A stretch of DNA of 64,000 nucleotides from an uncultured Gammaproteobacteria bacterium (GTDB lineage: Bacteria; Patescibacteriota; Microgenomatia; UBA10105; UBA927), in NCBI GenBank assembly GCA_964349125.1, contig CAYGFH010000001.1, positions 644,801 to 708,800 of the forward strand, read 5' to 3'. Numbering within the stretch: the stretch's first letter is position 1; every line of letters begins with the position of its first letter. The position numbers were made by a program, and so were the translations under genes. The notes beneath the pieces are model-generated. The model made no database searches. It saw nothing but the letters and a program-made list of their open reading frames with translations, and was not told the origin of the DNA. Positions 1 through 64,000 of the stretch are shown here, piece by piece.

Positions 1-73
1 GGACTCGAACCTGCGAGGGATTGCTCCCGCGCGCTTTCCAAGCGCGTGCCATAGCCACTAGGCGACTCCTCCC
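1..73 (-). tRNA. tRNA-Ser (anticodon GGA), partial; the 3' acceptor strand lies beyond the window start
   Basis: The reverse complement of 1-73 reads GGGAGGAGTCGCC...CGCGC-TTGGAAA-GCGCG...GGTTCGAGTCC. It has the D-arm, an anticodon stem-loop with U33 and GGA at positions 34-36, a long variable arm (type II tRNA) and a T-arm GGTTCGAGTCC. It is truncated by the window edge. Confidence 0.6.
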
Positions 74-158
74 TACGTGCATTCTCTGGTCGCCCATGAG
101 GCTGCCAGAAAGATCATTATATCACCCCGAAGGCCTTTTTGGATGCTATAATCAGACA

Positions 159-1076
159 ATGTCTCCAAAAAAAATCGCACTGCTGTCCCTCATCATCTCT
201 TCCATTCTCTGGGCATCTTCTGGAACGGTAGCTAAAATTCTTCTCCCCTCTATAGATCCAATTCCACTTATGGCAATTCGAATTGGTATAGGAATTTCTA
301 TTCTTATTCCGCTGTACCTGTTCAAACCCCATAAGCCGTTTGTCCAAACCATCTCAGATACATGGCCTGCAATCCTTGGCGCCACGGGTAACTTTTTATT
401 TTTTATACTCGGTGTTTCACTCACTACGGCAAATGCCGCTGGAATTATCTACACGATCACTCCGCTTTTGACGCTGTTTCTCGCCAGTAAGACCATTCAG
501 GAGCTCTATACACCAAGACGGCTATATGGCATTCTTTTGGGGCTCTTCGGCGTCGCAGGCATCATGCTGCTTCCTGTTATTGAAGGCAAAGCGTCTATAA
601 GCGGAAACCCATTGGGAAATCTTCTTGTGTTATGTGCGGCATTTTGTTGGACTCTTTATATCGTCAGCTCTAGAAAAGCTATTTCAAAAAAGGGATATGA
701 ACCCCTTGCAGTTACAACGTTCTCTATGTCAGGGGCATTTATAATTTTTCTCCTGATCACCATCAGCACAGAGCACCGTCCCTTTCTTTCAGTTGCTCTT
801 TCCGGATTTCATCCGTGGCTATTACTCTATTACGGTGCACTGGTAACTGCTGTCACGTTTCTTATTCACCAGTGGGCAATCAAGCATTCTTCCGCGACCA
901 CAGCATCTCTGACAAACTATTTGCAACCGGTTTTTGCGTTTGTGTATAACGGTATATTTATCGGGGAGAAACTCACGCTTGGTTTTATTATCGGAAGTAT
1001 CTTTGTACTTGTTGGCACATTCCTCGCCACGAGCGAACAGGCAACTGCGTATAAAAATTCACTTAAGGGCAAGTGA
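159..1076 (+). CDS. DMT-superfamily (EamA-like) permease
   Basis: About 10 predicted TM helices in two halves, typical of the EamA duplication. The start was chosen at the internal Met (MSPKKIALLSL...) because the first 46 codons of the listed ORF overlap the tRNA. Confidence 0.7.
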   Translation: MSPKKIALLSLIISSILWASSGTVAKILLPSIDPIPLMAIRIGIGISILIPLYLFKPHKPFVQTISDTWPAILGATGNFLFFILGVSLTTANAAGIIYTITPLLTLFLASKTIQELYTPRRLYGILLGLFGVAGIMLLPVIEGKASISGNPLGNLLVLCAAFCWTLYIVSSRKAISKKGYEPLAVTTFSMSGAFIIFLLITISTEHRPFLSVALSGFHPWLLLYYGALVTAVTFLIHQWAIKHSSATTASLTNYLQPVFAFVYNGIFIGEKLTLGFIIGSIFVLVGTFLATSEQATAYKNSLKGK

Positions 1077-1793
1077 AAATCGGTGTATAGCCCCATCGAT
1101 ACACGCATCCCGCTTCTCAAATTGCGGTTTATCCAGCAAAGGGAAATCACTGCCTTTCGCATCACACTTTGCAAGCAGCAGCAGAGGGATATATAAATCA
1201 GCAACAACACCGTGAAACGCATCGAATATTTCATCAGGTGCTTCACTCATCGCAGTATTCACCACCGTATTTGCCGTCATATGAAGCAGTGCCAATTGTG
1301 CGATGGTTCGGACAGTTCCCTTCGGCAGATCAAACACATGCGCCATACCTATCGTCGAAAGGGCACTATGCACCTCATGGTCGGGACAGTTTGTCATACC
1401 TGTTGCTGCATCCGTGGTGAATGTCACTGGCTTGGCGATATCATGAAACAGAATTCCGAGTCTGATCAAGTCAGCATGACTGATACCATACACATGTGTT
1501 TTCAAATACGCGGCCAGCGCCACATCATGCTTCTTTGTGGCAAAATCCAGTTCGTCCAAAAATTCTTCGAATGCAGCCAAACACGCGGTCGTGTGGTCAA
1601 ACACGCTCTGGTGGTCATGCCACGGATTTATCTCAATGCAATCTCTGAGTGTGTAGAACTCTGGGAGTATAGTCTCAAGCGATCCCCCACGGATAGCACC
1701 AGATTGTACGACGTCTTGTATACTACTGCGCAAATTCTTCATGAAGTGTTTCTCGTATAGATTTCCACCAGTCATGGGAATCAGTTGATTCAA
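1059..1793 (-). CDS. HD-domain phosphohydrolase (CCA-adding/HD superfamily-like)
   Basis: Contains the LGILFHDIAKP HD motif with a downstream His/Asp-rich region. The true start may be an internal Met, because the 5' 70 nt overlap the upstream gene. Confidence 0.55.
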   Translation of the reverse strand: MNQLIPMTGGNLYEKHFMKNLRSSIQDVVQSGAIRGGSLETILPEFYTLRDCIEINPWHDHQSVFDHTTACLAAFEEFLDELDFATKKHDVALAAYLKTHVYGISHADLIRLGILFHDIAKPVTFTTDAATGMTNCPDHEVHSALSTIGMAHVFDLPKGTVRTIAQLALLHMTANTVVNTAMSEAPDEIFDAFHGVVADLYIPLLLLAKCDAKGSDFPLLDKPQFEKRDACIDGAIHRFSLALK

Positions 1794-2340
1794 TCTCCCG
1801 GGCGAGCGCTATGGCCTCCGGCATACGCAGTCGGGTCGCATTCCCCCGGAACCAATCAGCAGCGTGCGTGTTTCCCTTTTCCATCAGAAGCTTGAGTTCC
1901 ACCAGAAACGCGACGACATTTGCTTCGTACGTGATACGCGCTTCCAACGTTTCCTTTTTTTCGTAGGTGGTCAGTGTATCCAATAATCCGTCATCGATTC
2001 CCTTAAAAATATCACTGTTCGCGCGATCCTGATCCCGTTGCATATAGAATTTTGCGATTTTATCCATATCCCCGGTTCTGGCTTCATGAAAATCGTGGAA
2101 AATACTCATGATAAGCACGGTTTCCATGTTTAGGCTTAGCTCTGGAGAATTTGTTTTCAGTTCCTTCGCCAAAAAATATGCGATGACACAGGTCATAAAT
2201 GTATGCTCACCAACTCCCTCTTCGTTATCACCCATGATCATCCACCCTGTGCGTTTCATGCGTTTCACTACAGCCGCTTCGAAAATCAGATTTTTTATAC
2301 TCGTTACATTTTTTGTATCCATATGTGTTTTACTGTTCAA
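1723..2340 (-). CDS. HD-domain 5'-deoxynucleotidase (YfbR/HDDC2-like)
   Basis: HTFMTCVIAYFLA...FHDFHEARTGDMD matches the H...HD...E..GD metal-binding signature of YfbR-type HD hydrolases. Length is 205 aa. Confidence 0.65.
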   Translation of the reverse strand: MNSKTHMDTKNVTSIKNLIFEAAVVKRMKRTGWMIMGDNEEGVGEHTFMTCVIAYFLAKELKTNSPELSLNMETVLIMSIFHDFHEARTGDMDKIAKFYMQRDQDRANSDIFKGIDDGLLDTLTTYEKKETLEARITYEANVVAFLVELKLLMEKGNTHAADWFRGNATRLRMPEAIALAREIESTDSHDWWKSIRETLHEEFAQ

Positions 2341-2373
2341 AATCTCGTATTATTTTGCAGTTCTATGTTTTCG

Positions 2374-2469
2374 TTCTTTTGTTGTCCCACCGGAGCTATC
2401 GCTCCTTTGGGATGTATCCCAAAGCTCTTTTCTTTTGTTGTCCCACCGGAGCTATCGCTCCTTTGGGAC
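2374..2469. repeat. Two direct copies (period about 56 bp) of a ~34-bp element, TTGTCCCACCGGAGCTATCGCTCCTTTGGGA, around a perfect 8-bp hairpin
   Basis: Copy 1 is about 2381-2412 and copy 2 about 2437-2468. Between them CTTTGGGA-tgta-TCCCAAAG (2405-2424) forms a perfect 8-bp stem, followed on the plus strand by CTCTTTTCTTTTG. The element lies between tRNA-Arg and the start of the YfbR-like gene. Confidence 0.7.
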
Positions 2470-2522
2470 ATTGATAATTCTAAACTCTTCACTGTGAAGT
2501 GATTCGTTAAGACATATCAATG

Positions 2523-2594
2523 TGCTCTCGGACAGAGTCGAACTGTCATCAAAGCCTTCGGAGGGCCTCATTCTATCCATTGAACTACGAGAGC
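2523..2594 (-). tRNA. tRNA-Arg (anticodon CCG)
   Basis: The reverse complement reads GCTCTCG-TA-GTTCAATGGATAGAAT-GAGGC-CTCCGAA-GGCTT-TTGAT-GACAG-TTCGACT-CTGTC-CGAGAGC-A. The acceptor stem is a perfect 7 bp, the T-loop is TTCGACT, and the anticodon loop has U33 then CCG. Confidence 0.8.
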
Positions 2595-2635
2595 TGGTGC
2601 ATGCATTATACCCTGATTATGTGTGAAACGGAATT

Positions 2636-3052
2636 TTACGCCATCATTGCGAGGTCACCATGAAGAACCGTAGGTTGCATCGCATGAAGCTCTGTTATGT
2701 AATCCATATCAGGAATTGGATTGAGTAAAAACATTTTCTTGCCGAGCCAGTATGCCAACCCTATTTCTAAAAATGTGTTTCCGCCAATGTAGTTAGCAAT
2801 CCCTTTCTTGTCATAGTTGAGAACAAGTATCGCATCGGATTTTTCGATTTTTTTGAAATGTTCCCGTATGAAATCATGCTCAATTTTTGCCTCCACTTTC
2901 GCCTCATCTATAGTCGGATGCACATAGCCTATGGTATCCATGAGCTCTATGCTCTTTGGAACATATACTGTATGCCTCATCGCTTCCAAATCGAGCTTTG
3001 CTTTACTCATTTCCTTATGAAACTGCATGCTTCCACAAATAGTAATAATCAT
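2636..3052 (-). CDS. hypothetical protein (possibly nucleoside 2-deoxyribosyltransferase-like fold)
   Basis: 138 aa. The N-terminal ICGSMQF and G.NT.LE.G.A...GK pattern is reminiscent of the nucleoside deoxyribosyltransferase-like/DUF4406 family. Recalled from memory only. Confidence 0.35.
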   Translation of the reverse strand: MIITICGSMQFHKEMSKAKLDLEAMRHTVYVPKSIELMDTIGYVHPTIDEAKVEAKIEHDFIREHFKKIEKSDAILVLNYDKKGIANYIGGNTFLEIGLAYWLGKKMFLLNPIPDMDYITELHAMQPTVLHGDLAMMA

Positions 3053-3918
3053 TATTTGTTTCCTTTCTTATGCTCCGCAACAGCCGGCAGTATCGATGCT
3101 AAAAATATACAGATACCCCCCACTAATACCGGCATAGTCGGAATTTCTTTGAAAAAAATCATCATCAGCACGATGCCTATAATGGTATCATTCAACAATA
3201 TGATGCTCCCTATTTGTCCATCTACATATCTGAATCCGTAAGCGACAAGTTGGCCGGTAAATGCCTGCGTCAGCCCCAAATAGGAGAGTGACACCAGTGG
3301 CACTCCGAAGGATATCCCATTCCACGATTCCCGCAATGCCAGAGATACTCCAATCGCGAGGATAGCTGCAAGCCCGTTATCCAGTACGACCAATTGTGTG
3401 AGCGGATATGATTTGGATATGGGACGGGAAAATATACTCCACAGTCCAGCACACATGCCGCCAAACGCCGAGATAAAAATGTTTACGTCGAAAGAAAAGC
3501 CTTGATTCGTAAAGTACATACTTAAGAGGCCCAATGCGGTTAACACGAGCGACACTATTTTCACTCGAGTCATTCGCTCTTTGTACCAGACGTATCCCAC
3601 CATTGTTGTCGCAAGTATCATCCCGGCGTAAAACGAAAACAGGGCAGTTCCAACTGGGATTTTTGCTATGGCAAAAAACAGTCCTGTCGTTGAGAGGATA
3701 TTCGCGCTCGACCTGGCGAGAAACCATTGTATGTCGCCACGTATTACGCGCTTCCACGGGACGAACCAAATAACTAAAAGTACGACGACAAGCGCGCGTA
3801 TAGATGTAGAGAGAAAAGGGGCCACCTCAGCGCCCGCGATTCTCGTGGCAATATTTTGAGAGCCGTATAAAAATGCGGCTGCAAACAACGATAAAAAACC
3901 AAGGCTTAATTGATTCAT
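3052..3918 (-). CDS. DMT-superfamily (EamA-like) permease
   Basis: 288 aa and about 10 TM helices. Second EamA-type transporter of the window. The stop overlaps the start of the upstream gene. Confidence 0.7.
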   Translation of the reverse strand: MNQLSLGFLSLFAAAFLYGSQNIATRIAGAEVAPFLSTSIRALVVVLLVIWFVPWKRVIRGDIQWFLARSSANILSTTGLFFAIAKIPVGTALFSFYAGMILATTMVGYVWYKERMTRVKIVSLVLTALGLLSMYFTNQGFSFDVNIFISAFGGMCAGLWSIFSRPISKSYPLTQLVVLDNGLAAILAIGVSLALRESWNGISFGVPLVSLSYLGLTQAFTGQLVAYGFRYVDGQIGSIILLNDTIIGIVLMMIFFKEIPTMPVLVGGICIFLASILPAVAEHKKGNK

Positions 3919-3920
3919 AT

Positions 3921-5327
3921 TCAGGTTTTTGCAAGTATTGGAGATGATATCACTTTTATCTGCGATAACTCTCTAAATCCCTCAATGCCATGCTCCCTGC
4001 CAATTCCGGACTTTTTATATCCACCAAATGGATTAAATGGATGGAAATGCCCCACACCGTTTATATCTATGGTACCCGCCTGGATTTGCTGGGCAACTCT
4101 CTCTGCTTTCTGTATATCGCGGGTAAATACCTGTGCACCAAGACCAAATTCTGTTTCATTTGCCAAACGGACAGCCTCTTCTTCTGTCGCAAATGGCACA
4201 ACTGGCAACACGGGACCAAATACTTCCTCTTTCCAGACGCGCATTGCAGGAGTTACACCCGTGAGAAGCGCGGGAGAAAAATACGCACCCACGAGCTTCT
4301 TATCAAGTGGTAATTGGAACACTGTTGCGCCAAATTTTCTTGCATCTTCTACCTGATCCGAGAGCAATTCGAGTTGTTTTTTGGAGACAAGCGGACCTAT
4401 TGCAGTCTTTGGATCCGTTGGATTTCCGACAATCATTGCAGAAATTCTTTTTTTTAATTTATCCACTACATCGTCGAAAATTGATGCATGGACCAGCAAT
4501 CGCTTATCAGCATCACACGTCTGTCCGCTAAACATAAACCGTTTTGATGAGATCGATGAAACAGCACTATCAACATCAGCATCATCAAATACGATCGCAG
4601 GATTTGATCCACCCAACTCAAGCACAGCTTTTATCCCTTTACGTGCTGCCACATTGTATAACGATTGCCCTACAGCCGTGCTTCCGGTAAACCAGATAAG
4701 ATTAATATCACCCTCGACAAGCACACTCCCCACATCTGCCCCTCCGTGGATAAACGATAACACCCCCTTGGGTAACCCTGCTTCATGGGCAATCGTTTCA
4801 AGAAGTTGTCCTGTGAGGATACATTCTTCCGCGGCTTTATACACCACAGTATTACCTGCCAAAAGAGTAGGAATCACTCCCCAGATAAACATGTCAAATG
4901 GCAAGTTCCAGGGAGTAATAACAGCCGCAACACCGATGGGCTCGTAATACGCGGTATGAAGGGAGATGGAAGTCTTTCCTGTCACCGTGGGACAGAGCGC
5001 TTCCTCAGCATGATCTACAAACCAATTCGCGTATCCCCAATCCCATTGAATCTCTTCTGTACATTCCTGTATTGGGGTACCAATCTCTTGAGTGATAATC
5101 TGCGCTATCTCATTGGCATGCGACGTATATGCCTCAAGTAATTTCTTGACAAACGGAATTCTCGCTCTTACTCCTAACTGCCTCCATGAAGAAAACGCAT
5201 CATGCGCATATCGAATTTTTTTTGTAATTTCTATAGAAGATGTTACGTGTACAGATCCTATTGCACTATACCCATCTGCTGGATTCGTGGAGGTTAGTAA
5301 TTCTGACATAGTTGCGTTGCCCCGCAT
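3921..5327 (-). CDS. NAD(P)-dependent aldehyde dehydrogenase
   Basis: 468 aa. Motifs FTGSTAVGQ, ELGGSNPAIV and catalytic-Cys GQTCDA, plus the EEVFGPV glutamate region, match the ALDH superfamily. Confidence 0.8.
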   Translation of the reverse strand: MRGNATMSELLTSTNPADGYSAIGSVHVTSSIEITKKIRYAHDAFSSWRQLGVRARIPFVKKLLEAYTSHANEIAQIITQEIGTPIQECTEEIQWDWGYANWFVDHAEEALCPTVTGKTSISLHTAYYEPIGVAAVITPWNLPFDMFIWGVIPTLLAGNTVVYKAAEECILTGQLLETIAHEAGLPKGVLSFIHGGADVGSVLVEGDINLIWFTGSTAVGQSLYNVAARKGIKAVLELGGSNPAIVFDDADVDSAVSSISSKRFMFSGQTCDADKRLLVHASIFDDVVDKLKKRISAMIVGNPTDPKTAIGPLVSKKQLELLSDQVEDARKFGATVFQLPLDKKLVGAYFSPALLTGVTPAMRVWKEEVFGPVLPVVPFATEEEAVRLANETEFGLGAQVFTRDIQKAERVAQQIQAGTIDINGVGHFHPFNPFGGYKKSGIGREHGIEGFRELSQIKVISSPILAKT

Positions 5328-5381
5328 TCAAGCTGAGGATACAGCCTGCCTGCCGGCGAGGCAGGGATTCGAACAATTGCA

Positions 5382-5471
5382 TGGCGGAAGCGGCGAGATT
5401 CGAACTCGCGTGAGCCTTTCGACTCCCAAGGTTTTCGAGACCTGGCCGTTTAACCACTCCGACACGCTTCC
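5382..5471 (-). tRNA. tRNA-Ser (anticodon CGA)
   Basis: The reverse complement reads GGAAGCG-TG-TCGG-AGTGGTTAAA-CGGC...CTCGAAA...long variable arm...GCGAG-TTCGAAT-CTCGC-CGCTTCC-G-CCA. Type II tRNA with encoded CCA. Anticodon loop is CUCGAAA. Confidence 0.75.
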
Positions 5472-5519
5472 TACTATATGCCCTGACACAGCAACCGTGT
5501 CAGCAGTACTATGACTGTG

Positions 5520-5591
5520 CGCTCCCGCGCAGAATCGAACTGCGATCAGAGGTTCCGCAAACCCCTATTCTATCCGTTAAACTACAGGAGC
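5520..5591 (-). tRNA. tRNA-Arg, anticodon apparently GCG (G34, not the bacterial A34/I34)
   Basis: The reverse complement reads GCTCCTG-TA-GTTTAACGGATAGAAT-A-GGGGT-TTGCGGA-ACCTC-TGAT-CGCAG-TTCGATT-CTGCG-CGGGAGC-G. The loop T32 T33 G34 C35 G36 G37 A38 is the Arg(ACG)-type context, but with G at position 34. Confidence 0.65.
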
Positions 5592-5693
5592 ATTCGTATG
5601 TAAATACGATCGCATCTCAATACCCACAGATAACCCGATGGATACAACGAGACGCGTGGCCGTATTATACCCTGAAATATGCACGAACGTAAA

Positions 5694-6215
5694 TTAGCGC
5701 GTAGGAGGTTTTTCCAGGGGAACTTTGTCTGAGAGCCAAGTAGCTGCATTATCTACCCATGTTTTTTCAGGCTCCTCACGGAATTGGATATATTTTGCTA
5801 CGGTTTCCTTCACTTTATTTTTATTTTCGTGGCCTAAAAGCAATATGATACGTGTACCCACAATTGGCTTTATCTGTAACATGGTTTGTCCCCACTGTGT
5901 ATCAAACCAAAACTCACTGAGCTCTTCCCATCGGTACAACCGCCCAACGCTCTCAACTCCCAGCGTGGTGATATGATTTTCCACCTCTTCAGGGGGGACA
6001 GTGGAGAGCACGTAGATCAAAAATACGATTGAAACAACAGCAGCGATGAGCAAAAACTCCCGGGCAAACACTAAAATAACGATAAGTAAAAATACAATTG
6101 CTCCAATGTTGGTAAAATACTCTTTATCCCGCTTTTTAAATAAGCGTGATGGAGCGGTCCAGGACAACAAGACCTCACGTTGTTTCGGCAGCTTCAACTC
6201 TTGAGAATCTTCCAT
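5694..6215 (-). CDS. hypothetical membrane protein (2 TM)
   Basis: 173 aa with two adjacent hydrophobic helices after a charged N-terminus. No recognisable motif. Confidence 0.4.
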   Translation of the reverse strand: MEDSQELKLPKQREVLLSWTAPSRLFKKRDKEYFTNIGAIVFLLIVILVFAREFLLIAAVVSIVFLIYVLSTVPPEEVENHITTLGVESVGRLYRWEELSEFWFDTQWGQTMLQIKPIVGTRIILLLGHENKNKVKETVAKYIQFREEPEKTWVDNAATWLSDKVPLEKPPTR

Positions 6216-6265
6216 ATCTTACTTCAGTATATATCAATACTCGCGGTGAGTAAAAGGATTGGTTC

Positions 6266-6796
6266 TTAGCGGGAAAGTTTGTGGTATATCGGGCACCCGG
6301 GGTAGTGTGCACCCGGAAGATATCCGGTACTCATGAGGAACTCATTTACAATTTCTCCACCGGTAAAATGAAATGTTTTTTTGAACAGTTTCACCCATTC
6401 CTCCTTGGTGAAGTCTGCATGCCTATCCAGCCAGTGTTTGAACGAGCCGAATTCTTTTTGGATGGAGAGTATGACGTTTGCGTTGTAGATAGCAGCGTCA
6501 ATTTTCAGTCTGTTCCTGATTATTCCCGCGTCTGAGAGCAACCTCTTTCGCTCACGTTCCCCATAGGTTGCCACCTTGAATATGGAAAACCCATCAAACG
6601 CCCGTTTGAATTGCTGCTGTTTCTTCAAAATCGTAGCCCAACTGAGTCCCGCCTGATTTATTTCCAGCACGAGTCTTTCAAACAATTCATCATCAGACAC
6701 CATAGGGAAGCCGTATGCCGTATCGTGATAGATCCTGTGCAAATCGGAGAGGGGAAGTGATTGCACAAAGTCACAGTAAGTTTGTTGGTTTGCCAT
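6266..6796 (-). CDS. tag: DNA-3-methyladenine glycosylase I
   Basis: 176 aa. YHDTAYGFP...DDELFERLVLEINQAGLSW..IL.K...F..AF plus C-terminal Cys/His zinc-site residues match Tag. Confidence 0.8.
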   Translation of the reverse strand: MANQQTYCDFVQSLPLSDLHRIYHDTAYGFPMVSDDELFERLVLEINQAGLSWATILKKQQQFKRAFDGFSIFKVATYGERERKRLLSDAGIIRNRLKIDAAIYNANVILSIQKEFGSFKHWLDRHADFTKEEWVKLFKKTFHFTGGEIVNEFLMSTGYLPGAHYPGCPIYHKLSR

Positions 6797-6938
6797 ATAG
6801 TCTAGTTATTTAGTTCTAACATATGAGTGTGAAATCGCAGATAACAATGTAGTAAAACGGATGAAGGATCTTAAGAGTATAGTTCGTTTTGAGCCATTAG
6901 ACAATCAGTATCGAATAAAAAGGTAGGCTTCCTAAAAT

Positions 6939-7652
6939 CTAAAGTTGCATATGGTGTTTAATAATGTGTTTGCACGTAGTTACTACTTTATTGAAATACG
7001 ATTCATACAATCCAAACAAACCGTAATAACTAATTATAATCACTGGAATAATTAATGGTAAATAGTATCTATACCACGTCAACTGTAAGAACGGATATAT
7101 ATACAAAAACGTAACAAAAATATATATGGCCATAAAACGCTCTACAATCGAAACTTTCAAGAATAATTTTTGAATTATAAAGTAGAATCCCAATAAAAAA
7201 CTAACTGTGTTTAAAAAAGAAGATAGCGTAATATTCCTCACAGAAGGATCAGAGCTGTTAAATATCGCCGCCCATGAAGCAATAGCTCTCTCATATGCTG
7301 AATTTATTACGGTAGTATAATTTTTCGGATCAAGTATCTGGCCAATCATCACTTCCTGCCTACTTAAAAAGTATTTCAACGTATTATCAATAGGGTGCAA
7401 ATACACCGTCGGATTGGTGATCAGCCAGATATCAAACCCGATGACCCAAATTATTGTGATATAGAATATTTTTTTGAGAAAATATTTTCTCGTAATTAGA
7501 TATTCAATTATAAAATACGCTGATATAACTATAAAAAAGGTTATTCCGGTCAGTTTTGAAGCAAATGAAAGTCCTCCTATTATTCCTGAGATAATCAAAA
7601 AACCAAGTGATTTATATTCAAGAAATAATATAAAAGCAAGCAACGCAAACAT
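6939..7652 (-). CDS. polytopic membrane protein, C-terminal portion (possible continuation of 7595-8209 after a frameshift)
   Basis: 237 aa, very hydrophobic and AT-rich. Overlaps the upstream ORF. Together the two would give a ~440-aa GT-C-like protein. Confidence 0.4.
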   Translation of the reverse strand: MFALLAFILFLEYKSLGFLIISGIIGGLSFASKLTGITFFIVISAYFIIEYLITRKYFLKKIFYITIIWVIGFDIWLITNPTVYLHPIDNTLKYFLSRQEVMIGQILDPKNYTTVINSAYERAIASWAAIFNSSDPSVRNITLSSFLNTVSFLLGFYFIIQKLFLKVSIVERFMAIYIFVTFLYIYPFLQLTWYRYYLPLIIPVIIISYYGLFGLYESYFNKVVTTCKHIIKHHMQL

Positions 7653-8209
7653 TGAAAAAAAATATAAGAAGCATCTGGTAAGGCTTTTAGCATCGATTTA
7701 ATAAATATATCGTTATTCAACAGAACAAATACGATTCCGATGGAAAACATGCTCTTGGTTAATAAAAAGAAATTTATACACACTAAGATAAGTGTTAGCC
7801 ACGTGAGAATCACACTCACATACCGCATTTGATAAATATATATTGAGAACGGTGTGCGTAAAAAATCGTCTTCGGTTTCAAATTGCCCAAAAACCCAACG
7901 TCCATAGCGAGTAATGAGATCGTCCCTTGTCTGTGTGAAATCACCATATATCGTAGTTAAGTAATACCCATACATATATCGAGACACTGGGGGATGATCA
8001 AAATTCACGTCAAATTTCCAAAATGGTGATTCAAAATCCTTATTCCGTAAAAGAGTGTAACTTTCTGTTCCATAAAAGGTATGAATTTCATCTTGATCTA
8101 ATGGGATTGTTAAAGACATTGAGTGCAACCATCCGAACAGGTACACAAAAATGACCACAACAAGGGTCCATTGTATGACGGGAAGTAGTTGCTTACAACG
8201 TAAGCTCAT
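7595..8209 (-). CDS. polytopic membrane protein, N-terminal portion (GT-C/PMT-ArnT-like)
   Basis: 204 aa. One N-terminal TM, then a loop containing a DQDEIHTFY (DE..Y-like) motif, then further TMs. Its 3' end overlaps the next ORF by 58 nt in another frame. Confidence 0.4.
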   Translation of the reverse strand: MSLRCKQLLPVIQWTLVVVIFVYLFGWLHSMSLTIPLDQDEIHTFYGTESYTLLRNKDFESPFWKFDVNFDHPPVSRYMYGYYLTTIYGDFTQTRDDLITRYGRWVFGQFETEDDFLRTPFSIYIYQMRYVSVILTWLTLILVCINFFLLTKSMFSIGIVFVLLNNDIFIKSMLKALPDASYIFFQCLRCLLLYYFLNINHLVF

Positions 8210-8315
8210 ACATATATGTATAAATGAGAATATAGTAGGTCATATTCAAAGTAGAGTATCTCATCAAATATGTGGTTTGAATATCTACTTTCTGCACGTG
8301 TGCGTATGTATTCTG

Positions 8316-8403
8316 CGGAGAGGGAGGGATTCGAACCCTCGAAGAGCTTGCGCCCTTACCTGTTTTCAAGACAGGCGCACTAGACCAACTATGCGACCTC
8401 TCC
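8316..8403 (-). tRNA. tRNA-Ser (anticodon TGA)
   Basis: The reverse complement reads GGAGAGG-TC-GCAT-AGTTGGTCTAGTGC-G-CCTGT-CTTGAAA-ACAGG-long variable arm-GAGGG-TTCGAAT-CCCTC-CCTCTCC-G. Length 88 nt, type II. Confidence 0.8.
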
Positions 8404-8438
8404 CGCGATGACAATACTATTCATTATACATTGACGTG

Positions 8439-8527
8439 CGGAGGAGGTGGGATTTGAACCCACGCGAGCCTTATTCAGGCTCAAGGGTTTAGCAAACCCT
8501 CGCAATGGACCGCTATGCGACTCCTCC
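8439..8527 (-). tRNA. tRNA-Ser (anticodon GCT)
   Basis: The reverse complement reads GGAGGAG-TC-GCAT-AGCGGTCCATTGC-G-AGGGT-TTGCTAA-ACCCT-variable arm-GTGGG-TTCAAAT-CCCAC-CTCCTCC-G. Length 89 nt. Confidence 0.8.
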
Positions 8528-8619
8528 CGTTTGTTGCGACGTTTTGTAATTATATCAAAATAATCGTACTGAAGGGGAAATCATCTCTATAATAAGATAA
8601 TCACCATACAAAACAGGCA

Positions 8620-8657
8620 GCGCAGTATTACCGAATGAGGCTGAACATTGTATAATG
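8620..8657 (+). promoter_or_regulatory. candidate sigma70-type promoter for the plus-strand tRNA (-10 TATAAT at 8651-8656, preceded by TG)
   Basis: CATTGTATAATGAG lies 22 nt upstream of the mature tRNA 5' end at 8679. Confidence 0.35.
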
Positions 8658-8678
8658 AGATGTTTTATGGACACTCAT

Positions 8679-8763
8679 GGAGAGGTCGCATAGTGGTCTA
8701 GTGCAGCGGTTTACTAAACCGCCGAATCGCAAGATTCCGCGAGTTCAAATCTCGCCCTCTCCG
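8679..8763 (+). tRNA. tRNA-Ser-like (type II), anticodon apparently ACT (A34)
   Basis: GGAGAGG-TC-GCAT-AGTGGTCTAGTGC-A-GCGGT-TTACTAA-ACCGC-variable arm-GCGAG-TTCAAAT-CTCGC-CCTCTCC-G(CA). Stems are perfect. The loop is identical to the neighbouring tRNA-Ser(GCT) except A instead of G at position 34. Confidence 0.6.
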
Positions 8764-8839
8764 CAACGAATATCACTGTGCCCCACTCTTCAGATTCTGT
8801 ATTGTAAATCACAAATAAAACTCCTACTATATACTGAGT

Positions 8840-9256
8840 ATGTCACTTAATTTTATCGCTATCGTTGTTGCTACAGTGCTCCAGTTTATATTTGGCGCCG
8901 TGTGGTACAGCGCTCTCTTTGGCAAATTGTGGGGAAAAATCCACGGATTCGATACATTGTCCAAGGAAGTCCAAGCGCGGATGATGAGTGAGATGGGTCC
9001 GTATTATACGGTCCAATTTTTGGTAACCATTCTTACGACCATTGTACTTGCCATATTTATCGAATATGTACCACAGAATTGGAATCCGTACGGGATGGCA
9101 TTCTTCTTTTGGATAGGATTTATTGTTCCCACACAAGTAAGTGCCGTTATTTTCGGAGGGACGCCGAGAGAGTGGATCGTGAAAAAAATCGCCGTACAAG
9201 CCGGCGCTGCCTTTGGCTGCCTTCAGATAGCAGCAGCAGTGCTTCATTTCCTCTAA
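8840..9256 (+). CDS. DUF1761-like small membrane protein
   Basis: 138 aa, 4 TM. The FGAVWYSALFGKLW and PQNW motifs are typical of the DUF1761 family. Confidence 0.5.
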   Translation: MSLNFIAIVVATVLQFIFGAVWYSALFGKLWGKIHGFDTLSKEVQARMMSEMGPYYTVQFLVTILTTIVLAIFIEYVPQNWNPYGMAFFFWIGFIVPTQVSAVIFGGTPREWIVKKIAVQAGAAFGCLQIAAAVLHFL

Positions 9257-9906
9257 TCGCAACTCGCGATTAACAGAGCCTTCCCGGCGTGTATCGTCAC
9301 CGTCGCGTTATCCGACAAAAATTCATTGCTGACACAGACAGTTTGTCCGCGACGAATTGTTGTGTGTGTAAGCGGATATTTCAAACCTCGAATTGTTACA
9401 GTAATAGTTGCAGAATTTGGGAGCAATGAAATGTACGTGAACCCTCCCCTCTTTTTCACTATTGTGCGACCTCTCGAAATGAGCTGTATGTGATTTGTTT
9501 CGTTTCGGCAGCTCATCGGAATTTTGTGCAGTAGTCCCTGTTCCAGTAGCGACAGTGTAGCGAGCGTATGATCCATCCGTGTCCCCCACCCACCCAGTAT
9601 CACAATTTCGCTTGGATGTCGTTCGATCGCCACCTGCACAGCAAGCTCCGTGTCGGTGAAGTCTTTTTCAGGATGGTACACCCTAGTATCAGAAACCGAT
9701 TTTTTTATGCGCGAGAGTTCCCTCGGGTTTGCCGAGTCAAAATCTCCGATAGCTAACTGTGGCGTCACTCCCCGGGACAAAAGCCAGTACGCTGCACGGT
9801 CCACTCCTATGACATAGTCATCGGACGTTATTTCTCCAATTAGTGCATCGTACAATACTCCGTTACAGACTATGACAACCCGATTTTTCATATAGTTATC
9901 TAGCAA
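9253..9906 (-). CDS. thiN: thiamine pyrophosphokinase
   Basis: 217 aa. IGDFDS motif, RVVIVCNG... N-terminus and a C-terminal thiamin-binding beta domain. Confidence 0.75.
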   Translation of the reverse strand: MLDNYMKNRVVIVCNGVLYDALIGEITSDDYVIGVDRAAYWLLSRGVTPQLAIGDFDSANPRELSRIKKSVSDTRVYHPEKDFTDTELAVQVAIERHPSEIVILGGWGTRMDHTLATLSLLEQGLLHKIPMSCRNETNHIQLISRGRTIVKKRGGFTYISLLPNSATITVTIRGLKYPLTHTTIRRGQTVCVSNEFLSDNATVTIHAGKALLIASCD

Positions 9907-10585
9907 TGGTTACTCCCCATACTGTGCGCACTCCATGACGTTTCAGGACATTTGCCGCTTCCCGGAGTGTCGCTCCTGTTGTACATACATCATCAAACAA
10001 CAGTATTGTTGCCTTACGCAGGTGTGAAGACTCAGTGCGCAGAGAAAACACTTGGTGCACATTGGCTAACCTATCCACTTTGCGTTTCATAGTCACTTGC
10101 GGACGAGTCGCGATATCGCGACCCAGAACATCCGCACTATACTGTAAGCCTAACCGCGTTGCAACGAGTTTTCCTAAGAGTTCAGATTGGTTAAACCCGC
10201 GAAAACGGTATCGGTAGGTGTGTAGTGGAATGGGGATGAGCATCGTGGACGTGTTATCGGTTAACACGGATATTTGGTAGGCGGAAAAAGGGATATACGA
10301 TACAAGTTCGTCGGCCATGTCCCGCACATATCCATACTTTATGGAAGTGATAAGTTTTTTCACCACATCTTTGTAATAAAAAAACGAAGTGAGCCCATCA
10401 AGGGCATATCGAGAGTGACACCGCAGGTGTGTAATACCCGCTATAGCCGGCTTTTCGCACATCGGGCATATGGATTCGTTTTGGGCTATCGGAATAATCT
10501 GTTTTTGGCAGCGCTCGCATATATACCGCCCGATTTTCCCACACGACACACACTGCTTTGGGAAAATAAAATCAAGGATGGTCAT
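9896..10585 (-). CDS. ComF-family phosphoribosyltransferase (ComFC-like)
   Basis: 229 aa. N-terminal CxxC...CxxC zinc finger (CVSCGK...CERCQK) and C-terminal PRTase motif LLFDDVCTTGATL. Confidence 0.7.
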   Translation of the reverse strand: MTILDFIFPKQCVSCGKIGRYICERCQKQIIPIAQNESICPMCEKPAIAGITHLRCHSRYALDGLTSFFYYKDVVKKLITSIKYGYVRDMADELVSYIPFSAYQISVLTDNTSTMLIPIPLHTYRYRFRGFNQSELLGKLVATRLGLQYSADVLGRDIATRPQVTMKRKVDRLANVHQVFSLRTESSHLRKATILLFDDVCTTGATLREAANVLKRHGVRTVWGVTIAR

Positions 10586-10609
10586 AGAGGGTATTTTTCA
10601 AAAAGGCTT

Positions 10610-10906
10610 TTATTTGATCTCTCCCATATCCACTCTTAAGAAATTTTTCTCGAGCTTTTGCATCTCGCCTATGTATGAAGTATTCGTAATGAAGTATTCG
10701 TAATGAAGTATTCGTAATGAAGTATTCGTAATGAAGTAATTTGAAGAGGGTTCGTAGTCGTGTTGAGGGGACATGGTCATTTGCATGTTACTCAGTCTCT
10801 TTTTTAAATTAGTGGAAAAACCAATATATAATCCGCCGTCCTTAACGGACCGTAATATATAAACGTAATACCGCTGTGTAGAAGAAACGTCTGACGTTTC
10901 TAGCAT
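10610..10906 (-). CDS. GIY-YIG domain small protein, C-terminus disrupted by a 14-bp tandem repeat (possibly degenerate)
   Basis: YYVYILRSVKDGGLYIGFSTNLKKRL matches the GIY-YIG N-terminal half. Downstream, the reading frame runs through repeated YEYFITNTS blocks instead of the usual conserved C-terminal half. Confidence 0.45.
   Translation of the reverse strand: MLETSDVSSTQRYYVYILRSVKDGGLYIGFSTNLKKRLSNMQMTMSPQHDYEPSSNYFITNTSLRILHYEYFITNTSYIGEMQKLEKNFLRVDMGEIK
10676..10739. repeat. 14-bp tandem repeat (TGAAGTATTCGTAA) x about 4.5
   Basis: Directly visible at 10676-10739. Three units equal 42 bp, so the frame is retained per three units. Confidence 0.85.
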
Positions 10907-10976
10907 ACGTACATATGTTAAGATGTGGCCGCGTCAAACGCGGCTCACATCTCACGCGGCTATAGCCGCGTCGACG

Positions 10977-11395
10977 TGGTGGAGATGCCGAGTATTGAGC
11001 TCGGGTCCGAATAGAGTAACTAAAAACGTCTACAAGCGTAGTCCATTTTATTTTCCCCGCCTACCTATAAATGGACAAAGTAGTTGGCGGAGAGGGTTGA
11101 CCAAACGTGCGCCGAACGTAATAGGTCTGTTACGTCCTGATGTCCCGGCTAAGTTTTAACCTCTCCCGACTCACCGGAAAAAATCAAAGAGAGATTGCTT
11201 TACGCAAAAAGATATGCTCTTTGTGCGGAAGCCCCTGTCAAACTTGCCAATTTCTGCTCGAGAGCAGCAATATAGCGGCTTGAAAGGGAGTCTGTTGATT
11301 CCTCAGCAGATAAATTTTGAACCTGTTTTACGACTATTGTTCAAAGTCGGCTTGCTGTTTTTAATGTGCTGCCATCCGTCGAATCATTCATCCCC
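10977..11395 (-). ncRNA. ssrA: tmRNA (ssrA)
   Basis: The minus-strand 5' end GGGGATGAATGATTCGACGG (reverse complement of 11376-11395) matches the tmRNA 5' consensus GGGGcTGAttcgGATTCGACGG. The 3' end CCGAG-CTCAATA-CTCGG-CATCTCC-A-CCA (reverse complement of 10977-11008) forms a T-arm plus acceptor with encoded CCA that pairs with the 5' GGGGATG. It lies immediately upstream, on the same strand, of smpB. About 419 nt. Confidence 0.7.
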
Positions 11396-11439
11396 TTCGA
11401 TTCGCATCGCTCGCTCAGGGTAAACCTGTTACTGCGAAG

Positions 11440-11883
11440 CTACTTAACTTTCCCCCGAAATTCCCGATCAAGCTCCCGTCGCAAAATTTCTTTTTTCTTG
11501 GAATCACGTTTTTCAAACTGTTTTTTCCCTTTTGCGACAGCTATCTCAAGCTTTATTCGAGGACCCTTAGTATACCAAGAGACAGGAATGACGGTCAAAT
11601 TCGCACCCCCAAGCTTAATTTGTATACGAAGCAATTCCCGTTTATGGAGAAGTAATTTTCGCGTCCGTTTTGGATCATAATGGTCTGGTCTCGCGTACTG
11701 GTATGCAAAAATTTGTGCGTTTAAAAGATATGCCTCCCCATCGATAATCCTCACGAATGCCCCCTCCAGAGATGCATGTCCGGCTTTTACAGATTTCACC
11801 TCCATGCCCAATAGAGACACCCCTGCCTCAAACCGTTCAAGGATCGTATAGTCAAATGTAGCTTTCCTATTCACTATTCCCAT
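11440..11883 (-). CDS. smpB: SsrA-binding protein SmpB
   Basis: 147 aa. GIVNRKATFDY...LLGMEVKS...LLLHKRE and a basic C-terminal tail match SmpB. Confidence 0.85.
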   Translation of the reverse strand: MGIVNRKATFDYTILERFEAGVSLLGMEVKSVKAGHASLEGAFVRIIDGEAYLLNAQIFAYQYARPDHYDPKRTRKLLLHKRELLRIQIKLGGANLTVIPVSWYTKGPRIKLEIAVAKGKKQFEKRDSKKKEILRRELDREFRGKVK

Positions 11884-11924
11884 AGTGTGTCCATTTTACC
11901 ACGGGGTGATTGTGGAAACGTGAT

Positions 11925-13790
11925 TTACTTCAAATCTATGGTGTACAGTTTACCGCTTATGAGTAACACAATTTTTTTCAACTTCTCGTATACGGAAAAT
12001 TGAGTCGGATGCTGTCCTGAATACTGATACTGCGAAACATACATGCCGTCTTTATCCAATACCACAATACGTGAGTGAGAAGCATCCAGCACATAGACGT
12101 AAGTGGTGTCATCGCTCGTATATATAATAGGCGATTTTCCAAATGCAGGATCCACGCCTTTTACGAAATAGGTGTTTTCTTTTCCCTGGGTAAATCGCAA
12201 CACGGTGCCATCCTCGTTTCCCATAAAAACAGATCCGTCTATGGCAAGACCACTTGTGCGCGTCAAGTCAGGAAGCGTATCTGGGTTTAAATATTCCCGC
12301 CGTTCAGAAAATCCTTTTTCTGTCGCGACATATTTCCAAATCCTACTTTTTATCACATCGAGTAAATAAATATTCCCACCAAATGACACTATCGATTGGA
12401 TCGTTCCCCACTCTTCATCTTTTTTTATAACAAGTGTCGGTTTTTTGGCGCCCGGGGTTATCTCCAGCACACCAGTATCAGAAAGCACATATGTTTTAAT
12501 TCCATGAGCAGTGACAAGGAGTGGCCCTTTTACATCGGCTCCTCCGCCGATGATCTGTGCATTTTTGGAGGCAATATCCATTTTATAAATCGTATTCGTC
12601 GCTAGATCAGATAGCACTATTGCGTTGCCATCACGTGACAAAGAACTGATCGCTCCATTTTTTTTGAGCAGTGACACATCATAGTACAAGGATGGAGTAA
12701 CTTTTGTTATTCTAAGTGCTAAAGTGAGATTATCGGAAATCGTTTGATAGACTTCAAGTACTTTTCTCCCCTCAACCGTTCGTGTGGATACCGTCTCACG
12801 GAGTGGAGCGAGCAGTTTCTGTGCTTGTTCAAGTCTCTCCCGTCCCTTAGCCGGATTAAGCTCCAAAAGGGCGACCCCCTCCTCCAACGCATGCTGTGCC
12901 TCTAGGGTAATTGCTTCAACACGTTGATTCTTTTTCACACCAGCTTGCTTCATCACACCTAAAATGACACTGACAATGAAAAGCCCTATCATCACTGCTG
13001 TACCTATCGCAATCATATGTTTCGGATTTGCAAAAAGATATCGCATCCATTCTTTTGGAGCAAACCAGAATCGAAACGATCGGATATCACCCAGTTTTGA
13101 AAACATCGTTTCTTTTTTGCGCGCTGGCACGTCATCATTCGATGACTGAGGCTTGGGAACCGTTCCGGCAATGTGTGAATCGGAGGTTTCGATTGATGCC
13201 GAATCGGCATCAACAGACAGTATAGGCTCAGGCTCACTAAACTCTGATACTCCAAAAACCAGCGCTACACTTCCTTCCCCTCCAGTTTTTTCGTGCAACA
13301 TAAGCGTCAGTTTTTCAGCTATTTCAACGGGAGGTAAATGATCAAACAAGCCTGACAGCTCTTCACGGGTGAGGACTCCTGTAAACCCGTCAGAAGCAAG
13401 TAGAATCGTATCTTTCAATTTGACTTCGCCAGATATAGCTCCGTCTGTATGCATGAGACTGGCTAGTTCTGTGCCCCGCTTCACATATACCATTCCTTTT
13501 CCCCGTACGACCAGGTAGATAACAGTGCGAATGGGTACAAGCACAATGAGAGAGCGGATGTATGGCTGCGTCACGCGGTCACATATATCTTCTAGATCAT
13601 GAAGGCTACGGGGATCCTGACTTAAAAGTTCTGCCAGTTGTGATAATAGAGAAACTCCAAGTTCTTGTGCATGACCCTCCGCATCTTCAATTTCGAGGAT
13701 GCCGTACGCGGAAGGGGTGGTTAACACCTGACTCCAATGCACAGCATTGACAGGACCAACCACTAATCCGAGAGACGGTTTTATACGCAT
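11925..13790 (-). CDS. membrane-anchored PP2C-like (PPM) phosphatase with large extracytoplasmic beta-propeller-like domain
   Basis: 621 aa. The N-terminal ~200 aa carry PPM-like blocks (GILEIEDAEGHA..., VKRGTELASLMHTDGAISGE..., ILLASDGFTGVL). A single TM follows at about residue 250-275. The C-terminal ~340 aa are rich in repeated beta-strand motifs (YVLDASHSRIVVLDKDGMY). Confidence 0.5.
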   Translation of the reverse strand: MRIKPSLGLVVGPVNAVHWSQVLTTPSAYGILEIEDAEGHAQELGVSLLSQLAELLSQDPRSLHDLEDICDRVTQPYIRSLIVLVPIRTVIYLVVRGKGMVYVKRGTELASLMHTDGAISGEVKLKDTILLASDGFTGVLTREELSGLFDHLPPVEIAEKLTLMLHEKTGGEGSVALVFGVSEFSEPEPILSVDADSASIETSDSHIAGTVPKPQSSNDDVPARKKETMFSKLGDIRSFRFWFAPKEWMRYLFANPKHMIAIGTAVMIGLFIVSVILGVMKQAGVKKNQRVEAITLEAQHALEEGVALLELNPAKGRERLEQAQKLLAPLRETVSTRTVEGRKVLEVYQTISDNLTLALRITKVTPSLYYDVSLLKKNGAISSLSRDGNAIVLSDLATNTIYKMDIASKNAQIIGGGADVKGPLLVTAHGIKTYVLSDTGVLEITPGAKKPTLVIKKDEEWGTIQSIVSFGGNIYLLDVIKSRIWKYVATEKGFSERREYLNPDTLPDLTRTSGLAIDGSVFMGNEDGTVLRFTQGKENTYFVKGVDPAFGKSPIIYTSDDTTYVYVLDASHSRIVVLDKDGMYVSQYQYSGQHPTQFSVYEKLKKIVLLISGKLYTIDLK

Positions 13791-13815
13791 ATATCTATAC
13801 TAACACGAAGAAATG

Positions 13816-14034
13816 CTACAGAAGTATAAGGGCGAGCACAAACAGTGCAATACTTACCAGCAGATGGATGAGTGCGAGGGTTTTGATAACGGGTTCGAAG
13901 CCTTCTTCAATTACCGCCGACATCAACCGTTCCTGCCTGACAATGACCAGGGAAAACACTATATAAATAGCAAGTCCCAACAGAGTGAATGCTTTTATCA
14001 CGAGCCAAAATATGCCTGCAAAATCTCCTGTCAT
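13816..14034 (-). CDS. small membrane protein (2 TM)
   Basis: 72 aa. Its start overlaps the stop of the upstream gene by 4 nt (ATGA), suggesting translational coupling. Confidence 0.35.
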   Translation of the reverse strand: MTGDFAGIFWLVIKAFTLLGLAIYIVFSLVIVRQERLMSAVIEEGFEPVIKTLALIHLLVSIALFVLALILL

Positions 14035-14663
14035 TCTGGCCTCCCACTGTTTGCCGAAACACTTCGTATTTGCTCCACCACTTTATCCGGTCTTGGCACG
14101 CTGGTACACTCGATATTCGGTGTTTCACCAGCTGTCTCAACAGTCACATTTCCATAGTTAAAGAATGTAGCCATTATGCCACTTGCTGAATAGGTTATGT
14201 TTTGAATCCGGGAGAGCTCTGCTTGAGAAAAGCGCTTCACCAGAAGGTTTATAAAATCTATATCAACAATACGTTCGTTTGTAACGATATAAATATTGAA
14301 ATACCAACCGATAAACTTCACGATCACAAATCCTAGTGTTGCCAGGTACCAAAACAATGTCCCTACCAACACATAGGAAGCAGGTATCAGGGTAGATATA
14401 CCAAATAGAGAAATGAGAATTGGAAATATAAAAAGTGGCGCCATAGCCATTGCAACAGCAGCCAGCATCCAGGGAACATTTACAATAAAATGTTGCCGTA
14501 AAAACAACAGCACCACTTCATCCGCCTCCTGGGTCTCAAATCGCACGGTTGAAGGATTCTCTGCATAGCACGTGAACAGGTTAATTTTATCAGATCGAAC
14601 AGGAGCCGGAGAGGTCTTCGGTTTTACCGGGCTTGAGGTGGCGCTGTCAAATACGGTTGGCAC
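14031..14663 (-). CDS. bacterial PH-domain (YdbS/YdbT-like) membrane protein
   Basis: 210 aa. Two TM helices followed by a YIVTNERIVDIDF motif typical of the bPH_2 family. Confidence 0.45.
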   Translation of the reverse strand: MPTVFDSATSSPVKPKTSPAPVRSDKINLFTCYAENPSTVRFETQEADEVVLLFLRQHFIVNVPWMLAAVAMAMAPLFIFPILISLFGISTLIPASYVLVGTLFWYLATLGFVIVKFIGWYFNIYIVTNERIVDIDFINLLVKRFSQAELSRIQNITYSASGIMATFFNYGNVTVETAGETPNIECTSVPRPDKVVEQIRSVSANSGRPE

Positions 14664-14685
14664 ACTCGTATTGTACTACACGGTG

Positions 14686-16419
14686 CTATTTTTTCTCAAT
14701 ATTATAAAGACCGGACTTTAAAGATATCTTGCCCGGAGCTCTTAAATTAAACGCTTTATAAAAGTCATTCCCGTTTATTTCAGTGCTCCCCTTATTTGTT
14801 TGGAATGTCACTTTTGCCGTAGTGCCACCTTCGGAATATGTCACAGCAACACCGGATACGGCTGTAAACCCGCCGATTCCCCGCAAATCATCCCGACTGT
14901 AAGGATTGCCACCCCAACACGACCCTTGCGGTGTCACGCGGGAACTTTCCCCTTTTCCTTGGAACAATACAACCCAGGCATTGAGAATATCTGCCATTTC
15001 ATCACTAGTAAGCCATGGATGGCTTCTGCCGCAACTATCCCCAGATCTGTCCTTCCACCATCCTTTGTAAAACCATGGACTTCCACCAATTTTTTCATAC
15101 GCCTGGCTTGTCCAGCCGGACCTCCCGTTCGCGGTATCCCAAAAGCCTGGTGTGGAATATCCGTTTGCACTGTACGATTCCTGATACCCGCCACTTGTTG
15201 AGGCGTACCACGTGGAAAATGGAGATCCATTGGCGTACACCACTTTCCCACGGGTTGCGTTTACCGCTTCGTCCCACTTGCCACCCTTTGCCCCTGGCTT
15301 AAACACCTGACAACTCTCCGTCGCACAGATCGTCCCACCCCGGGCAAGTGCATAACTTCGAGCTGCGATGGCCTGGGCTTTGAGTGCTTCCATACCTCCC
15401 TCATCACCCCAACTTCCAGGCATTTCATATATGCGTTTCGCGTACTCTTCAAGAGAATAGGTCCCGTACCCCGTCACGTTGATTTGCGCATCAGGGTTGT
15501 GATCACGGATTTCAATGCCGGACCCATAATATGCCTTGAGAATAGTTTCATAATTCTGTCCAGATTTTGCCCGACCAAACGCTCCATATTGGCTCATACC
15601 CTTAAAATGCGGTGCACCGAAGCTAAATGCGGCAAACGCAGGTGAAAATCCTGGATTATAATCAGGGCGGGAGGCCGCGTCATCAGCAAGCGGCACATCT
15701 CCGACGCTTGTCTGGAACGTGCCAGTTTTTGCACTCAAAATTGACTGCTGCAGTGCAGACAGATTTGCAATGATGCCGGTCAATTTACTCTGGTAAGCAT
15801 CCGCATCACCGACTAATTTGCGGACCGATGCCGCCCGTTTATCCGTTTCTTCTTTTAGGTACGCAAGAGAGCTCTTTTCGTTTTCCAACGCTTTTTTCTT
15901 ATCCTCCAGATCTTTCACCGATATCGCCGTCTGCGTAATTGCCTTTTTATCAGTGTTTACGACTGCATTCTGATACGCCATCACACGCAGCATCTCTCCG
16001 ATGGATGTGGAAGATAAAAATGTGGCAAACGGAGTGAATCGGGTATTATTAATATAAAATTCCCGAATTCTCCGGTTTGCCAGCACCAACAATTCTCCTA
16101 ATGCTTCTTCTCCTGCCTTGATGGCTGCTGCTTTTTGCACCACGGAGGCTTCAATAGATTTGATCCGTGATTGAAATGTAGCGATATCCGACTCCATTTT
16201 CTTCAATGCGTCTACATGGGGACGCTTTGCTGACTCCATCTGATCCCAGGCTTCTTTGCACTTTGCAATCTTGTCGCGGCATTCAATTGCGTTTGAGCAG
16301 GATGGGTCACACTCAGCTGCATATACGTGAGACACGAGTAACCCAAAACTCATAACAACACAGATAAAGATTCCTATTGTTTTGAATAGAAGTGAGCTGT
16401 TGGGTACCATATTTTTCAT
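14686..16419 (-). CDS. SpoIID/LytB-domain protein with N-terminal signal peptide and coiled-coil region
   Basis: 577 aa. Signal/TM at the N-terminus, a ~200-aa heptad-rich segment, then the SpoIID/LytB signature MEALKAQAIAARSYA...GGTICATESCQVF. Confidence 0.7.
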   Translation of the reverse strand: MKNMVPNSSLLFKTIGIFICVVMSFGLLVSHVYAAECDPSCSNAIECRDKIAKCKEAWDQMESAKRPHVDALKKMESDIATFQSRIKSIEASVVQKAAAIKAGEEALGELLVLANRRIREFYINNTRFTPFATFLSSTSIGEMLRVMAYQNAVVNTDKKAITQTAISVKDLEDKKKALENEKSSLAYLKEETDKRAASVRKLVGDADAYQSKLTGIIANLSALQQSILSAKTGTFQTSVGDVPLADDAASRPDYNPGFSPAFAAFSFGAPHFKGMSQYGAFGRAKSGQNYETILKAYYGSGIEIRDHNPDAQINVTGYGTYSLEEYAKRIYEMPGSWGDEGGMEALKAQAIAARSYALARGGTICATESCQVFKPGAKGGKWDEAVNATRGKVVYANGSPFSTWYASTSGGYQESYSANGYSTPGFWDTANGRSGWTSQAYEKIGGSPWFYKGWWKDRSGDSCGRSHPWLTSDEMADILNAWVVLFQGKGESSRVTPQGSCWGGNPYSRDDLRGIGGFTAVSGVAVTYSEGGTTAKVTFQTNKGSTEINGNDFYKAFNLRAPGKISLKSGLYNIEKK

Positions 16420-16518
16420 ATTGTATCGGTAGGATGTCTAATCGGTATTACCACAGGATAGACACAATTTAATTGTACCATTCTTTATTTCCCACACATA
16501 ATTTGATACACTTACCAT

Positions 16519-17001
16519 ATGCGAATATTTGGCTTTATTACGGGCTTTTTCATATTACTGGTAGTTTCAGGAGTTATGGTTCCTCGTGTGTTCGCTCAGG
16601 GATCAACGACGACGATGCAAAACAATGCATGTGATCCAATTACCGATCCAGATGCAAAGAGCAAGTGCGAAGCATGTATGGGTGGAGAGACAAATACTGG
16701 TACCTTCACTGCATTAGGGTGCATTTCAACACATCCTGGAGACCTGCTCGGAAAAATTATTGGGCTCGCAATCGGCATGGCTGGCGGAATTGCGTTTTTG
16801 TTGATACTGTTTGGAGGATTTCAAATAATGACAAGCGCTGGCAACCCAGAGCAACTTAATGCTGGTCGCGAATTAGTCAGCTCTGCAATTACGGGACTGT
16901 TACTTATTATTTTCTCTATTTTTATATTACAATTTATCGGGGTGAATCTAATAGGAATTCCGGGGTTTGGAGGAACACCTGGTGCTTCAGGCGGAAGATA
17001 A
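16519..17001 (+). CDS. VirB2/TrbC-like T4SS pilin paralog 1
   Basis: 160 aa. Signal peptide (…PRVFAQ), then two hydrophobic helices separated by a short polar loop (TSAGNPEQLNAGRELVSSAITG), the PF04956-like architecture. It belongs to an 8-member paralog family in this window. Confidence 0.5.
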   Translation: MRIFGFITGFFILLVVSGVMVPRVFAQGSTTTMQNNACDPITDPDAKSKCEACMGGETNTGTFTALGCISTHPGDLLGKIIGLAIGMAGGIAFLLILFGGFQIMTSAGNPEQLNAGRELVSSAITGLLLIIFSIFILQFIGVNLIGIPGFGGTPGASGGR

Positions 17002-17002
17002 T

Positions 17003-17362
17003 ATGAAATACTTAACACAAAATCTATCTATACCGTGGGGAACGGGCCCAGGAGATACAGCTACCATTAAAGGTCCTCTCGGTGATGGAGTAATAGGCGG
17101 TGGAGCAGCAACCGTTGGAGGTTTACTCTCAAGCGCTATGAAATTGGTATTTCTCTTCGGAGGAGTAGGGCTCCTCCTCATGCTGTTGGCGGGTGGCTTT
17201 ACATTTCTCACGAGCGCAGGAGATATGAAAAAACTTGAAAAAGGCAAACAGCAAATCACAAACGCAATACTGGGATTTATCATCATTTATGGAGCGTATT
17301 GGGCGGTTCAGATCTTAGGATTCATATTCGGATTCGAAGCAATCGATACTATTTTCTCCTAA
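17003..17362 (+). CDS. VirB2/TrbC-like T4SS pilin paralog 2
   Basis: Start taken at Met of MKYLTQNL, 1 nt after the pilin-1 stop. It has the same TM-loop-TM pattern (LTSAGDMKKLEKGKQQITNAILGFIIIY). Confidence 0.5.
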   Translation: MKYLTQNLSIPWGTGPGDTATIKGPLGDGVIGGGAATVGGLLSSAMKLVFLFGGVGLLLMLLAGGFTFLTSAGDMKKLEKGKQQITNAILGFIIIYGAYWAVQILGFIFGFEAIDTIFS

Positions 17363-17366
17363 CAAT

Positions 17367-18077
17367 TTACGAACCAAATCGACGGTGTCTCATCTCATAC
17401 TGTTCAACCAGATTATCAAGCTTTTCTGGTGAAAAGTCGGGCATGTGCCAGTCAACAAAAAACAGTTCACTGTATTGGCTTTGCCAGAGTAAAAATCCGC
17501 TCAACCGTTTTTCACCACCGGTTCGAATCACCATTTCAGGGTCAGGTATCCCTGCTGTATCCAAAAATTGTGTAAAGTACTCTTCAGATATCTTTGTATT
17601 TGGTGTTTGAGAGGCATGACTGTCAAGAAGCCTGTTACATGCCCTGATAATTTCATCGCGTCCTCCATAATTAAGGGCAAACACAACAGTTATTCTTGTA
17701 TTATCTTTCGTTTTTTCGCTGTAGTGAGAAAGAAGCTCTCTGATGTCACTGTCAAATGATGCTGTATCCCCAATGACGCGGATCCGAATGCCCTTTTTAT
17801 GCATACGGTCACCAAATGTTTTAAATCCATACCGAAGCAGATTCATAATGCCCTTTACCTCCGCACTATCCCGTTTCCAATTTTCTGTGGACCACGCCCA
17901 TAATGTGAGAAACTGTATACCCATATCGGCCGCGTGTTCTATGAGAGATTCAAGGACACCATCTACGACTTTTCTGTGTCCCTCAAGAATCGGAAGATTA
18001 TGTTCCCTCGCCCACCGCCTATTCCCATCCATAATGATTGCGATATGCTCCGGAATTGTTGGTTTTGTCGTCTTCAT
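17367..18077 (-). CDS. uppS: undecaprenyl-diphosphate synthase (cis-isoprenyl transferase)
   Basis: 236 aa. HIAIIMDGNRRWA, a second DGNRR-like block and RTGGEKRLSGFLLWQ match the UPPS family. Confidence 0.85.
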   Translation of the reverse strand: MKTTKPTIPEHIAIIMDGNRRWAREHNLPILEGHRKVVDGVLESLIEHAADMGIQFLTLWAWSTENWKRDSAEVKGIMNLLRYGFKTFGDRMHKKGIRIRVIGDTASFDSDIRELLSHYSEKTKDNTRITVVFALNYGGRDEIIRACNRLLDSHASQTPNTKISEEYFTQFLDTAGIPDPEMVIRTGGEKRLSGFLLWQSQYSELFFVDWHMPDFSPEKLDNLVEQYEMRHRRFGS

Positions 18078-18080
18078 AGA

Positions 18081-19061
18081 TTAAAACAAATGTGATGTGA
18101 CAGTTCTGGTACCCACTGCAGGCGCATTGACTATGACTCTGCACACTCCGCCAATTGCACCAACCAGAGATACGACCTGCTGTTCATGTTTAGCCTCACA
18201 TAAGACGTGTACATTGGGACCTGCATCAATCGTATAGTACACGGGGAGTCCATCTTCCCGCCACTTGGAAATTGAATTCATCAACTCAATTGTCACATCA
18301 TTCCAATATTGTAGTGGTGGGGTTTGCGTTTGCATGACGGCGTGCATGGAAAGACACTCATCTTCCACGAGCTGACCAAACCGCACAAAATCACGCGCGT
18401 GAAATGCATCCAGCATACAACTGAGTGTTCTATCTATCCCCTGTTGCCTTTTTTCCCACAAGGGACTTGAAGAGACCTTTTGGTGGCCTTCGGATGTAGA
18501 GACCTTCTTCATCGAGGTATCGACAATACACAGAATGTCCCTCAGATCCCAAAATGTCGAGGGAGCGATGCTGTGTGCATACGACGTGTCATCAGATGTC
18601 CCCTTGTCCCACACGACAAATCCGTCGGGAATGCTCCTGCATGCTGACCCTGATCCTCTCCTTGCTAGTATCGTCAATTCCCGCTCTGAAAAAGTCAGTC
18701 CCAGTGCGCCGGAAGCTGCCACTGTTAATGCCGCGAATCCCGACGCGGATGACGCTACTCCCGTGCCTTTAGGAAAAGAATTTTTTGTCACGATACGGGC
18801 ACTTTTTTTACTACCTGCCAGAGTACGCAACACGGTAATATGGTCAACGATCCGCTGAGACTCGTGTGTGGAAACACTCTCACCATCAAACGAGACGAGG
18901 TCCTTGGTATATTCATTCGAAAACTCTACGGTTGTCACGGTGGTTGCCTTTGTGAGATTCATCGAGAACGAAGAGTTCGCAGGCAGTCTGCTTGCAGCAT
19001 CACGCTTCCCCCAATATTTGAGAAATGCGATATTTGCCGGCGCTATAGCTGTGGTTTTCAT
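18081..19061 (-). CDS. mvaD: diphosphomevalonate decarboxylase (GHMP family)
   Basis: 326 aa. APANIAFLKYWGKRD N-terminal signature and GHMP ATP-binding motif GTGVASSASGFAAL. Confidence 0.8.
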   Translation of the reverse strand: MKTTAIAPANIAFLKYWGKRDAASRLPANSSFSMNLTKATTVTTVEFSNEYTKDLVSFDGESVSTHESQRIVDHITVLRTLAGSKKSARIVTKNSFPKGTGVASSASGFAALTVAASGALGLTFSERELTILARRGSGSACRSIPDGFVVWDKGTSDDTSYAHSIAPSTFWDLRDILCIVDTSMKKVSTSEGHQKVSSSPLWEKRQQGIDRTLSCMLDAFHARDFVRFGQLVEDECLSMHAVMQTQTPPLQYWNDVTIELMNSISKWREDGLPVYYTIDAGPNVHVLCEAKHEQQVVSLVGAIGGVCRVIVNAPAVGTRTVTSHLF

Positions 19062-20542
19062 GATAGTACTCCGATCAGAGACAATGCCTGTAAGGCGCCT
19101 TGGGTAAACTTCATACCCCCGGATACAATTCTCGTCCGAAGTGTCTCCGGGTCTATACAGAGAATCTCTGCAACTTCGTCAGGATGCGCTTTAAATGGAC
19201 CTGAATGCACACCCGTGTATACCACGGCTCTTTCTGATTCCATTGTATTTTTTATGATCATCTTTCCGGCAAATTCCAGGTGTGTATCTACACCGATTTC
19301 CTCCCGAAGTTCCCTGTGCGCAGCTTCCTCATCCGTTTGTCCCTGCATCACATGACCGGCTGCCGATATACCCCATAAGCCCGCGTCCATATCTTTTGTC
19401 ATCGTCCTTTTTTGTAGTACAAGCTCGCCGTTATCCGTAGTAAGTAGTACTCCGACAGTCCTATGCATAAGTGTGGAATTCGCGTGGCACTCTGCCCTGG
19501 TTCTGTACTCAATAATCTGATCTGCCTCGTCCACGACAATGAGCATTTCAGATTGATTATCTGTTGTTTCTCGCCTCACACCTGGCGCGTCTAAATCAAC
19601 TGAAATAACTTCTCCGCCCGCCTGATTGATCGCCAAAGCCACCGCGTCTTTACACGCCGCATCAACCACAGCGAGCATACAGTCTCCCCCACCTGCTCCC
19701 GATAATTTTGCGCCGAGAGCACCTGCTTCTTTGGCGGCATGAAGCAGTGATTCAAGCTTCTCTGAACTAACCCCTAAATCCCTGAGATATTCCTGATTAA
19801 AATTCATGAGAGTTCCGATTCTATCCCACTCAGATGATGCCAATCGATGCGCCGCATCTGTAACAAGATCTGTTATCGCCGTAAATATCCGCTCAACTTT
19901 TTCAGGTTCGGCTGTGCGTTTTGCCGCAACAGCACGAACGATCGATACGGTATCTGCTTTCACTCCACTGTACCCCACGAGTATCGGTAAAGATGTTACA
20001 GGCAACTGTTCCACTACGTCTGCGCCTGACTGGTAGAGTATAGTTCCACCCCACACAGCACAGGCAACATCAAATCCGGATCCTACCTGCTGAACATCCA
20101 ATACTGCCGCATATGCTATATCGAACAATTCTTTGGACTTTATATTATGTCCATACAGCTCAGACAGTGCATACACCATGCACACAACACTTGCTGATGA
20201 CGATCCGAATCCAAACGTAGAGGGAAAATCAGATTGAGTCGACACAGCGACTCCCCCATCTATGGGGTGTCGCGCGAGATATCGTCGTAGCGCGGCGACA
20301 ATAAACGCAGCTTCTTTTGGAATATCATCTTTCCCGAGATCTGACAGCGAGAGTGAGTATTCAGGGAGACCGACATCGGGAGCCCGAAGCGTCAATACAT
20401 GATCAGGTACCGATGATAGCGTAAGGTGCATTCGCTTTCCGACGGCAGTTACAATACACGGATGCCCGTACACGACGGCGTGATCCCCAAACAGCAGCAA
20501 CTTTCCCGGCGCACTGACTGTGATTGTCGAGTTATTTTTCAT
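19058..20542 (-). CDS. GHMP kinase (phosphomevalonate/mevalonate kinase-like) fused to a C-terminal Nudix/IDI-like domain
   Basis: 494 aa. N-terminal ~330 aa: APGKLLLFGDHAVVYG and GFGSSSASVV GHMP motifs. C-terminal ~150 aa: HRTVGVLLTT...GLWGISAAGHV...DEEAAHRELREEIGV, a Nudix-fold pattern as in type-1 IPP isomerase, but with Ala in place of the IDI Cys. Confidence 0.65.
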   Translation of the reverse strand: MKNNSTITVSAPGKLLLFGDHAVVYGHPCIVTAVGKRMHLTLSSVPDHVLTLRAPDVGLPEYSLSLSDLGKDDIPKEAAFIVAALRRYLARHPIDGGVAVSTQSDFPSTFGFGSSSASVVCMVYALSELYGHNIKSKELFDIAYAAVLDVQQVGSGFDVACAVWGGTILYQSGADVVEQLPVTSLPILVGYSGVKADTVSIVRAVAAKRTAEPEKVERIFTAITDLVTDAAHRLASSEWDRIGTLMNFNQEYLRDLGVSSEKLESLLHAAKEAGALGAKLSGAGGGDCMLAVVDAACKDAVALAINQAGGEVISVDLDAPGVRRETTDNQSEMLIVVDEADQIIEYRTRAECHANSTLMHRTVGVLLTTDNGELVLQKRTMTKDMDAGLWGISAAGHVMQGQTDEEAAHRELREEIGVDTHLEFAGKMIIKNTMESERAVVYTGVHSGPFKAHPDEVAEILCIDPETLRTRIVSGGMKFTQGALQALSLIGVLS

Positions 20543-21479
20543 CTAACCGTACTCCTTCTTCTCCGAGTGAAATATGGGTAAGCTCATACGCATAGTGTGA
20601 GAGCACAGAGGCGACACGGGCGCGGTCCGGGTGATAGCCCAGCATAAATCCGACCCCGTTTTCCACCCCACCCCCACCCAATATCTTGACCGCACCGCCA
20701 ATGTGCTCTATTTCCCGTATACACGGCAGTACTGAGGCACTCACCACTCCCATGTGTTCCAATGTTTTCTCGCCAATTTTCATGGCATCTATGAGTGTCT
20801 GTTCATCCCCTTCTTTTATTGCCACCGTGATGCGTCGAACCTGCGCTTCGTTAATGGAGAATTGTGTATGCAGGGCATCAGCATCAGTGGATACAGATGA
20901 TGCGACGCGCGTCACCATATCGCCTGTGGATTCCTTTGGTCTACCGGTATTGATGAGGAAAAAATGAGAGAGAGTCGGATGAAGCTTAAAGGGCAATTGC
21001 CATATGCTTTTGAGGAACTCAAGCTCCCTCCTATACCAAATAAATCCGCCCATGGTCACTGCTGTGTTATCACCACCTGACGGATTTTTATGTTGTTTTT
21101 TTTCAATTTCATACGCCAGTTCATTTATGCGAATAGGATTCCAGATCTTTTTATAGTGGTACAGCATAGCACCCGCAATACCAACTGCCATAGCAGCAGA
21201 TGATCCTAAGTGAAATCCTGAAGGGATATCGGACGAAATAGTTATACGGGCGGGCGTGGGATGAGTTATAGCAAGTGTGTCCAAAAGATATCGCACAGCG
21301 TGCTGTGCGTGTTTTACTCCGACCGAAGAATCCACATGGATATCGGTTTCGTCGGGTGCGCCATGTTCAATAGTTACTCGAAGTCGTCTGTTTACTGCGC
21401 AAAGCAACGCAGGGTATCCGTACACGACGGCGTGTTCGCCCATTAAATGTATTTTTCCCGGAACTGACACTGTCGTCAT
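20532..21479 (-). CDS. mvk: mevalonate kinase (GHMP family)
   Basis: 315 aa. VPGKIHLMGEHAVVYG and PSGFHLGSSAAMAVG motifs. Confidence 0.7.
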   Translation of the reverse strand: MTTVSVPGKIHLMGEHAVVYGYPALLCAVNRRLRVTIEHGAPDETDIHVDSSVGVKHAQHAVRYLLDTLAITHPTPARITISSDIPSGFHLGSSAAMAVGIAGAMLYHYKKIWNPIRINELAYEIEKKQHKNPSGGDNTAVTMGGFIWYRRELEFLKSIWQLPFKLHPTLSHFFLINTGRPKESTGDMVTRVASSVSTDADALHTQFSINEAQVRRITVAIKEGDEQTLIDAMKIGEKTLEHMGVVSASVLPCIREIEHIGGAVKILGGGGVENGVGFMLGYHPDRARVASVLSHYAYELTHISLGEEGVRLDEK

Positions 21480-21784
21480 AGTGAGAGAGGTTTCACCTTT
21501 ATGCCGTATGGTATTACATCATCTGTGCCTGATTGCGCCGTTTTTCTCACAATGGTTATTACTTTTTTCCCAACTTCCAAGGCATCCAAATCACAATCAA
21601 CTATCTGTACACATAACGATTCGCCTGATTCGAGCCGAACAATTGCTACCGCATATGGGGCCTGATACCCAAAGTTTGCGGGCGGCACTCTGATAATTGT
21701 CCACGTCACAAGCTCCCCTATTTTCCCTATCATTCGCGCTACATATTTCTGATTTCTCCACACTTTTACCGGCGATATCATCAT
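21476..21784 (-). CDS. DUF35 OB-fold protein (thiolase/HMG-CoA synthase scaffold, archaeal type)
   Basis: 102 aa. OB-fold region (RVPPANFGYQAPYAVAIVRLESG...) of the DUF35 family that partners archaeal thiolase and HMGCS. It lies directly between those genes and mvk, and its stop overlaps the mvk start. Confidence 0.6.
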   Translation of the reverse strand: MMISPVKVWRNQKYVARMIGKIGELVTWTIIRVPPANFGYQAPYAVAIVRLESGESLCVQIVDCDLDALEVGKKVITIVRKTAQSGTDDVIPYGIKVKPLSL

Positions 21785-21820
21785 AGTTTAGCGTTTAGGG
21801 TACAGGGTTAAGTGTATGTG

Positions 21821-22999
21821 TTACTTTACCCTTTCCGCTACCCCCTTTTTAAGTATATGAACAACAGCGGTGGCACCACTGCCTCCTACATTGTGCGTCA
21901 GACCGTACGTTGCATCTGACACCTGGCGCTTGACCGCTTTTCCACGTAATTGATCGGCGACCTCGACTAACTGTTTCACCCCTGTAGCCCCAACGGGATG
22001 CCCGCATCCTTTGAGCCCACCGGACGTATTTACGACGAGCCGGGTGGAGGAGCCGAGCGTGGTTTCTCCGCGCTCAATTGCACCGGCGGCGCTTCCTTTT
22101 TCATAAAACCCCAAATCTTCCATTGCGAGAATTTCCGCTATGGTAAAACAGTCATGAACTTCAGCGACATCGATATCACCCGGTCCAATTCCAGCAAGAG
22201 CATATGCCTTTGCACTGGCTGTTCGCGTGGCCTTGAGCTCTAACAGGCTCGACCGCTGGGCAAGTGACAACGTATCCGTGGCAACAACAGACGACACGAT
22301 CTCGACAGCGTGTGATCCCAAATGTTGTCGCAATTTTTTGTTTGACGTTATGACAATCGCCGATGCTCCATCTGAAATCGGAGAACAATCAAGAAGTGTT
22401 AAGGGGTCGGCGATACAGGAGCTTTTAAGTACCTGTTCAACTGTTATTGCGCTGTGGAATTGCGCGTTTGGATTTATAAGAGCATGTGCATGATTTTTAA
22501 CGGCGACTGACGCGATTTGCTCCCTTGTCGTACCAAATTCACGCATGTGGGCACCCGCAAGCATCGCGTATAACCCCGGGAACGTGGCTCCGGAGAGCCG
22601 TTCAGGTTCACTACCTGCACCCATGAGCGCGGTTGCAACGTCCTCTGGTTTATGATCGGTCATCTTTTCGACACCCAAAACCACAACTGTTTCATACTGA
22701 CCGGAGAGCACACCATTAACCGCGTTATGTGCGGCAAGACCTCCGGAAGCACAGGCTCCCTCTACTTTAAATGCCGGAACAGGTAGTCCTAATTCTTCAG
22801 CAAAAAATGCACCCAAATGTTCTTGACCGCCAAGCATCCCTGAAAGCATGTTGCCTACAAACAATGCCTCAACAGCAGAGGGCTCGATACCCGCATCTCT
22901 GAGGGCATCACCGACCGCCTGTTTGGCAAGGACCCGGGGGGATACCCCCCAGAGTTCTCCAAATTTCGTTGTTGCGGCTCCAATTATGTATATACTCAT
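21821..22999 (-). CDS. acetyl-CoA C-acetyltransferase (archaeal-type/SCP-x-like thiolase)
   Basis: 392 aa. Thiolase fold with active-site Cys region (GACASGGLA) and a C-terminal GHPVGATG motif. Short, archaeal-type. Confidence 0.8.
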   Translation of the reverse strand: MSIYIIGAATTKFGELWGVSPRVLAKQAVGDALRDAGIEPSAVEALFVGNMLSGMLGGQEHLGAFFAEELGLPVPAFKVEGACASGGLAAHNAVNGVLSGQYETVVVLGVEKMTDHKPEDVATALMGAGSEPERLSGATFPGLYAMLAGAHMREFGTTREQIASVAVKNHAHALINPNAQFHSAITVEQVLKSSCIADPLTLLDCSPISDGASAIVITSNKKLRQHLGSHAVEIVSSVVATDTLSLAQRSSLLELKATRTASAKAYALAGIGPGDIDVAEVHDCFTIAEILAMEDLGFYEKGSAAGAIERGETTLGSSTRLVVNTSGGLKGCGHPVGATGVKQLVEVADQLRGKAVKRQVSDATYGLTHNVGGSGATAVVHILKKGVAERVK

Positions 23000-23027
23000 C
23001 GTTAATCGTTAATCGTTAATCGTTAAT
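23000..23027. repeat. 7-bp tandem repeat (CGTTAAT) x4 immediately 5' of the thiolase start codon
   Basis: CGTTAATCGTTAATCGTTAATCGTTAAT, directly adjacent to the start codon complement at 22997-22999. Confidence 0.8.
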
Positions 23028-23062
23028 CGCGATTTGCGGTTAACGGATAGCGGTTTACGGTA

Positions 23063-24112
23063 TTAAATTTTGTGTGTTTTTTTCAGATATCCGACATAAT
23101 CAATGTATGTTTTTTGGGATATTTGCTCGGACACCGTGGTCCTATACGCATTTGCACGGGATCTAAATGCGACTATTTCTTCTGTCACTTCCCATACAAA
23201 CGAATCACTCCCTGCTCCTGATCCATACGATGCCATAAATATTTTTTCGCCAGGTTTTGCTATATCAAGCACGGCCGCAAGCCCCAAGAGCGCTGATGCG
23301 GAGTAGGGATTACCGATGGCATCAACGGTGAGAGACGGCAGGAGCTGTTCTTTGGTAAACCCAAGACGACGGGCCACATCACGCGGGAATTTTCCATTCG
23401 GCATATGAAACACACAGTATGAAAAATCACTTGGCTTCATATCTGTCTTCTGCAACAGTTGGGTTGACGCTCCCATGACGTGGGCAAAGTATGCCGGTTC
23501 ACCGGTAAATCGACCTGAGTGGGATGGATACCGCAATCCGTCCCGTCTCCAAAAATCCGGTGTGTCCGACGAAAATGATGAATATGAAATGAGAGACGCG
23601 ATGCACTGTGTAGATCCGAGAATGTATGCTGCTCCTGCTGCCGCTGATGTATATTCAAGCGCATCATGCGGTTTGCTTTGCGCGGTATCTGCGCCAATAA
23701 CCATTCCATGCTCCACATGGCCTGATCCCACTATACCTGCGATTGCCTGCATGCCCGCTGTTGCGGCTTTACAGGCAAATTGCATATCAACTGCCAGGTA
23801 TGAATTACCTATGCTGAGTAACTCTCCCACGATAGTGGAGGTAGGATTCACTGCATACGGATGACTCTCGCTCCCGACAAAGAGCACATCGATATCTGTG
23901 GGATTGCCTGAATATCCATATAGACTTTGGCACCCTGCTTCAAGGGCTATGGTGACGGCATCTTCATCCACTCCCGGCACTGATTTTTCTTTAATACCAA
24001 GTGATCCCTGAATTTCCACACCGTTTTTATCCCATGCATGTGCAATATCAGACAGCTTCACCCGATAGGTCGGTATATACGTTCCATATGATACGATCCC
24101 TGTCTGTTTCAT
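23063..24112 (-). CDS. hydroxymethylglutaryl-CoA synthase (archaeal-type)
   Basis: 349 aa. Thiolase-like condensing enzyme with catalytic Cys context (DMQFACKAATAG) and His/Asn regions. Short form as in archaea. Operon context supports the call. Confidence 0.8.
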   Translation of the reverse strand: MKQTGIVSYGTYIPTYRVKLSDIAHAWDKNGVEIQGSLGIKEKSVPGVDEDAVTIALEAGCQSLYGYSGNPTDIDVLFVGSESHPYAVNPTSTIVGELLSIGNSYLAVDMQFACKAATAGMQAIAGIVGSGHVEHGMVIGADTAQSKPHDALEYTSAAAGAAYILGSTQCIASLISYSSFSSDTPDFWRRDGLRYPSHSGRFTGEPAYFAHVMGASTQLLQKTDMKPSDFSYCVFHMPNGKFPRDVARRLGFTKEQLLPSLTVDAIGNPYSASALLGLAAVLDIAKPGEKIFMASYGSGAGSDSFVWEVTEEIVAFRSRANAYRTTVSEQISQKTYIDYVGYLKKTHKI

Positions 24113-25275
24113 GACCTCGCTCCCCTTCCCAACTGAGCATGTGCCCGCGAGAGACTCCCCTCGGATAGTGAGGCCAACAGTGAGACCTCACCGGCGAGCA
24201 CGGCTCCACCGACTACTTCTGCAAATTCCTGTGAAGTCAGTGGTTTTGTACTACCTGCGACTCCTACTATAGCGAGTGCCTCTTTTTGCGTTGCAAGTGT
24301 GGTTCCGCCGCCGACTGTGCCAACAAGTAGGTCAGGAAGGTAGACACTCATGTAGAGCCCCCCGTCAACAATTTCGCAGGTGGTAATACCCAAACTTCCT
24401 TCAACCACATGGGCAATATCCTGTCCTGTTGCCAGAAATACTGCGGCGATAATATTTGCATACTGCGCATTAAATCCCATGGAACCTGCCATGGCACTAC
24501 CGATCATGCACTTTGATAACCAGACGTCATAGAGCTTGGGCGCTGTTGTTTTGAGAACGTCTGCAATAACTTCACCTGTCAGGAGTACTTCGGCTCGAGA
24601 CTCAAATCCGCGGCCGCGGACAAAATTGATCCATGCAGGTTTTTTATCTATATCGTAATTACCGGCAACACTCAGACACTGCACGCCGGTCTGGGAGTTG
24701 AGGTGAGACGCAATGGCATCAGAGGCAATCGTAACCATATTCATACCCATTGCATCCTGCGTATGAAACACCAATCGCACAAAGACCTGTTTTCCCACAG
24801 ATTTCACAGTTATATCAGACAGAGCGATATGAGAAGACGTGGTTTTGGCAACGCGATCCAGATCTGACTCATGTTCATATATATAAGACGCAAGCGTTTC
24901 CCCTTCACGCACTCCGGACACTCGGAACACGAGCCCTCTACTTGTTCCTATCCGAAACGCGGATGTGGTTGCTCCCCCGCTTTTTGTAATCGCCTTACAC
25001 CCCCTGTTTACTGACGCCACCAGCGCCCCTTCAGTGGTGGAGAGCGGCACATAATACGAACGTGGTGAATCGGACACATCCGCTGTCCCTCGAAGAGTGA
25101 GTGGACCCGCTACGCCCACGGGGATTTGTGTGAAACCGATCATATTTTCGCAGTTTTTTGTGCTGGCTATAGTGGTATCAAGCGTACTTGAGCCGATATG
25201 TGGAAGCGCAACAGATAGTGAGTCCTCAAGTGACTTTCTTCGCTCGGATACTGATGTGTGTGTGCGCATATTCAT
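24109..25275 (-). CDS. hmgA: HMG-CoA reductase, class I
   Basis: 388 aa. ENMIGFTQIPVGVAGPL, VPLSTTEGALVAS, DAMGMNMV and GTVGGGT motifs of class-I HMGR. Confidence 0.85.
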   Translation of the reverse strand: MNMRTHTSVSERRKSLEDSLSVALPHIGSSTLDTTIASTKNCENMIGFTQIPVGVAGPLTLRGTADVSDSPRSYYVPLSTTEGALVASVNRGCKAITKSGGATTSAFRIGTSRGLVFRVSGVREGETLASYIYEHESDLDRVAKTTSSHIALSDITVKSVGKQVFVRLVFHTQDAMGMNMVTIASDAIASHLNSQTGVQCLSVAGNYDIDKKPAWINFVRGRGFESRAEVLLTGEVIADVLKTTAPKLYDVWLSKCMIGSAMAGSMGFNAQYANIIAAVFLATGQDIAHVVEGSLGITTCEIVDGGLYMSVYLPDLLVGTVGGGTTLATQKEALAIVGVAGSTKPLTSQEFAEVVGGAVLAGEVSLLASLSEGSLSRAHAQLGRGARS

Positions 25276-25283
25276 AGTGGCAA

Positions 25284-25916
25284 TTATATAAAGGGTATAC
25301 GAAATACGCCTATACGGTACATCAGTACGCTATAGAGACCAAGGAGCGGGAGCACGATAGCGCTAAGGAGTGAAATTTTGGCCAAATCCAGACGAAGCCC
25401 AAACCGAAGAGCTAAATATGAGAGTGTTATTTTCCAAAATAACAACGTAATGGATATAAGTAAATATAATGCACTAAATAGAATGCCGGTTCCGTTTGTA
25501 GACCGCGGAGGCGGCAGGAGTATATAGAGAAATGATGTCATCCAAAACCAAACGACAGTGGGAAGAAGCGTGTATCCCCAACTCACAACAAATCCTTTAA
25601 GCTTTCCCGATCGACCAAATAACGCACTGACGCACCAAAACAGGCCAATCACAATAATAAATGTGGATACAAATCCCGCCATAAGCACGATCCACTGTTT
25701 GGTAAGCAAATATGGTCGAAACAGTGATGTTTTCACGATTGATGCCACGGAAAAATACACGGCCACGATAAGTGCCAGGATTCCGAGTTCTTCGTATCTG
25801 GCGTGGTCAACTATCGCACGGAACGTCTCATACGGCTTCGTCACGACCCCGAGGGTGCGTAACCCAAAAAACACAAGTGATTGTTGCAGAGATCTGATCA
25901 TAAAATAGAGCCACAC
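25284..25916 (-). CDS. hypothetical polytopic membrane protein (Yip1-like)
   Basis: 210 aa, 5-6 TM. No motif recognised. Confidence 0.4.
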   Translation of the reverse strand: MWLYFMIRSLQQSLVFFGLRTLGVVTKPYETFRAIVDHARYEELGILALIVAVYFSVASIVKTSLFRPYLLTKQWIVLMAGFVSTFIIVIGLFWCVSALFGRSGKLKGFVVSWGYTLLPTVVWFWMTSFLYILLPPPRSTNGTGILFSALYLLISITLLFWKITLSYLALRFGLRLDLAKISLLSAIVLPLLGLYSVLMYRIGVFRIPFI

Positions 25917-26023
25917 ACAGCCCTACTGTAGTAGTCGTAGACACAGGACAAAACCATGCGCGAAGAGAGGGAATACGAACGTCTCTATACCGCCAACGGG
26001 CATGGAGCGATGAGAAAACCAGC

Positions 26024-26260
26024 TTAAAATCCTTTCTGCAAGATACTCACGAGGAGGGTTATCGTCGACCCGAATAGCATATACAGTCCAATGACTAACA
26101 GTAACGAACACACAACGATTGCGGCAAGGGGCATGACCTTTAACCGCTTAACCAGTATTTTATAGAGCGGTGTGAACGGACCGACTGTCTGAACGGGCAA
26201 ATCGGTAACCTCTTCCCACCGTTTCACAAATTTTTTGAACACTGCATCGTTTGATTTCAT
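26024..26260 (-). CDS. small membrane protein, candidate anti-sigma factor
   Basis: 78 aa. Cytoplasmic N-terminus and a single C-terminal TM. Its start overlaps the stop of the ECF sigma gene (ATGA). Confidence 0.3.
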   Translation of the reverse strand: MKSNDAVFKKFVKRWEEVTDLPVQTVGPFTPLYKILVKRLKVMPLAAIVVCSLLLVIGLYMLFGSTITLLVSILQKGF

Positions 26261-26808
26261 ATGGATATAAAAAGCTCCACAAATGCTTTGCGCGCGCGGA
26301 ACAGTTGTGACTCTGCGCCTTTCATGGATAAGGCGAATTTACTTGCGATGTCAGATACTGACAGATTTTCTACGTATTTTGATACGAGAAGTGATTTGTA
26401 ATGAGGCAACAGTTTACCAAATACCGTCTGTATTTTTTCCTTAAGTAGCACGATGTCCAGCTCCTCTTCCGGATTTTTCTGTGACGATATGAGCGTTTCT
26501 AAATTTGGCATCTGAGAAAATACCATTTGCTTTAATTTTTTGCGTCTGTAAAAATCGATGATTTTATTGTGGCAAATCGCATAGAGGAATGTGGTGATAC
26601 TGGAGTTTCCGTGAAAGTCCCGCAATGCTTCCAAAAAGGCAAATAACGTATCCTGCAGTATTTCTTCGCAATCCGCCGGGTTATTTACTTTTGTCCGAAT
26701 ATACGAGGTGAGTTTCGGCGTGTATCGCCTGTAAAATACCGCCAGTGCCTTCCGATCTCGAGCGAGTATTTGACGAATCAGGAGTGTATCATTAGCGTGA
26801 TCAATCAT
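26257..26808 (-). CDS. RNA polymerase sigma-70 factor, ECF subfamily
   Basis: 183 aa. Region 2 (LQDTLFAFLEALRDF, FLYAICHNKIIDFYRR) and region 4 HTH (LSVSDIASKFALSMKGAESQLFRARKAF). Confidence 0.75.
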   Translation of the reverse strand: MIDHANDTLLIRQILARDRKALAVFYRRYTPKLTSYIRTKVNNPADCEEILQDTLFAFLEALRDFHGNSSITTFLYAICHNKIIDFYRRKKLKQMVFSQMPNLETLISSQKNPEEELDIVLLKEKIQTVFGKLLPHYKSLLVSKYVENLSVSDIASKFALSMKGAESQLFRARKAFVELFISI

Positions 26809-26862
26809 AAGAATGTGGGAAAACTATACCACACACTCCATGGTTCCCACAAATTTATACAA

Positions 26863-26893
26863 ATTGACAGGACCGCACAAACTGCCATACACT
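26863..26893 (+). promoter_or_regulatory. candidate promoter for pilin array (-35 TTGACA at 26863-26868, -10-like TACACT at 26888-26893)
   Basis: TTGACA, a 19-nt spacer, then TACACT. ATG at 26903 implies a very short or leaderless 5'UTR. Confidence 0.3.
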
Positions 26894-26902
26894 ATTAGAT
26901 AT

Positions 26903-27226
26903 ATGGAGCGAGTCTATGCAGCTGTAGAAATCGGAAGTGAGTTCCCTTCATTAACACGCATAACAAGTCTTGGAGGGCTCTTGTCCGTCATCGTGCCAAA
27001 CGCCTTCATGCTGGCAGGGGTCATAGCCTTCCTTTTGTTAGTATTCGCCGGATTTGGTATGATACAGGCTGCGGGATCAGGTGATACAAAGCAAATGGAG
27101 TCAGGTAAAAAAGCGATTACAGGAGCTGTCATCGGCCTTCTCGTCATAATTGGATCGTTCTGGATTATTCAAATACTAGAGACATTAACAGGCATGAAGG
27201 GTCAAATCCTTCCGCCCATGAGATAA
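26903..27226 (+). CDS. VirB2/TrbC-like T4SS pilin paralog 3
   Basis: Start taken at MERVYAAV. Two TM helices flanking the loop IQAAGSGDTKQMESGKKAITGAVIGLLVII. Confidence 0.5.
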   Translation: MERVYAAVEIGSEFPSLTRITSLGGLLSVIVPNAFMLAGVIAFLLLVFAGFGMIQAAGSGDTKQMESGKKAITGAVIGLLVIIGSFWIIQILETLTGMKGQILPPMR

Positions 27227-27233
27227 TACAACT

Positions 27234-27596
27234 ATGTGGAAAGTATACGCAGATGACATTGTGGGTTCCGTGACAAACCCGCTCCCGGCACAGTATAAAA
27301 ATATAATCGGCGGAGGCACAGGTGGGGGACTTATCCTGTTTATGAGTAACATCTTGAGACTGGTGTTCGTCGTTGCCGGAATATTTGCATTTTTTAATTT
27401 CATCGTTGCAGGATTTCAGTACATGAATGCTGGCGGTGATGCTAAGTCGGTTTCGGCAGCGTGGGACAGAATTTGGCAATCGCTGATGGGATTGGTTATT
27501 ATCATTGGCTCTTTTGCGATGGCCGCACTTATGGGACAGGTATTTTTTGGCAATCCGAATGCAATATTAAGCCCGACGATATACGGTCCAAACTAA
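27234..27596 (+). CDS. VirB2/TrbC-like T4SS pilin paralog 4
   Basis: 120 aa. Gly-rich N-terminus, then TM1, loop MNAGGDAKSVSAAWDRIWQSLMGLVIII and TM2. Confidence 0.5.
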   Translation: MWKVYADDIVGSVTNPLPAQYKNIIGGGTGGGLILFMSNILRLVFVVAGIFAFFNFIVAGFQYMNAGGDAKSVSAAWDRIWQSLMGLVIIIGSFAMAALMGQVFFGNPNAILSPTIYGPN

Positions 27597-27597
27597 T

Positions 27598-27975
27598 ATG
27601 ACAAAAGTTCTTGCAGCATCACAACCACTCGGCACAATCGGAGGTGGAAGTTCAGGCGAACTCGGACCTTTTGCAGGGAAAAGTCTTAATAATCCACTTG
27701 ACGCCATAACTGGATACGTTAGTTCCATCGTGGGGATGCTTACGATTTTTGCGAGCATTTGGTTTTTATTTATGTTATTGTTCGCAGGGTATGAGTGGAT
27801 TAGTGCGGGCGGTGATGCCAAAAAAATCGCTTCTGCACGTGATCGCATCACACATGCGTTTGTGGGACTTGTCATTGTCATCGGATCTTGGAGTTTACTC
27901 GCCGTCACAGGACAGTTTTTTGGCTATGATACTTTATTGGGTTCAGGCGCAAATGAATATTTTAAATTAAAATAA
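27598..27975 (+). CDS. VirB2/TrbC-like T4SS pilin paralog 5
   Basis: 125 aa. Loop ISAGGDAKKIASARDRITHAFVGLVIVIG. Starts 2 nt after the previous stop. Confidence 0.5.
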   Translation: MTKVLAASQPLGTIGGGSSGELGPFAGKSLNNPLDAITGYVSSIVGMLTIFASIWFLFMLLFAGYEWISAGGDAKKIASARDRITHAFVGLVIVIGSWSLLAVTGQFFGYDTLLGSGANEYFKLK

Positions 27976-27979
27976 CACC

Positions 27980-28336
27980 ATGAATTCAAAAATCCTTGCA
28001 GCACTGAGCAATCCGGTATTACCCAACACCATCGGTGGTGGGGCAGGAGCAAATTATCAGCAGGGTGGGCGTGCGCTCGGGTCACTTATTAGCGGTCTTG
28101 TCGGAGCGCTGTTTATCGCAGGATTTCTTTTGGCATTCTTCTTCCTCATTACGGGCGGCATTACGTGGATCAGTGCAGGCGGAGATAAAGCAAAACTGGA
28201 AGCTGCACGGGATAGAATCACAAACTCTATCATAGGTATTATCATTGTGGGAGCATCATTTGCATTGACGGCTCTTGTTGCTGGATTCTTCGGATTTGAA
28301 CTGAATACCCTCCCAATACCCACGGTCGGACGGTAA
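27980..28336 (+). CDS. VirB2/TrbC-like T4SS pilin paralog 6
   Basis: 118 aa. Loop ISAGGDKAKLEAARDRITNSIIGIIIVGA. Confidence 0.5.
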   Translation: MNSKILAALSNPVLPNTIGGGAGANYQQGGRALGSLISGLVGALFIAGFLLAFFFLITGGITWISAGGDKAKLEAARDRITNSIIGIIIVGASFALTALVAGFFGFELNTLPIPTVGR

Positions 28337-28353
28337 GTTTCTCAAAGAAGACA

Positions 28354-28400
28354 TTGACATTGCGCGTTATTTTGCGCAACAATGAAAAATAGGATATAAT
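28354..28400 (+). promoter_or_regulatory. internal promoter with near-palindromic operator-like element upstream of pilin paralog 7
   Basis: -35 TTGCGC (28372-28377), 17-nt spacer, -10 TATAAT (28395-28400), and an upstream TTGACA (28354-28359). ATTGCGCG-ttatttt-GCGCAACAAT is an imperfect inverted repeat overlapping the -35. AGGAGG sits 9 nt before the ATG at 28426. Confidence 0.45.
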
Positions 28401-28425
28401 CAATGTATATAAATAGGAGGAACGT

Positions 28426-28755
28426 ATGAAAGTATTTGCAGCAGATCCACAAATCACCATTGGCCAACCATCAAATATTAAAATTGGAGATATCGGCCAA
28501 CTCATTAGTGCTCTTGTGGGAACGCTCCTTATTATCGCAGCACTGCTCGCTTTCTTCTTTCTGATTCTCGGTGGTATTCAGTGGATAACTTCCGGTGGTG
28601 ATAAAGCAGGCATGGAAGCCGCCAGAAACAAAATTACTCATGCGATTGTCGGACTTATCATTGTTGGAGCCGCATGGGCGGTTATGCTCCTCATCCAGAA
28701 CTTTTTGGGAGTCACGATCATTGGCGGCGCGGTAAATTTCCCAAAGCCATATTAA
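28426..28755 (+). CDS. VirB2/TrbC-like T4SS pilin paralog 7
   Basis: 109 aa. Loop ITSGGDKAGMEAARNKITHAIVGLIIVGA. Strong SD. Confidence 0.5.
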   Translation: MKVFAADPQITIGQPSNIKIGDIGQLISALVGTLLIIAALLAFFFLILGGIQWITSGGDKAGMEAARNKITHAIVGLIIVGAAWAVMLLIQNFLGVTIIGGAVNFPKPY

Positions 28756-28875
28756 CAGTGATTCTGGAATCTTGAATAAAGAATCATGGGGTTAGGGCAA
28801 ACGTGTATTGTTCGGTTTTCCATAATTCGTTATTCCTGATTCATTATTAACGCCCTCTCGTGCTACAATATACGT

Positions 28876-29259
28876 ATGAATTTCAAGCGATTTTCTGCAA
28901 ATATCGCGGTTATTGCCACGTCACTGCACCTTGCTCCATACGTTGTTGCTGAAGAACTTAGCACCTACAAAGACACAGATGTCGCTACTCTTAGTTCTCT
29001 CGAGGGATTGTTTAGTAACGCCGTAAGAACCGTGGTCTCTCTCTCCGCGGTAGGACTGTTCCTTATGTTCATCGCGGGCGGGTTTTCATTTTTATTCTCA
29101 GGCGGAGACCAAAAGAAGCTAGAGCAGGCTCGTGGCACCCTTACGAATGCAATTATTGGGCTTGTCGTCATATCATGCGCTTATCTGATCCTTCGAATCA
29201 TTGGAACATTTACGGGCACCTTGGATACCATTACCACATTTAAGATTTTTCAGGAGTAA
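28876..29259 (+). CDS. VirB2/TrbC-like T4SS pilin paralog 8
   Basis: 127 aa. Signal peptide, then loop FSGGDQKKLEQARGTLTNAIIGLVVIS. The upstream TGCTACAAT is -10-like. Confidence 0.5.
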   Translation: MNFKRFSANIAVIATSLHLAPYVVAEELSTYKDTDVATLSSLEGLFSNAVRTVVSLSAVGLFLMFIAGGFSFLFSGGDQKKLEQARGTLTNAIIGLVVISCAYLILRIIGTFTGTLDTITTFKIFQE

Positions 29260-29261
29260 CT

Positions 29262-30785
29262 ATGATTGACGTTCTTACATATATACACAATAATAGGAAG
29301 AGCATGATTCGTCTACTTTCCTCAACTCTACTTTTTATACTTTTTTTTGCAACTCTCCCTTCGGCAAATGTCTATGCGCAAAATCCTGCACCTGCACCCG
29401 TGCAGACATCGTCGTGGAAACAGTCCACACCCTTTTCATTTGGCAGCGCACTTGAAGGGACAGCGATGAATGCCCAATCAGCATGGCACACAGGGACACA
29501 GTACGTCATGTATTCGCTGACCTGTCTTATCACTGGAGCAGATTGTTCATACAAATTAGAGGATTTGCCTGCGAATATGTGTGGAAGCGCGTTGGGACAT
29601 ATAGATAAATCCATCGCAGCAACATTTGTAAATAGGCCTGCAGACACTGGACTGTGGCTCGCTGATACAGGAAGAACATTAGGGTTCCTCCCAAGGGAGG
29701 CAGTAGCGCAGGGTATAGGATTTTCAGGAATGCAACCGTTATTGCCTATTTGGAAAGCATTTCGAAATATTTCGTATATGTTGATGGCCGTTGTCATGAT
29801 CGCACTGGGATTTATGATCATGTTTCGCAAAAAAATAGATCCAAAAACGGTTGTCACTGCACAAAACGCAATTCCTAGAGTGGTGATAGCACTGATACTT
29901 ATCACATTTTCGTACGCTATCGTCGGTGTGCTTATCGATTTTATGTACGTCATCATCTACTTCTTAATTGCGCTGTTTAAGTCAACAGGGCTACTGGATA
30001 ATCCATCGTACCCTGTGTGTTTGGCGTACAAGACGCCTGAATTGCTCTATGGTCAGGGCGGCATGATGGCAAACTTCATGAATATCCCGAAGGATCCCTA
30101 TAGATTAATATTCGGCGCTACAGATAATTTTCTTGCAAACTCAGGCACCCTTTCAGGTATTGGGCTGGTGTTGGCCCTACTGGGAACTGCGGCATCAGTG
30201 CCTCCTGTCGCGACCGGAATTGCCGCTGGTGCGTTTATTGGGCTTCCGATTTTGCATCTTATTATTTCTATAATCATTATCTTTTTGTTCCTGCGATTGG
30301 CATTCTTTTTTCTGGGAGCCTATATACAAATTGTCATTTCACTGTTATTGGCACCGTTGCAGCTATTGTTTGAAGCGGTTCCTGGGAGCACGGCATTTTC
30401 CTCATGGATTTCAAATCTGATAGCGAATCTGGCGGTATTCCCTGTTGGCGCTGCGATGTTTATGCTGTCAAACGTATTTACCCATTTTGCAAATGTTAAT
30501 TCTGGCACTATCTGGGCTCCTCCGTACGCTCCAATATCCGGTAACGCATCGCAACTGTCTGCCATTATTGCTTTAGGTGTGTTGTTTGCCATACCGCAGA
30601 CTGCCGGCGCCATAAAAGAGGCGCTAAAGGCAAAGCCGGTTATGGGTGGTGGCAGTGGCAGTGGCGGCGGATTGCAAAATGCAGCGACGATACTGTCAAT
30701 GGCGTACTATGCACAGTCATTCACTCCACAAGGATTGAAGGATAGGATTTTCGGTGGGGGTGGAGACAAAAAAGGTGGGCATTAA
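29262..30785 (+). CDS. TrbL/VirB6-like polytopic T4SS membrane protein
   Basis: 507 aa. Signal peptide, ~130-aa extracytoplasmic N-terminal domain, at least 6 TM helices and a Gly-rich C-terminal tail. Sits directly after the pilin array (3-nt gap). Confidence 0.45.
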   Translation: MIDVLTYIHNNRKSMIRLLSSTLLFILFFATLPSANVYAQNPAPAPVQTSSWKQSTPFSFGSALEGTAMNAQSAWHTGTQYVMYSLTCLITGADCSYKLEDLPANMCGSALGHIDKSIAATFVNRPADTGLWLADTGRTLGFLPREAVAQGIGFSGMQPLLPIWKAFRNISYMLMAVVMIALGFMIMFRKKIDPKTVVTAQNAIPRVVIALILITFSYAIVGVLIDFMYVIIYFLIALFKSTGLLDNPSYPVCLAYKTPELLYGQGGMMANFMNIPKDPYRLIFGATDNFLANSGTLSGIGLVLALLGTAASVPPVATGIAAGAFIGLPILHLIISIIIIFLFLRLAFFFLGAYIQIVISLLLAPLQLLFEAVPGSTAFSSWISNLIANLAVFPVGAAMFMLSNVFTHFANVNSGTIWAPPYAPISGNASQLSAIIALGVLFAIPQTAGAIKEALKAKPVMGGGSGSGGGLQNAATILSMAYYAQSFTPQGLKDRIFGGGGDKKGGH

Positions 30786-30896
30786 CGTGTCTTTAAATAC
30801 CCAACTCATCGCCTTTTTTGGCTACATGGATAATTAAAATCCAGAAAAAAGATACGAGATATTGAAGATTATCTCAGATAGTCGCACGTGTGCATA

Positions 30897-33800
30897 TTAA
30901 TGGTGGGCACCACCACCACCACCACCACTGCCTTTACTTCCACCGCCCCCCTCATCATATCCTTCTTTTGCGGTTTTAGCTCCTAACCCAATGGAAATGC
31001 CAAGCCCAGCAAGTCCGGCAAGATAGTATGTATAAATCCTCCAAGGCGCATCGGTGTGATGATGTTTTCCGTCTATTCCTACATATTCCCATATTAATCC
31101 CATTTCTTTTTCCATGTATGTATTCATTCCTGGAGCTGTGGTTCCGAAGGCTTCTTTTAAATCCTTTTGAAGTTGTTCCCACATCCCATGGCGCTCATTT
31201 ATGGTGGTTGCCAAGTCGCCATGATCTCCAACGTTGCCAGTAACTCGCCTAATCGGAGAGTTTTTTAACTGATTAAACACCGATCCGTAAATCAACCAAT
31301 CATCCGCTCTGTCCATTGCGGTAATATTCATCCACGATCCACCAACTACCGCCACGCCTCGTGCCGCAAACTGTCCTCCATATGTAAATAGAATATTTTT
31401 CTTCAAATCAGGGAGAGCTTTCTGGAAAGGTTCAAATGAACGAACACCAAGTAAATCGACAACCATTGTTGCGCTTGCTTGTGCAGATCCATTATCGCCA
31501 GCCACACGAGCAATGCCACATTTCTCAGACTTACCTGATTCTTCTCCTATGTATCCCGACACTCGCTCAACGACATCTGCATTGGAGTGTTTCTTATTTA
31601 CACTATATTGCGAACCAGGAGCCTCCAAGGGATTGTCAAGAAATTTTTCTCTCGACTCAAGATCTTGAACATCAATGTATGTATCAACCATATCGGACAT
31701 AGTTAACCGCTTGAGTTGCGGTTCTTGTGTAACAAAGTTAGATAATTCTTTTTTTAATTTAATAAACTTATCTTTATTCACCCCCATATTTTTACACACA
31801 GTTGTTAGCACCCCATCTTGAATTTCGGTTGGGCCATGATGCCAGTTTATAGGGCCACCGCCAGTTTTTTCAAAAGATAATAGCTCGTCAGTGATACGGT
31901 CGGTGATTTTCATATACTGTATGGCTAGATCTGGTCTGTCTGCGCTTATAGTAGCAGCTTCTTTAGTTTTGATGTGTGAGAAAACTCCTTCAAAATATCC
32001 ACCATTGACCATCGCTTTATATTTTTCTATTGTTTCATAGTGATTGTGCTCAATAAGATCTTGAAAGCTTCTAGTGGTCAGGTATTCTCCCTGTACATGA
32101 AGCACTCCAGGCTGACCATGTTCACCATGCATAAGCTTATGGGCTATATGCTCGCGCTGGTGCGCTGATTCAGCACCAATAAACTCACCACCTAAAATGC
32201 GCTTATAATCGCCAACACCGATCCCCCTTGTCCAGGCATCTGCGCCGTATATAAGATCGTACATATCGATTTTAGGTTTACATACCCACGACGCACCCTC
32301 ATATCCGTACCCACCTATCACAAGGTCAGCATACTTCATACCCTCTTTGAAATTTATTACCTCCTCCAATTGATGGCGTGTGAGCGCTTCTATGGTTTTT
32401 GGTGGGTTTTTTACAGGATATCCTTTTAAATCATGACCAAAATGGAATCCTAACATCTGCTCAATACGCTCTTTTCGCTTTCCGGGATCCATTTCATATA
32501 CATCAAGTGCATCTGCGGCGATTCTTAACTTATATGATGGATCTTGCATTGCTTGATCCACCATTATTTTGGTTGCCTCTGTCACGCCTGTTATTTCTGC
32601 ATATTGATGAGCCATTACACGCATGTGAAGTTTGCTTGCAGGATCCATAAGATCCCAACGCTCAATAAGATGTTCATACATTTGCCTCGCCTGTAGATAT
32701 TGTGACAATCCAGATTCTCCGCCATACTTAGGGCCTTGAAAATTTTGACCGTCACTGGCGCCAGGGCTTAAGGCTTTTGTACGCGTATAGACCTCGCGAA
32801 GTGTGACCGTGTTAAGCTTTTGCGCTTCCAATACTACCCCTTTTATGACATCACTACTAAACTCCATTGTCTCATTTTGAATACCGATTTTTCGACAAAG
32901 TCCAGAATAATCATATTTACCATCAAGGGATTCCTTTATTGATGAGCGATTTTGGAAATGATTAGTAAAGTGTTCTCCAAATTCTTTTTTGTTTGCTTCC
33001 AGAACGTACTGCAAATCAAACCGCATACTATCCATTTCCTTATCACCGATTCGCTGTTTATGTCCACGCTCAAAATTTCGTTTATAAATATCGCCCAAGT
33101 CGTCTAATATGTGGTTTGCAGTTCCATTGATAAATCCTCCGTCAGCCTTGATGTCATAAATACCTCTATCCCCTAAAGCACCTAACACACTCACTTGTGT
33201 TTTTTTAATATCCATTCCCATCTTCATAACACCATAGGAGTAATCGATGTTGTCTTTTGCTTGAATGATACGGCTAATTTCTCGTAGTCTTTTGACACGA
33301 TCTTTAAAGAATGGGTGCTCCTTCATTTTAACCAGATCAGTTCTATAAACAGGTGTTCCATCAGGATTCGTCAGCGGCTTTTTATCTGGACCGAGAAAAC
33401 GCTCTGTTGTCACCTCAATAGGAGTTTTTGTTGCATCGGCGATTTCCTTTCGCCATTCAGGGTTTTCCATAAGCTCTTGAATGTCAGATTCATATTTAGA
33501 GCTTGCGTAATACTCAACGACTTGCTGTAGTTGTCGTTGAATTTGTTGCGGAACCGCGCCTCGAGTGTCAAACCCGACAGCTTCATTGTATTTACGATAC
33601 AGTTGGTTGAACCCCCATTCAGGGTATAATACCGTCAATTTTCGCACATCTGAGGCTAGAAACATGGAACTGTACTGATCCATAATACTTTCTCCACGCT
33701 CGGGTCTATTACGATATATTTCTTCTTGAAGCCTACGTGACTCTGTCTCTGCAGCATCAGCCATTGATTCAATCACATTCTGAGGATTACCCACTTTATT

Positions 33801-34994
33801 CAGTTGATCTGCGGTAAAACCGCTATGTACATCTTGCAAGTCATCAAGAACTTTTCGCAGTCTTCTAGGGTCTCCTTTAAATCCTGGGGTTGAATCCATC
33901 ATGTATTGTACTTTTTTGAGATACTCGTCTAGGTCGCGGTTTCCGCTTTTTTTGGTGGCATCCCACACTTCTGCGCCACTTTTCCCTCCGCCACCAAAGC
34001 CTGACGCTTTCATCATCTCCGTTTTGATCGACGGATCTCCAAGAATGTCAGACACTTCAATTACAAACTTGGTTTGTATCACTTTTTGCTGTGACGTCCG
34101 CCCTGGTCCACCAATTTCTTTTGCATATTGCTTTAGCGCATCTTGTAGAGGGGTGTTTTCAAGTACTTTTTTTGCTAAAAAGGTAGCTGCGTCGTCTGGG
34201 ATATTCATTAGTCTGATTTTTGTTTCTATACCAACGTCGCCTCCCGCCATAACTATCAATATATCGTTAAGACTTTCTTTTATGTCTTCGTGCACATCCT
34301 CTATTGTGTCTTCTTCATTTTTCGCTTTCTTTTTTCCTTCTGGCTTCTGTCTATTTTCCATGACTTTTTCTTCGAGAACCGACGCCATGCGTGTGCGCAA
34401 CATATCTGATGCGTCATAAATTTTTGAAGGAATACTTGCATTGACACCTTTAAGATAGGCGACGCGTTCGTGTATTTGTTTTGCAGCCTTTGCTATCTCA
34501 ATTTGCTCGGATAAGACCATTTCAGAACGCAAAGAATGTACCAACTGAGCTTCTTTTGCAACCAAATACACTGGATCATTTCTAAATGAGGATTCAGCTA
34601 TATCTGCAGCAACAACAGCGACTATATCGGACTTTGGGACGCCATTATCCAATAAGAATTTTACGTTCCTTCCCGTCTCGGGCGTTGCAAGAGACAACTT
34701 GGCGGCCTCTACTTTAACCGAAGTTGCGTTAATTGATGGGGCTGCCTTATTATCTATAACCGCATTAACGACCTCTGTGTGCCACTGTGCGGTTCCTTCT
34801 TTAGCGGTAATTACTGCTTTCGCTAATGGTTTCACCGACTCTTTCATCTTTATGCCGCCAGGTTGAGTTTTTTCCTGTATTGCTACTCTTGGTTTTTCAG
34901 GGCGACGAAGTCTCATGCCCTTTGCCATCATTCCTGCTTCAGCAAAAATTTTTAATGTCTCCATTAGGCCTTGCGCTTGATCTTCTTCTTTCAT
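30897..34994 (-). CDS. giant protein (1365 aa) of unknown function with C-terminal membrane anchor and Gly-rich tail
   Basis: Uninterrupted 4.1-kb ORF. No signal peptide and no recognisable catalytic motif by eye. Single C-terminal TM (YYLAGLAGLGISIGLGA) followed by GGGGSKGSGGGGGGAHH. Confidence 0.5.
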   Translation of the reverse strand: MKEEDQAQGLMETLKIFAEAGMMAKGMRLRRPEKPRVAIQEKTQPGGIKMKESVKPLAKAVITAKEGTAQWHTEVVNAVIDNKAAPSINATSVKVEAAKLSLATPETGRNVKFLLDNGVPKSDIVAVVAADIAESSFRNDPVYLVAKEAQLVHSLRSEMVLSEQIEIAKAAKQIHERVAYLKGVNASIPSKIYDASDMLRTRMASVLEEKVMENRQKPEGKKKAKNEEDTIEDVHEDIKESLNDILIVMAGGDVGIETKIRLMNIPDDAATFLAKKVLENTPLQDALKQYAKEIGGPGRTSQQKVIQTKFVIEVSDILGDPSIKTEMMKASGFGGGGKSGAEVWDATKKSGNRDLDEYLKKVQYMMDSTPGFKGDPRRLRKVLDDLQDVHSGFTADQLNKVGNPQNVIESMADAAETESRRLQEEIYRNRPERGESIMDQYSSMFLASDVRKLTVLYPEWGFNQLYRKYNEAVGFDTRGAVPQQIQRQLQQVVEYYASSKYESDIQELMENPEWRKEIADATKTPIEVTTERFLGPDKKPLTNPDGTPVYRTDLVKMKEHPFFKDRVKRLREISRIIQAKDNIDYSYGVMKMGMDIKKTQVSVLGALGDRGIYDIKADGGFINGTANHILDDLGDIYKRNFERGHKQRIGDKEMDSMRFDLQYVLEANKKEFGEHFTNHFQNRSSIKESLDGKYDYSGLCRKIGIQNETMEFSSDVIKGVVLEAQKLNTVTLREVYTRTKALSPGASDGQNFQGPKYGGESGLSQYLQARQMYEHLIERWDLMDPASKLHMRVMAHQYAEITGVTEATKIMVDQAMQDPSYKLRIAADALDVYEMDPGKRKERIEQMLGFHFGHDLKGYPVKNPPKTIEALTRHQLEEVINFKEGMKYADLVIGGYGYEGASWVCKPKIDMYDLIYGADAWTRGIGVGDYKRILGGEFIGAESAHQREHIAHKLMHGEHGQPGVLHVQGEYLTTRSFQDLIEHNHYETIEKYKAMVNGGYFEGVFSHIKTKEAATISADRPDLAIQYMKITDRITDELLSFEKTGGGPINWHHGPTEIQDGVLTTVCKNMGVNKDKFIKLKKELSNFVTQEPQLKRLTMSDMVDTYIDVQDLESREKFLDNPLEAPGSQYSVNKKHSNADVVERVSGYIGEESGKSEKCGIARVAGDNGSAQASATMVVDLLGVRSFEPFQKALPDLKKNILFTYGGQFAARGVAVVGGSWMNITAMDRADDWLIYGSVFNQLKNSPIRRVTGNVGDHGDLATTINERHGMWEQLQKDLKEAFGTTAPGMNTYMEKEMGLIWEYVGIDGKHHHTDAPWRIYTYYLAGLAGLGISIGLGAKTAKEGYDEGGGGSKGSGGGGGGAHH

Positions 34995-35041
34995 AGATAT
35001 TTATATTGTATCGTGAGGCTATAGAGACTTCAAGCTACAGG

Positions 35042-35596
35042 TTACTGATACAAGCTGTGGGCTTGTATGTACAGCGATATGTGCTGGGGCACCAGTTGAC
35101 TAATGGGCAATCCTCTTTTCACCCTCTCCCGAATTTTTGTGGAAGAGATATTGCTCCCCACAAGCAATTCATCGGAGATAACATGCATGTTTGGATACAA
35201 TGGCTCATTTGGATATCCATACCGTGGAAATACCAGAAAAGGTAGCTCTTGTAATAGCTGCTGCCACTCCTGCCATAAATGCAGTGTTGGCAGTTGATCA
35301 GAGCCGATGATAAATGAGTAGGTGTGTTCTTTGGGCAAAAAAGGAAGGATGTGAACGGTTTCTCCGTCCAGTTGATTATCTATTTCGATAGTAGAGACCT
35401 GAGTTCTTGGAAGTTCTATAAGTCGGGTCATAGCAAGTCTATCTTCTACAGAAGCAACGGGTTTGGGAGGGCTTTGATGGAAGTTTGGCAAAAACCATAC
35501 TTCATCAGTCTCGGTAAAATCCAGCACCTGCTGGGCAATCATCAAGTGCCCGATGTGAGGGGGGTTAAATGCGCCACCGAGAAGTGCTATCTTCAT
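35042..35596 (-). CDS. nadD: nicotinate-nucleotide adenylyltransferase
   Basis: 184 aa. ALLGGAFNPPHIGHL (the H.GH nucleotidyltransferase motif) and a C-terminal ISST.IR motif. Confidence 0.8.
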   Translation of the reverse strand: MKIALLGGAFNPPHIGHLMIAQQVLDFTETDEVWFLPNFHQSPPKPVASVEDRLAMTRLIELPRTQVSTIEIDNQLDGETVHILPFLPKEHTYSFIIGSDQLPTLHLWQEWQQLLQELPFLVFPRYGYPNEPLYPNMHVISDELLVGSNISSTKIRERVKRGLPISQLVPQHISLYIQAHSLYQ

Positions 35597-37785
35597 GGTT
35601 GTTTCAGTATTCGTTTGGTATATCGCTCTCTCGATGAACGAATCACTTTTTCCCTATTTTGGTTACGAGACTTTGGAAGAGGCAGGGTTTTAGCAGAGAA
35701 CGGCTGGCTCGTATGATTGTCTATGGATAATTTCATTATCATCTCATAATTCCCCAACGCTACCAACTCACTCTCCGCGTATTTGTCACCAAATTCGCGC
35801 ACCAGGCTTCGGGCGTCTGCGGCGCCGACGCTGAAAGACATAATTGAACCCGCATTACCAAAAATTGCTTTTTGGACATCCTCATCGATTTGTCCTATGT
35901 ACTGGTTAGCAAGCGTTAGATCAAGCCGATATTTTCGTGCTTCCGATAAAATTTTAATAAACGATGTTGTTGCGAAATTCTGAAACTCGTCGACATAGAG
36001 ATAAAAGTCTCTGCGTTCAGTTTCTGCTAAGTACACGCGGTTCATGGCTGCAAGCTGAAATTTAGTGATTATCATAGCCCCCAATAAGGCGCTGCTATCC
36101 TCTCCTAGTTTTCCTTGCGACAGATTTACCAGCACAATTTTACCCTGATTCATGACATCTTCAAGATCTACTGTGGATGCACTGCTTCCCACGATATTTC
36201 TTATAGTCTGAGACGATAAGAATTGTCCCACCTTGTTGAGAATTGGAGACACGGCTTCCGAACGCATTTGTGGACTCATTTTGCCAAACTCGTTTACCCA
36301 GAAATTCTTGAGCACCTGATCGTTCATCTTTTCCACCACTTTAGCTCTATATGTTTCGTTGGTTAACAGCTCCGGGACCTGCAAGAGCGTACTACCCGGG
36401 ACGTTTGTGAGGGTGAGGATTGTGTTACGAAGGATATATTCAAGTCTGGGCCCCCAGCTTAAATGATAGAGTTTATAGAAAATAGAGACTATGCCCGAAG
36501 ATACAAGCTCTTTGTACGCGGGGTTTCTAATTTCAAGCGGATTCAAATGAAAAGGGTATTCTAAGTCTGATGGATCCAAATACACCACATCATTGATTCT
36601 ATGTGAGGGAACATAATCTAGCAAAATATCACAGAGATCACCATGCGGATCAACCACTGCGACGCCTTCGCCATTTTTCATATCATTGATAGCCATATTG
36701 GCAATCATTGTGGATTTTCCTGTTCCTGTTTTTCCAATTATGTACATATGTTTTCGCCTATCATCTTTTTTCACGCCGAACGTACACAGCTTGTTTTTGT
36801 ATTCGGTTCGACCAAAAAAGTTAATTTGTTTCTTCTCCTCTTCATTTTCCGTTGCAATTGGCAGATTTTCCGGTGCCTCCCCCGTTAATTGCGATCCCCA
36901 TGAGATATTTTTAATCATAGAAAGCGTGAGCCCTGGCGGGTGCCATAATGATGCAAGCTCAGAGGCGTTTAGTATTTGGTTTCTTGGCAGTAGATCTCCA
37001 CTCCTCGTAATCATCGCTTTTTCTAGGCGTTTTTTGTTCCAGAATGCGGGTTCTGTGAGCTGTAAGGAATTTCCTCCACCCAATGTATAGACGCCAAACG
37101 TCCCACCCAAAGAGTGAAGCAATTCTGTCGCACGATGCTCGCTGGCCGCTACGGTAGCAATTCTGACTGCTGCCGTAAATCCAACCTGTGCGATTTTTGT
37201 TTCTATGAGCCTTGCGTGTGGATGAGCTTTCATCCGACCGGGAGTCGGAGAGCTCACATCGGGAATTCCACGGGCTACCACTGCCGCTGCGGTATGCTGC
37301 CAACCGTGCCCGGCAGGAGAAATCCAGACCTGTACAGCCGCCGCTTCCCCTACCGGCAATTTCGCCATCTGTCCCAAAACGCTTGCAAGAACATCCAGCT
37401 CTTTTACCTCTTTATATGTTTTGAGCGGGTAATAAAATGAGTTCGATAGCGTCAGGTGAGCGGCGGCATGTGGAAGAGTAAAAAAATGCGGAGCATAATC
37501 AGCAGACTGAGAAAGCAGCACTTTCGGGTACTGCGCCGTGATCTGACTTTCAACATAGGATTGGGAGAGCGATGGCATGCCAATAAAAAAATGCAGCCGC
37601 GAGTTCACGGATACTAATTCAAGGCTATAAAACTTTGGCGCATGTCGAGGCCCAAAAAGCTTGGCGAAAAATCCCCCATGCCCTCCTGTTGCACCAAGCG
37701 CGGCGTACACCTGTTCCATTGCGGCTGGTGTTTCCTCACTTTCTCTGGAATTTTTCACCTCCAGCAGTACAAACGAAGACTCCAT
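35593..37785 (-). CDS. VirD4/TraG-like type IV coupling-protein ATPase with atypical soluble N-terminal domain
   Basis: 730 aa. Walker A YIIGKTGTGKST, VVDPHGD, Walker B LYVDEFQNF and a TLANQYIGQID motif in the C-terminal ~400 aa. The N-terminal ~330 aa have no TM helices and no recognised motif. Confidence 0.6.
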   Translation of the reverse strand: MESSFVLLEVKNSRESEETPAAMEQVYAALGATGGHGGFFAKLFGPRHAPKFYSLELVSVNSRLHFFIGMPSLSQSYVESQITAQYPKVLLSQSADYAPHFFTLPHAAAHLTLSNSFYYPLKTYKEVKELDVLASVLGQMAKLPVGEAAAVQVWISPAGHGWQHTAAAVVARGIPDVSSPTPGRMKAHPHARLIETKIAQVGFTAAVRIATVAASEHRATELLHSLGGTFGVYTLGGGNSLQLTEPAFWNKKRLEKAMITRSGDLLPRNQILNASELASLWHPPGLTLSMIKNISWGSQLTGEAPENLPIATENEEEKKQINFFGRTEYKNKLCTFGVKKDDRRKHMYIIGKTGTGKSTMIANMAINDMKNGEGVAVVDPHGDLCDILLDYVPSHRINDVVYLDPSDLEYPFHLNPLEIRNPAYKELVSSGIVSIFYKLYHLSWGPRLEYILRNTILTLTNVPGSTLLQVPELLTNETYRAKVVEKMNDQVLKNFWVNEFGKMSPQMRSEAVSPILNKVGQFLSSQTIRNIVGSSASTVDLEDVMNQGKIVLVNLSQGKLGEDSSALLGAMIITKFQLAAMNRVYLAETERRDFYLYVDEFQNFATTSFIKILSEARKYRLDLTLANQYIGQIDEDVQKAIFGNAGSIMSFSVGAADARSLVREFGDKYAESELVALGNYEMIMKLSIDNHTSQPFSAKTLPLPKSRNQNREKVIRSSRERYTKRILKQP

Positions 37786-37953
37786 GGGTTCATATTATCA
37801 CAAACAACAGGTGCTTCATGCTTGAGCATGATTCGACCCCACGCCGAGATGATCATCATTGTCGGCGTGAAAACTCAAATAATGAGTTTTCACGGTCCTG
37901 ATGCGCTTTGTGCTATTGCTAAACCCATAATACATTCGTAGAATATTTATACC

Positions 37954-39324
37954 ATGGATCAGCATCCTGTCCCACAAAATGTCACCACATTTCAGTTCCG
38001 GCTTATCGGAGACATGACCATTAAGCAATTCGGGCACCTCGCGGGCGGCGCCATCCTTGCCTACATTTCGTACAAACTCCCGCTGCCGTTCTTTTTTTCT
38101 TGGCCACTTACCATTATCTTTGCTCTCGGCGGCATTGGATTTGCGTTTGTTCCCATCGAAGAACGACCGATGGACGTTTGGGTGCTGTCTTTTTTGAAAA
38201 ATGTATATAGTCCAACTATATACGTGTGGGAGAGGTCGCCAAGCGTAATCACACCTGTGGTTTCACGGGTACAACCAGTGCACCCTAGTGCCCCTGTTAT
38301 CGCACCGCGTCAACAGCCATCGCCCCCCGCAGTCAGACCTCCGTTGCCGCAGGGGCAAATGGCAGCGCAAGTGCACCCGACCCAACCTGTTGCACAGAAA
38401 TCAGCTGCAAGCGTTGTAAATACCATGTATGCCGCGAAACTCGCCACAGGACAACAGTACACCTCACAGGGACAATTGCCTCAACAGCAAGCGCCTGGAA
38501 TGTTTGACTGGCTATCATCACTCTTTTGGCCAAAGACACGGATACAGATCCCTCAGCCCACACCCCAACAGGCCCCTCATATGGCAACACCTTCTGTGGT
38601 GGGTAATCATCTTGATATGTCCACTCCCCCGGCTGTTGCAAAACAGCCTATCAACACGCCTCCACGAGATTCTGAAGAGAAAAAAGAAAAACTGGATGAA
38701 AAACTCTCTGTACTTAAGCACGAACTGGAAGACCACTCCATTTCTCAGGCGCGAATTTTGGAACTTCAAAAGCAACTAACGGAAGTGCTGATGCAAAAAG
38801 ATATAATGGCCGCCGAAATGCAGGCCATGCAAAAACAACTAAACACGGTGGCTGCTCCCCAATCAGCTTTGCCAGTACGGCCAACGATCCCCTCGGCACA
38901 ACAACAACAGGTACCCCAGCCCACGCCACAACAGAAGCAACCGACAGTAAAGATTATTACGCCCGAAGGGGCCGTACGAGCGGGGCTTCCACGACTGACG
39001 ACATTCCCCAACGTGGTAACAGGCATTACAAAGGACAGCGATAACAATCTTCTTCCTGGTGTGCTTGTTACTGTAAAGGATAAGGATGGAGTCCCTGTGC
39101 GCGCTCTCAAAACAAACAGGCTTGGTCAGTTTGCCGCATCGACTCCGCTATCAAATGGTGTGTACTTTGTAGAGATAGAGGATCCAAGACAACGATATAC
39201 CTTTGACCGGGTGCAAATAACACTCAACGGGTCCATTGTCCCGGCATTGGAAATTATTACAAAGAGTCAAAAGCAGATATCACGGGATAAACTGGCAAAA
39301 GAATTATTTGGAAACACAGCATAA
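37954..39324 (+). CDS. PrgI/VirB3-like membrane protein with long Pro/Gln-rich linker, coiled coil and C-terminal beta domain
   Basis: 456 aa. The N-terminus FQFRLIGDMTIKQFGHLAGGAILAYISYKLPLPFFFSWPLTIIFALGGIGFAFVPIEERPMDVWVLSFL resembles the PrgI/VirB3 family (two TM). This is followed by ~200 aa of P/Q-rich low complexity, a coiled coil, and a C-terminal region with a carboxypeptidase-regulatory-like beta pattern (LPGVLVTVKDKDGVPV). Confidence 0.4.
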   Translation: MDQHPVPQNVTTFQFRLIGDMTIKQFGHLAGGAILAYISYKLPLPFFFSWPLTIIFALGGIGFAFVPIEERPMDVWVLSFLKNVYSPTIYVWERSPSVITPVVSRVQPVHPSAPVIAPRQQPSPPAVRPPLPQGQMAAQVHPTQPVAQKSAASVVNTMYAAKLATGQQYTSQGQLPQQQAPGMFDWLSSLFWPKTRIQIPQPTPQQAPHMATPSVVGNHLDMSTPPAVAKQPINTPPRDSEEKKEKLDEKLSVLKHELEDHSISQARILELQKQLTEVLMQKDIMAAEMQAMQKQLNTVAAPQSALPVRPTIPSAQQQQVPQPTPQQKQPTVKIITPEGAVRAGLPRLTTFPNVVTGITKDSDNNLLPGVLVTVKDKDGVPVRALKTNRLGQFAASTPLSNGVYFVEIEDPRQRYTFDRVQITLNGSIVPALEIITKSQKQISRDKLAKELFGNTA

Positions 39325-39325
39325 T

Positions 39326-39985
39326 ATGACAGACGCAATCGTCCCTATCAAATCCACCACACAGGTTTTCACAGAGGTGGAAGCCATCGAACAAAATATT
39401 CTTATTTTTGTCGACGGTTCATGCTCGTTGGTTATTTCTGCATCAGCTGTTAATTTTGGTCTGTTGTCTGAGCGTGAACAAGACGCAATTATATCATCAT
39501 ATGCCGGACTGCTAAACTCTCTGTCTTTTCCGATTGAATTACTTATTCGCACACAGCACAAAGATGTTACTGCATACTTGCATCTGTTGGAAGACCAGGA
39601 GAGAAAACAGACAAATCCAAAACTCGCAAAAAGCATTCATGATTATCGAATTTTTGTGGCTGCAACGGTAAAAGAAAAGGATGTTTTGGATAAAAAGTTT
39701 TATATTGTTGTCCCTTTTTCGAGTCTTGAGCTCGGAGCATCGCCCAGCGTGTTTTTTGGTACCAAAAAGCGGGGCTTGCCATATAAAAAGCAATATATTA
39801 TCGAAAAGGCGCTTTCGGCCCTCAATCCAAAGCGGGATCACGTTATTCGATTGCTAAACAAACTTGGCCTTCATGCGCATCAGCTTACTAATGAGCAATT
39901 AGTAAAACTCCTCTTTACTACGTATAACGCCGGTGTGCCCACTCCTGATGACGAAACAATACATAAGGCACTTCACTCAACATAG
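39326..39985 (+). CDS. VirB4 N-terminal-domain-like protein (probable 5' portion of a split virB4)
   Basis: 219 aa. IFVDGSCSLVISASAVNFGLLSEREQDAIISSYAGLLNSLSFPIELLIRTQ resembles the CagE/TrbE/VirB4 N-terminal family block. It ends at a TAG that is in-frame with the downstream VirB4 ATPase ORF (6-nt gap). Confidence 0.45.
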   Translation: MTDAIVPIKSTTQVFTEVEAIEQNILIFVDGSCSLVISASAVNFGLLSEREQDAIISSYAGLLNSLSFPIELLIRTQHKDVTAYLHLLEDQERKQTNPKLAKSIHDYRIFVAATVKEKDVLDKKFYIVVPFSSLELGASPSVFFGTKKRGLPYKKQYIIEKALSALNPKRDHVIRLLNKLGLHAHQLTNEQLVKLLFTTYNAGVPTPDDETIHKALHST

Positions 39986-39991
39986 AACAAT

Positions 39992-41926
39992 ATGACATCT
40001 TTTTTTCAAAAAATTCTTGGTCAACAGATACCCACACAGGTAAGTGCGCCGGTCGTGCATTCAACTGATCCGATTAGCGTTTGTGATCTCGTTGCCCCTC
40101 CTTCCATCGAAGTGGATTTTGATATGCTAAAAATTGGAGGATATTACTATAGAACATTATTTATTGCAGGGTACCCTCGTTTTGTCAGCGCAAACTGGCT
40201 TGAGCCGCTTATTTCATTCAACCACACACTGGATATTTCCATGTATATATATCCCACAAGAAGCGAAGAGGTGCTTGAAAATCTCAAGCGTAAGGTTGGT
40301 GAAATGGAAGCAACCATACAGTCGGATATGAAAAGAGGCCGAGTTATTGAACCATCAATTCAAGTGGCATTAGAAGACGCGCTGGCGCTTCAACAGGAGC
40401 TCGCTAAGGGCGCTCAGCGATTCTTTCAATTTGGATTGTATGTCACCATACCGGCAAGAGACATAGAAGACTTAAATAAAGCGAGCAAACAAGTTGAGGC
40501 AACGCTATCATCACTGCTCATTGTGACAAAACGGGCAACTTTGCAAATGGATGAGGGTTTTAAGACTACCCTTCCCATGGGTCAGGATAGAATTGTTGTG
40601 ACAAGAAACATGGACACAACATCACTCGCCACCACATTTCCGTTTACCACATCTGAACTCACCGCAAATGAAGGAATTCTCTACGGCATCAATCAACACA
40701 ATGACAGTCTTGTTATTTTTGACCGCTTTACATTGGAGAACGCCAATACAGTGGTGTTCGGAAAGTCAGGCGCCGGAAAATCGTTTTTAGTGAAGCTCGA
40801 GATTCTTCGAAGTCTTATGTTTGATACTGAGGTAATTGTCATTGATCCTGAAAATGAATATGAAACACTCACACATGCGCTGGGTGGCGAGTATATCCGG
40901 TTTCATTTTGGAGCAACCACAAAAGTGAATCCTTTTGACTTAGCACTCTTGCATCAGAAGGGCGCGATACAGGAAGATAGTGAGCTAAATCAAAAAATTT
41001 TATCGCTTCATGGGTTTTTCCGTGTTGTCATGGGCAAACTAAACGCTATGGAAGACGCGCTGCTTGATCGGGCGTTAATCCTGACATATAAAATGAAGGG
41101 AATTACGCCTGACCCGGAAACACAGTCAAAAGAACCACCGCTCATGGAGGATTTATATAAAACGCTGGTTGGCATGGAAGACACTGTAGCGAGAGGTTTA
41201 GCTGATCGTATCGAAAAATTTGTAAAGGGAAGTTTGGTTGGTATATTTGACCATCAAACTAATTTTGAAATCAGAAATCAATTAACCGTATTTTCAATTC
41301 GAGATCTTGAAGATGAACTGAGACCAATAGCTATGTATCTCATTCTGGATTTTATCTGGACAAAGGTGCGCAGAAATATCAAAAGACGCATTTTGATAGT
41401 TGATGAGGCATGGTATATGATGAAGTATCCTGACTCTGCCGCTTTTTTAAACTCTATTGCTAAGAGAGCCAGAAAATATTATCTCGGACTGACAACTATC
41501 ACGCAGGACGTTGAGGATTTCATGTCCGTTGATCTTGGAAAAACAATTATTCAAAACAGCTCGCTGCAGATTTTACTCAAACAATCAACGGCAGCGATAG
41601 ACAGAATTGCAGACGTGTTTTTTCTCTCTGAAGGCGAGCGCCACTTTTTACTGTCTGCAGGTGTTGGAGAAGGACTTTTCTTCGCGGGAAGCGCGCATGC
41701 CGCAATTAGAGTGATCGCATCTCCTCAGGAAACTGCACTTATCACGACAAAACCGCAGGATCTTCAGGCAAAAGCAGACGCCGCGACGTCTCCCCCTGTT
41801 ACCAAGCCAGCGGCTATGTCAGTCGAGGTTATCTCTCCCGCTCAACCTGTACAAACGGATGTTCACCCGCTTGGAACAGCAAATCGACCTATATTCACCA
41901 CAGAATCTCTGCCAGAAAAACCATAA
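39992..41926 (+). CDS. virB4: VirB4/TrbE-family type IV secretion ATPase (ATPase portion)
   Basis: 644 aa. Walker A VVFGKSGAGKSF, VIVIDPENEY and Walker B ILIVDEAWYMM, plus the upstream GGYYYRTLFIAGYPRFV...LDISMYIYP block typical of VirB4. About 180 aa shorter at the N-terminus than typical VirB4. Confidence 0.8.
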   Translation: MTSFFQKILGQQIPTQVSAPVVHSTDPISVCDLVAPPSIEVDFDMLKIGGYYYRTLFIAGYPRFVSANWLEPLISFNHTLDISMYIYPTRSEEVLENLKRKVGEMEATIQSDMKRGRVIEPSIQVALEDALALQQELAKGAQRFFQFGLYVTIPARDIEDLNKASKQVEATLSSLLIVTKRATLQMDEGFKTTLPMGQDRIVVTRNMDTTSLATTFPFTTSELTANEGILYGINQHNDSLVIFDRFTLENANTVVFGKSGAGKSFLVKLEILRSLMFDTEVIVIDPENEYETLTHALGGEYIRFHFGATTKVNPFDLALLHQKGAIQEDSELNQKILSLHGFFRVVMGKLNAMEDALLDRALILTYKMKGITPDPETQSKEPPLMEDLYKTLVGMEDTVARGLADRIEKFVKGSLVGIFDHQTNFEIRNQLTVFSIRDLEDELRPIAMYLILDFIWTKVRRNIKRRILIVDEAWYMMKYPDSAAFLNSIAKRARKYYLGLTTITQDVEDFMSVDLGKTIIQNSSLQILLKQSTAAIDRIADVFFLSEGERHFLLSAGVGEGLFFAGSAHAAIRVIASPQETALITTKPQDLQAKADAATSPPVTKPAAMSVEVISPAQPVQTDVHPLGTANRPIFTTESLPEKP

Positions 41927-41929
41927 ACC

Positions 41930-44242
41930 ATGGATGATGATAAAAAAAAGATAACCTTAAAAGAATACATTGACTCTGCACAGATCGCTTCGGGTGTAGA
42001 AAAGTTCGACGTATCAGGATTTTTATCGGGGCTGGATGCATACGGAGCGATGCCAGAAGGTGTTTCTGGAATTGTGGCCAGCCTATACACCTCCGCTCCG
42101 GATCGTCGTGCCAGTCTCATAAAACAGCTATATGCAGAGCTTCAGGCGGCGCCGGGATCATCAGAAGCGCCGAACCTCCCGCAACTATCAACCTCCGAAG
42201 AAGTTCAATCCGCGCTTCCTGTTGCAGCCGTTTCAGAGAGAAGGAGACAAGCGCACATAGATACGGGTGCATATGTCATACATCAGCATGACATGCGAAG
42301 CTCTGAGCTGAAGTCTGTTGAAAAAAACATACGATGGCGCAGAGAGGTAACACAACAATTTTTTGCAAAGATTCAAAAGAAAAGGCTGTACGAATCAATT
42401 GGTGTTCCAGAATCAGAAGCAAAAAAAGCAATTGAGAAAGCACTGGAAGAGCCAATTTATGAGACGAATCGAAAAAAAATTGAAAAAATCATAGCAGAAC
42501 GCATAAGCAATCACGAGGTTTTTAGGCAAAACAAGGAAGAGTTCCAGGGAATCTTCGAAGAAGTTGCGTCAACAGCAACAGTATCCTATGCCCCTCTTTC
42601 AGACGAATTGACAAGAACAGCGGTGGGGGCCGTGCTCGAAAACAGGACGCTTGAGGACGTTCGCCCAGTATTAAATACATTTGCTTCAGTGTCGCAGCAA
42701 GACGGGTATGCGTCACCGTTGGAGCTTAGTGCTGCAGTCAAAAAAGCAAAGATAGTTGCAAGCGTCGCCGCGGGTAAACCCAACGATCTAAAGATAGATT
42801 CAGCTGCGGCACTGAGTTTTAGCACGAGTATTCGGTCGATTCAACAGTCACCAGAGCACAAAAAAAGGGTGGTTGAAAAAGTTGCGGTTGATGACTACGG
42901 TCGATCGTTGGTTGAGAGCGGAGAGGTGGATGAGTTTATTCGGAGAAGCGAAAAATACTCAGCACATTCGCTTAAAAACAAAGTTACCGGATATGTTGCT
43001 CCGGCGTATTCTCCGGACACCGATGCGATTGAATACATTGCCGCAGAAATTCGGCACAACCCAACAGGGCTAGCGACCGCTGAGGGCTTATATATGGCAA
43101 AGGCGCACGCCAGCACATCTCATCCCACGCACTTTGAATTTCATCTCCCTGATTTTTCTTGGTTTATTCGTTCTGGACAAAAACAACCAGGGCTAACCGT
43201 GGCGGGAAAGACAATTACTGGCGGATTAGCAAGAGAGCTGGGAACACAGGCATTACTTAAGATGGGATTTGGTGCAACATCTAAGATTGTGCTTGTCGGA
43301 GCGCCTGTAATTGGATGGGCAATCCTGCTTTGGACCACATTTTCGGGAACAATTAAAAATGTGGCAAATTCGACAGTCGGAAAACTGTTAAACGGCGGAC
43401 TTGGATCTCTCCGTGCAGCAAGTGGAGCCTTTGGCGGTTTTGTTCAAAATGCACTACATACCAAATATGAAGATCCAGCCGCAGTAAATGCCACGAGCCT
43501 TGCGGTGTTTGCGGCCGTTGCTCCAATCATCTTGACCATGGGACTTGTCTTTCAAACAATGGCTACGCATCGCGCACAGTTTTTGCCTATTAGCTCTGGT
43601 ATTGCTCCAGGAGGCCCCCCCATTGACTGCACGCAAGAACCGGATAAGAGTGGGCCTGCGTGCAACCTTTCAAAATGCGAGGTTAAAAAGCCCGGTGATT
43701 GCCAGTGGCCGTTAGAAAAGACCTCTGGTGCGTGTATTATAGAAGGACCCTTCGTAGGGACGCACAGCTCGTGTGGTCTTTCAGGAGTCGATTTTATTTC
43801 CCGAGACGCAAACCAGGCCGGGCTTTTCGGTGCCAAGGTGTTTACTCCTTATGCTGGGACGGTCGAGGCGTCCGTATTTGGCTACGATGATTACAGTGGC
43901 AAGGCGGGTAGTCAAGATGGTGGGACATATGGAAATCATGTTATTGTAAAAACAGAGGATGGTGGAAGACTCATGTTTGCACATCTACGCAACATCCAAA
44001 CGGTTAACTCTGGTGATTCCGTCGATTCAGGGACGGTGGTTGGCTTTGTTGATAGCACGGGATACTCTCTTGGGGTACATTTGCACTATGAGGATCTGGG
44101 CGCATCAAGAACATGTCCGAGAAGCGGAGCTGATATAAATAAATATACACCGTTTCCTGTGCCTGCTTGCGAAGGGTTCGCAGACTGCGACGCAAAACTC
44201 AGAGCAGAGGGTCACGCCGCATGCTTATCAGAAATGCCATGA
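41930..44242 (+). CDS. large membrane-associated M23 (LytM-type) peptidase, likely cell-wall hydrolase of the secretion system
   Basis: 770 aa. The C-terminal M23 domain (GTYGNHVIVKTEDGGRLMFAHL...GVHLHYE) follows a central hydrophobic region with several TM helices and a long charged, helical N-terminal region. Confidence 0.7.
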   Translation: MDDDKKKITLKEYIDSAQIASGVEKFDVSGFLSGLDAYGAMPEGVSGIVASLYTSAPDRRASLIKQLYAELQAAPGSSEAPNLPQLSTSEEVQSALPVAAVSERRRQAHIDTGAYVIHQHDMRSSELKSVEKNIRWRREVTQQFFAKIQKKRLYESIGVPESEAKKAIEKALEEPIYETNRKKIEKIIAERISNHEVFRQNKEEFQGIFEEVASTATVSYAPLSDELTRTAVGAVLENRTLEDVRPVLNTFASVSQQDGYASPLELSAAVKKAKIVASVAAGKPNDLKIDSAAALSFSTSIRSIQQSPEHKKRVVEKVAVDDYGRSLVESGEVDEFIRRSEKYSAHSLKNKVTGYVAPAYSPDTDAIEYIAAEIRHNPTGLATAEGLYMAKAHASTSHPTHFEFHLPDFSWFIRSGQKQPGLTVAGKTITGGLARELGTQALLKMGFGATSKIVLVGAPVIGWAILLWTTFSGTIKNVANSTVGKLLNGGLGSLRAASGAFGGFVQNALHTKYEDPAAVNATSLAVFAAVAPIILTMGLVFQTMATHRAQFLPISSGIAPGGPPIDCTQEPDKSGPACNLSKCEVKKPGDCQWPLEKTSGACIIEGPFVGTHSSCGLSGVDFISRDANQAGLFGAKVFTPYAGTVEASVFGYDDYSGKAGSQDGGTYGNHVIVKTEDGGRLMFAHLRNIQTVNSGDSVDSGTVVGFVDSTGYSLGVHLHYEDLGASRTCPRSGADINKYTPFPVPACEGFADCDAKLRAEGHAACLSEMP

Positions 44243-45216
44243 AAAAATTTATTGTGTTTTTATTTATAATTACAGTGGTCGTGTTGCTGGTTATCGTGTG
44301 GTCTACTCGTAAGAATTCCGTGGTTCAGACGCCTCAGAACGATCTCCTTCCTCCTAGAACAGCACCGTTGTTGTCTGCCCCACGCAACATAGTGTTTCCT
44401 GGTGAAGAAAATGTGGTATTCTCTTATGGTGTCGCGTTGCCTGAACTTCCAAAAGAATTGCCTTCTTACTCAACAGCGTACCCGCAAAATATAGATGTCT
44501 CAGTTGCGGAGCTTGCCAAGATTTGGGGATTTACCTCACCGCTAAAAAAACCGGTTCCGTATGTATTTGATTGGGTCGAAAAAGATAAAAATCTTTCGGT
44601 AAACACTCGGACAAACACACTTACTTTTGCTTATTTTTATCCTGCTACAAGCTCTTCTATGGTTCGTAGACTCGCGCAGGGGTCGGTTTTAAAGGACATC
44701 GCTGACGTTGGACTTCTCCCAAAGAGTCTCCTGCTAACAGAGACATCAAGAGAGGTGGATACCACACAAGGGGAGGGTCTTGATACAGAGGGTTTTCCCT
44801 CAACATTCATCTTCTATCAATACAAACTGGCAAATCAGCCGTATCCGTTTATATTCACAGGAGTAAATCAATATGCCGCAACCATTAGAGTATTGGCCGA
44901 TGGTGGCGTTGTTTCTTTTTCGCTGAGACTTCCTCCGTTTGTTAAGCCGCTAGAAAGCAAAAAAACGCTCACTCATGACGAAATATTGTTGTCGCTAAAT
45001 GAAAACAAAGGCATACTAACTCGCGCAGGAGAGAAGTTTGGGTCAGACCCGTACAAACAAGTGGACAGCTTCTCTTCGGTTGAAATATCTTCTATTACTA
45101 TTGGATTTTTCTTTGACGCTGAAACAAAAAATTTTGACCCAATATACGTAATTTCAGGTACTGCGTTTGGGGACAGGGCCTATTCCGTCACATATTATCT
45201 GCGTGCAACGATGTGA
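44239..45216 (+). CDS. hypothetical secreted/membrane-anchored protein (VirB8/PrgL-position)
   Basis: 325 aa from MKKFIVFLFIITVVVLLVIV. Its start overlaps the upstream stop (ATGA). Single N-terminal TM, then a soluble domain. No motif recognised. Confidence 0.4.
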   Translation: MKKFIVFLFIITVVVLLVIVWSTRKNSVVQTPQNDLLPPRTAPLLSAPRNIVFPGEENVVFSYGVALPELPKELPSYSTAYPQNIDVSVAELAKIWGFTSPLKKPVPYVFDWVEKDKNLSVNTRTNTLTFAYFYPATSSSMVRRLAQGSVLKDIADVGLLPKSLLLTETSREVDTTQGEGLDTEGFPSTFIFYQYKLANQPYPFIFTGVNQYAATIRVLADGGVVSFSLRLPPFVKPLESKKTLTHDEILLSLNENKGILTRAGEKFGSDPYKQVDSFSSVEISSITIGFFFDAETKNFDPIYVISGTAFGDRAYSVTYYLRATM

Positions 45217-45227
45217 CGGGACGCGCC

Positions 45228-45252
45228 GTGCGGAATTTATGTTATCCGCACA
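45228..45252. terminator. 7-bp stem hairpin between convergent genes (GTGCGGA-atttatgttat-TCCGCAC)
   Basis: Inverted repeat seen directly. It overlaps the dnaN stop codon. No clear U-tract. Confidence 0.25.
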
Positions 45253-46340
45253 GGCATAATGATATGGAGATACGTTTCATCGTTTAACAGCTTAAATACT
45301 CCTGGATTTAGAGAGCCGGTCATTTCAAATAGAAGTACTTCTTCCTGAATTGTGGAAAGAAAATCCAACAGATATTTACTGTTAAATGCCATTTCCCCTC
45401 CTTCTCCCTCGACCTTTGCCTCAACCACAATCTGATCTTCCCCTACCTGCGGAGTGTTAGCGCTTACCACCACCTGCTGTTCTTGAATGTGCAGTCGTAT
45501 TATGTTCGCGCTGTCCCGTGCAAAAATACTGGCAGACCTGACCGCCCGAAGCAGGCTTTCCCTGTCAAACTGGACTCTCGTGTTATATTTTTGTGGGATA
45601 ATTCTGTTGTAATTGGGGTACTCTCCATCAATAAGGCGCGTTCGAATTTCAATATCGCCTATTGCAAATAACAATTGATTGTCTTTCTGCCTGGAAAGTA
45701 GAATTGTCTCGGTTTCTTTTTCTTCTGCGGCTATCTTCAGCACTTCTGCAATTGCTCTCGACGGGACCAAGAGATCAAGTCCTTGGGTAGACTCGATTGC
45801 CTGTTTTTTCACAGATAGTCGATATCCGTCCGTTGCCGCAAACACCATTTCTGTGCCGTTTTCGACAATTCTGACGCCTGTCAGAACGGGTCTTCCTTCA
45901 TCTGTTGCCGCACTGAAAACAACCCTGTTAAGATTTTTTATTACCTGTGACTTTTCCATCTGAATTGGCTGCTTCAATGCTTCCTGTGGGATGAGCGGAT
46001 ATTCAGATGCAGAAACACCGGGGATGGTTGCGGTATACCCTGCACACTGAATCTGAAGCGCTCCGTCTACAACAGATAACACGATGGTGTCTTGTGGGAG
46101 AGACGATACGTATTCGCATATTAAGCGTGAGGGAACACAGATTCCGCCTTCTTTATTCACTTTTGCTCCAACAAGCAGCGTCTCCGTTGTTTCCAGATTG
46201 GTTGCTGTTATCTTTAGTCTTCCTGCCTCCGTTGTTAACAACACATGCTGTATAATTGGTAATTGTGGTTTAGAAGGGACTATGCGGCCCGCTCTTATGA
46301 GCGCTCGCAGTAAATTCACTTGTAATACTTGTAGGTCCAT
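45237..46340 (-). CDS. dnaN: DNA polymerase III beta subunit (sliding clamp)
   Basis: 367 aa. Three-domain clamp pattern with N-terminal MDLQVLQVNLLRAL and a C-terminal ...LNPGVFKL...MPVRI. Confidence 0.85.
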   Translation of the reverse strand: MDLQVLQVNLLRALIRAGRIVPSKPQLPIIQHVLLTTEAGRLKITATNLETTETLLVGAKVNKEGGICVPSRLICEYVSSLPQDTIVLSVVDGALQIQCAGYTATIPGVSASEYPLIPQEALKQPIQMEKSQVIKNLNRVVFSAATDEGRPVLTGVRIVENGTEMVFAATDGYRLSVKKQAIESTQGLDLLVPSRAIAEVLKIAAEEKETETILLSRQKDNQLLFAIGDIEIRTRLIDGEYPNYNRIIPQKYNTRVQFDRESLLRAVRSASIFARDSANIIRLHIQEQQVVVSANTPQVGEDQIVVEAKVEGEGGEMAFNSKYLLDFLSTIQEEVLLFEMTGSLNPGVFKLLNDETYLHIIMPVRIT

Positions 46341-46383
46341 ATGTGTTTAGAATTATTACTATAGTATTAGTAATAGAAAGCGG

Positions 46384-46530
46384 TGTGGAAAAGTGTATGT
46401 CTTTTTCATGTGTAAGTCAACGGATCGCTCTGATCGAACAAGTAGTGTGTTTGATCGGAGAAAACCCTGTGGATCCTAATGTGGATAACTGTGTGGATAA
46501 CCATCATTAAAATGTGAATAAGTGGATAAG
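46384..46530. other. oriC candidate: DnaA-box cluster between dnaN and dnaA
   Basis: TGTGGATAA-type boxes (= TTATCCACA on the minus strand) at 46468-76 (TGTGGATCC), 46480-88, 46492-500, 46513-21 (TGTGAATAA), 46522-30 (GTGGATAAG) and 46384-92 (TGTGGAAAA). All share one orientation. An AT-rich tract sits at 46351-46380. Confidence 0.6.
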
Positions 46531-46539
46531 CAAAACAAA

Positions 46540-47943
46540 CTATACCCACAGCTTGCTTTTTATCCCCGCCACATCCCCTCTCAGTCTTTCGTTTGTGGAT
46601 AATTCTTTGGTTATAGATTCTACACCATGCATCACAGTGGTATGATCACGCCCCCCCAAAAGCCCCCCTATATCACCATGCGTAAGCCCAAGCTCTGTTC
46701 TGCAGAGATACATAAACACTTGCCGTGGCCTCGCGATTGGCCTATCTCTTTTTGGACCCCTTAATGCAGTTGATTTAACCCCAAAATGTATGGCAACCGC
46801 ATCCAGCAAATCTTGCGGAGGCACTCTCTTTTGTGCTTTCTCAGAAGATTTTAACGCAGGTTTAATGCTGAGAAGAGATGCTATTAATTCAGTTGTCACC
46901 TCTGTGTTTTTTGTCGCGGTTTCGGTGATAAGCCTCCGGAGAAAACCCTCAATCGCTCGCGTATCAGATATGTTTGCAGCAATAAGTTGAGCAGATTCCG
47001 ATGACACTGTTAAACCGAGTGCCGCAGATTTGATATTTATAATGGCCACCCGAAGCTCGAAGTCTGGGTTTGCGACATCTACCGTCAACCCGCCCTCAAA
47101 TCTGCTTCGTAGCCTGTCTTCCAACTTGGAAATCTCCGTGGGCGGCCTATCAGAGATGAGAATTATTTGTCCACCCTCTCTGTGAACAGCGTTGAACGTA
47201 TGGAAAAACTCCTCCTGTGCAGTTAATTTACCCGCAATGAACTGCACATCATCAACAAGAAGAAGTTGAGCGTTCCTGTACTTTTGCTTAAATTGTCTGG
47301 CGGTCTTTGTTTGGATTGCTTCGACTATTTCGTTTAAGAACTCCTCCCCCATACAATACACAACCTTTGTATTTGGACGACGCTGCAAAATACTGTTTGC
47401 GACGGCATGCATCAGGTGTGTCTTCCCTACCCCCACACCACCGTAGATAAAGAGAGGATTATACGCGGTTCCAGGGGATCTTGCGACTGCGGTGGCGGCA
47501 GCATACGCCATTTGGTTGGTTGTTGAAACCGCAAAGTTCTCAAACGTTGCATCAGGCCTGATGTGAAGCCTTCGGGAAAGCGATGTTAGATCAGACTCTT
47601 TTTGTGCGACGGTTGTTGCAAAAAGAGGCCCCGCCTCTTTGTCAGTAAGCGTTTCTTTTTTAGGAACGACCGAAAATACCATGCTGATATTTTCGTGAGT
47701 GTGATGGTCTAATATGCTCTTAACCAGCGAATAGTATCGCGTCTCAACAAGAGTTCTCATGAGGGGGCTGGTAAAGCTTATAGAGGCAACATTGTCAGAT
47801 AGAGACAAGAGTTTTGAGCTGGCAAAATGCGTTTGAAATGTCGCCTTTGATACCGACAATTCAATCTCAGCCAAAACAGTTTTCCAAAGTTTTTCAGTAT
47901 CCATGGTGTATATAGAGGCAGTCCGTCGCTCTTGTAGAGGCAA
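46540..47943 (-). CDS. dnaA: chromosomal replication initiator protein DnaA
   Basis: 467 aa. AAA+ Walker A GGVGVGKTHLMHA, Walker B LLLVDDVQF, sensor motifs and C-terminal DNA-binding domain (...GGRDHTTVMHG...). Confidence 0.9.
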   Translation of the reverse strand: MPLQERRTASIYTMDTEKLWKTVLAEIELSVSKATFQTHFASSKLLSLSDNVASISFTSPLMRTLVETRYYSLVKSILDHHTHENISMVFSVVPKKETLTDKEAGPLFATTVAQKESDLTSLSRRLHIRPDATFENFAVSTTNQMAYAAATAVARSPGTAYNPLFIYGGVGVGKTHLMHAVANSILQRRPNTKVVYCMGEEFLNEIVEAIQTKTARQFKQKYRNAQLLLVDDVQFIAGKLTAQEEFFHTFNAVHREGGQIILISDRPPTEISKLEDRLRSRFEGGLTVDVANPDFELRVAIINIKSAALGLTVSSESAQLIAANISDTRAIEGFLRRLITETATKNTEVTTELIASLLSIKPALKSSEKAQKRVPPQDLLDAVAIHFGVKSTALRGPKRDRPIARPRQVFMYLCRTELGLTHGDIGGLLGGRDHTTVMHGVESITKELSTNERLRGDVAGIKSKLWV

Positions 47944-47960
47944 TCTGGGTTATATCATAT

Positions 47961-47979
47961 TGTGGATAAGTTGTCCACA
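47961..47979. promoter_or_regulatory. pair of DnaA boxes upstream of dnaA (TGTGGATAA at 47961-69, TTGTCCACA at 47971-79, inverted)
   Basis: Seen directly. Typical dnaA autoregulatory or origin boxes. Confidence 0.5.
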
Positions 47980-48016
47980 TCAGTTCTCCATGTACAGCGT
48001 GATACTATAGTACTAC

Positions 48017-50038
48017 ATGTTTTCTCGCACAATGTCTATCGTTCTATTCTGTGTTCTCGGATGCCTTCTTCTGCTTGGAGATGATAAACAGTCGATTGTG
48101 TTGATCACGTCTTCAGCGGGCGTGATAGGGCTGTTTGCGCACGACTGGTATATGGGAACACGAACATACAAAATACATAACACCATATTGGCTTCATGGC
48201 TTGTAGTCTTCGCTGTGCTCTGTCTTTCTTCTCTCACTGCCCTAAGTGTGGGATTTGCGGTGTGGGACAGTATTAAATATATCATAGCGTTTTTGCTATT
48301 TATATTCTTTTCTAATAGGAAAGAATATGGTCTTCAGTCTCACTTCCTGAGAGAGCTGTCCAATTGGACAGCTCTAGTGCTTGCAGTATCATATGCGTTT
48401 GAATATTTCCCGCTTTTACAGTCAGCAATTCCCAAAATGAACCTGTTATATAAATCGTATGGTCATAGCCATGTCGTGAATATCCTTGTGTTTACCCTAC
48501 CATATCTACTTATGAGCAATATGAAAACCAAATCCCTTCGCACAACAGGGTTTCTCTTGTTTGTGTTGATGGGAATCATCACGTCGTACGCACGCGGATT
48601 AGCGGTGTTACTGTCTGCGAGTTCTGTTATTTTTGTATTTGTGGGTATAAAAAATAAATCCCTACCCAAACTAGATATAGGCCGATTATTGCATGTATGC
48701 AGGATCTTACTACTAGGCGTAGGGCTGCTCATCTCAGCCATCATCTTATATCGGCAAATATCTCCAATCATCATCCGCCCTCCTCTGTCCAAAACCACGA
48801 TTTTTGAAAGCAGAATAGGATATTGGAAACAGTCGATTTTGGCAATTCAAGACCGTCCTCTGTTTGGAAGCGGTCCGGGTAGTTATTACCTGGTGTCAAA
48901 GAGATATCAGGATGAACAAAACAGGTATTCTTGGTTTGCTCACAGTTATCCACTTCAAACCGTTGTGGAATTAGGATTGGTAGGGTTTGTGTGCGTGGCA
49001 ATTTTATTGTATGTGACTATTACACACGGGCGACAAACCATTGGTGAAACCGATAATCGTCACCCTACGTGGATCAAGCAATCTATATTATTTGGTGCAA
49101 TCCTCTCTCTTGGGTATAGCGTTATAGAAATGAATTTAGATTTTACCGTCGTGTGGCTTATATTCTGGATATTTTTAGGCTTGTTGTCTCAACCGCGCTA
49201 TCACAGTGATGCAAAAAACACACAAAACAGAGAAATTAGCGTAGTAATTCCAATTATATTTCTCTGCATATTTTACGGCTGCGCTGTCGTTGCAGCAGCG
49301 CTGCAGCTACAACCCGGCGGGATAAAATTTGCGCTCAGGATAATGCCCCACGACGCGGGATTAGCAGAAAAATATTTGGATTATAGTACGATAGAAAACA
49401 ACCAGCCCATACATAACACGGAAGCAATATATTTGTTTCATCAACACAACTCAGAAATCTTGGCAAAAATAGCAAACACAAAGAAAGATGCACAGGCATA
49501 TGACTACTATATGTACAAGGCGATTCAGAATGACCCGAAAAATCGGTCACTGATAGAATCGTACATCACTGAAGTGGGCAAGAAAAACATACCAACGGGG
49601 ATATATAGAGTGGTACGCCTCTTGATTATGAATATATCCATAGACAAAAAATCAGACACCAAATTCATCGACAACAACTGGAACCGGATTCAGGAATGTT
49701 TTAATGAAGAAACCCTACTGTGGGTGGACCCCCCATACACAGACACGTATGAAGCAAAAACCCTGTACTTCGCAGCGCTTTGCTTAATAAAATCAAAAAA
49801 AATACAAGAAGCCAAATCGCTCCTAAAAATTGCGGTGAACTCTCGACCATCATGGAGCAGTATTTATATTGACTACGCAGCGCTGATATGGTGGAATGAT
49901 AGTGACAAACAACTTGCCGTAGCAAGCATAGAGATGTGCAAAAGTAACAAAAACGCGAAAAAGCATTGTTCCCAATTCGATCAGAATTTGTTTTTAGAGA
50001 CAAGTGTGTATGATGTAACCGCTCGCCTCAAAAACTAA
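48017..50038 (+). CDS. polytopic membrane protein, O-antigen ligase/polymerase-like, with C-terminal TPR-like region
   Basis: 673 aa. About 12 TM helices with a large external loop in the first 420 aa (Wzy_C-like). The C-terminal 250 aa are helical repeats. Confidence 0.4.
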   Translation: MFSRTMSIVLFCVLGCLLLLGDDKQSIVLITSSAGVIGLFAHDWYMGTRTYKIHNTILASWLVVFAVLCLSSLTALSVGFAVWDSIKYIIAFLLFIFFSNRKEYGLQSHFLRELSNWTALVLAVSYAFEYFPLLQSAIPKMNLLYKSYGHSHVVNILVFTLPYLLMSNMKTKSLRTTGFLLFVLMGIITSYARGLAVLLSASSVIFVFVGIKNKSLPKLDIGRLLHVCRILLLGVGLLISAIILYRQISPIIIRPPLSKTTIFESRIGYWKQSILAIQDRPLFGSGPGSYYLVSKRYQDEQNRYSWFAHSYPLQTVVELGLVGFVCVAILLYVTITHGRQTIGETDNRHPTWIKQSILFGAILSLGYSVIEMNLDFTVVWLIFWIFLGLLSQPRYHSDAKNTQNREISVVIPIIFLCIFYGCAVVAAALQLQPGGIKFALRIMPHDAGLAEKYLDYSTIENNQPIHNTEAIYLFHQHNSEILAKIANTKKDAQAYDYYMYKAIQNDPKNRSLIESYITEVGKKNIPTGIYRVVRLLIMNISIDKKSDTKFIDNNWNRIQECFNEETLLWVDPPYTDTYEAKTLYFAALCLIKSKKIQEAKSLLKIAVNSRPSWSSIYIDYAALIWWNDSDKQLAVASIEMCKSNKNAKKHCSQFDQNLFLETSVYDVTARLKN

Positions 50039-50039
50039 T

Positions 50040-51023
50040 ATGGTATATCCAAAGCATGCAATTATAGCGGTAACATTAAACTGTAATTCCCGATGCGTCA
50101 TGTGTGATATTTGGAAAAACCGTATCACCAACGAATTACTACCAGAGGAGTTTCTTAAATTGCCATCGTCTTTAATCGATATAAATATCACGGGCGGGGA
50201 ACCATTTTTAAGAAAAGATCTGGTCGAGATTATATACAATATGAAAAAAGCAGCCCCTCGCGCGAGGCTTGTAATGATTTCAAACGGATTTATGCCGCAC
50301 AGGGCGGCAGAAGATCTGCCCAAAATACGGAATATAGATCCTAACTTTGCATTTAGAGTGTCGATTGATGGCATGGGTAAAGCACATGACGATATTCGTA
50401 GAATTCCTGGAGGGTTCGATAAAATAATGAAAACACTTGATGCCGCACGTAAATCAGGTATAAAGGACTTGGGTGTTTCGTTTACGGTGATAGACCAAAA
50501 TGTAGATGAAATCCCAAAGGTGCGCGATTTTTGTAAACGCCAAAATCTTGAATTTTCTATAACGGTAGCAACAAATTCTGTTATTTACTTCGGCTCAGAC
50601 AAAGGTTCATTGCGCCCCAAAAACCCGAAGCAGCTCGAGCGAAGACTTTCAGATCTTTCACATGACCACTTCGGAAGATTCAGTCCCAAGGAAATAGTAA
50701 GAGGTTGGTTTGTGAAGGGCATGATAGATTATATTCATAGCGGAAAGCGCTCTCTGCCCTGTGATGCGGGACAGGGATTTTATTACATGGATTCAACAGG
50801 AAATGTGTTTACATGTCACTTGAAACCATGGATTATGGGAAACATCCGCAGCGATACAGTAGAGAAAATTTTTAGCAGAAATGTGTTTGCAAAGAACGTG
50901 GCTGATTGCAATGATTGTTGGATGGTTTGTACAGCAAAATCAATGATGAAAAAACGGTTAGCGGTAATTCTCCCGCAGGTTGTCCCTGAGGTGATAGATG
51001 CAGCCATCAGAAATATGTTTTAG
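50040..51023 (+). CDS. radical SAM protein (SPASM/twitch-type)
   Basis: 327 aa. CNSRCVMCDIW is the CX3CX2C cluster motif, with additional C-terminal Cys (CDAGQG..., CNDCWMVC). Confidence 0.7.
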   Translation: MVYPKHAIIAVTLNCNSRCVMCDIWKNRITNELLPEEFLKLPSSLIDINITGGEPFLRKDLVEIIYNMKKAAPRARLVMISNGFMPHRAAEDLPKIRNIDPNFAFRVSIDGMGKAHDDIRRIPGGFDKIMKTLDAARKSGIKDLGVSFTVIDQNVDEIPKVRDFCKRQNLEFSITVATNSVIYFGSDKGSLRPKNPKQLERRLSDLSHDHFGRFSPKEIVRGWFVKGMIDYIHSGKRSLPCDAGQGFYYMDSTGNVFTCHLKPWIMGNIRSDTVEKIFSRNVFAKNVADCNDCWMVCTAKSMMKKRLAVILPQVVPEVIDAAIRNMF

Positions 51024-51024
51024 T

Positions 51025-52035
51025 CTACGGGTTGTGAGACAATCGAAGGAACTGTTTTAAAAAATCATTGTAATCGCGAGTTTTAAAGAATGTAATTGGT
51101 TGGGTATGATCGTATTCTCCACGTAGAAAATCACCAACCAGGCATGTCCTTCCGAACTCCAACGCCTCTGCTACACCAATGGGAAATCCTTCGATCTCTG
51201 AGGGCAACACGAAAAACCTGCAGTTGCTGAGTAACTCGAATTTTTCATCCCCCAACACATACCCGGTAAAAAGCACATTTTTCCCTACTGCAGATTGTCG
51301 CAATATATTTTCATATTCTGAAGGATGGTTTGCCCCCCCAGCAATAACAATGGGTAGAGAGTTCCAAGCAGAAGCACTGACGAGCCATTCTATGCGTTTT
51401 TCCGGAACGAATCTACCCATGTAAAGAATATACTGATTTTTTTTCAACCCATACTTTTTTAGAGTTGCGCGTCCTTGTGTTTTTAGGCCGGTTGGCGCTA
51501 TATATTTGGCGAGGGTAATATCGCCTTTCCCGAACGCTCTATAATGCTCTGCTAGACCCTTTGACACAACAAATATTTTATTCGAAAACACCAAGGTAAC
51601 GGTCTCACAGAATTTTAAAAAAAGTTTAGCAACACTCCCCCACTTTTTCCTTTTCCAATCAAGCGCATGTATGGTGGTATACACCTGCTTGTGAAATAAA
51701 CGAGGAATAAACGAGAAGACCGCCGGTCCTATGCCGTGATACCACACTATGTTTGCGGGGCTCAGCGATGCGTGTATGGAGGCGATAAGGCTGTAGCTTA
51801 TGGTATCAAGATATGGGTTGTTTATGGAGGGTATTCGCACCAGTTTCGCGCCATAGACCGTTGGTTGACACTCATGTCTATGAGTCCATGACCGCACATA
51901 GCATCGAACAGAATATCTTTTGACTAATTCAGGAAGCTGAGCCTCCACATACCCCTCTATTCCGGAGGTTCCTACAAAGTCTTTTGGTAGCCCCCTCGGG
52001 CCAATAATCGCAATTGTACCCATAGACTTATACAT
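51025..52035 (-). CDS. glycosyltransferase family 4
   Basis: 336 aa. GT-B fold with the EGFPIGVAEALEFG motif. Confidence 0.7.
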   Translation of the reverse strand: MYKSMGTIAIIGPRGLPKDFVGTSGIEGYVEAQLPELVKRYSVRCYVRSWTHRHECQPTVYGAKLVRIPSINNPYLDTISYSLIASIHASLSPANIVWYHGIGPAVFSFIPRLFHKQVYTTIHALDWKRKKWGSVAKLFLKFCETVTLVFSNKIFVVSKGLAEHYRAFGKGDITLAKYIAPTGLKTQGRATLKKYGLKKNQYILYMGRFVPEKRIEWLVSASAWNSLPIVIAGGANHPSEYENILRQSAVGKNVLFTGYVLGDEKFELLSNCRFFVLPSEIEGFPIGVAEALEFGRTCLVGDFLRGEYDHTQPITFFKTRDYNDFLKQFLRLSHNP

Positions 52036-53128
52036 AAAATAACTGCAGGTATTTGTATATGTTGTGTATTGAATGATACGTTTTTGCGATACGTTTGGCT
52101 CGCGCTATCTTTGACCGCAAAGTGCTCAGTCGTGAAAGCGAATATTCAATTTTTTCACGCATTTCAGCATCCGTTGTAACTATGTATCCACTTTTTTCAT
52201 CCAAAACTTCATCGACGCCTTCAAATCGCTTGGTTATTACGAGGGTCCCGAGTGATAGTGCGTCAAGCATAGCCACAGGAAAACCTTCAGCGCTTCCAAT
52301 CGAATTACATATATATAATTTTGCCCGTCGCATCAAGGTAGAAATATTGATGATCGGAGCGAGAACAAATATATTACGTTCGAGTTTATGCTCCTGAATA
52401 AAACGTAAACAGGCGTCTTTTTGCGAGCCCTCCCCTACCAGTAAAAGAGTTAATGATGGCCTGCTCGAACATATTATGTCTCTGCACAGCTGCAACAGCG
52501 GAAGGATCTGCTTGGTATCCTCCAATCTTCCGGCATATATCAAATCAAACGGACGTAAATTTGTGGGCAGTTTTCCTAGTGCATATCTCGACCAGTTTGA
52601 AATTACGACTATTTTTTCACTGGGTATGCGGTATTCGTTAATGAGATTATCCTGTATTGCTTTAGTGGGCACAATAATCGAGTCAGCATTTGGGTATAAT
52701 AACCTAATGCCCATGCTTTGCAGCCACGGAAGCGCCATGGTTTGTAGTATTGTGGATGTGTAGTGGCCTTCATTAATCAATATGCGGGTATCTCTCCAGA
52801 AAAAAAGCATTCTTGAAGCAAGAATAGTCAGTGCATAGGGGCTGATAAATCCTAGGATTGTTGTGGGATTTTTTTGAAAAATATGATACCACGCCCACAG
52901 CATGAACAGCACGCTGCTATCAAATGGACACCAACGGTAAAAATCAAGAATATGAACGTTGGGATTTGTAATGATTGCCCGCAGATCAAAATCCCTCTGC
53001 TCTTTTAATACTATATACACACCTGTATTTGGATGGGTGCTCCCTATCTTATTTACGATATCGGTGATTCGCACCGGCATCCCCCCTAATCCCAAGTTCG
53101 AATAAATGATGAATATGGGCCTACTCAT
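52028..53128 (-). CDS. glycosyltransferase family 4
   Basis: 366 aa. AEGFPVAMLDALSLG motif. Confidence 0.65.
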   Translation of the reverse strand: MSRPIFIIYSNLGLGGMPVRITDIVNKIGSTHPNTGVYIVLKEQRDFDLRAIITNPNVHILDFYRWCPFDSSVLFMLWAWYHIFQKNPTTILGFISPYALTILASRMLFFWRDTRILINEGHYTSTILQTMALPWLQSMGIRLLYPNADSIIVPTKAIQDNLINEYRIPSEKIVVISNWSRYALGKLPTNLRPFDLIYAGRLEDTKQILPLLQLCRDIICSSRPSLTLLLVGEGSQKDACLRFIQEHKLERNIFVLAPIINISTLMRRAKLYICNSIGSAEGFPVAMLDALSLGTLVITKRFEGVDEVLDEKSGYIVTTDAEMREKIEYSLSRLSTLRSKIARAKRIAKTYHSIHNIYKYLQLFYV

Positions 53129-54117
53129 ACCGAATATAAATCCAAATGCGAAAAGAAGAAATCTGCAGTTTTAGTAAAGCCATAGTTGAAGTCGCGAAAT
53201 TTCTTTATCTTTGAGATGTTTTGTATTTTATCGTTATTTGCCCAGGTCTGAAGCATCTCGGCTGGAGATGCCGATTTGTACGAGCATTTCAATGTGAGTC
53301 CGTGCTGATGTATGACGTCCTCAGCAACATGTATTACGTCTTTTAACAAGAGTGGCCTCCCACTACCAAGATTGACAATCTGAAGCTTGTTAGGTCTATC
53401 AAGCAGCGCCAGAAACATCTGTAAAAAATCTTCTATATATGTCCAATCACGCGAAAGCACAGAAGGGCTATAAATATCAATTCTATTTTGCTGTTTTGCA
53501 GACATCAATAATTTAAGGGGAAGCATGTCTGGTCGACCGTTCGGACCGTATACACTAAATGGTCTGACAATAGTAGTCGGGATACCTGTGCGATCAAAGA
53601 AATTCTTTACGCCAATTTCCATAGAAGTCTTTGATGCTCCGTAAACTGATATTGGTGTATATAAATGAATATCTTCAGCCTCATTAAATGGGACAGTAGA
53701 AGTGTTGCCATATACAGATGAAGAGCTAAACACTACTGCGTGGCTGATATGTCTTCTACATGCCTCAAGCACGCTCAAGGTTCCTATAACATTCGTTGAG
53801 AAATACTGCAGTGGGTTCTCTTCTCCATTTCTCACTCCGACCTCAGCCGCAGCGTGAATAAGCGTTGTTGGTTTATAAGCATCGAGTATATTAATCAGAC
53901 GCTGCGTAGCTGTAATTGATTCATTATAGAACTTGAATTTTGGGTTAGTTTCAAATTCTGCGAGACGGAATTGTTTTATCTTCGAAGAATAGTACGGATT
54001 CAGATTATCGATGCCAATGACTGATTCTGTGTCTGATTTTTCTAATAATTCCCGGCATATATAACTTCCTATAAATCCTGCAGCTCCGGTGATAATATAC
54101 CTATTATGCATATACAT
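53125..54117 (-). CDS. NAD-dependent nucleotide-sugar epimerase/dehydratase (GalE/WbpP-like)
   Basis: 330 aa. Rossmann motif ITGAAGFIGSYICRELL and a YGASK catalytic triad region. Confidence 0.8.
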   Translation of the reverse strand: MYMHNRYIITGAAGFIGSYICRELLEKSDTESVIGIDNLNPYYSSKIKQFRLAEFETNPKFKFYNESITATQRLINILDAYKPTTLIHAAAEVGVRNGEENPLQYFSTNVIGTLSVLEACRRHISHAVVFSSSSVYGNTSTVPFNEAEDIHLYTPISVYGASKTSMEIGVKNFFDRTGIPTTIVRPFSVYGPNGRPDMLPLKLLMSAKQQNRIDIYSPSVLSRDWTYIEDFLQMFLALLDRPNKLQIVNLGSGRPLLLKDVIHVAEDVIHQHGLTLKCSYKSASPAEMLQTWANNDKIQNISKIKKFRDFNYGFTKTADFFFSHLDLYSV

Positions 54118-54171
54118 TGGTGATTGATAGCCATCATGATATCATCTTATGAATAATTAAGAAAACAATAT

Positions 54172-55992
54172 ATGTGTGGAATAGTCGGATTTTCAGGTGT
54201 AAAGGATACTGATAGGCTAATCTCATTACTTAGCTCGATTGAGCACCGAGGAAGAGATGAGCGGGTAGTATATGCTAAAAATGGAGTTAATTTGGGCATG
54301 AATCGATTAGCCATTGTCGATCTTACGCCCGGCATGTACCCAGTCAGATACAAGAATTATGTAATGGTCTATAACGGTGAAATATATAATTTCAAGTCAC
54401 TCCGTCGCGCATTAGAGCGTAGGAGCGTCTCTTTTACAACCGAGAGTGATGCTGAGGTGATTCTCCCGCTGTTTGACGCATATGGATACCGTGCATTTTC
54501 AATGCTTGAAGGAATGTTCGCAATTTGCATCGTTGATACCGGGAAAAATAAACTCATACTTGCGCGTGATAAATCCGGCGAAAAGCCGCTATATTATAGA
54601 CACAATAAGGCAGAGTTTCTGTTTGCCTCCGAGCTTAAAGTATTGCTACAAAGTGGCGAGCAAAATACGCTAAACGCTCCGCTATTGAACGAGTATCTTC
54701 GCCAGGGTTTTATGTTCGCGCCAAATACCATGATCAAAGAGGCAAAAAAGATTCCGCCTTCCGGGTATATCATATACGATCTTAAAAAAAAATCAGTCAC
54801 ACACGGCACATACTGGACGCCTCAAATCAATACAAAGCCTCCAGATTTCGTGGAGAGTGAAGATGCCGTGATTCGTAAGATAGATTCGCTATTGCATAAA
54901 GCGGTCAGTTCTAGGCTGGTATCAGATGTTCCCGTAGGGTGTTTTTTGAGTGGCGGAATAGATTCCAGTTTAATAGCACTTTTCGCCTCACAAAGATACC
55001 ACACACTTAGAACGTACTCCGTTGCATTTCCAGAGTGTGAACAGGAAGATGAATCCCGATTTTCACGATTTATTGCTGCGCGTATTAAATCTGAACATAC
55101 CGAGGTGATGTGCACTGCCACTGCCGTAGGAGAATTATTGCCAAGGATAGGAACCCTTGTAGATGACCCAATAGCTGACCCTGCCGTGTTGCCCACATTG
55201 CTACTCTCAAGAGAGGCTCGAAAACAAGTAAAAGTTGTGCTTACCGGTGAGGGCGCCGATGAATTATTTGGTGGATACCAGCGATATCAAAGAGAATTAT
55301 ATATAAATATGGCAAGAAGAATACTACAATCACGCAAAAACGTGATGAGTGCCGTACGTTGGCTATTTCCAACTCGCTTCAACAGTCTAAAACTCCCATT
55401 TGTTCAGGGATATAGCGCCCAGAAAATATGGAATACGAGAGAACTAAACCAATTCTTGATGAGGTCGCAGTCAGACATGATACCACATGACTATATGCGC
55501 ATGTTCGGTGTCTCTGATCCTCTTCTTGCTATGCAAATGACAGACTATCGTGGGTATATGGCAGAGCAATTGCTGATGAAAATAGATAAATCAACAATGG
55601 CCTCTAATCTAGAGGCACGTGCGCCATATCTCGATTATAATCTCATGCGTTTTGCATTTTCCCTCCCAAGGCAGTATAAACTGAGGATGCACACTGGAAA
55701 ATACATCTTAAAACAGGTTGCTAAAAAATATTTACCTCACACATTTGTACACAGAAAAAAACATGGATTTGAGCTCCCCCTCTCTGTGTGGTTTAGAGGA
55801 GAATTGCGAGAACATGTAGAAAAATCTGCTCGTCAGATAGAACAGTATGCAGATGTGTTTCACCCCGATATGTATAAACGAATCGTGGATGAACACTTGT
55901 GTGGTAGTCGTGATAATAGTGATAAAATATGGAGCATGATAGTGTTGCTTAGCTGGATGGATGCCCACCACATATCACATGAGTACAACTAA
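54172..55992 (+). CDS. asnB: asparagine synthase (glutamine-hydrolysing)-family amidotransferase
   Basis: 606 aa. N-terminal MCGIVGF nucleophile and PP-loop SGGIDSS. Confidence 0.85.
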   Translation: MCGIVGFSGVKDTDRLISLLSSIEHRGRDERVVYAKNGVNLGMNRLAIVDLTPGMYPVRYKNYVMVYNGEIYNFKSLRRALERRSVSFTTESDAEVILPLFDAYGYRAFSMLEGMFAICIVDTGKNKLILARDKSGEKPLYYRHNKAEFLFASELKVLLQSGEQNTLNAPLLNEYLRQGFMFAPNTMIKEAKKIPPSGYIIYDLKKKSVTHGTYWTPQINTKPPDFVESEDAVIRKIDSLLHKAVSSRLVSDVPVGCFLSGGIDSSLIALFASQRYHTLRTYSVAFPECEQEDESRFSRFIAARIKSEHTEVMCTATAVGELLPRIGTLVDDPIADPAVLPTLLLSREARKQVKVVLTGEGADELFGGYQRYQRELYINMARRILQSRKNVMSAVRWLFPTRFNSLKLPFVQGYSAQKIWNTRELNQFLMRSQSDMIPHDYMRMFGVSDPLLAMQMTDYRGYMAEQLLMKIDKSTMASNLEARAPYLDYNLMRFAFSLPRQYKLRMHTGKYILKQVAKKYLPHTFVHRKKHGFELPLSVWFRGELREHVEKSARQIEQYADVFHPDMYKRIVDEHLCGSRDNSDKIWSMIVLLSWMDAHHISHEYN

Positions 55993-57076
55993 GAAAATAT
56001 GTATATTGTATTGGGATCTGGGTTTAGGTGGCATTCAAAAACGGATTAAAGATCTCGTGAGGGCCATGTCTGTTAGATATCCCGCATACGAGATTCATGT
56101 GTTACTCAGACGAAAGCTCTTGGCGGGATTTGACGAACAGGTTAAAAATACCCCGAGAGTATTCGTTCACTACTATCCGTTCACAGGAACAATCCGTCCT
56201 CCTCTTGGTTTTATATTCTGGATTGCCTGGATGTATATATATCTCTCTCCTCAGGTGATCCTGACTTTTCAGGCACTCCTCTCGTCGGTAGTTGTGCTAT
56301 GTAGATATGTATTCTTTTGGATTCATTCAAGACTGGTTATAAACGAGGGCGCCGTCACATCAAACGCTCTCAAAATTGACAACATTTCACACCTCGGGCT
56401 CCTTGTCCGGATTTTCTATAAATTTGCAGACACTATTATTGTCCCCACGATTGCATGCCGAGACGATTTAATTTCAAAATATCATATATCTCCGAAGAAA
56501 TTGAAGCTGGTGCCAAACTGGACAATGTTTCCACCGCAGGCTCCCCTCAAGTCACTCTACGATATCATCTACATCGGTCGTTTTAGCAATGAAAAAAACC
56601 CTATGGAAACGATACAGCTCGTACGAAAACTATTACTTCGATATCCCGCGCTTAAGGTTGCCATGATTGGAGATGGGTATTTACGCGCACAGCTGCAGGC
56701 TGAAGTACGCCAATATGGCTTATTAGACACTGTGCATTTTTTCCAATCCTCAAACGATATTCAAAAATATATTCGGCACGCTAAGGTATTGTTCGTGCCA
56801 TCCCGCAATGAAGGGATGCCAAATGTGGTTTTAGAGGCTGCAATAAGCCAAGTGCCATCTGTGGTATCAGATTTTCCGGGGGCAAGAGAGGTAATTCAAC
56901 ACGGGGAAACAGGATATATCTACACCACACGAGAAGAAGCAATTGAGAGGGTTACGTTATTATTGCGACACAGTGCGCTGCGAAAAAAAATGGGAAAAGC
57001 AGCACAAAAAAATATCATAAAACGATACGGACAATTAACGCAACGAGCGTATATGAAAACGGTGCTAGCTCTGTGA
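55979..57076 (+). CDS. glycosyltransferase family 4
   Basis: About 365 aa from the internal Met. NEGMPNVVLEAAISQVP motif. The 5' end overlaps the asnB 3' end. Confidence 0.7.
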   Translation: MSTTKKICILYWDLGLGGIQKRIKDLVRAMSVRYPAYEIHVLLRRKLLAGFDEQVKNTPRVFVHYYPFTGTIRPPLGFIFWIAWMYIYLSPQVILTFQALLSSVVVLCRYVFFWIHSRLVINEGAVTSNALKIDNISHLGLLVRIFYKFADTIIVPTIACRDDLISKYHISPKKLKLVPNWTMFPPQAPLKSLYDIIYIGRFSNEKNPMETIQLVRKLLLRYPALKVAMIGDGYLRAQLQAEVRQYGLLDTVHFFQSSNDIQKYIRHAKVLFVPSRNEGMPNVVLEAAISQVPSVVSDFPGAREVIQHGETGYIYTTREEAIERVTLLLRHSALRKKMGKAAQKNIIKRYGQLTQRAYMKTVLAL

Positions 57077-58066
57077 CAAGGGTGTTTTTTTAGCTCTGCC
57101 AACCAGGCCGTTATATCCAGTCTGAATGGATATATTTGAAAGTCCAGCATCCGTATGCCAACGCCTGAATTCAGTGTAGGTTTGAGGCGTATCATATGTT
57201 GGGGATAGCATGTCCATCGTGTCAAGATAGGCCCATTCTCGTAGCGCTTCATCGGTTGGTTGAGTGAGATCCCGAGAATGATCGGCAATGAGCAGCTTCC
57301 AATTTATTGTGGGTCCAATACGAGGAATTTTTCTGATGAGGGAAGCCAATGGCCACATGATGTCTATATATCTCTTAACCGCACGGTATAATGTGTGTGG
57401 AGCGATGCGGGTTGTAATTGGTCTGACCCAATACTTAGGCTCCAATACATATCGGTATATATTTTTTATATATATATCGCTCACAATTTCGCCACCAGGT
57501 GTTAGTGACGACAGCATATTTAAAAATGCTAACCGAGGATTTGGCGTATGTTGAAGTACTCCAAAGCAAAACACCTTATCAAAATATTCTGTTTGAAATG
57601 GCATCGCATACACATCCGCCTGGACTATAAGAAGATTTGGGTGTCTCCCATTGTGGAGATAATTCATGCTAACAGACTGAGAATAGTCAAAACTGACTAC
57701 GGTGGCACTAGTTTTTAACGCTTCTCTGGTGAACCTTCCGGATCCGCTCCCAACTTCAAGTATGTTTTGACCTTTAAGGGAATACGGCCAGCCTGTTTCA
57801 TGTACAAATCTCTTGTGCGACGATTTTTCTATCGCTGTATCATACTGGGTGTTGTGGTGCATACTCCATTCGAAGCTAAAACTCGCAGTATAACTATCTC
57901 CAGCAGTGAATCGTGGTACATATTGAATAATAGGATAAGATACACCGGACAGAGGTTCCACAAGAATACCCTCCTGTACCCTTTCTCCGTTTGCCCTTTT
58001 TTTAATAAGTTTCAGTGGCCTTTTTGTGACGGGACATCTCAAAATATGTAAGTGTTTCAAAAACAT
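57065..58066 (-). CDS. class I SAM-dependent methyltransferase
   Basis: 333 aa. Motif I ILEVGSGSGRFT and motif II (VFCFGVLQH). Confidence 0.65.
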   Translation of the reverse strand: MFLKHLHILRCPVTKRPLKLIKKRANGERVQEGILVEPLSGVSYPIIQYVPRFTAGDSYTASFSFEWSMHHNTQYDTAIEKSSHKRFVHETGWPYSLKGQNILEVGSGSGRFTREALKTSATVVSFDYSQSVSMNYLHNGRHPNLLIVQADVYAMPFQTEYFDKVFCFGVLQHTPNPRLAFLNMLSSLTPGGEIVSDIYIKNIYRYVLEPKYWVRPITTRIAPHTLYRAVKRYIDIMWPLASLIRKIPRIGPTINWKLLIADHSRDLTQPTDEALREWAYLDTMDMLSPTYDTPQTYTEFRRWHTDAGLSNISIQTGYNGLVGRAKKTPLSQS

Positions 58067-58191
58067 GTATGTATTATATAATAATCATATCTATCGCATC
58101 CCAATTTGGACAACCAGCGCAGCCCAAGTTGAAATTAGATGTATAAGCATCTGTTTGCTTCATATCTTTTGTCTGAATTAACACCAAAAAC

Positions 58192-59679
58192 ATGAACATA
58201 CACCGGCAAATAAAAGTACCGTATATATTATCTTTTTTATTGACTTGTGTAAGCATATGGCTACTTACAAAGATTCATTTATTCTACGTGCCCAACTCGG
58301 ACTTTATGAATTATCTCAATGTGGGGAGAAGAATGTTTATAAATCCAATGGACCCGGTTATAACAAGCGCGCCTTTATATCCGGTCATTATTTGGATTTT
58401 TGAAATACTTGTTCCGATAGAGTCTCCTGGTGTCATTATAGGAATAGTCTTTAACATCATTTGTTTTATAGCAACGTTATATGTCATGTGGATGCTTATA
58501 CGCCGGGTAATGTCACAACACGCCCTGATACCGGTAGTCCTTTTTGCTGTAAACCCCTTGTCCCTCTATGTCGTTTTGCAGCCGTCGAATTTACCACTGG
58601 CAGTTTTATTCGTATTTCTCGCAATCCTCACGCACAAACACAAGCCTATATACTCCTTTTCCATGTTGTTTCTGGGCTCCATCACTAGAATTGAGGTTCT
58701 TGTGCTCTTTGCTATCATCATGCTTCATGATCTGTTCATATTACGAAAGAACAGGTGTCCAAAAGGCTTATTGATCTTATTTATTCTGTTGTTTGCGTGG
58801 TATGCTCGGCCGGTTATGCCACACGATAATTACGTATCTGAAATTTCGCATAGGCTAATTGAATTACCAAACCTGGCATTTATTCGCAATTCAGTGCTTC
58901 GGGCTCCATTTTCTATTAATCTGTTAACATCCCATAAAATATTTGATTACACGTCGCCCGAATCATTTCTTGTGTTGATGCTGTTGTTTTGGCTATTTAT
59001 TGGCGCTCGGATTTATAAAAAAGAATCTCCGGAATATAGCACTATGACTAATAGCTTTATGCTGAGCTATGGACTGATCCACCTACTCTTTCCTGATAGA
59101 ACGATACGGTACAGTTTTCCACTTCTCCCTTTTGTATATGTGTTCTTATTCTTGCCGTTTCGCGGCGTATTTCGATTTCGCAAAACTGACTATACGGGGA
59201 TAATGCGATATGCGGTTATTTTCATTGCGTGTGGAATCGCAGTGCTGTCCTTTACGCACGGATCTACCTATACTAATGATCAACGATGGGATCGTGCAGA
59301 AAGAAGACTTGTTTCGGAATGGCTGAATACCTATATTCGTTCACCCAGCGTTGTGTACGCTTTTGAGCCATATGTGCATAGATATTACAATAAAAATAAT
59401 AATATACAGTATCACACAACCCACGATCAGTCAGCCTGGAAAAACGAATTATGCATGGAAAAAAGAGATGTATACATAATATTTGATAACCAAACTACAA
59501 GCTCCGGGTCATATTATGATCACATAAACGGCCTTGACTATTTTTTAGCTATGCAACAATCGACAGAGGCAATGAAGCAATTGAAAATTGTACACTCAAT
59601 CAAAGCAGGTCATCGCTATGCCAATGTATACAGATTTATAAATACATCTGAAGGCTGGTGTGGAAATTTCTTTAAATGA
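58192..59679 (+). CDS. polytopic membrane protein (GT-C / PMT-ArnT-like glycosyltransferase candidate)
   Basis: 495 aa. More than 10 TM helices in the first 350 aa and a soluble C-terminal domain. Confidence 0.4.
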   Translation: MNIHRQIKVPYILSFLLTCVSIWLLTKIHLFYVPNSDFMNYLNVGRRMFINPMDPVITSAPLYPVIIWIFEILVPIESPGVIIGIVFNIICFIATLYVMWMLIRRVMSQHALIPVVLFAVNPLSLYVVLQPSNLPLAVLFVFLAILTHKHKPIYSFSMLFLGSITRIEVLVLFAIIMLHDLFILRKNRCPKGLLILFILLFAWYARPVMPHDNYVSEISHRLIELPNLAFIRNSVLRAPFSINLLTSHKIFDYTSPESFLVLMLLFWLFIGARIYKKESPEYSTMTNSFMLSYGLIHLLFPDRTIRYSFPLLPFVYVFLFLPFRGVFRFRKTDYTGIMRYAVIFIACGIAVLSFTHGSTYTNDQRWDRAERRLVSEWLNTYIRSPSVVYAFEPYVHRYYNKNNNIQYHTTHDQSAWKNELCMEKRDVYIIFDNQTTSSGSYYDHINGLDYFLAMQQSTEAMKQLKIVHSIKAGHRYANVYRFINTSEGWCGNFFK

Positions 59680-60398
59680 TACAAAATCGAAAAAAAACTC
59701 GCACGAATATAGCAGTACTAATACCTGCGTATAATGAAGCTGCTTCTATAGCTCGTGTTGTTTCTGGCGTACTTCAAAATAGAAACATAGCGAAGTGCGT
59801 TGTCGTTGATGATGGATCGATAGACCACACGGGTGTAAATGCTCGTAAAGCAGGCGCATATGTTCTGAGAATGTCAAAAAATTCAGGTGCGGGAGCGGCT
59901 CTCAGAGCCGGACTTGCAGCCATAGTAAAAAGCAAGGTGGATTATATAATAACCCTGGATGCTGATGGTCAACACGATCCCGTATATATACCCCGCCTGC
60001 TAAATGGCATAAGCCAGAACAATGAATTCGTTATAGCCAGTAGGTATATTAAACAAACACCAAACAGCACACAGTATTTGCGAAGATTTGCAACAAAGAT
60101 AATTTCGATGGCCATAGAAAAAGCATATTCAGTCAAAGTGTCAGATCCCACTTCTGGATTTCGAATAATGACAAAAAGAGTAGCGCAGTTACTTTCAGGA
60201 GCGTATCCAACTCGGTTTTCGGAGCCGGAGATTATACTTTTGCTCATCAAAAATCATATTCAATTTTCCGAGATCTCCATACCTATGTCGCCTCGCCTTT
60301 ACGGGCGATCATCCATATCCTTTTTACGGGGCACCCTCATGTTTGCATACATACTGATTAAAATTATGAAATCATCTCTCGTGAAAGTCGTTGTATGA
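59676..60398 (+). CDS. glycosyltransferase family 2 (polyprenyl-phosphate sugar transferase-like)
   Basis: 240 aa. IAVLIPAYNEA...VVVDDGS..D.T and a DADGQHDP DxD-type motif. C-terminal amphipathic helix. Its start overlaps the upstream stop. Confidence 0.75.
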   Translation: MIQNRKKTRTNIAVLIPAYNEAASIARVVSGVLQNRNIAKCVVVDDGSIDHTGVNARKAGAYVLRMSKNSGAGAALRAGLAAIVKSKVDYIITLDADGQHDPVYIPRLLNGISQNNEFVIASRYIKQTPNSTQYLRRFATKIISMAIEKAYSVKVSDPTSGFRIMTKRVAQLLSGAYPTRFSEPEIILLLIKNHIQFSEISIPMSPRLYGRSSISFLRGTLMFAYILIKIMKSSLVKVVV

Positions 60399-61947
60399 GC
60401 ATATGAGGCACAATCGGTTCTCTACTTATCTACGCGAATCAAAATTATTTGGAGTTATGTTCGTTCTATTACTATTTTGTACGTCCCTGGTTATAAGAAA
60501 CCCATATATAGGGAGATCATTTGGAGATCAACACGAGTGGGCCACAGCTCATACATTAATCGCTCTGGAAATATTACAATCAGAAGGAGCGATTCAAAAC
60601 GTATTCCGAAATATACAAACCTATCCGGGTGAAAACAACAAGCATATATGGTGGGTCACAACCAGGGTCATGGATGAACACGGCATAGGGTATTACACAT
60701 CCTATCCTCCATTTGCACTCATCTTCGCATATACAGTTTTTACCGTGTTATCAGTCCCATTTACGATTGCGTCGATAGAGATTTTCAATTTGATATTACA
60801 CGGTTCATCTGCGGCCATTTTGTATCTGATAGTGTATGAAATGGTTTCGTGTAAATCGAAAAATATATATGCAATCATTGGGGTTACATATTATATATTT
60901 TTACCGCTTCACTTGTGGGCGTTTCATAAAATATATTCTTGGGATATCCTTTGGCATTATTTTTGGATAGCAGAACTGTATGTTATGTTTAATCTTATTA
61001 AAAATATTGATATACACTCTGCTGTCACTACTTCACGGCTCACATATCTTTTAGGGTCTCTAAACTTTCTCACAATTTTTACTGAGTATCAGGGGGTCTA
61101 TTTTGCAATTGGCGCATTTGTGTTTGCTCTTGGTATGTCTCGTTATGACAAGCGGTATATTACAATAGCACGCACACTCGCGCTGTCAACATTTCTGTCA
61201 CTTACTATTACGTTTATGCAGCACGTGACTGTCACCGGTGTATTGCCATTTCTACACGTTGTATATCATAAACTGTTTGTTCAATATGGCACGTTAGGGA
61301 TGTCCACACAGGTTGGAAGCATATCAAGCATAGGTAAATATTTATATGCATATCTTTCTCCCCTGCTGCCAATCATAGTGTATTTGATTTTTCTCAGTTT
61401 CATATATAGAAATAGAAAAATATCTTTGGGGATTGGTATAGAAAAAGCGTTTGTGATGATATTATTTCTCCCCTCAGCACTGCATCTGATATTCTTTTTA
61501 CCTGATCACATTATTCATGAATTTACCTTATTAAAATTATCTATTGGCCTATCCATCATAATTCCATTGCTTTTATCTTATTATGATGTTTTTCTCGTGT
61601 CTAACACTACATTATTTCGATCAATCATATTGTTACTAGTAGCACAATCAATCGTCGCCTCCGTTGCGATCTACAAACGAGAATATGCACAACAACCCAA
61701 CCAAAATCGATACATGATATTAGGTAACCAGATTAAGAAACAACTACAGGCATCTGAAGTGGGGTTTATCAATGACACGAAATGTCTTAACCCGCAACTA
61801 ATTTATTTCACGAAAAGAAATCTCGCATATGCAGAGTCTTTGGATCAAGTCAATCAGTGGCTAGTACAACATAACAAGAAAAAAGGAAAGCTTTTTTCTC
61901 TGCGTGAGGGTTGCGTATTGGAATCAGTCGTACTGGTGAATAAATAG
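60391..61947 (+). CDS. polytopic membrane protein (GT-C-like)
   Basis: 518 aa, more than 12 TM. Overlaps the upstream gene by 8 nt. Confidence 0.4.
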   Translation: MYEHMRHNRFSTYLRESKLFGVMFVLLLFCTSLVIRNPYIGRSFGDQHEWATAHTLIALEILQSEGAIQNVFRNIQTYPGENNKHIWWVTTRVMDEHGIGYYTSYPPFALIFAYTVFTVLSVPFTIASIEIFNLILHGSSAAILYLIVYEMVSCKSKNIYAIIGVTYYIFLPLHLWAFHKIYSWDILWHYFWIAELYVMFNLIKNIDIHSAVTTSRLTYLLGSLNFLTIFTEYQGVYFAIGAFVFALGMSRYDKRYITIARTLALSTFLSLTITFMQHVTVTGVLPFLHVVYHKLFVQYGTLGMSTQVGSISSIGKYLYAYLSPLLPIIVYLIFLSFIYRNRKISLGIGIEKAFVMILFLPSALHLIFFLPDHIIHEFTLLKLSIGLSIIIPLLLSYYDVFLVSNTTLFRSIILLLVAQSIVASVAIYKREYAQQPNQNRYMILGNQIKKQLQASEVGFINDTKCLNPQLIYFTKRNLAYAESLDQVNQWLVQHNKKKGKLFSLREGCVLESVVLVNK

Positions 61948-61973
61948 GGGCGTTTCTATTCGCCGTGCAATTG

Positions 61974-63944
61974 TTATTTTTTTTCTACTATTTTAAAGAC
62001 TATATCAGAAGAAAAAATTGGTGTAGTGATAACACTTCTTTTTAGGTTAATTGTCTCACTATTTAATACAGATCCTGTCGCAGGATCAATCCATTGAATT
62101 TCGCTTCTCCCTGGAATTTCAACGGAGATTTCCGACGGTTGTTCTATGGGATGTATTACTCTTCGAGATATGTATCCGTATATTATATTTCCGGATTTTA
62201 TTGAATATACAGTATCTTTTTCATTTGATGATGTTGCAGTATGTTTGACCAGAGAATCTCCAATGTCCGCAATGGTCTTTGAGAAAACCTCTACATATTT
62301 TCGTTCAAGCGGCCCTATATATATATTTGATGGCCCATCCTTATTCTCAAACAGCTTGCTCGGCATCCCCCAAACAATAAATGAGTTTTTCTCAAAGAAA
62401 TTAATCCATAGTCTCATGCGATATCGTATCCCGGAATATTCATCCCAGCTGCCATAGCTATTTCCCTGCTCGCTTACCACTATGGGTTTTTTATACGATT
62501 CAAAAGGCAAAAATTGCCGTCTATAATCCTCTTCGCAGTATTCGTTGCACTCCCCTGGATACCAATGAAAAGAAATTATCTCGATTTCATCCAAATGAGG
62601 TTTTTCCCAACTGGTCGTAATAGGGTGTTTATATGGATCAATAGAACGGAGATACTGTGCCATATAGACAACAAGCGAATCTGGTAATCGAATCTCATTT
62701 GTTAGTTCCCATACATCTACATAGCTTGCATATCTGGCGACTATATAGTCGATATAACTGCGGAGTATATCCTGTTGTTTGTGTAGCGGTAATGTGGTGT
62801 CAAAGGGAAGCGAAAAACTTAATAGACTCATCCAAATGTGCTGATTATGTTCTCGCAGCATGCGGAACATCTTATCAAGATATGTTCCGTTATTGATTTT
62901 ATATACATTTCCTTTTTCTGACAATAAATCCCAGAGCTGAAAACTACAGTTGCTGTCTCCCCATCGGAATATATTGAACCCACTTTTTTCATGTGTCTCT
63001 AAAAAAGACTCAAAGCTGGTAGTTGGGTACGAACCATCATGAGATGATACCACGCGTATATCAGTATTGAGTGGCCATTGGTTTAACGGATCCCCATCTT
63101 GGTTTAAGTCATTCACACACGTCTGAATTCCAATGGGAATAAAAATAGAACCGGACTCATCTGTAAAGAGTTTTGCATCTGTCTTTGAGAGTGATATGAA
63201 ACCAATATCTGTCGAATTAATAACTAAAAATGTCCCGATTTTTTGAGGAGATATAGCTCCTTCAATTTTCCATTTCCAAAGACCTGTGATGTTTGGAGTG
63301 AATCTCAATTTCCAGTGCTCATGATCATAGTAAAAGGCTTGTATCCGATACTCTTTTCCTTTTGGATCGATAATCAGGGCGTGTACATTGATATCAGCAT
63401 ATTTATTCGCATAGGATGACTCATCCTGTAGTATATCTATTTCAAATAAACTATTTCGTTCAACTACATTTCTTTGGGCGGTAATGGTCGCAGGCTTTCT
63501 CGTGTTGATATACGCGCCGATTTGCGGGAAAAAACGAACAAGAGCAAGTACCTGTTCACGTGCCTTTTCGTATGTTGTCATCGTGCTCTCCGCGTTTCTT
63601 ATATCGGAGTCAGAAAAAAATGTATACTTTGCTTCTGGGTTAATCATCGTAACGCTTGTATTATCCTTGGAAGTAAAAAACATATTATTCCTATGTATTT
63701 TAATGCTTACTTCATTAATGTTTTTAGAATGATACGTCCACCTAACATGACCATTTACAGACTCAACAAACGTAAGGAAAATTTCCGTATCATCCTTCGA
63801 AACTATATATATCCCACTTGTTGAATAAAAAGAATTTAGTATAGTTCTCCCAACTTTTGCGCACCATATCGGCTTTCCCTCATAAGTTATTGCACATTGC
63901 GCCTGAGATCCGATAATATAGACGTGTTTGGAATCGTGTTGCAC
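61974..63944 (-). CDS. putative glycoside hydrolase (TIM-barrel GH5-like with N-terminal Ig-like domain)
   Basis: 656 aa. VDVWELTNEIRLPD resembles the NEP catalytic acid/base block of GH5-type barrels. The N-terminal ~250 aa are beta-rich. Confidence 0.4.
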   Translation of the reverse strand: MQHDSKHVYIIGSQAQCAITYEGKPIWCAKVGRTILNSFYSTSGIYIVSKDDTEIFLTFVESVNGHVRWTYHSKNINEVSIKIHRNNMFFTSKDNTSVTMINPEAKYTFFSDSDIRNAESTMTTYEKAREQVLALVRFFPQIGAYINTRKPATITAQRNVVERNSLFEIDILQDESSYANKYADINVHALIIDPKGKEYRIQAFYYDHEHWKLRFTPNITGLWKWKIEGAISPQKIGTFLVINSTDIGFISLSKTDAKLFTDESGSIFIPIGIQTCVNDLNQDGDPLNQWPLNTDIRVVSSHDGSYPTTSFESFLETHEKSGFNIFRWGDSNCSFQLWDLLSEKGNVYKINNGTYLDKMFRMLREHNQHIWMSLLSFSLPFDTTLPLHKQQDILRSYIDYIVARYASYVDVWELTNEIRLPDSLVVYMAQYLRSIDPYKHPITTSWEKPHLDEIEIISFHWYPGECNEYCEEDYRRQFLPFESYKKPIVVSEQGNSYGSWDEYSGIRYRMRLWINFFEKNSFIVWGMPSKLFENKDGPSNIYIGPLERKYVEVFSKTIADIGDSLVKHTATSSNEKDTVYSIKSGNIIYGYISRRVIHPIEQPSEISVEIPGRSEIQWIDPATGSVLNSETINLKRSVITTPIFSSDIVFKIVEKK

Positions 63945-64000
63945 GGAATACGATTGATTATGGGCAAATGATTGCGTCCAGAGTACAGTGCCAGTATCTC

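Follow-up and report, generated by a model that had tools for sequence, protein, structure and literature searches.

A complete class II tRNA-Ser gene with the anticodon ACU was found in the window, the whole stretch of 64,000 nucleotides analysed in this study. The gene is real, full-length, conserved, covarying and Ser-like, and by sequence comparison the ACU genes form an orthologous family of their own, old and distinct from tRNA-Ser(GCU). We propose, with a probability of roughly 0.7, that it acts as a serine-charged decoder dedicated to AGU with an unmodified A34, and that it is a functional isoacceptor across the Patescibacteria (CPR); its expression, its charging with serine, the unmodified state of A34 and the AGU-specific decoding are the parts of this proposal that we infer. 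The gene and its parts are located as follows.

8679-8764, plus strand: tRNA-Ser(ACU) gene, class II, 86 nt up to the base after the discriminator G73 (ARAGORN, Rfam, fold and four assemblies)
8713-8715, plus strand: anticodon ACT, corresponding to A34, C35 and U36 (sequence; ARAGORN places the anticodon from gene position 35)
8706-8722, plus strand: anticodon arm GCGGT-TTACTAA-ACCGC (sequence; stem pairs 100% paired in 110 homologues)
8723-8738, plus strand: long variable region with a 5-bp stem GAATC/GATTC, a hallmark of class II and Ser tRNAs (fold)
8651-8656, plus strand: perfect TATAAT hexamer, candidate -10 box, 22 nt upstream of the tRNA 5' end

The region 8679-8764(+) was called as tRNA-Ser(act) by ARAGORN and matches the full length of the Rfam model RF00005 with 54.2 bits (E=7e-9). 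The predicted fold is a cloverleaf of -37 kcal/mol (z=-4.8), a stability that none of 200 shuffled sequences matched. The layout of the gene is GGAGAGG-TC-GCAT...GTGC-A-GCGGT-TTACTAA-ACCGC-[CGAATCGCAAGATTCC]-GCGAG-TTCAAAT-CTCGC-CCTCTCC-G, which contains an acceptor stem of 7 bp (GGAGAGG/CCTCTCC), the T-arm GCGAG/CTCGC and a discriminator G, and it agrees with the canonical bacterial cloverleaf in its 7-bp acceptor, its 5-bp anticodon and T stems and its T-loop GTTCRAATC. No CCA is encoded in the sequence at the 3' end. A preliminary description of this DNA had reported a type II, Ser-like tRNA with an ACU anticodon, a 7-bp acceptor, the anticodon stem GCGGT/ACCGC and a long variable arm; all of these are seen in the sequence and the fold, and ARAGORN, suggested there as a check, gives the same ACT anticodon. 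The wobble A, which had been placed at 8714, is actually at 8713.

The same description had counted five Ser-type tRNAs, for GGA, CGA, UGA, GCU and ACU. All five are real, and the other four are found on the minus strand, together with an Arg tRNA that is also listed here.

8438-8527, minus strand: tRNA-Ser(GCU), the canonical AGY decoder, a divergent neighbour 151 nt off (ARAGORN, Rfam and alignment)
8315-8403, minus strand: tRNA-Ser(UGA) (ARAGORN and alignment)
5519-5591, minus strand: tRNA-Arg(GCG), in place of the usual TadA substrate Arg(ACG) (ARAGORN; PMC8629427)
5382-5471, minus strand: tRNA-Ser(CGA), in a conserved Ser/Arg tRNA cluster (ARAGORN)
1-72, minus strand: tRNA-Ser(GGA), cut by the window edge and complete in L001:1149-1233 (partial Rfam match, alignment, and ARAGORN on L001)

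The Ser/Arg tRNA cluster of the window recurs in four other loci (L047, L051, L055 and L066), and this cluster was observed to be syntenic across several CPR contigs of about 1 Mb. The 3.5-kb Levyibacteriota contig L051 carries two Ser(ACU) genes with different D-arms, at 1623-1708(-) and 2709-2794(+), in addition to two Ser(UGA), one Ser(GCU), one Ser(CGA) and one Arg(GCG), which amounts to a local duplication of the Ser cluster.

The anticodon loop of Ser(ACU) had been described as being like that of the neighbouring Ser(GCU), and the alignment confirms the shared context. U32, U33, A37 and A38 are those of Ser(GCU), and the loop context common to the two tRNAs is GGTTTNCTAAACC. In the thermodynamic fold, the anticodon stem was extended to 7 bp with a 3-nt loop in both the ACU arm (8706-8722) and the GCU arm (8473-8489), because U32-A38 and U33-A37 are complementary; a modification of A37 such as t6A would presumably be needed to obtain an open 7-nt loop in both tRNAs.

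The wobble base decides against a sequencing or assembly error, in which the true base would be G and the gene an ordinary GCU gene. This reading, for which the prior rarity of the ACU anticodon is the sole argument, is extremely improbable. The base at the wobble position, where a G would have spoken for an ordinary Ser(GCU), is A in four independent assemblies (two from ENA and two from Logan runs), and this agreement refutes the error reading. The exact sequence of the DUF1761 protein flanking the tRNA was found in the 809-kb ENA contig (ERZ27247837 k141_2193826) and in three short contigs from other assemblies or runs, all four of which carry an identical tRNA, A34 included. The same anticodon also occurs in a related species and in hundreds of other contigs, and a GCU gene in its own right, with another body, is present in this genome as well.

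The tRNA is also seen in two close relatives. The contig L005, from another sample and with a DUF1761 protein 86% identical to that of the window, begins inside the tRNA, and the 70 nt that are present equal those of the window with TTTACTAAA included; the 3' flank has diverged despite the identical tRNA. In the second relative (DUF1761 88% identical), the 3' end of the tRNA is identical to that of the window. At 73-74% DUF1761 protein identity the neighbourhood is different and no tRNA was found nearby, so that synteny with DUF1761 is informative for the two closest relatives only (L005 and L006). Four Logan contigs from four runs start at or inside the ACU tRNA (L002:1, L004:1, L005:1 and L006:1). 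The first 26 nt of this tRNA are nearly identical to Ser(UGA) at 8315-8403, so that the assembly graph probably branches here, and such branching could lose or truncate the Ser(ACU) gene in fragmented MAGs.

The source contig is very probably that of a Microgenomates-type member of the Patescibacteria, an assignment based on record and protein names rather than on phylogeny. Among its genes are a tmRNA, SmpB, a ComF-like protein, thiamine pyrophosphokinase, DUF5657 and a T4SS-pilin-like protein. Levyibacteriota and Shapirobacteria are the sources of the named DUF1761 homologues, and bodies matching that of the Ser(ACU) tRNA are found in MAGs of Microgenomates, Levybacteria and Gottesmanbacteria.

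The distribution of the gene was examined in a scan of one genome per species (GTDB) with a pattern consisting of GGTTTACTAAACC, a gap of class II length and a T-loop. A total of at least 120 loci were found; ARAGORN called Ser(act) in 118 of the 120 listed, and the other two were cut at contig ends. The comparison with related genomes that had been suggested for this tRNA accordingly places Ser(ACU) in at least 118 species-level genomes. Among the matches listed, the carriers are mostly labelled as Patescibacteria, with the labels Paceibacterota, Nomurabacteria, Saccharibacteria, Microgenomates, Levyibacteriota and Minisyncoccia as well as Gottesman-, Roizman-, Woese-, Taylor- and Zambryskibacteria. 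About fifteen of the listed carriers are labelled as uncultured Gammaproteobacteria or Pseudomonadales. These labels are thought to be unreliable, since most of these carriers have the Microgenomates-type body, and two of them (L047 and L055) share the Ser/Arg cluster of the window. The matches listed comprise 116 distinct Ser(ACU) sequences with two main body types, and 67 of the 118 listed ACU loci have a Ser(GCU) gene within the same 8-kb locus at a median gap of 215 nt. When position 34 was left free (N) in a scan of metagenomes, 107 GCU and four ACU genes (3.6%) were among the 120 matches listed. The ACU gene is a minority overall, as expected of a lineage-restricted gene.

The cloverleaf was found to be under selection, with strong compensatory covariation, in an alignment of 110 distinct Ser(ACU) copies, for which a hand-written cloverleaf of 26 pairs was used. 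In this alignment 96.7% of the cells are in standard pairs, nineteen of the 26 pairs have changed on both sides, and 599 cells are compensatory; none of 500 shuffles reached any of the observed measures. The covariation was 0.564, compared to at most 0.12 for controls slid by one to three columns. The helix of the variable arm (helix 4) is 96.2% paired, with changes on both sides in all five pairs. The loop and the inner three pairs of the anticodon stem are invariant because the search pattern fixed them.

By every sequence test applied, Ser(ACU) is a bacterial class II tRNA-Ser. G73 is invariant in 110 of 110 aligned copies, all of which keep the long variable arm, and A73 is found in the Leu and Tyr tRNAs of these loci. 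All sixty of the sampled ACU bodies, compared without the anticodon arm, were nearest to Ser (0.80, versus 0.64 for Leu and 0.65 for Tyr). A check of the identity elements had been advised in the preliminary description, and the discriminator G and the stem of the variable arm are as in Ser. A non-serine identity, which it had offered as one possible explanation, is contradicted by G73, the long variable arm and the sixty Ser-like bodies, as far as sequence tells.

A second explanation offered there, a recently mutated duplicate of the neighbouring gene, does not hold either. With the anticodon arm masked, an ACU gene and the GCU gene in the same locus share an identity of 0.61, which is the background level between Ser isoacceptors, and the best match of an ACU gene among the others of its kind averages 0.92. 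Under the same masking the nearest neighbour is another ACU gene for 119 of 120 ACU genes, and for 188 of 193 genes in a larger leave-one-out test; leave-one-out was used, and the reference GCU genes are all from CPR, so that a classification of the metagenome GCU genes against them is uninformative. The four ACU genes from the position-34-free scan match known ACU bodies at 0.75-0.97. A recent G34A derivative of GCU is excluded by the own-locus identity of 0.61 and by the separate clustering of the ACU genes, and the occurrence in at least 118 species-level genomes, together with the compensatory changes in the stems, also speaks against it. What the evidence favours among the options put forward earlier is a second AGY decoder with altered wobble behaviour, in the form of a conserved Ser-like family apart from GCU.

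The 5' half of the ACU gene has a different affinity. It was observed to have a mean identity of 0.82 to the Ser(UGA) of the same genome, versus 0.66 to GCU (n=10), and in the window the first 26 nt, comprising the acceptor stem and the D-arm, are 0.96 identical to Ser(UGA). Such a UGA-like 5' half might reflect concerted evolution or a chimeric origin of the gene.

We also considered whether the gene could be a tRNA-like element that does not function in translation, such as a pseudogene, a recent G34A mutant, an integration fragment or an extra-ribosomal tRNA. Split-box tRNAs with anticodons starting with A (ANN) are usually sporadic in databases, and some odd predictions are fragments (PMC9897764; Raval et al. 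2026), which would fit such an element. The gene studied here is full-length with a high model score (54 bits), it belongs to a distinct orthologous family that occurs in 118 species or more and whose stems all show compensatory changes, and it has a canonical T-arm and acceptor stem with an anticodon loop identical to that of a working AGY decoder. These properties make a non-functional gene very unlikely.

In the reading that we prefer, Ser(ACU) would be transcribed on its own and matured by RNase P and CCA addition. The TATAAT hexamer at 8651-8656 lies upstream of the gene, and no good -35 box was seen upstream of it. Boxes resembling -10 elements were found 8-40 nt upstream of 59 of 102 ACU genes, compared to 30 of 102 shuffled controls. 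The hexamer and the excess of such boxes lend modest support to independent transcription. SerRS would then charge the tRNA with serine through its class II variable arm and G73. A34 would stay unmodified and pair in Watson-Crick fashion with AGU, and AGC, AGA and AGG would be read poorly or not at all. In AT-rich, AGU-preferring CPR genomes the tRNA would thereby supplement the G:U wobble reading of AGU by Ser(GCU).

An unmodified A34 is rare in bacteria, as had been stated earlier and is correct. That A34 stays unmodified is proposed here because the CPR use Arg(GCG) and appear to be without a TadA/inosine system. Arg(GCG) occurs in the window and in nine CPR loci, and among the 120 genome loci listed there are nine Arg(gcg) and no Arg(acg). 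Arg(GCG) and Arg(CCG) were located at 5519-5591(-) and 2522-2594(-) in the window and were also observed in L047, L051, L055, L057 and L066. The use of GCG for the CGY codons is an archaeal-style solution and agrees with a remark of Shulgina & Eddy (2021), according to whom the CPR appear to have no Arg-ACG gene and some deep-branching bacteria make no use of wobble inosine. No TadA was seen in the 64-kb window of the genome of about 809 kb or in about 0.9 Mb of CPR loci, using tblastn with an approximate E. coli query and a scan for the zinc-deaminase motif, a search of low power.

The alternative is that A34 is converted to inosine by a TadA-like or other deaminase, by which the resulting ICU anticodon would read AGU, AGC and potentially AGA, making the tRNA a broad decoder of AGY. 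Between the loop UACU and the TadA target UACG, position 36 is the sole difference, and Phe-AAA, the one split-box ANN tRNA that was sequenced, was deaminated in E. coli (A-to-I inferred; Raval et al. 2026). That one position is nevertheless where the Ser(ACU) loop, with U36, departs from the TadA substrate U33-A34-C35-G36. When an M. jannaschii tRNA was given the ACU anticodon in E. coli, which has TadA, no inosine was found (Schmitt et al. 2024, PMC11066159). The apparent lack of Arg(ACG) in CPR, which use Arg(GCG), also argues against inosine, and ICU would lead to misreading of AGA, which the carriers use often for Arg (12-17 per 1000 codons). We consider the conversion to inosine unlikely.

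One CPR locus bears directly on this question. L064:1215-1733(-) encodes a 172-aa protein with the dCMP/cytidine-deaminase fold (HAE...PCxxC; Pfam PF00383), and this gene lies 56 nt upstream of Ser(ACU) on the same strand, as might be expected of a dedicated modifier of A34. The protein scored 17.5 bits versus a cut-off of 150 for the NCBIfam TadA model and is of the dCMP/ComEB type, and no homologue of it was found beside any other ACU gene in 3.46 Mb. A role as dedicated A34 modifier was therefore rejected.

The decoding expected of an unmodified ACU anticodon is known from constructs in E. coli. The engineered ACU tRNA read AGU at 9.4% and AGG at 0.36%, with AGC and AGA below detection and a U:C ratio of at least 95:5 (PMC11066159). 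Overexpressed Ser-tRNA(ACU) improved the lag, growth rate and yield of E. coli in at least two media (Raval et al. 2026 preprint); the majority of the other split-box ANN tRNAs in that study had no effect or did harm. In vitro, all four codons were read by a Gly tRNA with an unmodified A34 (Boren 1993, as related in PMC11066159). Misreading of AGA and AGG is for this reason a risk, one that depends on the tRNA and ribosome context.

Codon usage in the carriers was found to be AT-rich, with a GC3 of 0.34-0.35 and an AGU to AGC ratio of about 2:1; the loci with GCU only have a GC3 of 0.62 and an AGU fraction of 0.29. The codons of the window include 177 AGU, 178 AGC and 220 AGA. The AGU preference of the carriers is consistent with the reading of Ser(ACU) as an AGU decoder, and it is not diagnostic. 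No excess of AGU beyond the general NNU bias was observed in the carriers, and AGU equals AGC in the window, so codon demand alone does not explain the retention of Ser(ACU).

Ser(ACU) genes were also found in viral contigs. The A34 pattern gave at least 120 matches in IMG/VR, and all of the 120 listed were called as Ser(act) by ARAGORN. Most of these genes are within tRNA arrays of up to 21 genes that are rich in UNN anticodons, the array tRNAs among the matches listed including 69 Asn-GUU, 65 Thr-UGU, 63 Gln-UUG and 51 Arg-UCU. The sampled viral loci contain phage-type genes, for example a portal protein and a DNA ligase. The viral and CPR bodies have a mean identity of 0.58. Four genome matches from outside the CPR, namely those in Flavobacteriales (L045), Pirellulales (L081), Verrucomicrobiota (L119) and Lactiplantibacillus (L129), have viral copies as their closest matches and probably represent phages or prophages. 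No cultured phage with Ser(ACU) was identified when the viral and window tRNAs were compared by BLAST with 50,697 deposited phage genomes; those matches that were inspected proved to be genes for Ser(UGA) or Ser(GCU), and nothing matched the copies of the window and of L129. BLAST cannot select for the anticodon, and this result is therefore no evidence of absence.

With position 34 left free, A was found in 26 of the 120 viral matches listed (22%), about six times the fraction in metagenomes. Ser(GCU) occurs just once among the 120 viral ACU loci listed, and in the phage arrays Ser(ACU) would be the phage's own AGY tRNA. Evasion of host tRNA-targeting defences by phage tRNAs is an established concept. 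The roughly six-fold enrichment among the matches listed (22% versus 3.6%) and the replacement of GCU by ACU in the arrays would also suit a tRNA kept as a back-up or as an escape isoacceptor that anticodon nucleases or toxins directed against Ser(GCU) do not affect, particularly for the phage copies. No nuclease or toxin gene linked to the tRNA was found in this analysis, the CPR chromosomes have an intact GCU gene beside ACU, and an AT-rich, AGU-preferring codon usage is the simpler account. Such an escape function seems quite unlikely, and a decoder dedicated to AGU is preferred for the phage copies as for the chromosomal ones.

Several known systems resemble Ser(ACU) in part. The closest is Ser(GCU), which has the same class II Ser body, G73, the loop U32 U33 N C U A37 A38 and the same codon box, and is often nearby. 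Ser(ACU) differs from it in having A34, in forming a separate family and in being expected to read AGU only instead of AGC plus AGU. An encoded A34 in a reduced genome is also known from Mycoplasma tRNA-Thr(AGU) and yeast mitochondrial tRNA-Arg(ACG) (PMC3711424; PMC11066159), and these two lineages, like the CPR, are without wobble inosine or thought to be so. Those tRNAs, however, serve four-fold boxes in which reading all four codons is harmless, whereas Ser(ACU) belongs to a split Ser/Arg box, where reading all four codons would give Ser-for-Arg errors. Nor is it the sole decoder of its box, as Ser(GCU) coexists with it and AGA and AGG are common Arg codons.

The TadA-dependent tRNA-Arg(ACG->ICG) shares the encoded A34 and a loop U-A-C-N-A one position apart. 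Ser(ACU) differs in having U36, its host uses Arg(GCG), and inosine is not expected in it. The engineered ACU tRNAs have the same anticodon and were unmodified, highly AGU-specific and neutral or beneficial (PMC11066159; Raval et al. 2026), but they were E. coli constructs on an M. jannaschii Tyr or an E. coli Ser(GCU) body, whereas Ser(ACU) is natural, ancient and conserved. Finally, the viral Ser(ACU) genes sit among UNN tRNAs in the manner typical of AT-rich phages that supplement host decoding. The window copy differs from these in being chromosomal, on a CPR contig of about 809 kb near tmRNA, SmpB and other Ser tRNAs, and in having another body type.

The near-absence of anticodons starting with A is a long-standing open question. 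Seven split-box ANN tRNAs were described as 'universally absent' by Raval et al. (2026), who constructed such tRNAs artificially for their study, found split-box ANN tRNAs to be no more than sporadic in the 4,047 bacterial genomes of GtRNAdb, and mention neither the CPR nor any phage Ser(ACU). Only Ser-ACU and Ile-AAU improved growth among the split-box ANN tRNAs in that study, and Ser-ACU is the most U-specific ANN anticodon in laboratory tests. The literature searched gave no account of a Ser(ACU) family that occurs naturally in bacteria or phages, and a prior mention is possible; in public CPR genomes the genes presumably bear a tRNA-Ser annotation already.

We lean slightly towards the wider claim that in the whole CPR superphylum, and in a considerable share of the phages that carry tRNAs, a Ser-ACU tRNA with unmodified A34 is in routine use for AGU. 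If this is true, it breaks the universal exclusion of split-box ANN tRNAs stated by reviews and by the 2026 study, and together with Arg(GCG) and Ile(UAU) it points to a distinct CPR decoding without wobble inosine. A conserved natural Ser(ACU) would surprise a decoding specialist, and the family provides a natural system for the study of A34 decoding, AGA/AGG fidelity and modification state, in which the reason for the avoidance of A34 becomes testable. For annotation, a Ser(ACT) call in a CPR or phage genome is not to be dismissed as an error.

Other unusual anticodons were observed in the fetched loci. Out of 2,301 ARAGORN calls, the remaining anticodons starting with A were Thr-AGU (four), Leu-AAG (three), His-AUG (two), and Phe-AAA, Val-AAC and Gly-ACC (one each), and they fall in the viral and metagenome scan loci (L130-L470). 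tRNA-Ile(UAU), an anticodon listed as lost in prokaryotes (Ehrlich et al. 2021), was found five times in the CPR genome set (for example at L046:1780-1854(+) and L068:508-581(-)) and in 21 viral loci. The joint occurrence of Ile(UAU), Arg(GCG) and Ser(ACU) suggests an unusual anticodon repertoire in CPR.

The remaining observations concern the neighbourhood of the tRNA in the window. A tmRNA is located at 10977-11395(-), with an Rfam score of 108 bits over the full model, and adjoins the SmpB ORF at 11440-11883(-); ARAGORN gave no call for it, though this program also looks for tmRNA. A GIY-YIG-domain ORF at 10610-10906(-) contains an internal duplication of the peptide YFITNTS and looks disrupted compared to its 97-aa homologue in L005. 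Two overlapping hydrophobic ORFs without a Pfam match, 6939-7652(-) and 7595-8209(-), lie directly upstream of the Ser tRNA pair and may be a single membrane protein split by a frameshift. The motif TGTATTGTAAAT[C/T]ACA occurs upstream of the DUF1761 gene in the window (8798-8813) and in both close relatives (L005:~106-121 and L006:~551-566), where it is kept in all three species while the spacer around it diverges, and it is a candidate promoter or operator of DUF1761 that is separate from the tRNA.

Follow-up and report, generated by a model that had tools for sequence, protein, structure and literature searches.

A hybrid mevalonate gene set, with an archaeal-like upper half and two kinases plus a decarboxylase in the lower half, was described for CPR bacteria by Hoshino and Gaucher 2018 (PMC6107057), who reported that the cluster is syntenic with cis-IPPS, that IDI-I is universal and IDI-II sparse in CPR, and that many Microgenomates carry IPK homologues. 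The locus analysed here belongs to the same host group and shares with that cluster archaeal-type AACT, HMGS and HMGR-I, followed by MVK and a second MVK-family kinase, a DPMD-type decarboxylase, an IDI-I-like gene and cis-IPPS. We consider it quite probable that this is a mevalonate-pathway operon typical of Microgenomates (CPR), which feeds the undecaprenyl carrier and carries an IDI-like domain, hereafter X, that is no canonical IDI. The operon type is already described for CPR; its one undescribed part is the conserved IDI-like domain fused to mevalonate kinase (MVK). The earlier report contains no description of an MVK-Nudix fusion, states that fused unrelated sequence was trimmed, and does not split Cys-less X from canonical IDI-I. 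What is new in comparison is X as a separate paralogue able to co-occur with IDI.

In the window, i.e. the whole 64-kb stretch of DNA that was analysed, ORFs were listed and domains assigned by Pfam and NCBIfam profiles. The eight co-directional genes of the initial annotation agree exactly in coordinates with the ORF list, and their domain assignments stand; these and all other features given below with start and end coordinates lie on the minus strand. Its overlapping stop and start codons were confirmed at four of the seven junctions (-4, -4, -11 and -4 nt), but the other three have gaps of 63, 36 and 3 nt. The DNA comes from a Gottesmanbacteria-like CPR bacterium of the Microgenomates, and the bacterial nature of this host, as proposed, agrees with the presence of tmRNA, SmpB, dnaA/dnaN and a sigma-70 family factor. 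The flanking pilin, SpoIID and SmpB genes are common to syntenic relatives.

The upper pathway resembles the thiolase/HMGS/DUF35 complex of Methanothermococcus thermolithotrophicus (6esq/6et9): the three components are likewise adjacent genes here, and the best solved relative of each is the matching chain of 6esq. The archaeal-type acetoacetyl-CoA thiolase (392 aa, 21821-22999) scored 478 bits with NF004720 (cut-off 420) and 315.5 bits with 6esq_A, and contains the motifs C83-x-S, H282-D-C-F and G-H333. The archaeal-type short HMG-CoA synthase (349 aa, 23063-24112) passed both NF003274 (478 bits, cut-off 244) and TIGR00748 (416 bits, cut-off 353) and matched 6esq_I with 347 bits, whereas Firmicutes HMGS reached just 66-69 bits; catalytic E82, C114, H236 and N268 are all present. 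Both the thiolase HDxF motif and these E-C-H-N residues are shared with the archaeal complex. The DUF35 protein (102 aa, 21476-21784; PF01796, E 2e-14) differs: its match to 6esq_E (E 2.9e-13) is confined to chain residues 49-128, and the N-terminal rubredoxin/zinc-ribbon part of the archaeal subunit is lacking. No CxxC pair was found in the protein, whose sole Cys residues are 58 and 64, and CPR relatives are of similar length (98-102 aa). The DUF35 scaffold announced earlier is therefore present as an OB-fold protein, but as the OB-fold half only. HMG-CoA would be made by thiolase, HMGS and this zinc-ribbon-less DUF35 protein, which, by analogy with archaea, probably act as a channelling complex. 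The class-I HMG-CoA reductase (388 aa, 24109-25275; PF00368 (HMG-CoA_red), E 9e-112), predicted to form mevalonate, scored 401 bits with TIGR00533 (NADPH class I) versus 43.6 bits with the class II model; among solved structures 6hr7 matches it best (336.6 bits), ahead of class-I reductases at 225-247 bits, including human 1dq8.

The archaeal character claimed for thiolase, HMGS, DUF35 and HMGR thus holds, the closest proteins being those of M. thermolithotrophicus (6esq_A, 6esq_I, 6esq_E and 6hr7). That methanogen structures are the top scorers might suggest that this bacterium received its mevalonate cluster from archaea by recent horizontal transfer. Such an event is highly improbable: Gottesman-, Woese-, Chisholm-, Roizman- and Pacebacteria have this operon too, flanked by the same genes, at 40-83% identity, and the CPR enzymes form their own clade in published phylogenies. 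Moreover, the operon is only slightly richer in GC (0.48-0.49) than the window elsewhere (0.37-0.47), with no sharp GC break or mobile-element signature seen at the operon.

Two GHMP kinases are encoded next. The upstream one, kinA (315 aa, 20532-21479; PF00288), had been labelled mevalonate kinase and the fused one the second kinase; these labels look swapped, since it is the fused kinase that passes the MVK equivalog cut-off of TIGR00549 (163), with 196.7 bits versus 147.8 bits for kinA. In the 494-aa fusion protein, the N-terminal domain (residues 1 to ~322, 19577-20542) is, on sequence grounds, the mevalonate kinase and would phosphorylate mevalonate. It matches M. mazei MVK 4hac with 131.5 bits, its AF2 model (pLDDT 92.7) has Foldseek TM-scores of 0.89-0.92 to archaeal MVKs (6mde/8teb), and its orthologues in L004, L005 and L008 are unfused kinases (42-46% identity). 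The divergent MVK-family kinase kinA stayed under every cut-off (47 bits with the Gram-positive PMK model); its best PDB matches are MVKs at 55-66 bits, and a rough NJ tree shows it as a separate CPR clade, not grouped with Firmicutes PMVK. Pathway logic and the earlier CPR report (PMC6107057) make kinA a candidate phosphomevalonate kinase, which would add the second phosphate.

If so, the mevalonate (di)phosphate decarboxylase (326 aa, 18081-19061) would act on the diphosphate and deliver the C5 product. It scored 263 bits with TIGR01240 (cut-off 171) and only 192 bits with the MvaD (phosphomevalonate decarboxylase) model, far under the cut-off of 475. We infer this diphosphate route rather than consider it proven, because the closest structure is a phosphomevalonate decarboxylase and some relatives have one kinase. 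A lower route of the haloarchaea/Chloroflexi type would have the decarboxylase convert mevalonate 5-phosphate to isopentenyl phosphate, with IPP then formed by an IPK encoded elsewhere or by either GHMP kinase, and X could set the isopentenyl phosphate/IPP balance. Consistent with it, the best solved structure is 6n0x, the phosphomevalonate decarboxylase of Anaerolinea thermophila (PMC9254496), with 294 bits versus 203-208 bits for bacterial DMDs; the nearest homologues after CPR are from Chloroflexi; and a single kinase, MVK-type in L008 and kinA in L011, stands beside the decarboxylase. The IPK homologues reported for many Microgenomates fit as well. We nevertheless regard this route as rather unlikely, given the two model scores, the absence of IPK from the window and from the 10 kb around each of 14 CPR operons, in contrast to Chloroflexi loci, where IPK adjoins the decarboxylase, and the retention of both GHMP kinases in 13/14 CPR GTDB loci, the exception being L026, with MVK, X and the decarboxylase as the only genes recognised. 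Of the 'complete archaeal-type' pathway in the initial annotation, the upper half is retained, but the lower half is classical, with two MVK-family kinases and a decarboxylase and without IPK.

The last gene encodes a cis-prenyltransferase / undecaprenyl-diphosphate synthase (UppS; 236 aa, 17367-18077; PF01255, E 1e-71; TIGR00055 240.9 bits, cut-off 109.55). Its linkage to the pathway, as noted before, is real and conserved among the loci of relatives. The operon would lead from acetyl-CoA to IPP and, through the co-transcribed cis-prenyltransferase, to the undecaprenyl lipid carrier.

The X domain deserves special consideration. It is a Cys-less IDI-like Nudix domain (residues 325-494, 19061-19570; PF00293), and its residue conservation was scored over 120 fusion-family sequences. 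X shares with type-1 IDI (E. coli Idi, human IDI1) the Nudix fold, the genomic link to isoprenoid genes and the metal ligands His25, His32, His69, Glu114 and Glu116, kept as H353 (116/120), H360, H397, E435 and E437 (120/120 each). The equivalents of the diphosphate binders Arg51 and Lys55 are present in all 120 domains. Cys67 is essential in characterised IDI-1. In X this position is A/G/S/T in 120/120 and Cys in none; the Ala noticed earlier is seen in the alignment to Salmonella IDI 3hyq ('wgisaaghv' vs 'wtnsvcghp'). Tyr104 and Trp161 are not conserved either, and Arg83 is replaced by Glu in 120/120, giving a canonical, hydrolase-type Nudix box (G396-x5-Q-x7-RELREEIGV) with Glu at the MutT general-base position (REUxEE). 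This box is normally degenerate in IDIs and canonical in hydrolases (PMC5389931).

The best match of X in both sequence and fold is E. coli YfcD (2fkb; E 4.7e-13, TM-score 0.85/0.90, rmsd 1.5 Å; AF2 pLDDT of X 96), followed in fold by human and E. coli IDI (TM-score 0.80-0.83). X, YfcD and Deinococcus DR0079 all lack the catalytic Cys and carry a Nudix box of the hydrolase type, which is canonical in YfcD and has Asn for the last Gly in DR0079. The domain aligns with this IDI/YfcD/DR0079 subgroup and not with MutT/ADP-ribose pyrophosphatase families, so that 'IDI-like' is apt; membership in IDI proper is another matter, as X falls under both IDI equivalog cut-offs (76.5 vs 127; 51 vs 105.8), as it does under those of YfcD (67 vs 152) and NCBIfam 'Nud_hyd_Meth' (33 bits vs 300). 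Canonical CPR IDIs (L060, L017, L021, L018 and P0136) pass both IDI cut-offs.

X and a canonical Cys-containing IDI were found together in one operon (L060) and in one polypeptide (L004/P0125, L005/P0123, L007/P0127 and L008/P0136), and their operon slots differ; X is also retained beside MEP-pathway genes in L098. In our reading, X is a distinct IDI paralogue and not a canonical IPP isomerase, because it lacks Cys67, has a hydrolase-type box, fails the IDI cut-offs and co-occurs with canonical IDI. It is a member of a large family of paralogues that descend from type-1 IDI, and very probably binds IPP/DMAPP-like diphosphates, since it keeps the His3Glu2 metal site as well as the residues that bind the diphosphate.

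As to its activity, X may be a metal-dependent hydrolase with IPP, DMAPP or a related diphosphate of the pathway as its substrate, a tentative reading to which we give somewhat less than an even chance. Methanosarcina mazei MM_2582 is a Nudix hydrolase acting on isoprenoid diphosphates. Such enzymes offer a possible functional analogy to X, but to our knowledge they are MutT-like, not IDI-derived, and not fused to pathway kinases. Two reports describe Nudix enzymes, plant NUDX1 and human NUDT15/NUDT18, that hydrolyse IPP, DMAPP or prenyl diphosphates to the monophosphates (bioRxiv 10.1101/2023.11.29.569174; PMC8857926). A product-destroying enzyme fused to a pathway kinase has no obvious rationale, and an ordinary Nudix hydrolase would not readily account for the invariant IDI-specific His3Glu2 site, the Glu116 equivalent included. 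In YfcD and DR0079 the equivalents of His25 and His69 are missing, and in DR0079 also that of His32; the full site in X therefore favours IDI-like chemistry.

A Cys-independent isomerase is possible, at slightly lower odds than a hydrolase, and the same grade applies to the fusion being a bifunctional mevalonate kinase / IPP isomerase, with X as the sole IDI of the organism. The second acid/base could then be Cys352, beside the His25-equivalent ligand and invariant in the fusion family, or a metal-bound water. Chain elongation needs DMAPP as its primer, and in the 64-kb window no other IDI was found; furthermore, X-only and IDI-only operons largely alternate among 14 CPR operons, as expected of functional substitutes. 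The conserved ligands and diphosphate binders, the IDI fold matches and the reported universality of IDI-I point the same way. Against isomerisation stand the loss of Cys67, Tyr104 and Trp161, the missed cut-offs, the presence of X beside canonical IDI, and the variation of the Cys352 position (A, V or C) in tandem and free-standing X. In addition, 4/14 CPR operons carry neither X nor IDI, and IDI therefore need not be operon-encoded. Some other function of X, e.g. as a regulatory ligand-binding domain, appears doubtful.

The fusion itself (19058-20542, 494 aa, MVK plus Nudix domain) had been called unusual, yet more than 120 protein clusters have the same architecture. In L024, L026, L033 and L099 the gene order is MVK, free-standing X, decarboxylase. 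The fusion arose by the joining of adjacent genes, MVK and an X gene between it and the decarboxylase, the slot in which these relatives keep free-standing X.

The 'many glycosyltransferases nearby' turned out to be located at 51-60 kb, past a type-IV-secretion-like cluster and dnaA/dnaN. Upstream of HMGR the co-directional run extends through a Yip1-domain gene, a 78-aa ORF and an ECF-type sigma-70 factor (26257-26808; PF04542 and PF08281); a sigma factor is also found upstream of HMGR in L008 and L011. The Yip1-domain membrane protein gene (25284-25916; PF04893 on the identical gene in L001) lies 8 nt upstream of HMGR, has a Yip1 counterpart at this place in L011 and in L099, and is possibly co-transcribed with the HMGR cluster.

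The mevalonate operon occupies 17367-25275 on the minus strand, and a listing of open reading frames confirmed its eight minus-strand genes, with coordinates identical to those first reported. Overlapping stop and start codons, which the initial annotation had described for the whole run, exist at four junctions out of seven, where the overlap is 4-11 nt; at the remaining three, the genes are separated by 3, 36 and 63 nt. Gene families were assigned by Pfam and NCBIfam. In order of transcription, the operon encodes a class-I HMG-CoA reductase (PF00368; 401 bits with the class I model vs 44 with class II), a short archaeal-type HMG-CoA synthase (NF003274, 478 bits, cut-off 244), a thiolase-domain protein (NF004720, 478 bits, cut-off 420), a DUF35 OB-fold protein (21476-21784, minus strand), a GHMP kinase of 315 aa (kinA), a 494-aa protein with GHMP kinase and NUDIX domains, a mevalonate diphosphate decarboxylase (TIGR01240, 263 bits, cut-off 171) and UppS, whose gene begins 3 nt past the end of the decarboxylase gene.

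This arrangement is an instance of the mevalonate cluster described for the Candidate Phyla Radiation (CPR) (PMC6107057), and the operon itself brings nothing new. As in the published cluster, archaeal-type AACT, HMGS and class-I HMGR replace thiolase II and HMGR-II, and the genes are syntenic with a cis-prenyltransferase gene, which was recognised in 12 of the 14 CPR loci compared. The published cluster also has MVK, PMVK and DPMD; in the window the fused kinase represents MVK and the decarboxylase scores above the cut-off of its model, but the second kinase falls below all cut-offs. The value of the locus lies instead in the C-terminal Nudix domain of the fusion protein (residues 325-494), designated X. 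On fusions, PMC6107057 states only that unrelated sequence joined to the proteins was trimmed. Overall, the original observation is confirmed and the interpretation attached to it is supported in part.

The archaeal character proposed for thiolase, HMGS, DUF35 and HMGR holds, as their closest solved relatives all come from Methanothermococcus thermolithotrophicus: 6esq_A for the thiolase (315 bits), 6esq_I for HMGS (347 bits, with just 66-69 bits for Firmicutes HMGS), 6esq_E for DUF35 and 6hr7 for HMGR (337 bits). The motifs given in PMC12960953 are present, HDxF of the thiolase as H282-D-C-F and E-C-H-N of HMGS as E82, C114, H236 and N268. The thiolase, HMGS and DUF35 genes adjoin one another and their products score best against 6esq chains, in keeping with the archaeal thiolase/HMGCS/DUF35 complex; a similar complex that channels acetoacetyl-CoA would probably form here. 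The DUF35 subunits of the archaeal and streptococcal complexes have an N-terminal zinc-ribbon/rubredoxin part, whereas in the window protein this part is missing, since only the OB-fold half aligns (6esq_E residues 49-128) and a search of the protein for a CxxC pair found none. The short form of DUF35 (98-102 aa) also occurs in CPR relatives.

The fused kinase had been proposed as a possible phosphomevalonate kinase, and this assignment was not borne out: it is the fused kinase, and not the 315-aa one, that exceeds the mevalonate kinase equivalog cut-off (TIGR00549, 196.7 bits against 163.05). It matches Methanosarcina mazei MVK with 131 bits, and superposition of its predicted structure (pLDDT 92.7) on those of archaeal MVKs gave TM-scores between 0.89 and 0.92. 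KinA is MVK-like but stays under every cut-off (147.8 bits with TIGR00549), and we infer that it acts as PMVK. A GHMP kinase tree (rough neighbour-joining on saturated distances with a midpoint root) gave three deep groups and tentatively set kinA in a separate CPR clade, apart from Firmicutes PMVK. The decarboxylase is above the cut-off of the DMD model, but among solved structures it comes nearest to 6n0x (294 bits vs 208 bits), the phosphomevalonate decarboxylase of Anaerolinea (PMC9254496). Gene content favours the classical lower pathway. Both GHMP kinases are kept in 13 of the 14 CPR loci, the exception being L026, in which MVK, X and the decarboxylase were the only genes recognised. No isopentenyl phosphate kinase (IPK) was found in the window or within 10 kb at the 14 CPR loci by tblastn with an IPK query sequence; in Chloroflexi loci, which have one kinase, the same search detected an IPK adjoining the decarboxylase (E 1e-16 to 1e-36). 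Neither the window nor these CPR loci thus show the linkage of IPK to pathway genes seen in archaeal and haloarchaeal modified mevalonate pathways. Two close syntenic relatives have a single kinase: L008 (10001-12991) has an MVK-type kinase beside the decarboxylase and lacks kinA, and L011 (5704-8180) has kinA beside the decarboxylase and lacks the MVK orthologue. Which kinases accompany the pathway therefore varies between loci.

Both in sequence and in fold, X is most similar to Escherichia coli YfcD (2fkb; E 4.7e-13; TM-score 0.85/0.90), followed by human IPP isomerase (IDI), E. coli IDI and DR0079. In an alignment of 120 fusion proteins, numbered after IDI-1, the metal ligands His32, His69, Glu114 and Glu116 are invariant and His25 is present in 116; Arg51 and Lys55 are likewise kept in all 120. 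Alanine in place of the catalytic Cys of IDI, as reported initially, is seen in the alignment to 3hyq, and none of the 120 proteins has Cys at position 67 (Ala in 89, Gly in 18, Ser in 10 and Thr in 3). The positions of Tyr104 and Trp161 are variable, and Arg83 is replaced by Glu throughout (120/120), which gives X a hydrolase-type box, RE-L-x-EE-x-G-V. The Nudix box of pyrophosphohydrolases reads GX5EX7REUXEEXGU, and IDIs characteristically lack a canonical Nudix box (PMC5389931). The window domain conforms to the pyrophosphohydrolase pattern, with G396-x5-Q402-x7-R410-E-L-R-E-E-I-G-V; the REUxEExGU portion is near-invariant in the family, and position 402, Gln in the window, is Glu in 34 of the 120.

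Profile scores follow the same division. The window domain reaches 76.5 bits with NF002995 and 51 bits with TIGR02150, below the IDI equivalog cut-offs of 127 and 105.8 bits. All X-type domains tested fall under both (75-97 and 48-77 bits) and miss the YfcD cut-off too, while the canonical IDIs of CPR operons exceed both (144-158 and 122-133 bits); the NCBI models divide canonical IDI from the X type cleanly. Compared with type-1 IPP isomerase, X shares the metal ligands but lacks Cys67, Tyr104, Trp161 and an equivalog score. In L018 (7106-7825), an IDI over both equivalog cut-offs has the motif NSCSSHP, with its Cys one position earlier than in E. coli and human IDI; Cys at that earlier position also occurs in 22 of the 120 X domains.

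A word-indexed search with the 170-aa X domain alone returned one match from 59 candidates, and an exhaustive search of representatives was used instead; it retrieved 1112 representatives at E below 1e-10, among them MVK-X fusions, tandem proteins and X as a protein of its own. Four tandem proteins (P0123, P0125, P0127 and P0136) combine a canonical first domain (Cys67, Arg83, Tyr104), with about 50% identity to ordinary bacterial IDI-1, and a second domain with the X signature; their genes are located in mevalonate operons. Among the 14 CPR loci, three have the MVK-X fusion (L015, L019, L060), three a free-standing X between MVK and decarboxylase (L024, L026, L033), four only a canonical IDI in a different operon slot (L017, L018, L021, L031) and four neither X nor IDI (L016, L020, L027, L075). 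L060 encodes a canonical IDI in addition to its fusion. Apparent X matches in L016 and L078 were discarded, as they lack the IDI metal site and are ordinary Nudix proteins. In public annotation the fusion proteins are plain "mevalonate kinase", and free-standing copies are named "Nudix", "MutT", "hypothetical" or "IPP isomerase".

X is a paralogue distinct from IDI, an uncharacterised variant in an operon of known kind. Its metal and diphosphate site, kept from IDI, points to binding of IPP-like ligands. Canonical isomerase chemistry is disfavoured because all three isomerase-specific residues are lost, a general-base Glu is gained and a true IDI co-occurs; the same residue changes and co-occurrence speak against X being redundant with IDI. 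X could be a hydrolase that forms the monophosphate from IPP/DMAPP or from another, related diphosphate of the pathway, and coupled to mevalonate kinase it might then act as a valve on flux or toxicity. We regard the hydrolase reading as a serious possibility that still falls short of probable, since the His3Glu2 site strictly kept in X is absent from YfcD and DR0079, and since the pathway requires DMAPP. Alternatively, X could isomerise by a Cys-independent mechanism, which we consider only slightly less likely than hydrolysis: the IDI metal site is kept, but the isomerase-specific residues are not. That X is something other than a hydrolase or a Cys-independent isomerase seems less likely than either. 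The broader proposition, that X is an unrecognised enzyme of isoprenoid metabolism in CPR and some DPANN, with the metal/diphosphate site of IDI kept and its chemistry changed, comes close to an even chance on this comparative evidence without quite reaching it.

Hydrolysis or Cys-independent isomerisation would, if true, extend a textbook pathway by a step or a mechanism that is new to it. Evolutionary arguments on the ancestral mevalonate pathway treat IDI-I as universal in CPR, a generalisation that would then rest partly on a non-isomerase paralogue. If the Cys-less paralogue is no isomerase, many Microgenomates either have no recognisable IDI or make DMAPP by an unknown route, and a new Nudix-type activity would exist within the pathway.

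In L099, with synteny as in the window, MVK and X are unfused, which shows that the fusion came about simply by two adjacent genes being joined. Pairing of X with IPK was sought as a test of isomerase function at three free-standing X proteins, and none adjoins IPK; two of them belong to mevalonate clusters (L098, L099), and the third has unrelated surroundings (L095-L097). In L098 (1-8893; Patescibacteria MAG GCA_023473235.1, JAMCYX010000003.1), dxr-ispD-ispF-ispE-ispG lead straight into kinA, MVK, X and the decarboxylase on the same strand, with uppS two short opposite-strand genes past the decarboxylase and no upper mevalonate genes in view, so that the cluster is a hybrid of MEP and lower-mevalonate genes. 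The X family is not confined to CPR, since an X-type domain (Cys-less, Glu83; 40% identical to window X) occurs in a DPANN archaeon, the Aenigmatarchaeota SAG L051 (4817-5329), where it adjoins a decarboxylase and two GHMP kinases.

The host is a CPR/Patescibacteria bacterium, judging from the names of homologues, T4SS_pilin arrays, tmRNA and SmpB. Homologues of the fusion protein carry the names Gottesmanbacteria, Microgenomates or Patescibacteria, and the closest GTDB loci belong to Gottesman-, Woese-, Chisholm-, Roizman- and Pacebacteria. The window's bacterial markers are tmRNA, SmpB, dnaA/dnaN, a sigma-70 family factor and SpoIID, and an identical fusion protein is present on two contigs (809 kb and 840 kb). 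MAGs labelled 'uncultured Gammaproteobacteria bacterium' also provided L015, L021, L060 and L075, with a CPR-type operon at no more than 83% identity to the window; these labels are probably wrong.

Upstream of HMGR the same-strand run goes on (25284-26808, minus strand) with a gene for a Yip1-domain membrane protein 8 nt before it, a 78-aa ORF and an ECF-type sigma factor. Yip1 recurs at its position in L011 and L099, and a sigma factor likewise recurs upstream of HMGR in L008 and L011; the operon may thus have a regulator of its own. Scans for promoters and terminators, with counts no higher than expected from shuffled sequence, carry no weight here.

Arrays of small T4SS_pilin-like genes lie on both sides of the operon (16519-17362 and 26813-29000, plus strand). 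After the arrays come genes for VirB4/TraG-like ATPases, a PrgI-family protein and an M23 peptidase (35593-44242), and together these genes make up a type-IV-secretion-like or pilus cluster. No Pfam match was obtained for two ORFs, at 30897-34994 (1365 aa) and 29262-30785 (507 aa). Further on, dnaN adjoins dnaA (45237-47943, minus strand), and the window therefore probably spans the replication origin region. A surface-polysaccharide cluster (48017-61947) encodes a Wzy_C O-antigen ligase-like protein, a radical SAM protein, three GT4 and one GT2 glycosyltransferases, an epimerase, an asparagine synthase and a methyltransferase. The many glycosyltransferases reported near the operon are real, but they are at 51-60 kb, past the secretion-like cluster and dnaA/dnaN. 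The polysaccharide genes, about 30 kb from uppS, likely use the undecaprenyl carrier.

A tRNA at 8679-8763 (plus strand) has a long, Ser-type variable arm and the anticodon loop UUACUAA, corresponding to anticodon ACU (ARAGORN; Rfam 54 bits). A tRNA-Ser(GCU) is encoded 150 nt away on the opposite strand. Unmodified A34 is unusual for bacterial tRNA-Ser.

Follow-up and report, generated by a model that had tools for sequence, protein, structure and literature searches.

Introduction

A chromosomal type IV secretion system (T4SS) beside the replication origin has been described for the Patescibacteria (CPR bacteria). In Southlakia epibionticum the cluster SEML1_0006–0019 lies beside dnaA and dnaN and comprises six pilins, VirB6, PrgI, VirB4 and wall hydrolases without a relaxase; this T4SS is essential according to Tn-seq, an essentiality known for this Saccharibacterium only (Wang et al. 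2023, PMC10633639). A T4SS survey of ∼2,400 genomes showed that the Patescibacteria VirB4 proteins form a clade nested in MPF-FATA, that VirB4 is adjoined by TrsD, that PrgI is present and a relaxase is not, that the VirB2 arrays consist of 2–11 genes, especially in Microgenomatia, and that these systems are found close to dnaA and dnaN (Quinonero-Coronel et al. 2025, PMC12102498). The Patescibacteria T4SS is also treated in a 2025 review (PMC12857230).

Here we describe a 64-kb stretch (the window) of a Candidatus Gottesmanbacteria chromosome (class Microgenomatia). An initial annotation had proposed its T4SS-like locus as the most likely place in the window for an undescribed variant of a secretion, DNA-uptake or cell-cell-contact system.

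Results

The locus encodes VirB4, a TrsD-like protein, PrgI/VirB3, eight VirB2-like pilins, a T4CP homologue and an M23 wall hydrolase (Table 1), and profile-HMM searches assign the pilins, PrgI, VirB4 and the coupling protein to T4SS families. Nearly all gene calls of the initial annotation were recovered at or near their coordinates. Its view of a chromosomally embedded apparatus next to oriC is supported. The four perfect DnaA boxes of the window all lie at 46480–47969. Besides oriC, the mevalonate operon and uppS flank the locus.

Table 1. Features of the T4SS locus and its surroundings (positions in the window).
Feature	Position	Strand	Characteristics
Outpost pilin A, 160 aa	16519..17001	+	signal peptide, Cys-rich stretch, VirB2-like core; PF18895 E 5.5e-6, 26.8 bits
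Outpost pilin B	16967..17362	+	pilin core; PF18895 E 1.2e-5, 25.7 bits (just under cutoff)
Putative anti-sigma factor, 78 aa	26024..26260	-	one TM helix (45–63)
ECF-type sigma factor	26257..26808	-	Sigma70_r2 E 5.6e-14, Sigma70_r4_2 E 2.6e-8; divergent from pilin array
Promoter-like site	26864..26893	+	TTGACA-N18-TACACT upstream of first tandem pilin; top score in scan
Six tandem VirB2-like pilins	26903..29259	+	PF18895 E 3.4e-4 to 4.6e-10
pil1	26903–27226	+	
pil2	27234–27596	+	
pil3	27598–27975	+	
pil4	27980–28336	+	
pil5	28426–28755	+	
pil6	28876–29259	+	
507-aa polytopic membrane protein	29262..30785	+	candidate VirB6 equivalent; signal/anchor, ~130-aa ectodomain, 6–7 TM helices
1365-aa orphan protein	30897..34994	-	all-alpha; C-terminal tail anchor, Gly/His-rich tail; last gene of operon with T4CP and nadD
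nadD-like nucleotidyltransferase	35042..35596	-	NadD-like cytidylyltransferase; CTP_transf_like E 1.9e-21; housekeeping gene in operon
Coupling-protein homologue, 730 aa	35593..37785	-	VirD4/TrwB type; TrwB_AAD_bind E 4.8e-7; TraG-D_C
PrgI/VirB3-like membrane protein	37954..39324	+	PF12666 residues 5–87, E 1.9e-7
TrsD-like protein, 219 aa	39326..39985	+	NF041427 TrsD E 0.0031; NF045975 N-terminal region E 5.7e-8
VirB4 ATPase	39992..41926	+	monoderm (CD1110/MPF-FATA) type; NF045971 394.7 bits (cutoff 325)
770-aa M23 protein	41930..44242	+	C-terminal Peptidase_M23, E 7.5e-12
325-aa membrane protein	44239..45216	+	single N-terminal TM helix (4–22), alpha/beta ectodomain
dnaN	45237–46340	-	
dnaA	46540–47943	-	

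The VirB4 ATPase is 58–87% identical to the VirB4 of 80 Patescibacteria genomes, all of them labelled as Patescibacteria lineages or evidently mislabelled MAGs, and only 38% identical to its best plasmid match. PrgI, TrsD and VirB4 occur together in 77–78 of these 80 loci, and 61 of the 80 carry dnaN and dnaA no more than 10 kb from virB4; the block is syntenic in dozens of Patescibacteria genomes. Pfam and NCBIfam searches that covered all large non-overlapping ORFs of the window (at least 150 aa) revealed no relaxase or integrase, and there are no att-like repeats in the 64 kb. The initial annotation had likewise seen neither gene and no obvious ICE or plasmid remnant.

All eight pilin ORFs match Pfam family PF18895 (T4SS_pilin), six of them with at least the gathering score of 26.6 bits; pil2 (21.1 bits) and outpost pilin B fall just below it. 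The eight proteins share the core TM1–GGxxxxxSxGGDxxK–TM2, so that the proposed family of two outpost and six tandem paralogs holds, as does the ATG chosen as start of pil1. Pilin A has hydrophobic segments at residues 3–21, 80–98 and 127–145, and the true start of pilin B is likely an ATG near 17003, directly past the pilin A stop. The tandem orthologues are colinear in all 13 related loci compared and are more similar to each other (43–91% identity) than the paralogues are (21–50%), and therefore the six genes are a differentiated set, an ancient and colinear set of orthologues. Pil5 is the most conserved pilin (orthologues 72–91% identical).

Upstream of the array lies the ECF sigma gene, an arrangement shared by at least 17 loci, some of them distant. 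The putative anti-sigma gene, whose start overlaps the sigma gene stop by 4 bp, adjoins it in at least 13 related loci, and the TTGAC...TACACT pattern is kept in the aligned intergenic regions of related loci. This conserved adjacency suggests that the ECF sigma factor is linked to the T4SS.

The initial annotation regarded VirB4 as apparently split. We reject this, as virB4 is preceded by a conserved TrsD-like gene that ends in TAG and whose product resembles the N-terminal region of VirB4, and 77 of 78 related loci have two distinct ORFs here. The PrgI assignment is confirmed by the domain match; the gene is found in 77 of 80 loci, and its product continues after PrgI with a Pro/Gln-rich linker, a coiled coil and a C-terminal beta-sandwich-like domain (CarboxypepD_reg, E 1.4e-4, under the cutoff). 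The predicted cell-wall hydrolase carries its M23 peptidase extracellularly, after a cytoplasmic N-terminal part of ∼450 aa and TM helices at 453–471 and 523–541. A counterpart is found at the same position in all Gottesmanbacteria-type loci, and the protein would fill a VirB1-like wall-opening role.

The 507-aa protein had been called TrbL/VirB6-like. It is indeed polytopic; the family assignment is not supported by sequence, as TrbL/VirB6 profile searches with it gave no significant match, TrbL matched one of 50 family members (E 0.005) and the hhalign comparison with the TrbL_4-like protein of Embleya was not significant. A Saccharimonadales counterpart was aligned with 99.9% hhalign probability. 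The gene begins 3 nt past pil6 and in every locus lies 3′ of the pilin genes, and we consider the protein a candidate VirB6 equivalent by position and topology and not by sequence. The 325-aa protein has a conserved position and an alignable family, no PDB match by sequence and an unusable AF2 model (pLDDT 39.5); it is possibly a VirB8-like or envelope component.

The VirD4-like ATPase exceeds the cutoffs for TrwB_AAD_bind (29.4 versus 20.5 bits) and TraG-D_C (22.1 versus 22 bits), as expected from the initial annotation, matches TrwB (3e-5) and DotL (6e-5) in the PDB and shares 31% identity across 464 aa with the annotated T4CP of an Embleya (actinobacterial) plasmid (E 8e-71). No TM helix is found in it or in 15 of 16 orthologues. 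Its stop overlaps the start of nadD, which lies inside the locus as initially annotated, and the 1365-aa gene begins 47 nt past nadD. The three genes keep this arrangement in at least 27 loci, with nadD between the other two in 27.

The orphan family of the 1365-aa protein is small, with only 39 representatives among 1.84e9. As had been noted, it has no recognisable domain: Pfam finds none in 36 members. The AF2 model is confident (pLDDT 84.8, pTM 0.75) and all-alpha, and the structural search that had been recommended matched it to neither a solved nor a viral structure. The protein had been described as giant and membrane-anchored; the anchor stands, corrected to a tail anchor because the sole hydrophobic helix is located near the C-terminus (in 18 of 18 members), without signal peptide or internal TM helix. 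Where neighbouring genes are 40–90% identical this protein shows ∼20–35% identity, and judged by sequence comparison its gene is by far the fastest-evolving of the block. We note that such strong divergence would be surprising for a close structural partner of a coupling protein that is 65–91% conserved.

Discussion

The published survey describes exactly the features of this locus (PMC12102498), and we are confident that it is the Gottesmanbacteria version of the Patescibacteria-clade T4SS, a monoderm (MPF-FATA) conjugation machine that became chromosomally fixed beside oriC and lost its relaxase. Its gene content parallels that of SEML1_0001–0019 in S. epibionticum, where the SEML1 genes were scored essential in Tn-seq. 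Such loci are already known as T4SS from the literature (Wang et al. 2023; Quinonero-Coronel et al. 2025), and the system is not an undescribed variant (PMC10633639, PMC12102498, PMC12857230). The locus is ordinary for the phylum, with the exception of the 1365-aa protein. We did not find in the literature on this T4SS the 1365-aa orphan family and its very fast evolution, the six tandem pilins as an ancient colinear orthologue set, the ECF sigma/anti-sigma pair linked to the pilin array, or a coupling protein without transmembrane helices.

Since the coupling protein has no TM helix and the 1365-aa protein has one, and since both are encoded in the same operon in an arrangement kept in at least 27 loci, the tail-anchored protein may hold the soluble T4CP at the membrane. 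A role of the T4CP in the machine is itself not assured, as a distant homologue was reported to be non-essential in S. epibionticum (PMC12102498). In addition, large convergent ORFs are found 3′ of the 507-aa gene even in loci without T4CP, so that the 1365-aa gene may be tied to the VirB6-like gene instead, or to neither of them. Accordingly, the 1365-aa protein, possibly together with nadD and the T4CP, could stand outside the machine, as a cytoplasmic protein tethered to the membrane that is specific to the lineage and just happens to lie in a conserved syntenic block. The housekeeping gene nadD shares the operon, no T4SS domain is detectable in the protein, its family was not found beyond a narrow lineage, and synteny alone is a weak argument because the nearby HMG-CoA reductase and Yip1-like genes are equally syntenic. 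Nevertheless, the gene has the same orientation as the T4CP gene and lies close to it, more distant Microgenomatia loci also have a large ORF with few TM segments in convergent orientation to the VirB6-like gene, and the essential cluster of S. epibionticum contains large alpha-helical (ARM-like) proteins or domains (SEML1_0011 and SEML1_0013). We regard a place outside the machine as conceivable and rather doubtful.

Concerning the direction of transport, the apparatus could also import DNA like the archaeal Ced system, with a VirB2-like pilus contacting the donor or host and VirB4 and the T4CP-like ATPase pulling DNA in; the DNA would then be a nucleotide or gene source for an organism unable to make nucleotides. 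Ced likewise has pilins and a VirB6-like protein but no relaxase (parallels cited in PMC12102498), the T4CP is kept here despite the missing relaxase, and a ComFC-like gene lies at 9896–10585. VirB4 also matches CedB (NF041017, 52.5 bits) and the T4CP matches CedD (NF053655, 35 bits), both weakly. However, these scores are far under the cutoffs (700 and 600 bits) and reflect common ATPase folds. Moreover, deletion of comEC in S. epibionticum ends transformation and leaves the cells viable, whereas the T4SS is essential, which according to the authors makes it improbable that the cells depend on DNA uptake for nucleotides (PMC10633639, PMC12857230). Thus, DNA import seems unlikely to us, and export of protein or another macromolecule is weakly favoured.

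The closest plasmid relative of the T4SS cluster, on a plasmid of the actinomycete Embleya, has the order pilin, TrbL_4-like, PrgI, small protein, VirB4, T4CP, replication-relaxation protein and NlpC/P60, and we therefore suggest that the T4SS derives from conjugation machinery. That the locus itself is a decayed or cryptic ICE, with relaxase and integrase beyond the window or recently lost, is hardly credible: Gram-positive ICEs typically carry genes for VirB4, T4CP, PrgI and a hydrolase, and the Embleya replication-relaxation gene adjoins the T4CP gene, but neither a relaxase nor an integrase nor an att repeat was found in the 64 kb, the locus has nadD in its midst, its GC content (0.42–0.48) is within the range of the remaining window (0.37–0.49), 99% of the closest VirB4 relatives fall within the same class (PMC12102498), and many species with VirB4 identities of 58–87% share the gene order beside dnaN, dnaA and the mevalonate operon, which indicates vertical inheritance.

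For the chromosomally fixed T4SS we propose that VirB4 and TrsD would dock on PrgI and the polytopic VirB6-like protein at the cytoplasmic membrane, while the M23 protein would open the cell wall. Pilin subunits would be pulled from the membrane by VirB4 and polymerised into a conjugative-type pilus or channel, in which Pil5, as the most conserved pilin, would probably be the major subunit and the remaining fixed paralogues would have specialised minor roles. Substrates would reach this channel through the soluble T4CP. Such a machine would act at host-cell contact, moving macromolecules between epibiont and host, and would in this way support the epibiotic lifestyle.

Identity of the system

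The window is a piece of the chromosome of Candidatus Gottesmanbacteria (Microgenomatia, Patescibacteria/CPR), and the locus is the Gottesmanbacteria form of the already known Patescibacteria T4SS and no new kind of system. The initial annotation correctly recognized a T4SS-like machine, as VirB4, PrgI, the pilins, the coupling-protein homologue (T4CP) and the M23 protein are all assigned by profile matches. Its proposal of an undescribed system does not stand, as such machines had been published by Wang et al. 2023 (PMC10633639) and in the survey of Quinonero-Coronel et al. 2025 (PMC12102498). The former study (in Cell) described an "apparent T4SS" (SEML1_0006–0019) of the Saccharimonadia member Candidatus Southlakia epibionticum ML1 that is essential in Tn-seq; it is closest to Gram-positive conjugative systems but has an essential pilin series and lacks coupling and relaxase proteins (PMC10633639). 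The survey (in Microb Genom) found VirB4 in 2,417 of 3,035 Patescibacteria genomes as a monophyletic clade within MPF-FATA, together with TrsD, PrgI and VirB2 arrays of 2–11 genes; relaxases are nearly absent and dnaA and dnaN are close by (PMC12102498). A review of 2025 regards the Patescibacteria T4SS as a new branch of the T4SS superfamily (PMC12857230).

Searching the species genomes of GTDB with VirB4 yielded 80 loci at 58–87% identity, all of them in CPR MAGs; the lineages named are Gottesmanbacteria, Woesebacteria, Curtissbacteria, Levyibacteria and "Patescibacteria group". Many of these third-party-annotated MAGs carry titles such as "uncultured Gammaproteobacteria" or "Pseudomonadales" although their synteny is of the CPR type, and two are titled Bathyarchaeia and Nanoarchaeia. 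These labels are probably wrong.

Features of the T4SS locus and its surroundings
Feature	Position	Strand	Assignment
Two tRNA-Ser/Arg genes	5382–5591		
tRNA-Ser genes	8315–8764	three on −, one on +	
tRNA of the plus strand	8679–8764	+	unusual anticodon ACT (ARAGORN); Rfam tRNA score 54 bits
ComFC-like protein	9896–10585	−	double zinc ribbon and phosphoribosyltransferase
tmRNA gene	10977–11395	−	full-length; Rfam RF00023, 108 bits
Two outlying pilins	16519–17362		
Mevalonate operon	17367–25275	−	complete pathway, beside uppS
494-aa ORF	19058–20542		appears to be mevalonate kinase fused with a Nudix/IPP-isomerase-like domain
Yip1-domain membrane protein	25284–25916	−	E 1.1e-9
Promoter-like site	26864–26903 region		sigma-70-like, conserved TTGACA-N18-TACACT
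Six tandem pilins (pil1–pil6)	26903–29259	+	
507-aa protein	29262–30785	+	
Giant protein (1365 aa)	30897–34994	−	
nadD-like	35042–35596	−	NadD-like by domain match
T4CP	35593–37785	−	PF10412 TrwB_AAD_bind 29.4 bits (cutoff 20.5); PF12696 TraG-D_C 22.1 (cutoff 22)
PrgI/VirB3	37954–39324	+	N-terminal PrgI domain, PF12666 32 bits (cutoff 27)
TrsD-like	39326–39985	+	NF041427 E 0.0031; NF045975 N-terminal region E 5.7e-8; both far below cutoffs
VirB4	39992–41926	+	NF045971 conju_CD1110 394.7 bits (cutoff 325); P-loop_TraG E 2.9e-25
M23 protein (770 aa)	41930–44242	+	C-terminal Peptidase_M23, E 7.5e-12, after two TM helices
325-aa protein	44239–45216	+	
Perfect DnaA boxes (all four in the window)	46480–47969		

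VirB4, TrsD and PrgI

By its profile match above the cutoff VirB4 is of the monoderm MPF-FATA type and belongs to the CD1110 type. The best of its 3,056 plasmid matches is 38% identical and lies on a linear plasmid of Embleya sp.; judged by pairwise identities, the protein appears to side with the Patescibacteria VirB4 and not with the VirB4 of plasmids or ICEs. The apparent splitting of virB4 in the initial annotation is explained by a separate TrsD-like gene, which forms an ORF of its own of ∼216–250 aa in 77 of 78 related loci. This gene stops at a TAG and virB4 starts in the same frame. An alternative genetic code, a pseudogene or read-through at this TAG were rejected, because the two-gene arrangement is conserved and the other ORFs are intact under table 11. 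TrsD beside VirB4 is the commonest accessory gene of the Patescibacteria T4SS (PMC12102498), and the series PrgI–TrsD–VirB4 is present in 77–78 of the 80 genome loci. A single 820-aa ORF combining TrsD and VirB4 occurs in one of the 78 loci (L026:4174–6636), either as a natural fusion or through a sequencing error.

The PrgI protein ends in a beta-sandwich-like domain (residues ∼345–456, position 38990–39324) with a weak match to CarboxypepD_reg, which is the most widely conserved part of the protein (the observation also covers loci L038, L040, L047–L049 and L054). In some lineages this domain ends proteins of ∼820–1015 aa that are encoded just upstream of TrsD.

A candidate for VirB6

The 507-aa protein had been described as TrbL/VirB6-like. 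It is indeed polytopic, with about seven hydrophobic segments, and its gene starts 3 nt past the last pilin and comes right behind the pilins in all related loci, but a significant sequence match to TrbL or VirB6 is missing. The protein itself has no TrbL, VirB6 or PrgH match in Pfam and NCBIfam scans, and TrbL was matched by one of 11 family members (E 0.013) and by one of 50 (E 0.005). Neither the family profile against PDB sequences nor the protein in a tblastn search against plasmids retrieved anything. The Embleya plasmid encodes at the equivalent position a protein with 26.1 bits to TrbL_4 (cutoff 27), with which the 507-aa family aligns non-significantly (hhalign E 0.35). A Saccharimonadales protein whose gene lies upstream of PrgI–TrsD–VirB4, on the other hand, is a clear homologue of the 507-aa protein (hhalign probability 99.9%). 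From its position and topology we infer that it has the VirB6 role. According to the survey, VirB6 is scarce and hard to detect in the Microgenomatia, and extreme divergence was suggested (PMC12102498); the 507-aa family is an obvious candidate for this seemingly missing component.

The convergent 3′ ends of the genes of the 507-aa and the giant protein (30740–30785 and 30897–31010) both encode Gly-rich tails, so that these ends are partly complementary (GGTGGGGGTGG vs. CCACCACCACC). A Gly-rich C-terminal tail as a signal common to both proteins was rejected: a Gly/His tail is kept across the giant family, but the tail is not conserved across the 507-aa family.

Pilins and their regulation

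Eight ORFs match the T4SS pilin family PF18895, six above the gathering score and two slightly under it. All eight have a core of two hydrophobic helices with a GGxxxxxSxGGDxxK loop in between, and five of the six tandem pilins lack a classical signal peptide and open with the conserved short motif M-x-[KR]-[VI]-[FLY]-A-[AD]. A pilin is by now nothing unusual for a monoderm T4SS, since a preprint on PrgF reports VirB2-like pilins in most Gram-positive T4SSs (2025; 10.64898/2025.12.18.695078).

The paralogues of the window share on average 30% pairwise identity (range 21–50%); for the VirB2 arrays abundant in the Microgenomatia the survey gives a mean of ∼25% and proposes that diverse pilins may be a means of variation or of adaptation to hosts (PMC12102498). 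In the window, the six tandem pilins are an old, differentiated set: pil1–pil6 have colinear orthologues in 13 of 13 loci and their orthologue identity of 43–91% exceeds the identity among the paralogues, with pil5 as the most conserved pilin (72–91%). Such a fixed set of six differentiated pilins argues for one major subunit with specialized minor subunits, which suits the data better than antigenic variation through a recently amplified gene array.

A pair of genes for an ECF sigma and an anti-sigma factor lies divergently upstream of the pilins in at least 17 loci, among them distant ones with other upstream genes; this pair could make the assembly of the T4SS respond to signals from the envelope or the host. 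The promoter-like site just 5′ of pil1, however, is of the sigma-70 kind and itself conserved. It ends only ∼9 nt before the ATG, so the mRNA of the pilin operon may have little or no leader. Neither the sigma factor nor nadD nor the giant protein appears in the survey (PMC12102498). In related loci the gene of the Yip1-domain protein lies between those for HMG-CoA reductase and the anti-sigma/sigma pair.

Coupling protein and giant protein

The best PDB relatives of the T4CP are TrwB and DotL, and it shares 31% identity over 464 aa (E 8e-71) with the annotated T4CP of the plasmid from the actinomycete Embleya. In a hydropathy scan, which was the sole criterion (19-residue segment with a mean hydropathy of ≥1.6), neither the T4CP of the window nor 15 of 16 orthologues have a TM helix, whereas the Embleya homologue has one. 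The stop codon of the T4CP gene overlaps the start of nadD, and the gene of the giant protein follows as the last one, separated from nadD by 47 nt. Apparently the three genes form one operon.

The giant protein was introduced as an anchor protein with no recognizable domain. The second part is borne out, as none of 36 family members has a Pfam domain. Anchoring would have to rely on a sole hydrophobic helix which lies 24–47 residues from the C-terminus and is followed by a Gly-rich, often His-ending tail; signal peptide and internal TM helix are absent (18 of 18 family members each). Only 39 relatives, nearly all of 1040–1430 aa, were retrieved when HMMER was run in full over 1.84 billion cluster representatives. 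A word-sharing search with the protein alone and with an 18-sequence profile, a search too insensitive for fast-evolving families, returned 4 proteins. With an alignment of 36 sequences AF2 confidently modeled residues 166–1365 as all-alpha (pLDDT 84.8, pTM 0.75), and by sequence or fold the protein has no relatives outside its own small family. Its gene is by far the fastest evolving of the block. Compared to the related locus L004, identity is 84% for VirB4, 83% for T4CP, 76% for nadD, 53% for the 507-aa protein and 21% for the giant protein, and in the metagenome loci giant proteins of 24–35% identity have neighbors of 38–75%.

In more distant Microgenomatia loci without T4CP, the 507-aa gene likewise converges with a large ORF that is poor in TM helices. 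Homology of these ORFs to the giant protein was not accepted: L156 gave a marginal alignment (probability 62%) and L131 none.

Tentatively, and with clearly less than even confidence, we propose that the giant protein founds a new lineage-specific family of T4SS accessory proteins with an unseen fold. It might either tether the TM-less T4CP to the membrane and act as its substrate adaptor, or itself be a substrate of the T4SS that comes into contact with the host and determines the host range of these epibionts. The latter reading would explain why its divergence is far above that of all neighboring genes.

Wall hydrolase and 325-aa protein

The M23 protein has the wall-hydrolase role of VirB1 but is of a different family; it is not a VirB1 homologue since it has no lytic transglycosylase domain. 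The 325-aa protein, considered as a possible VirB8-like single-pass membrane protein with an NTF2-like ectodomain, has an N-terminal TM helix and no sequence match in the PDB. AF2 with an alignment of three sequences gave an unusable model (pLDDT 39.5), and the same insensitive word-sharing search found two proteins.

Conservation and mobility

The Gottesmanbacteria-type loci and the metagenome contigs fetched with the 507-aa family, a search that gave at least 556 metagenome relatives, have one block order: HMG-CoA reductase, Yip1-like protein, anti-sigma and ECF sigma (all −); six pilins and 507-aa protein (+); giant protein, nadD and T4CP (−); PrgI, TrsD, VirB4, M23 protein and 325-aa protein (+); dnaN and dnaA (−). 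Both dnaN and dnaA lie within 10 kb of virB4 in 61 of the 80 genome loci. The flanks are housekeeping genes, with uppS and the mevalonate operon upstream and dnaN, dnaA and the origin downstream. No relaxase (MOB) or integrase family was matched among the large non-overlapping ORFs of ≥150 aa scanned in the 64-kb window, and no att-like repeats flanking the locus were found there. In GC content the locus stays inside the range seen elsewhere in the window, and no compositional island was found. We therefore agree with the initial annotation that this is not an obvious ICE or plasmid remnant.

The mevalonate operon encodes an archaeal-type HMG-CoA synthase and thiolase, an NADPH-dependent HMG-CoA reductase, two GHMP kinases and a diphosphomevalonate decarboxylase. 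Farther upstream, the ComFC-like gene, the tRNA-Ser genes and the outlying pilins mirror the ComF, tRNA-Ser and extra-pilin surroundings of the T4SS of S. epibionticum.

Comparison with known systems

In S. epibionticum the gene order is dnaA, dnaN, recF, two exported proteins, lysozyme, a 1113-aa protein with a C-terminal wall peptidase, VirB4, a small protein, PrgI, a 998-aa protein, an NTF2-like protein, a 1088-aa VirB6 and six PF18895 pilins, with ComF, tRNA-Ser and another pilin close by (Table S2 in PMC10633639). The overall plan is alike. Both systems are chromosomal, stand directly at dnaA/dnaN without a relaxase, and have six tandem PF18895 pilins with an adjoining polytopic VirB6-type protein. 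Both have the series PrgI, small TrsD-like protein, VirB4, large membrane protein with C-terminal wall peptidase and exported proteins, and both have ComF, tRNA-Ser and an extra pilin in the vicinity. However, the VirB6-like protein of the window has 507 instead of 1088 aa and escapes the TrbL models. In addition, the window has a T4CP homologue inside the locus, which the S. epibionticum cluster lacks, and the T4CP–nadD–giant operon stands where S. epibionticum has SEML1_0011 and 0012. The window locus has no lysozyme gene and no recF between dnaN and the cluster, and an NTF2-like VirB8 candidate could not be established.

The window agrees with the clade of the survey in its MPF-FATA-type VirB4 with adjacent TrsD, PrgI/VirB3, VirB2 array, missing relaxase and nearby dnaA/dnaN. 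It differs in having a T4CP in the locus, as those near virB4 are a minority (148 of 5,713), and in having PrgI, which is near virB4 in only 22.6% of the Microgenomatia homologues (PMC12102498).

The conjugative MPF-FATA systems of monoderm bacteria (pCF10 Prg/Pcf, pGO1 Trs, the CTn2 CD1110 family and, in actinomycetes, the Embleya plasmid NZ_CP108778.1) share with the window a CD1110-type VirB4, PrgI, a TrsD-like protein, T4CP, a wall hydrolase, a polytopic VirB6-type protein and a VirB2-like pilin; in pCF10, PrgF has lately been described as such a pilin (10.64898/2025.12.18.695078). In contrast, the system of the window is chromosomal and vertically inherited, lacks relaxase, oriT and replication functions, and has eight pilins instead of one. 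Its T4CP has lost the N-terminal TM helix and is now in a divergent operon, and an M23 peptidase takes the place of NlpC/P60 or CHAP with lytic transglycosylase. From the sequence comparisons the Embleya plasmid appears to be the closest mobile relative. Its order is pilin, TrbL_4-like 6-TM protein, PrgI, small protein, VirB4, T4CP, replication-relaxation protein and NlpC/P60. The pilin is an unannotated ORF (∼9439–10100, +) matching the HMM of the window pilins (E 2.8e-11), thus the cluster has a VirB2-like pilin that is missing from the annotation of the record. Gene order and pilin support the view that the system goes back to a conjugation machine of monoderm bacteria that carried a pilus.

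Proposed function

We suggest that the machine acts upon contact with a host cell. VirB4 and TrsD would dock on PrgI and the VirB6-like protein, the M23 protein would open the cell wall, and the pilins would be pulled from the membrane to form a conjugative-type pilus or channel. Substrates would be brought by the soluble T4CP, perhaps placed by the tail-anchored giant protein.

Import of DNA is a possible alternative. The archaeal DNA import system Ced (CedA, CedA1, CedA2, CedB) is derived from conjugation, is chromosomal and has a cellular function instead of plasmid spread. Ced is not known to have a PrgI, TrsD or M23 set. With the window it shares VirB2-like pilins, a VirB6-like membrane protein, a VirB4-family ATPase and the lack of a relaxase (parallels partly drawn in PMC12102498). 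However, the ATPases of the window match the Ced models only weakly, the phylogenetic position is different, and in S. epibionticum competence is dispensable whereas the T4SS is not (PMC12857230). The essentiality in this organism suggests that the T4SS has a role in getting something from the host or in manipulating it; a requirement for epibiotic growth on the host is known only for S. epibionticum (PMC10633639).

The Patescibacteria T4SS is the first T4SS shown to be essential to its own bacterial carrier. The locus details the layout in the Microgenomatia and offers concrete handles for experiments, namely a T4CP that is kept in the locus yet without membrane anchor and an apparently co-transcribed, tail-anchored giant protein that evolves far faster than its neighbors. 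Together with the fixed pilin set and the linkage to a sigma factor, the orphan giant protein and the T4CP without TM helices offer leads that are modest yet real. If the giant protein is a substrate or adaptor, it would be a first lead on the cargo of the Patescibacteria T4SS machines.
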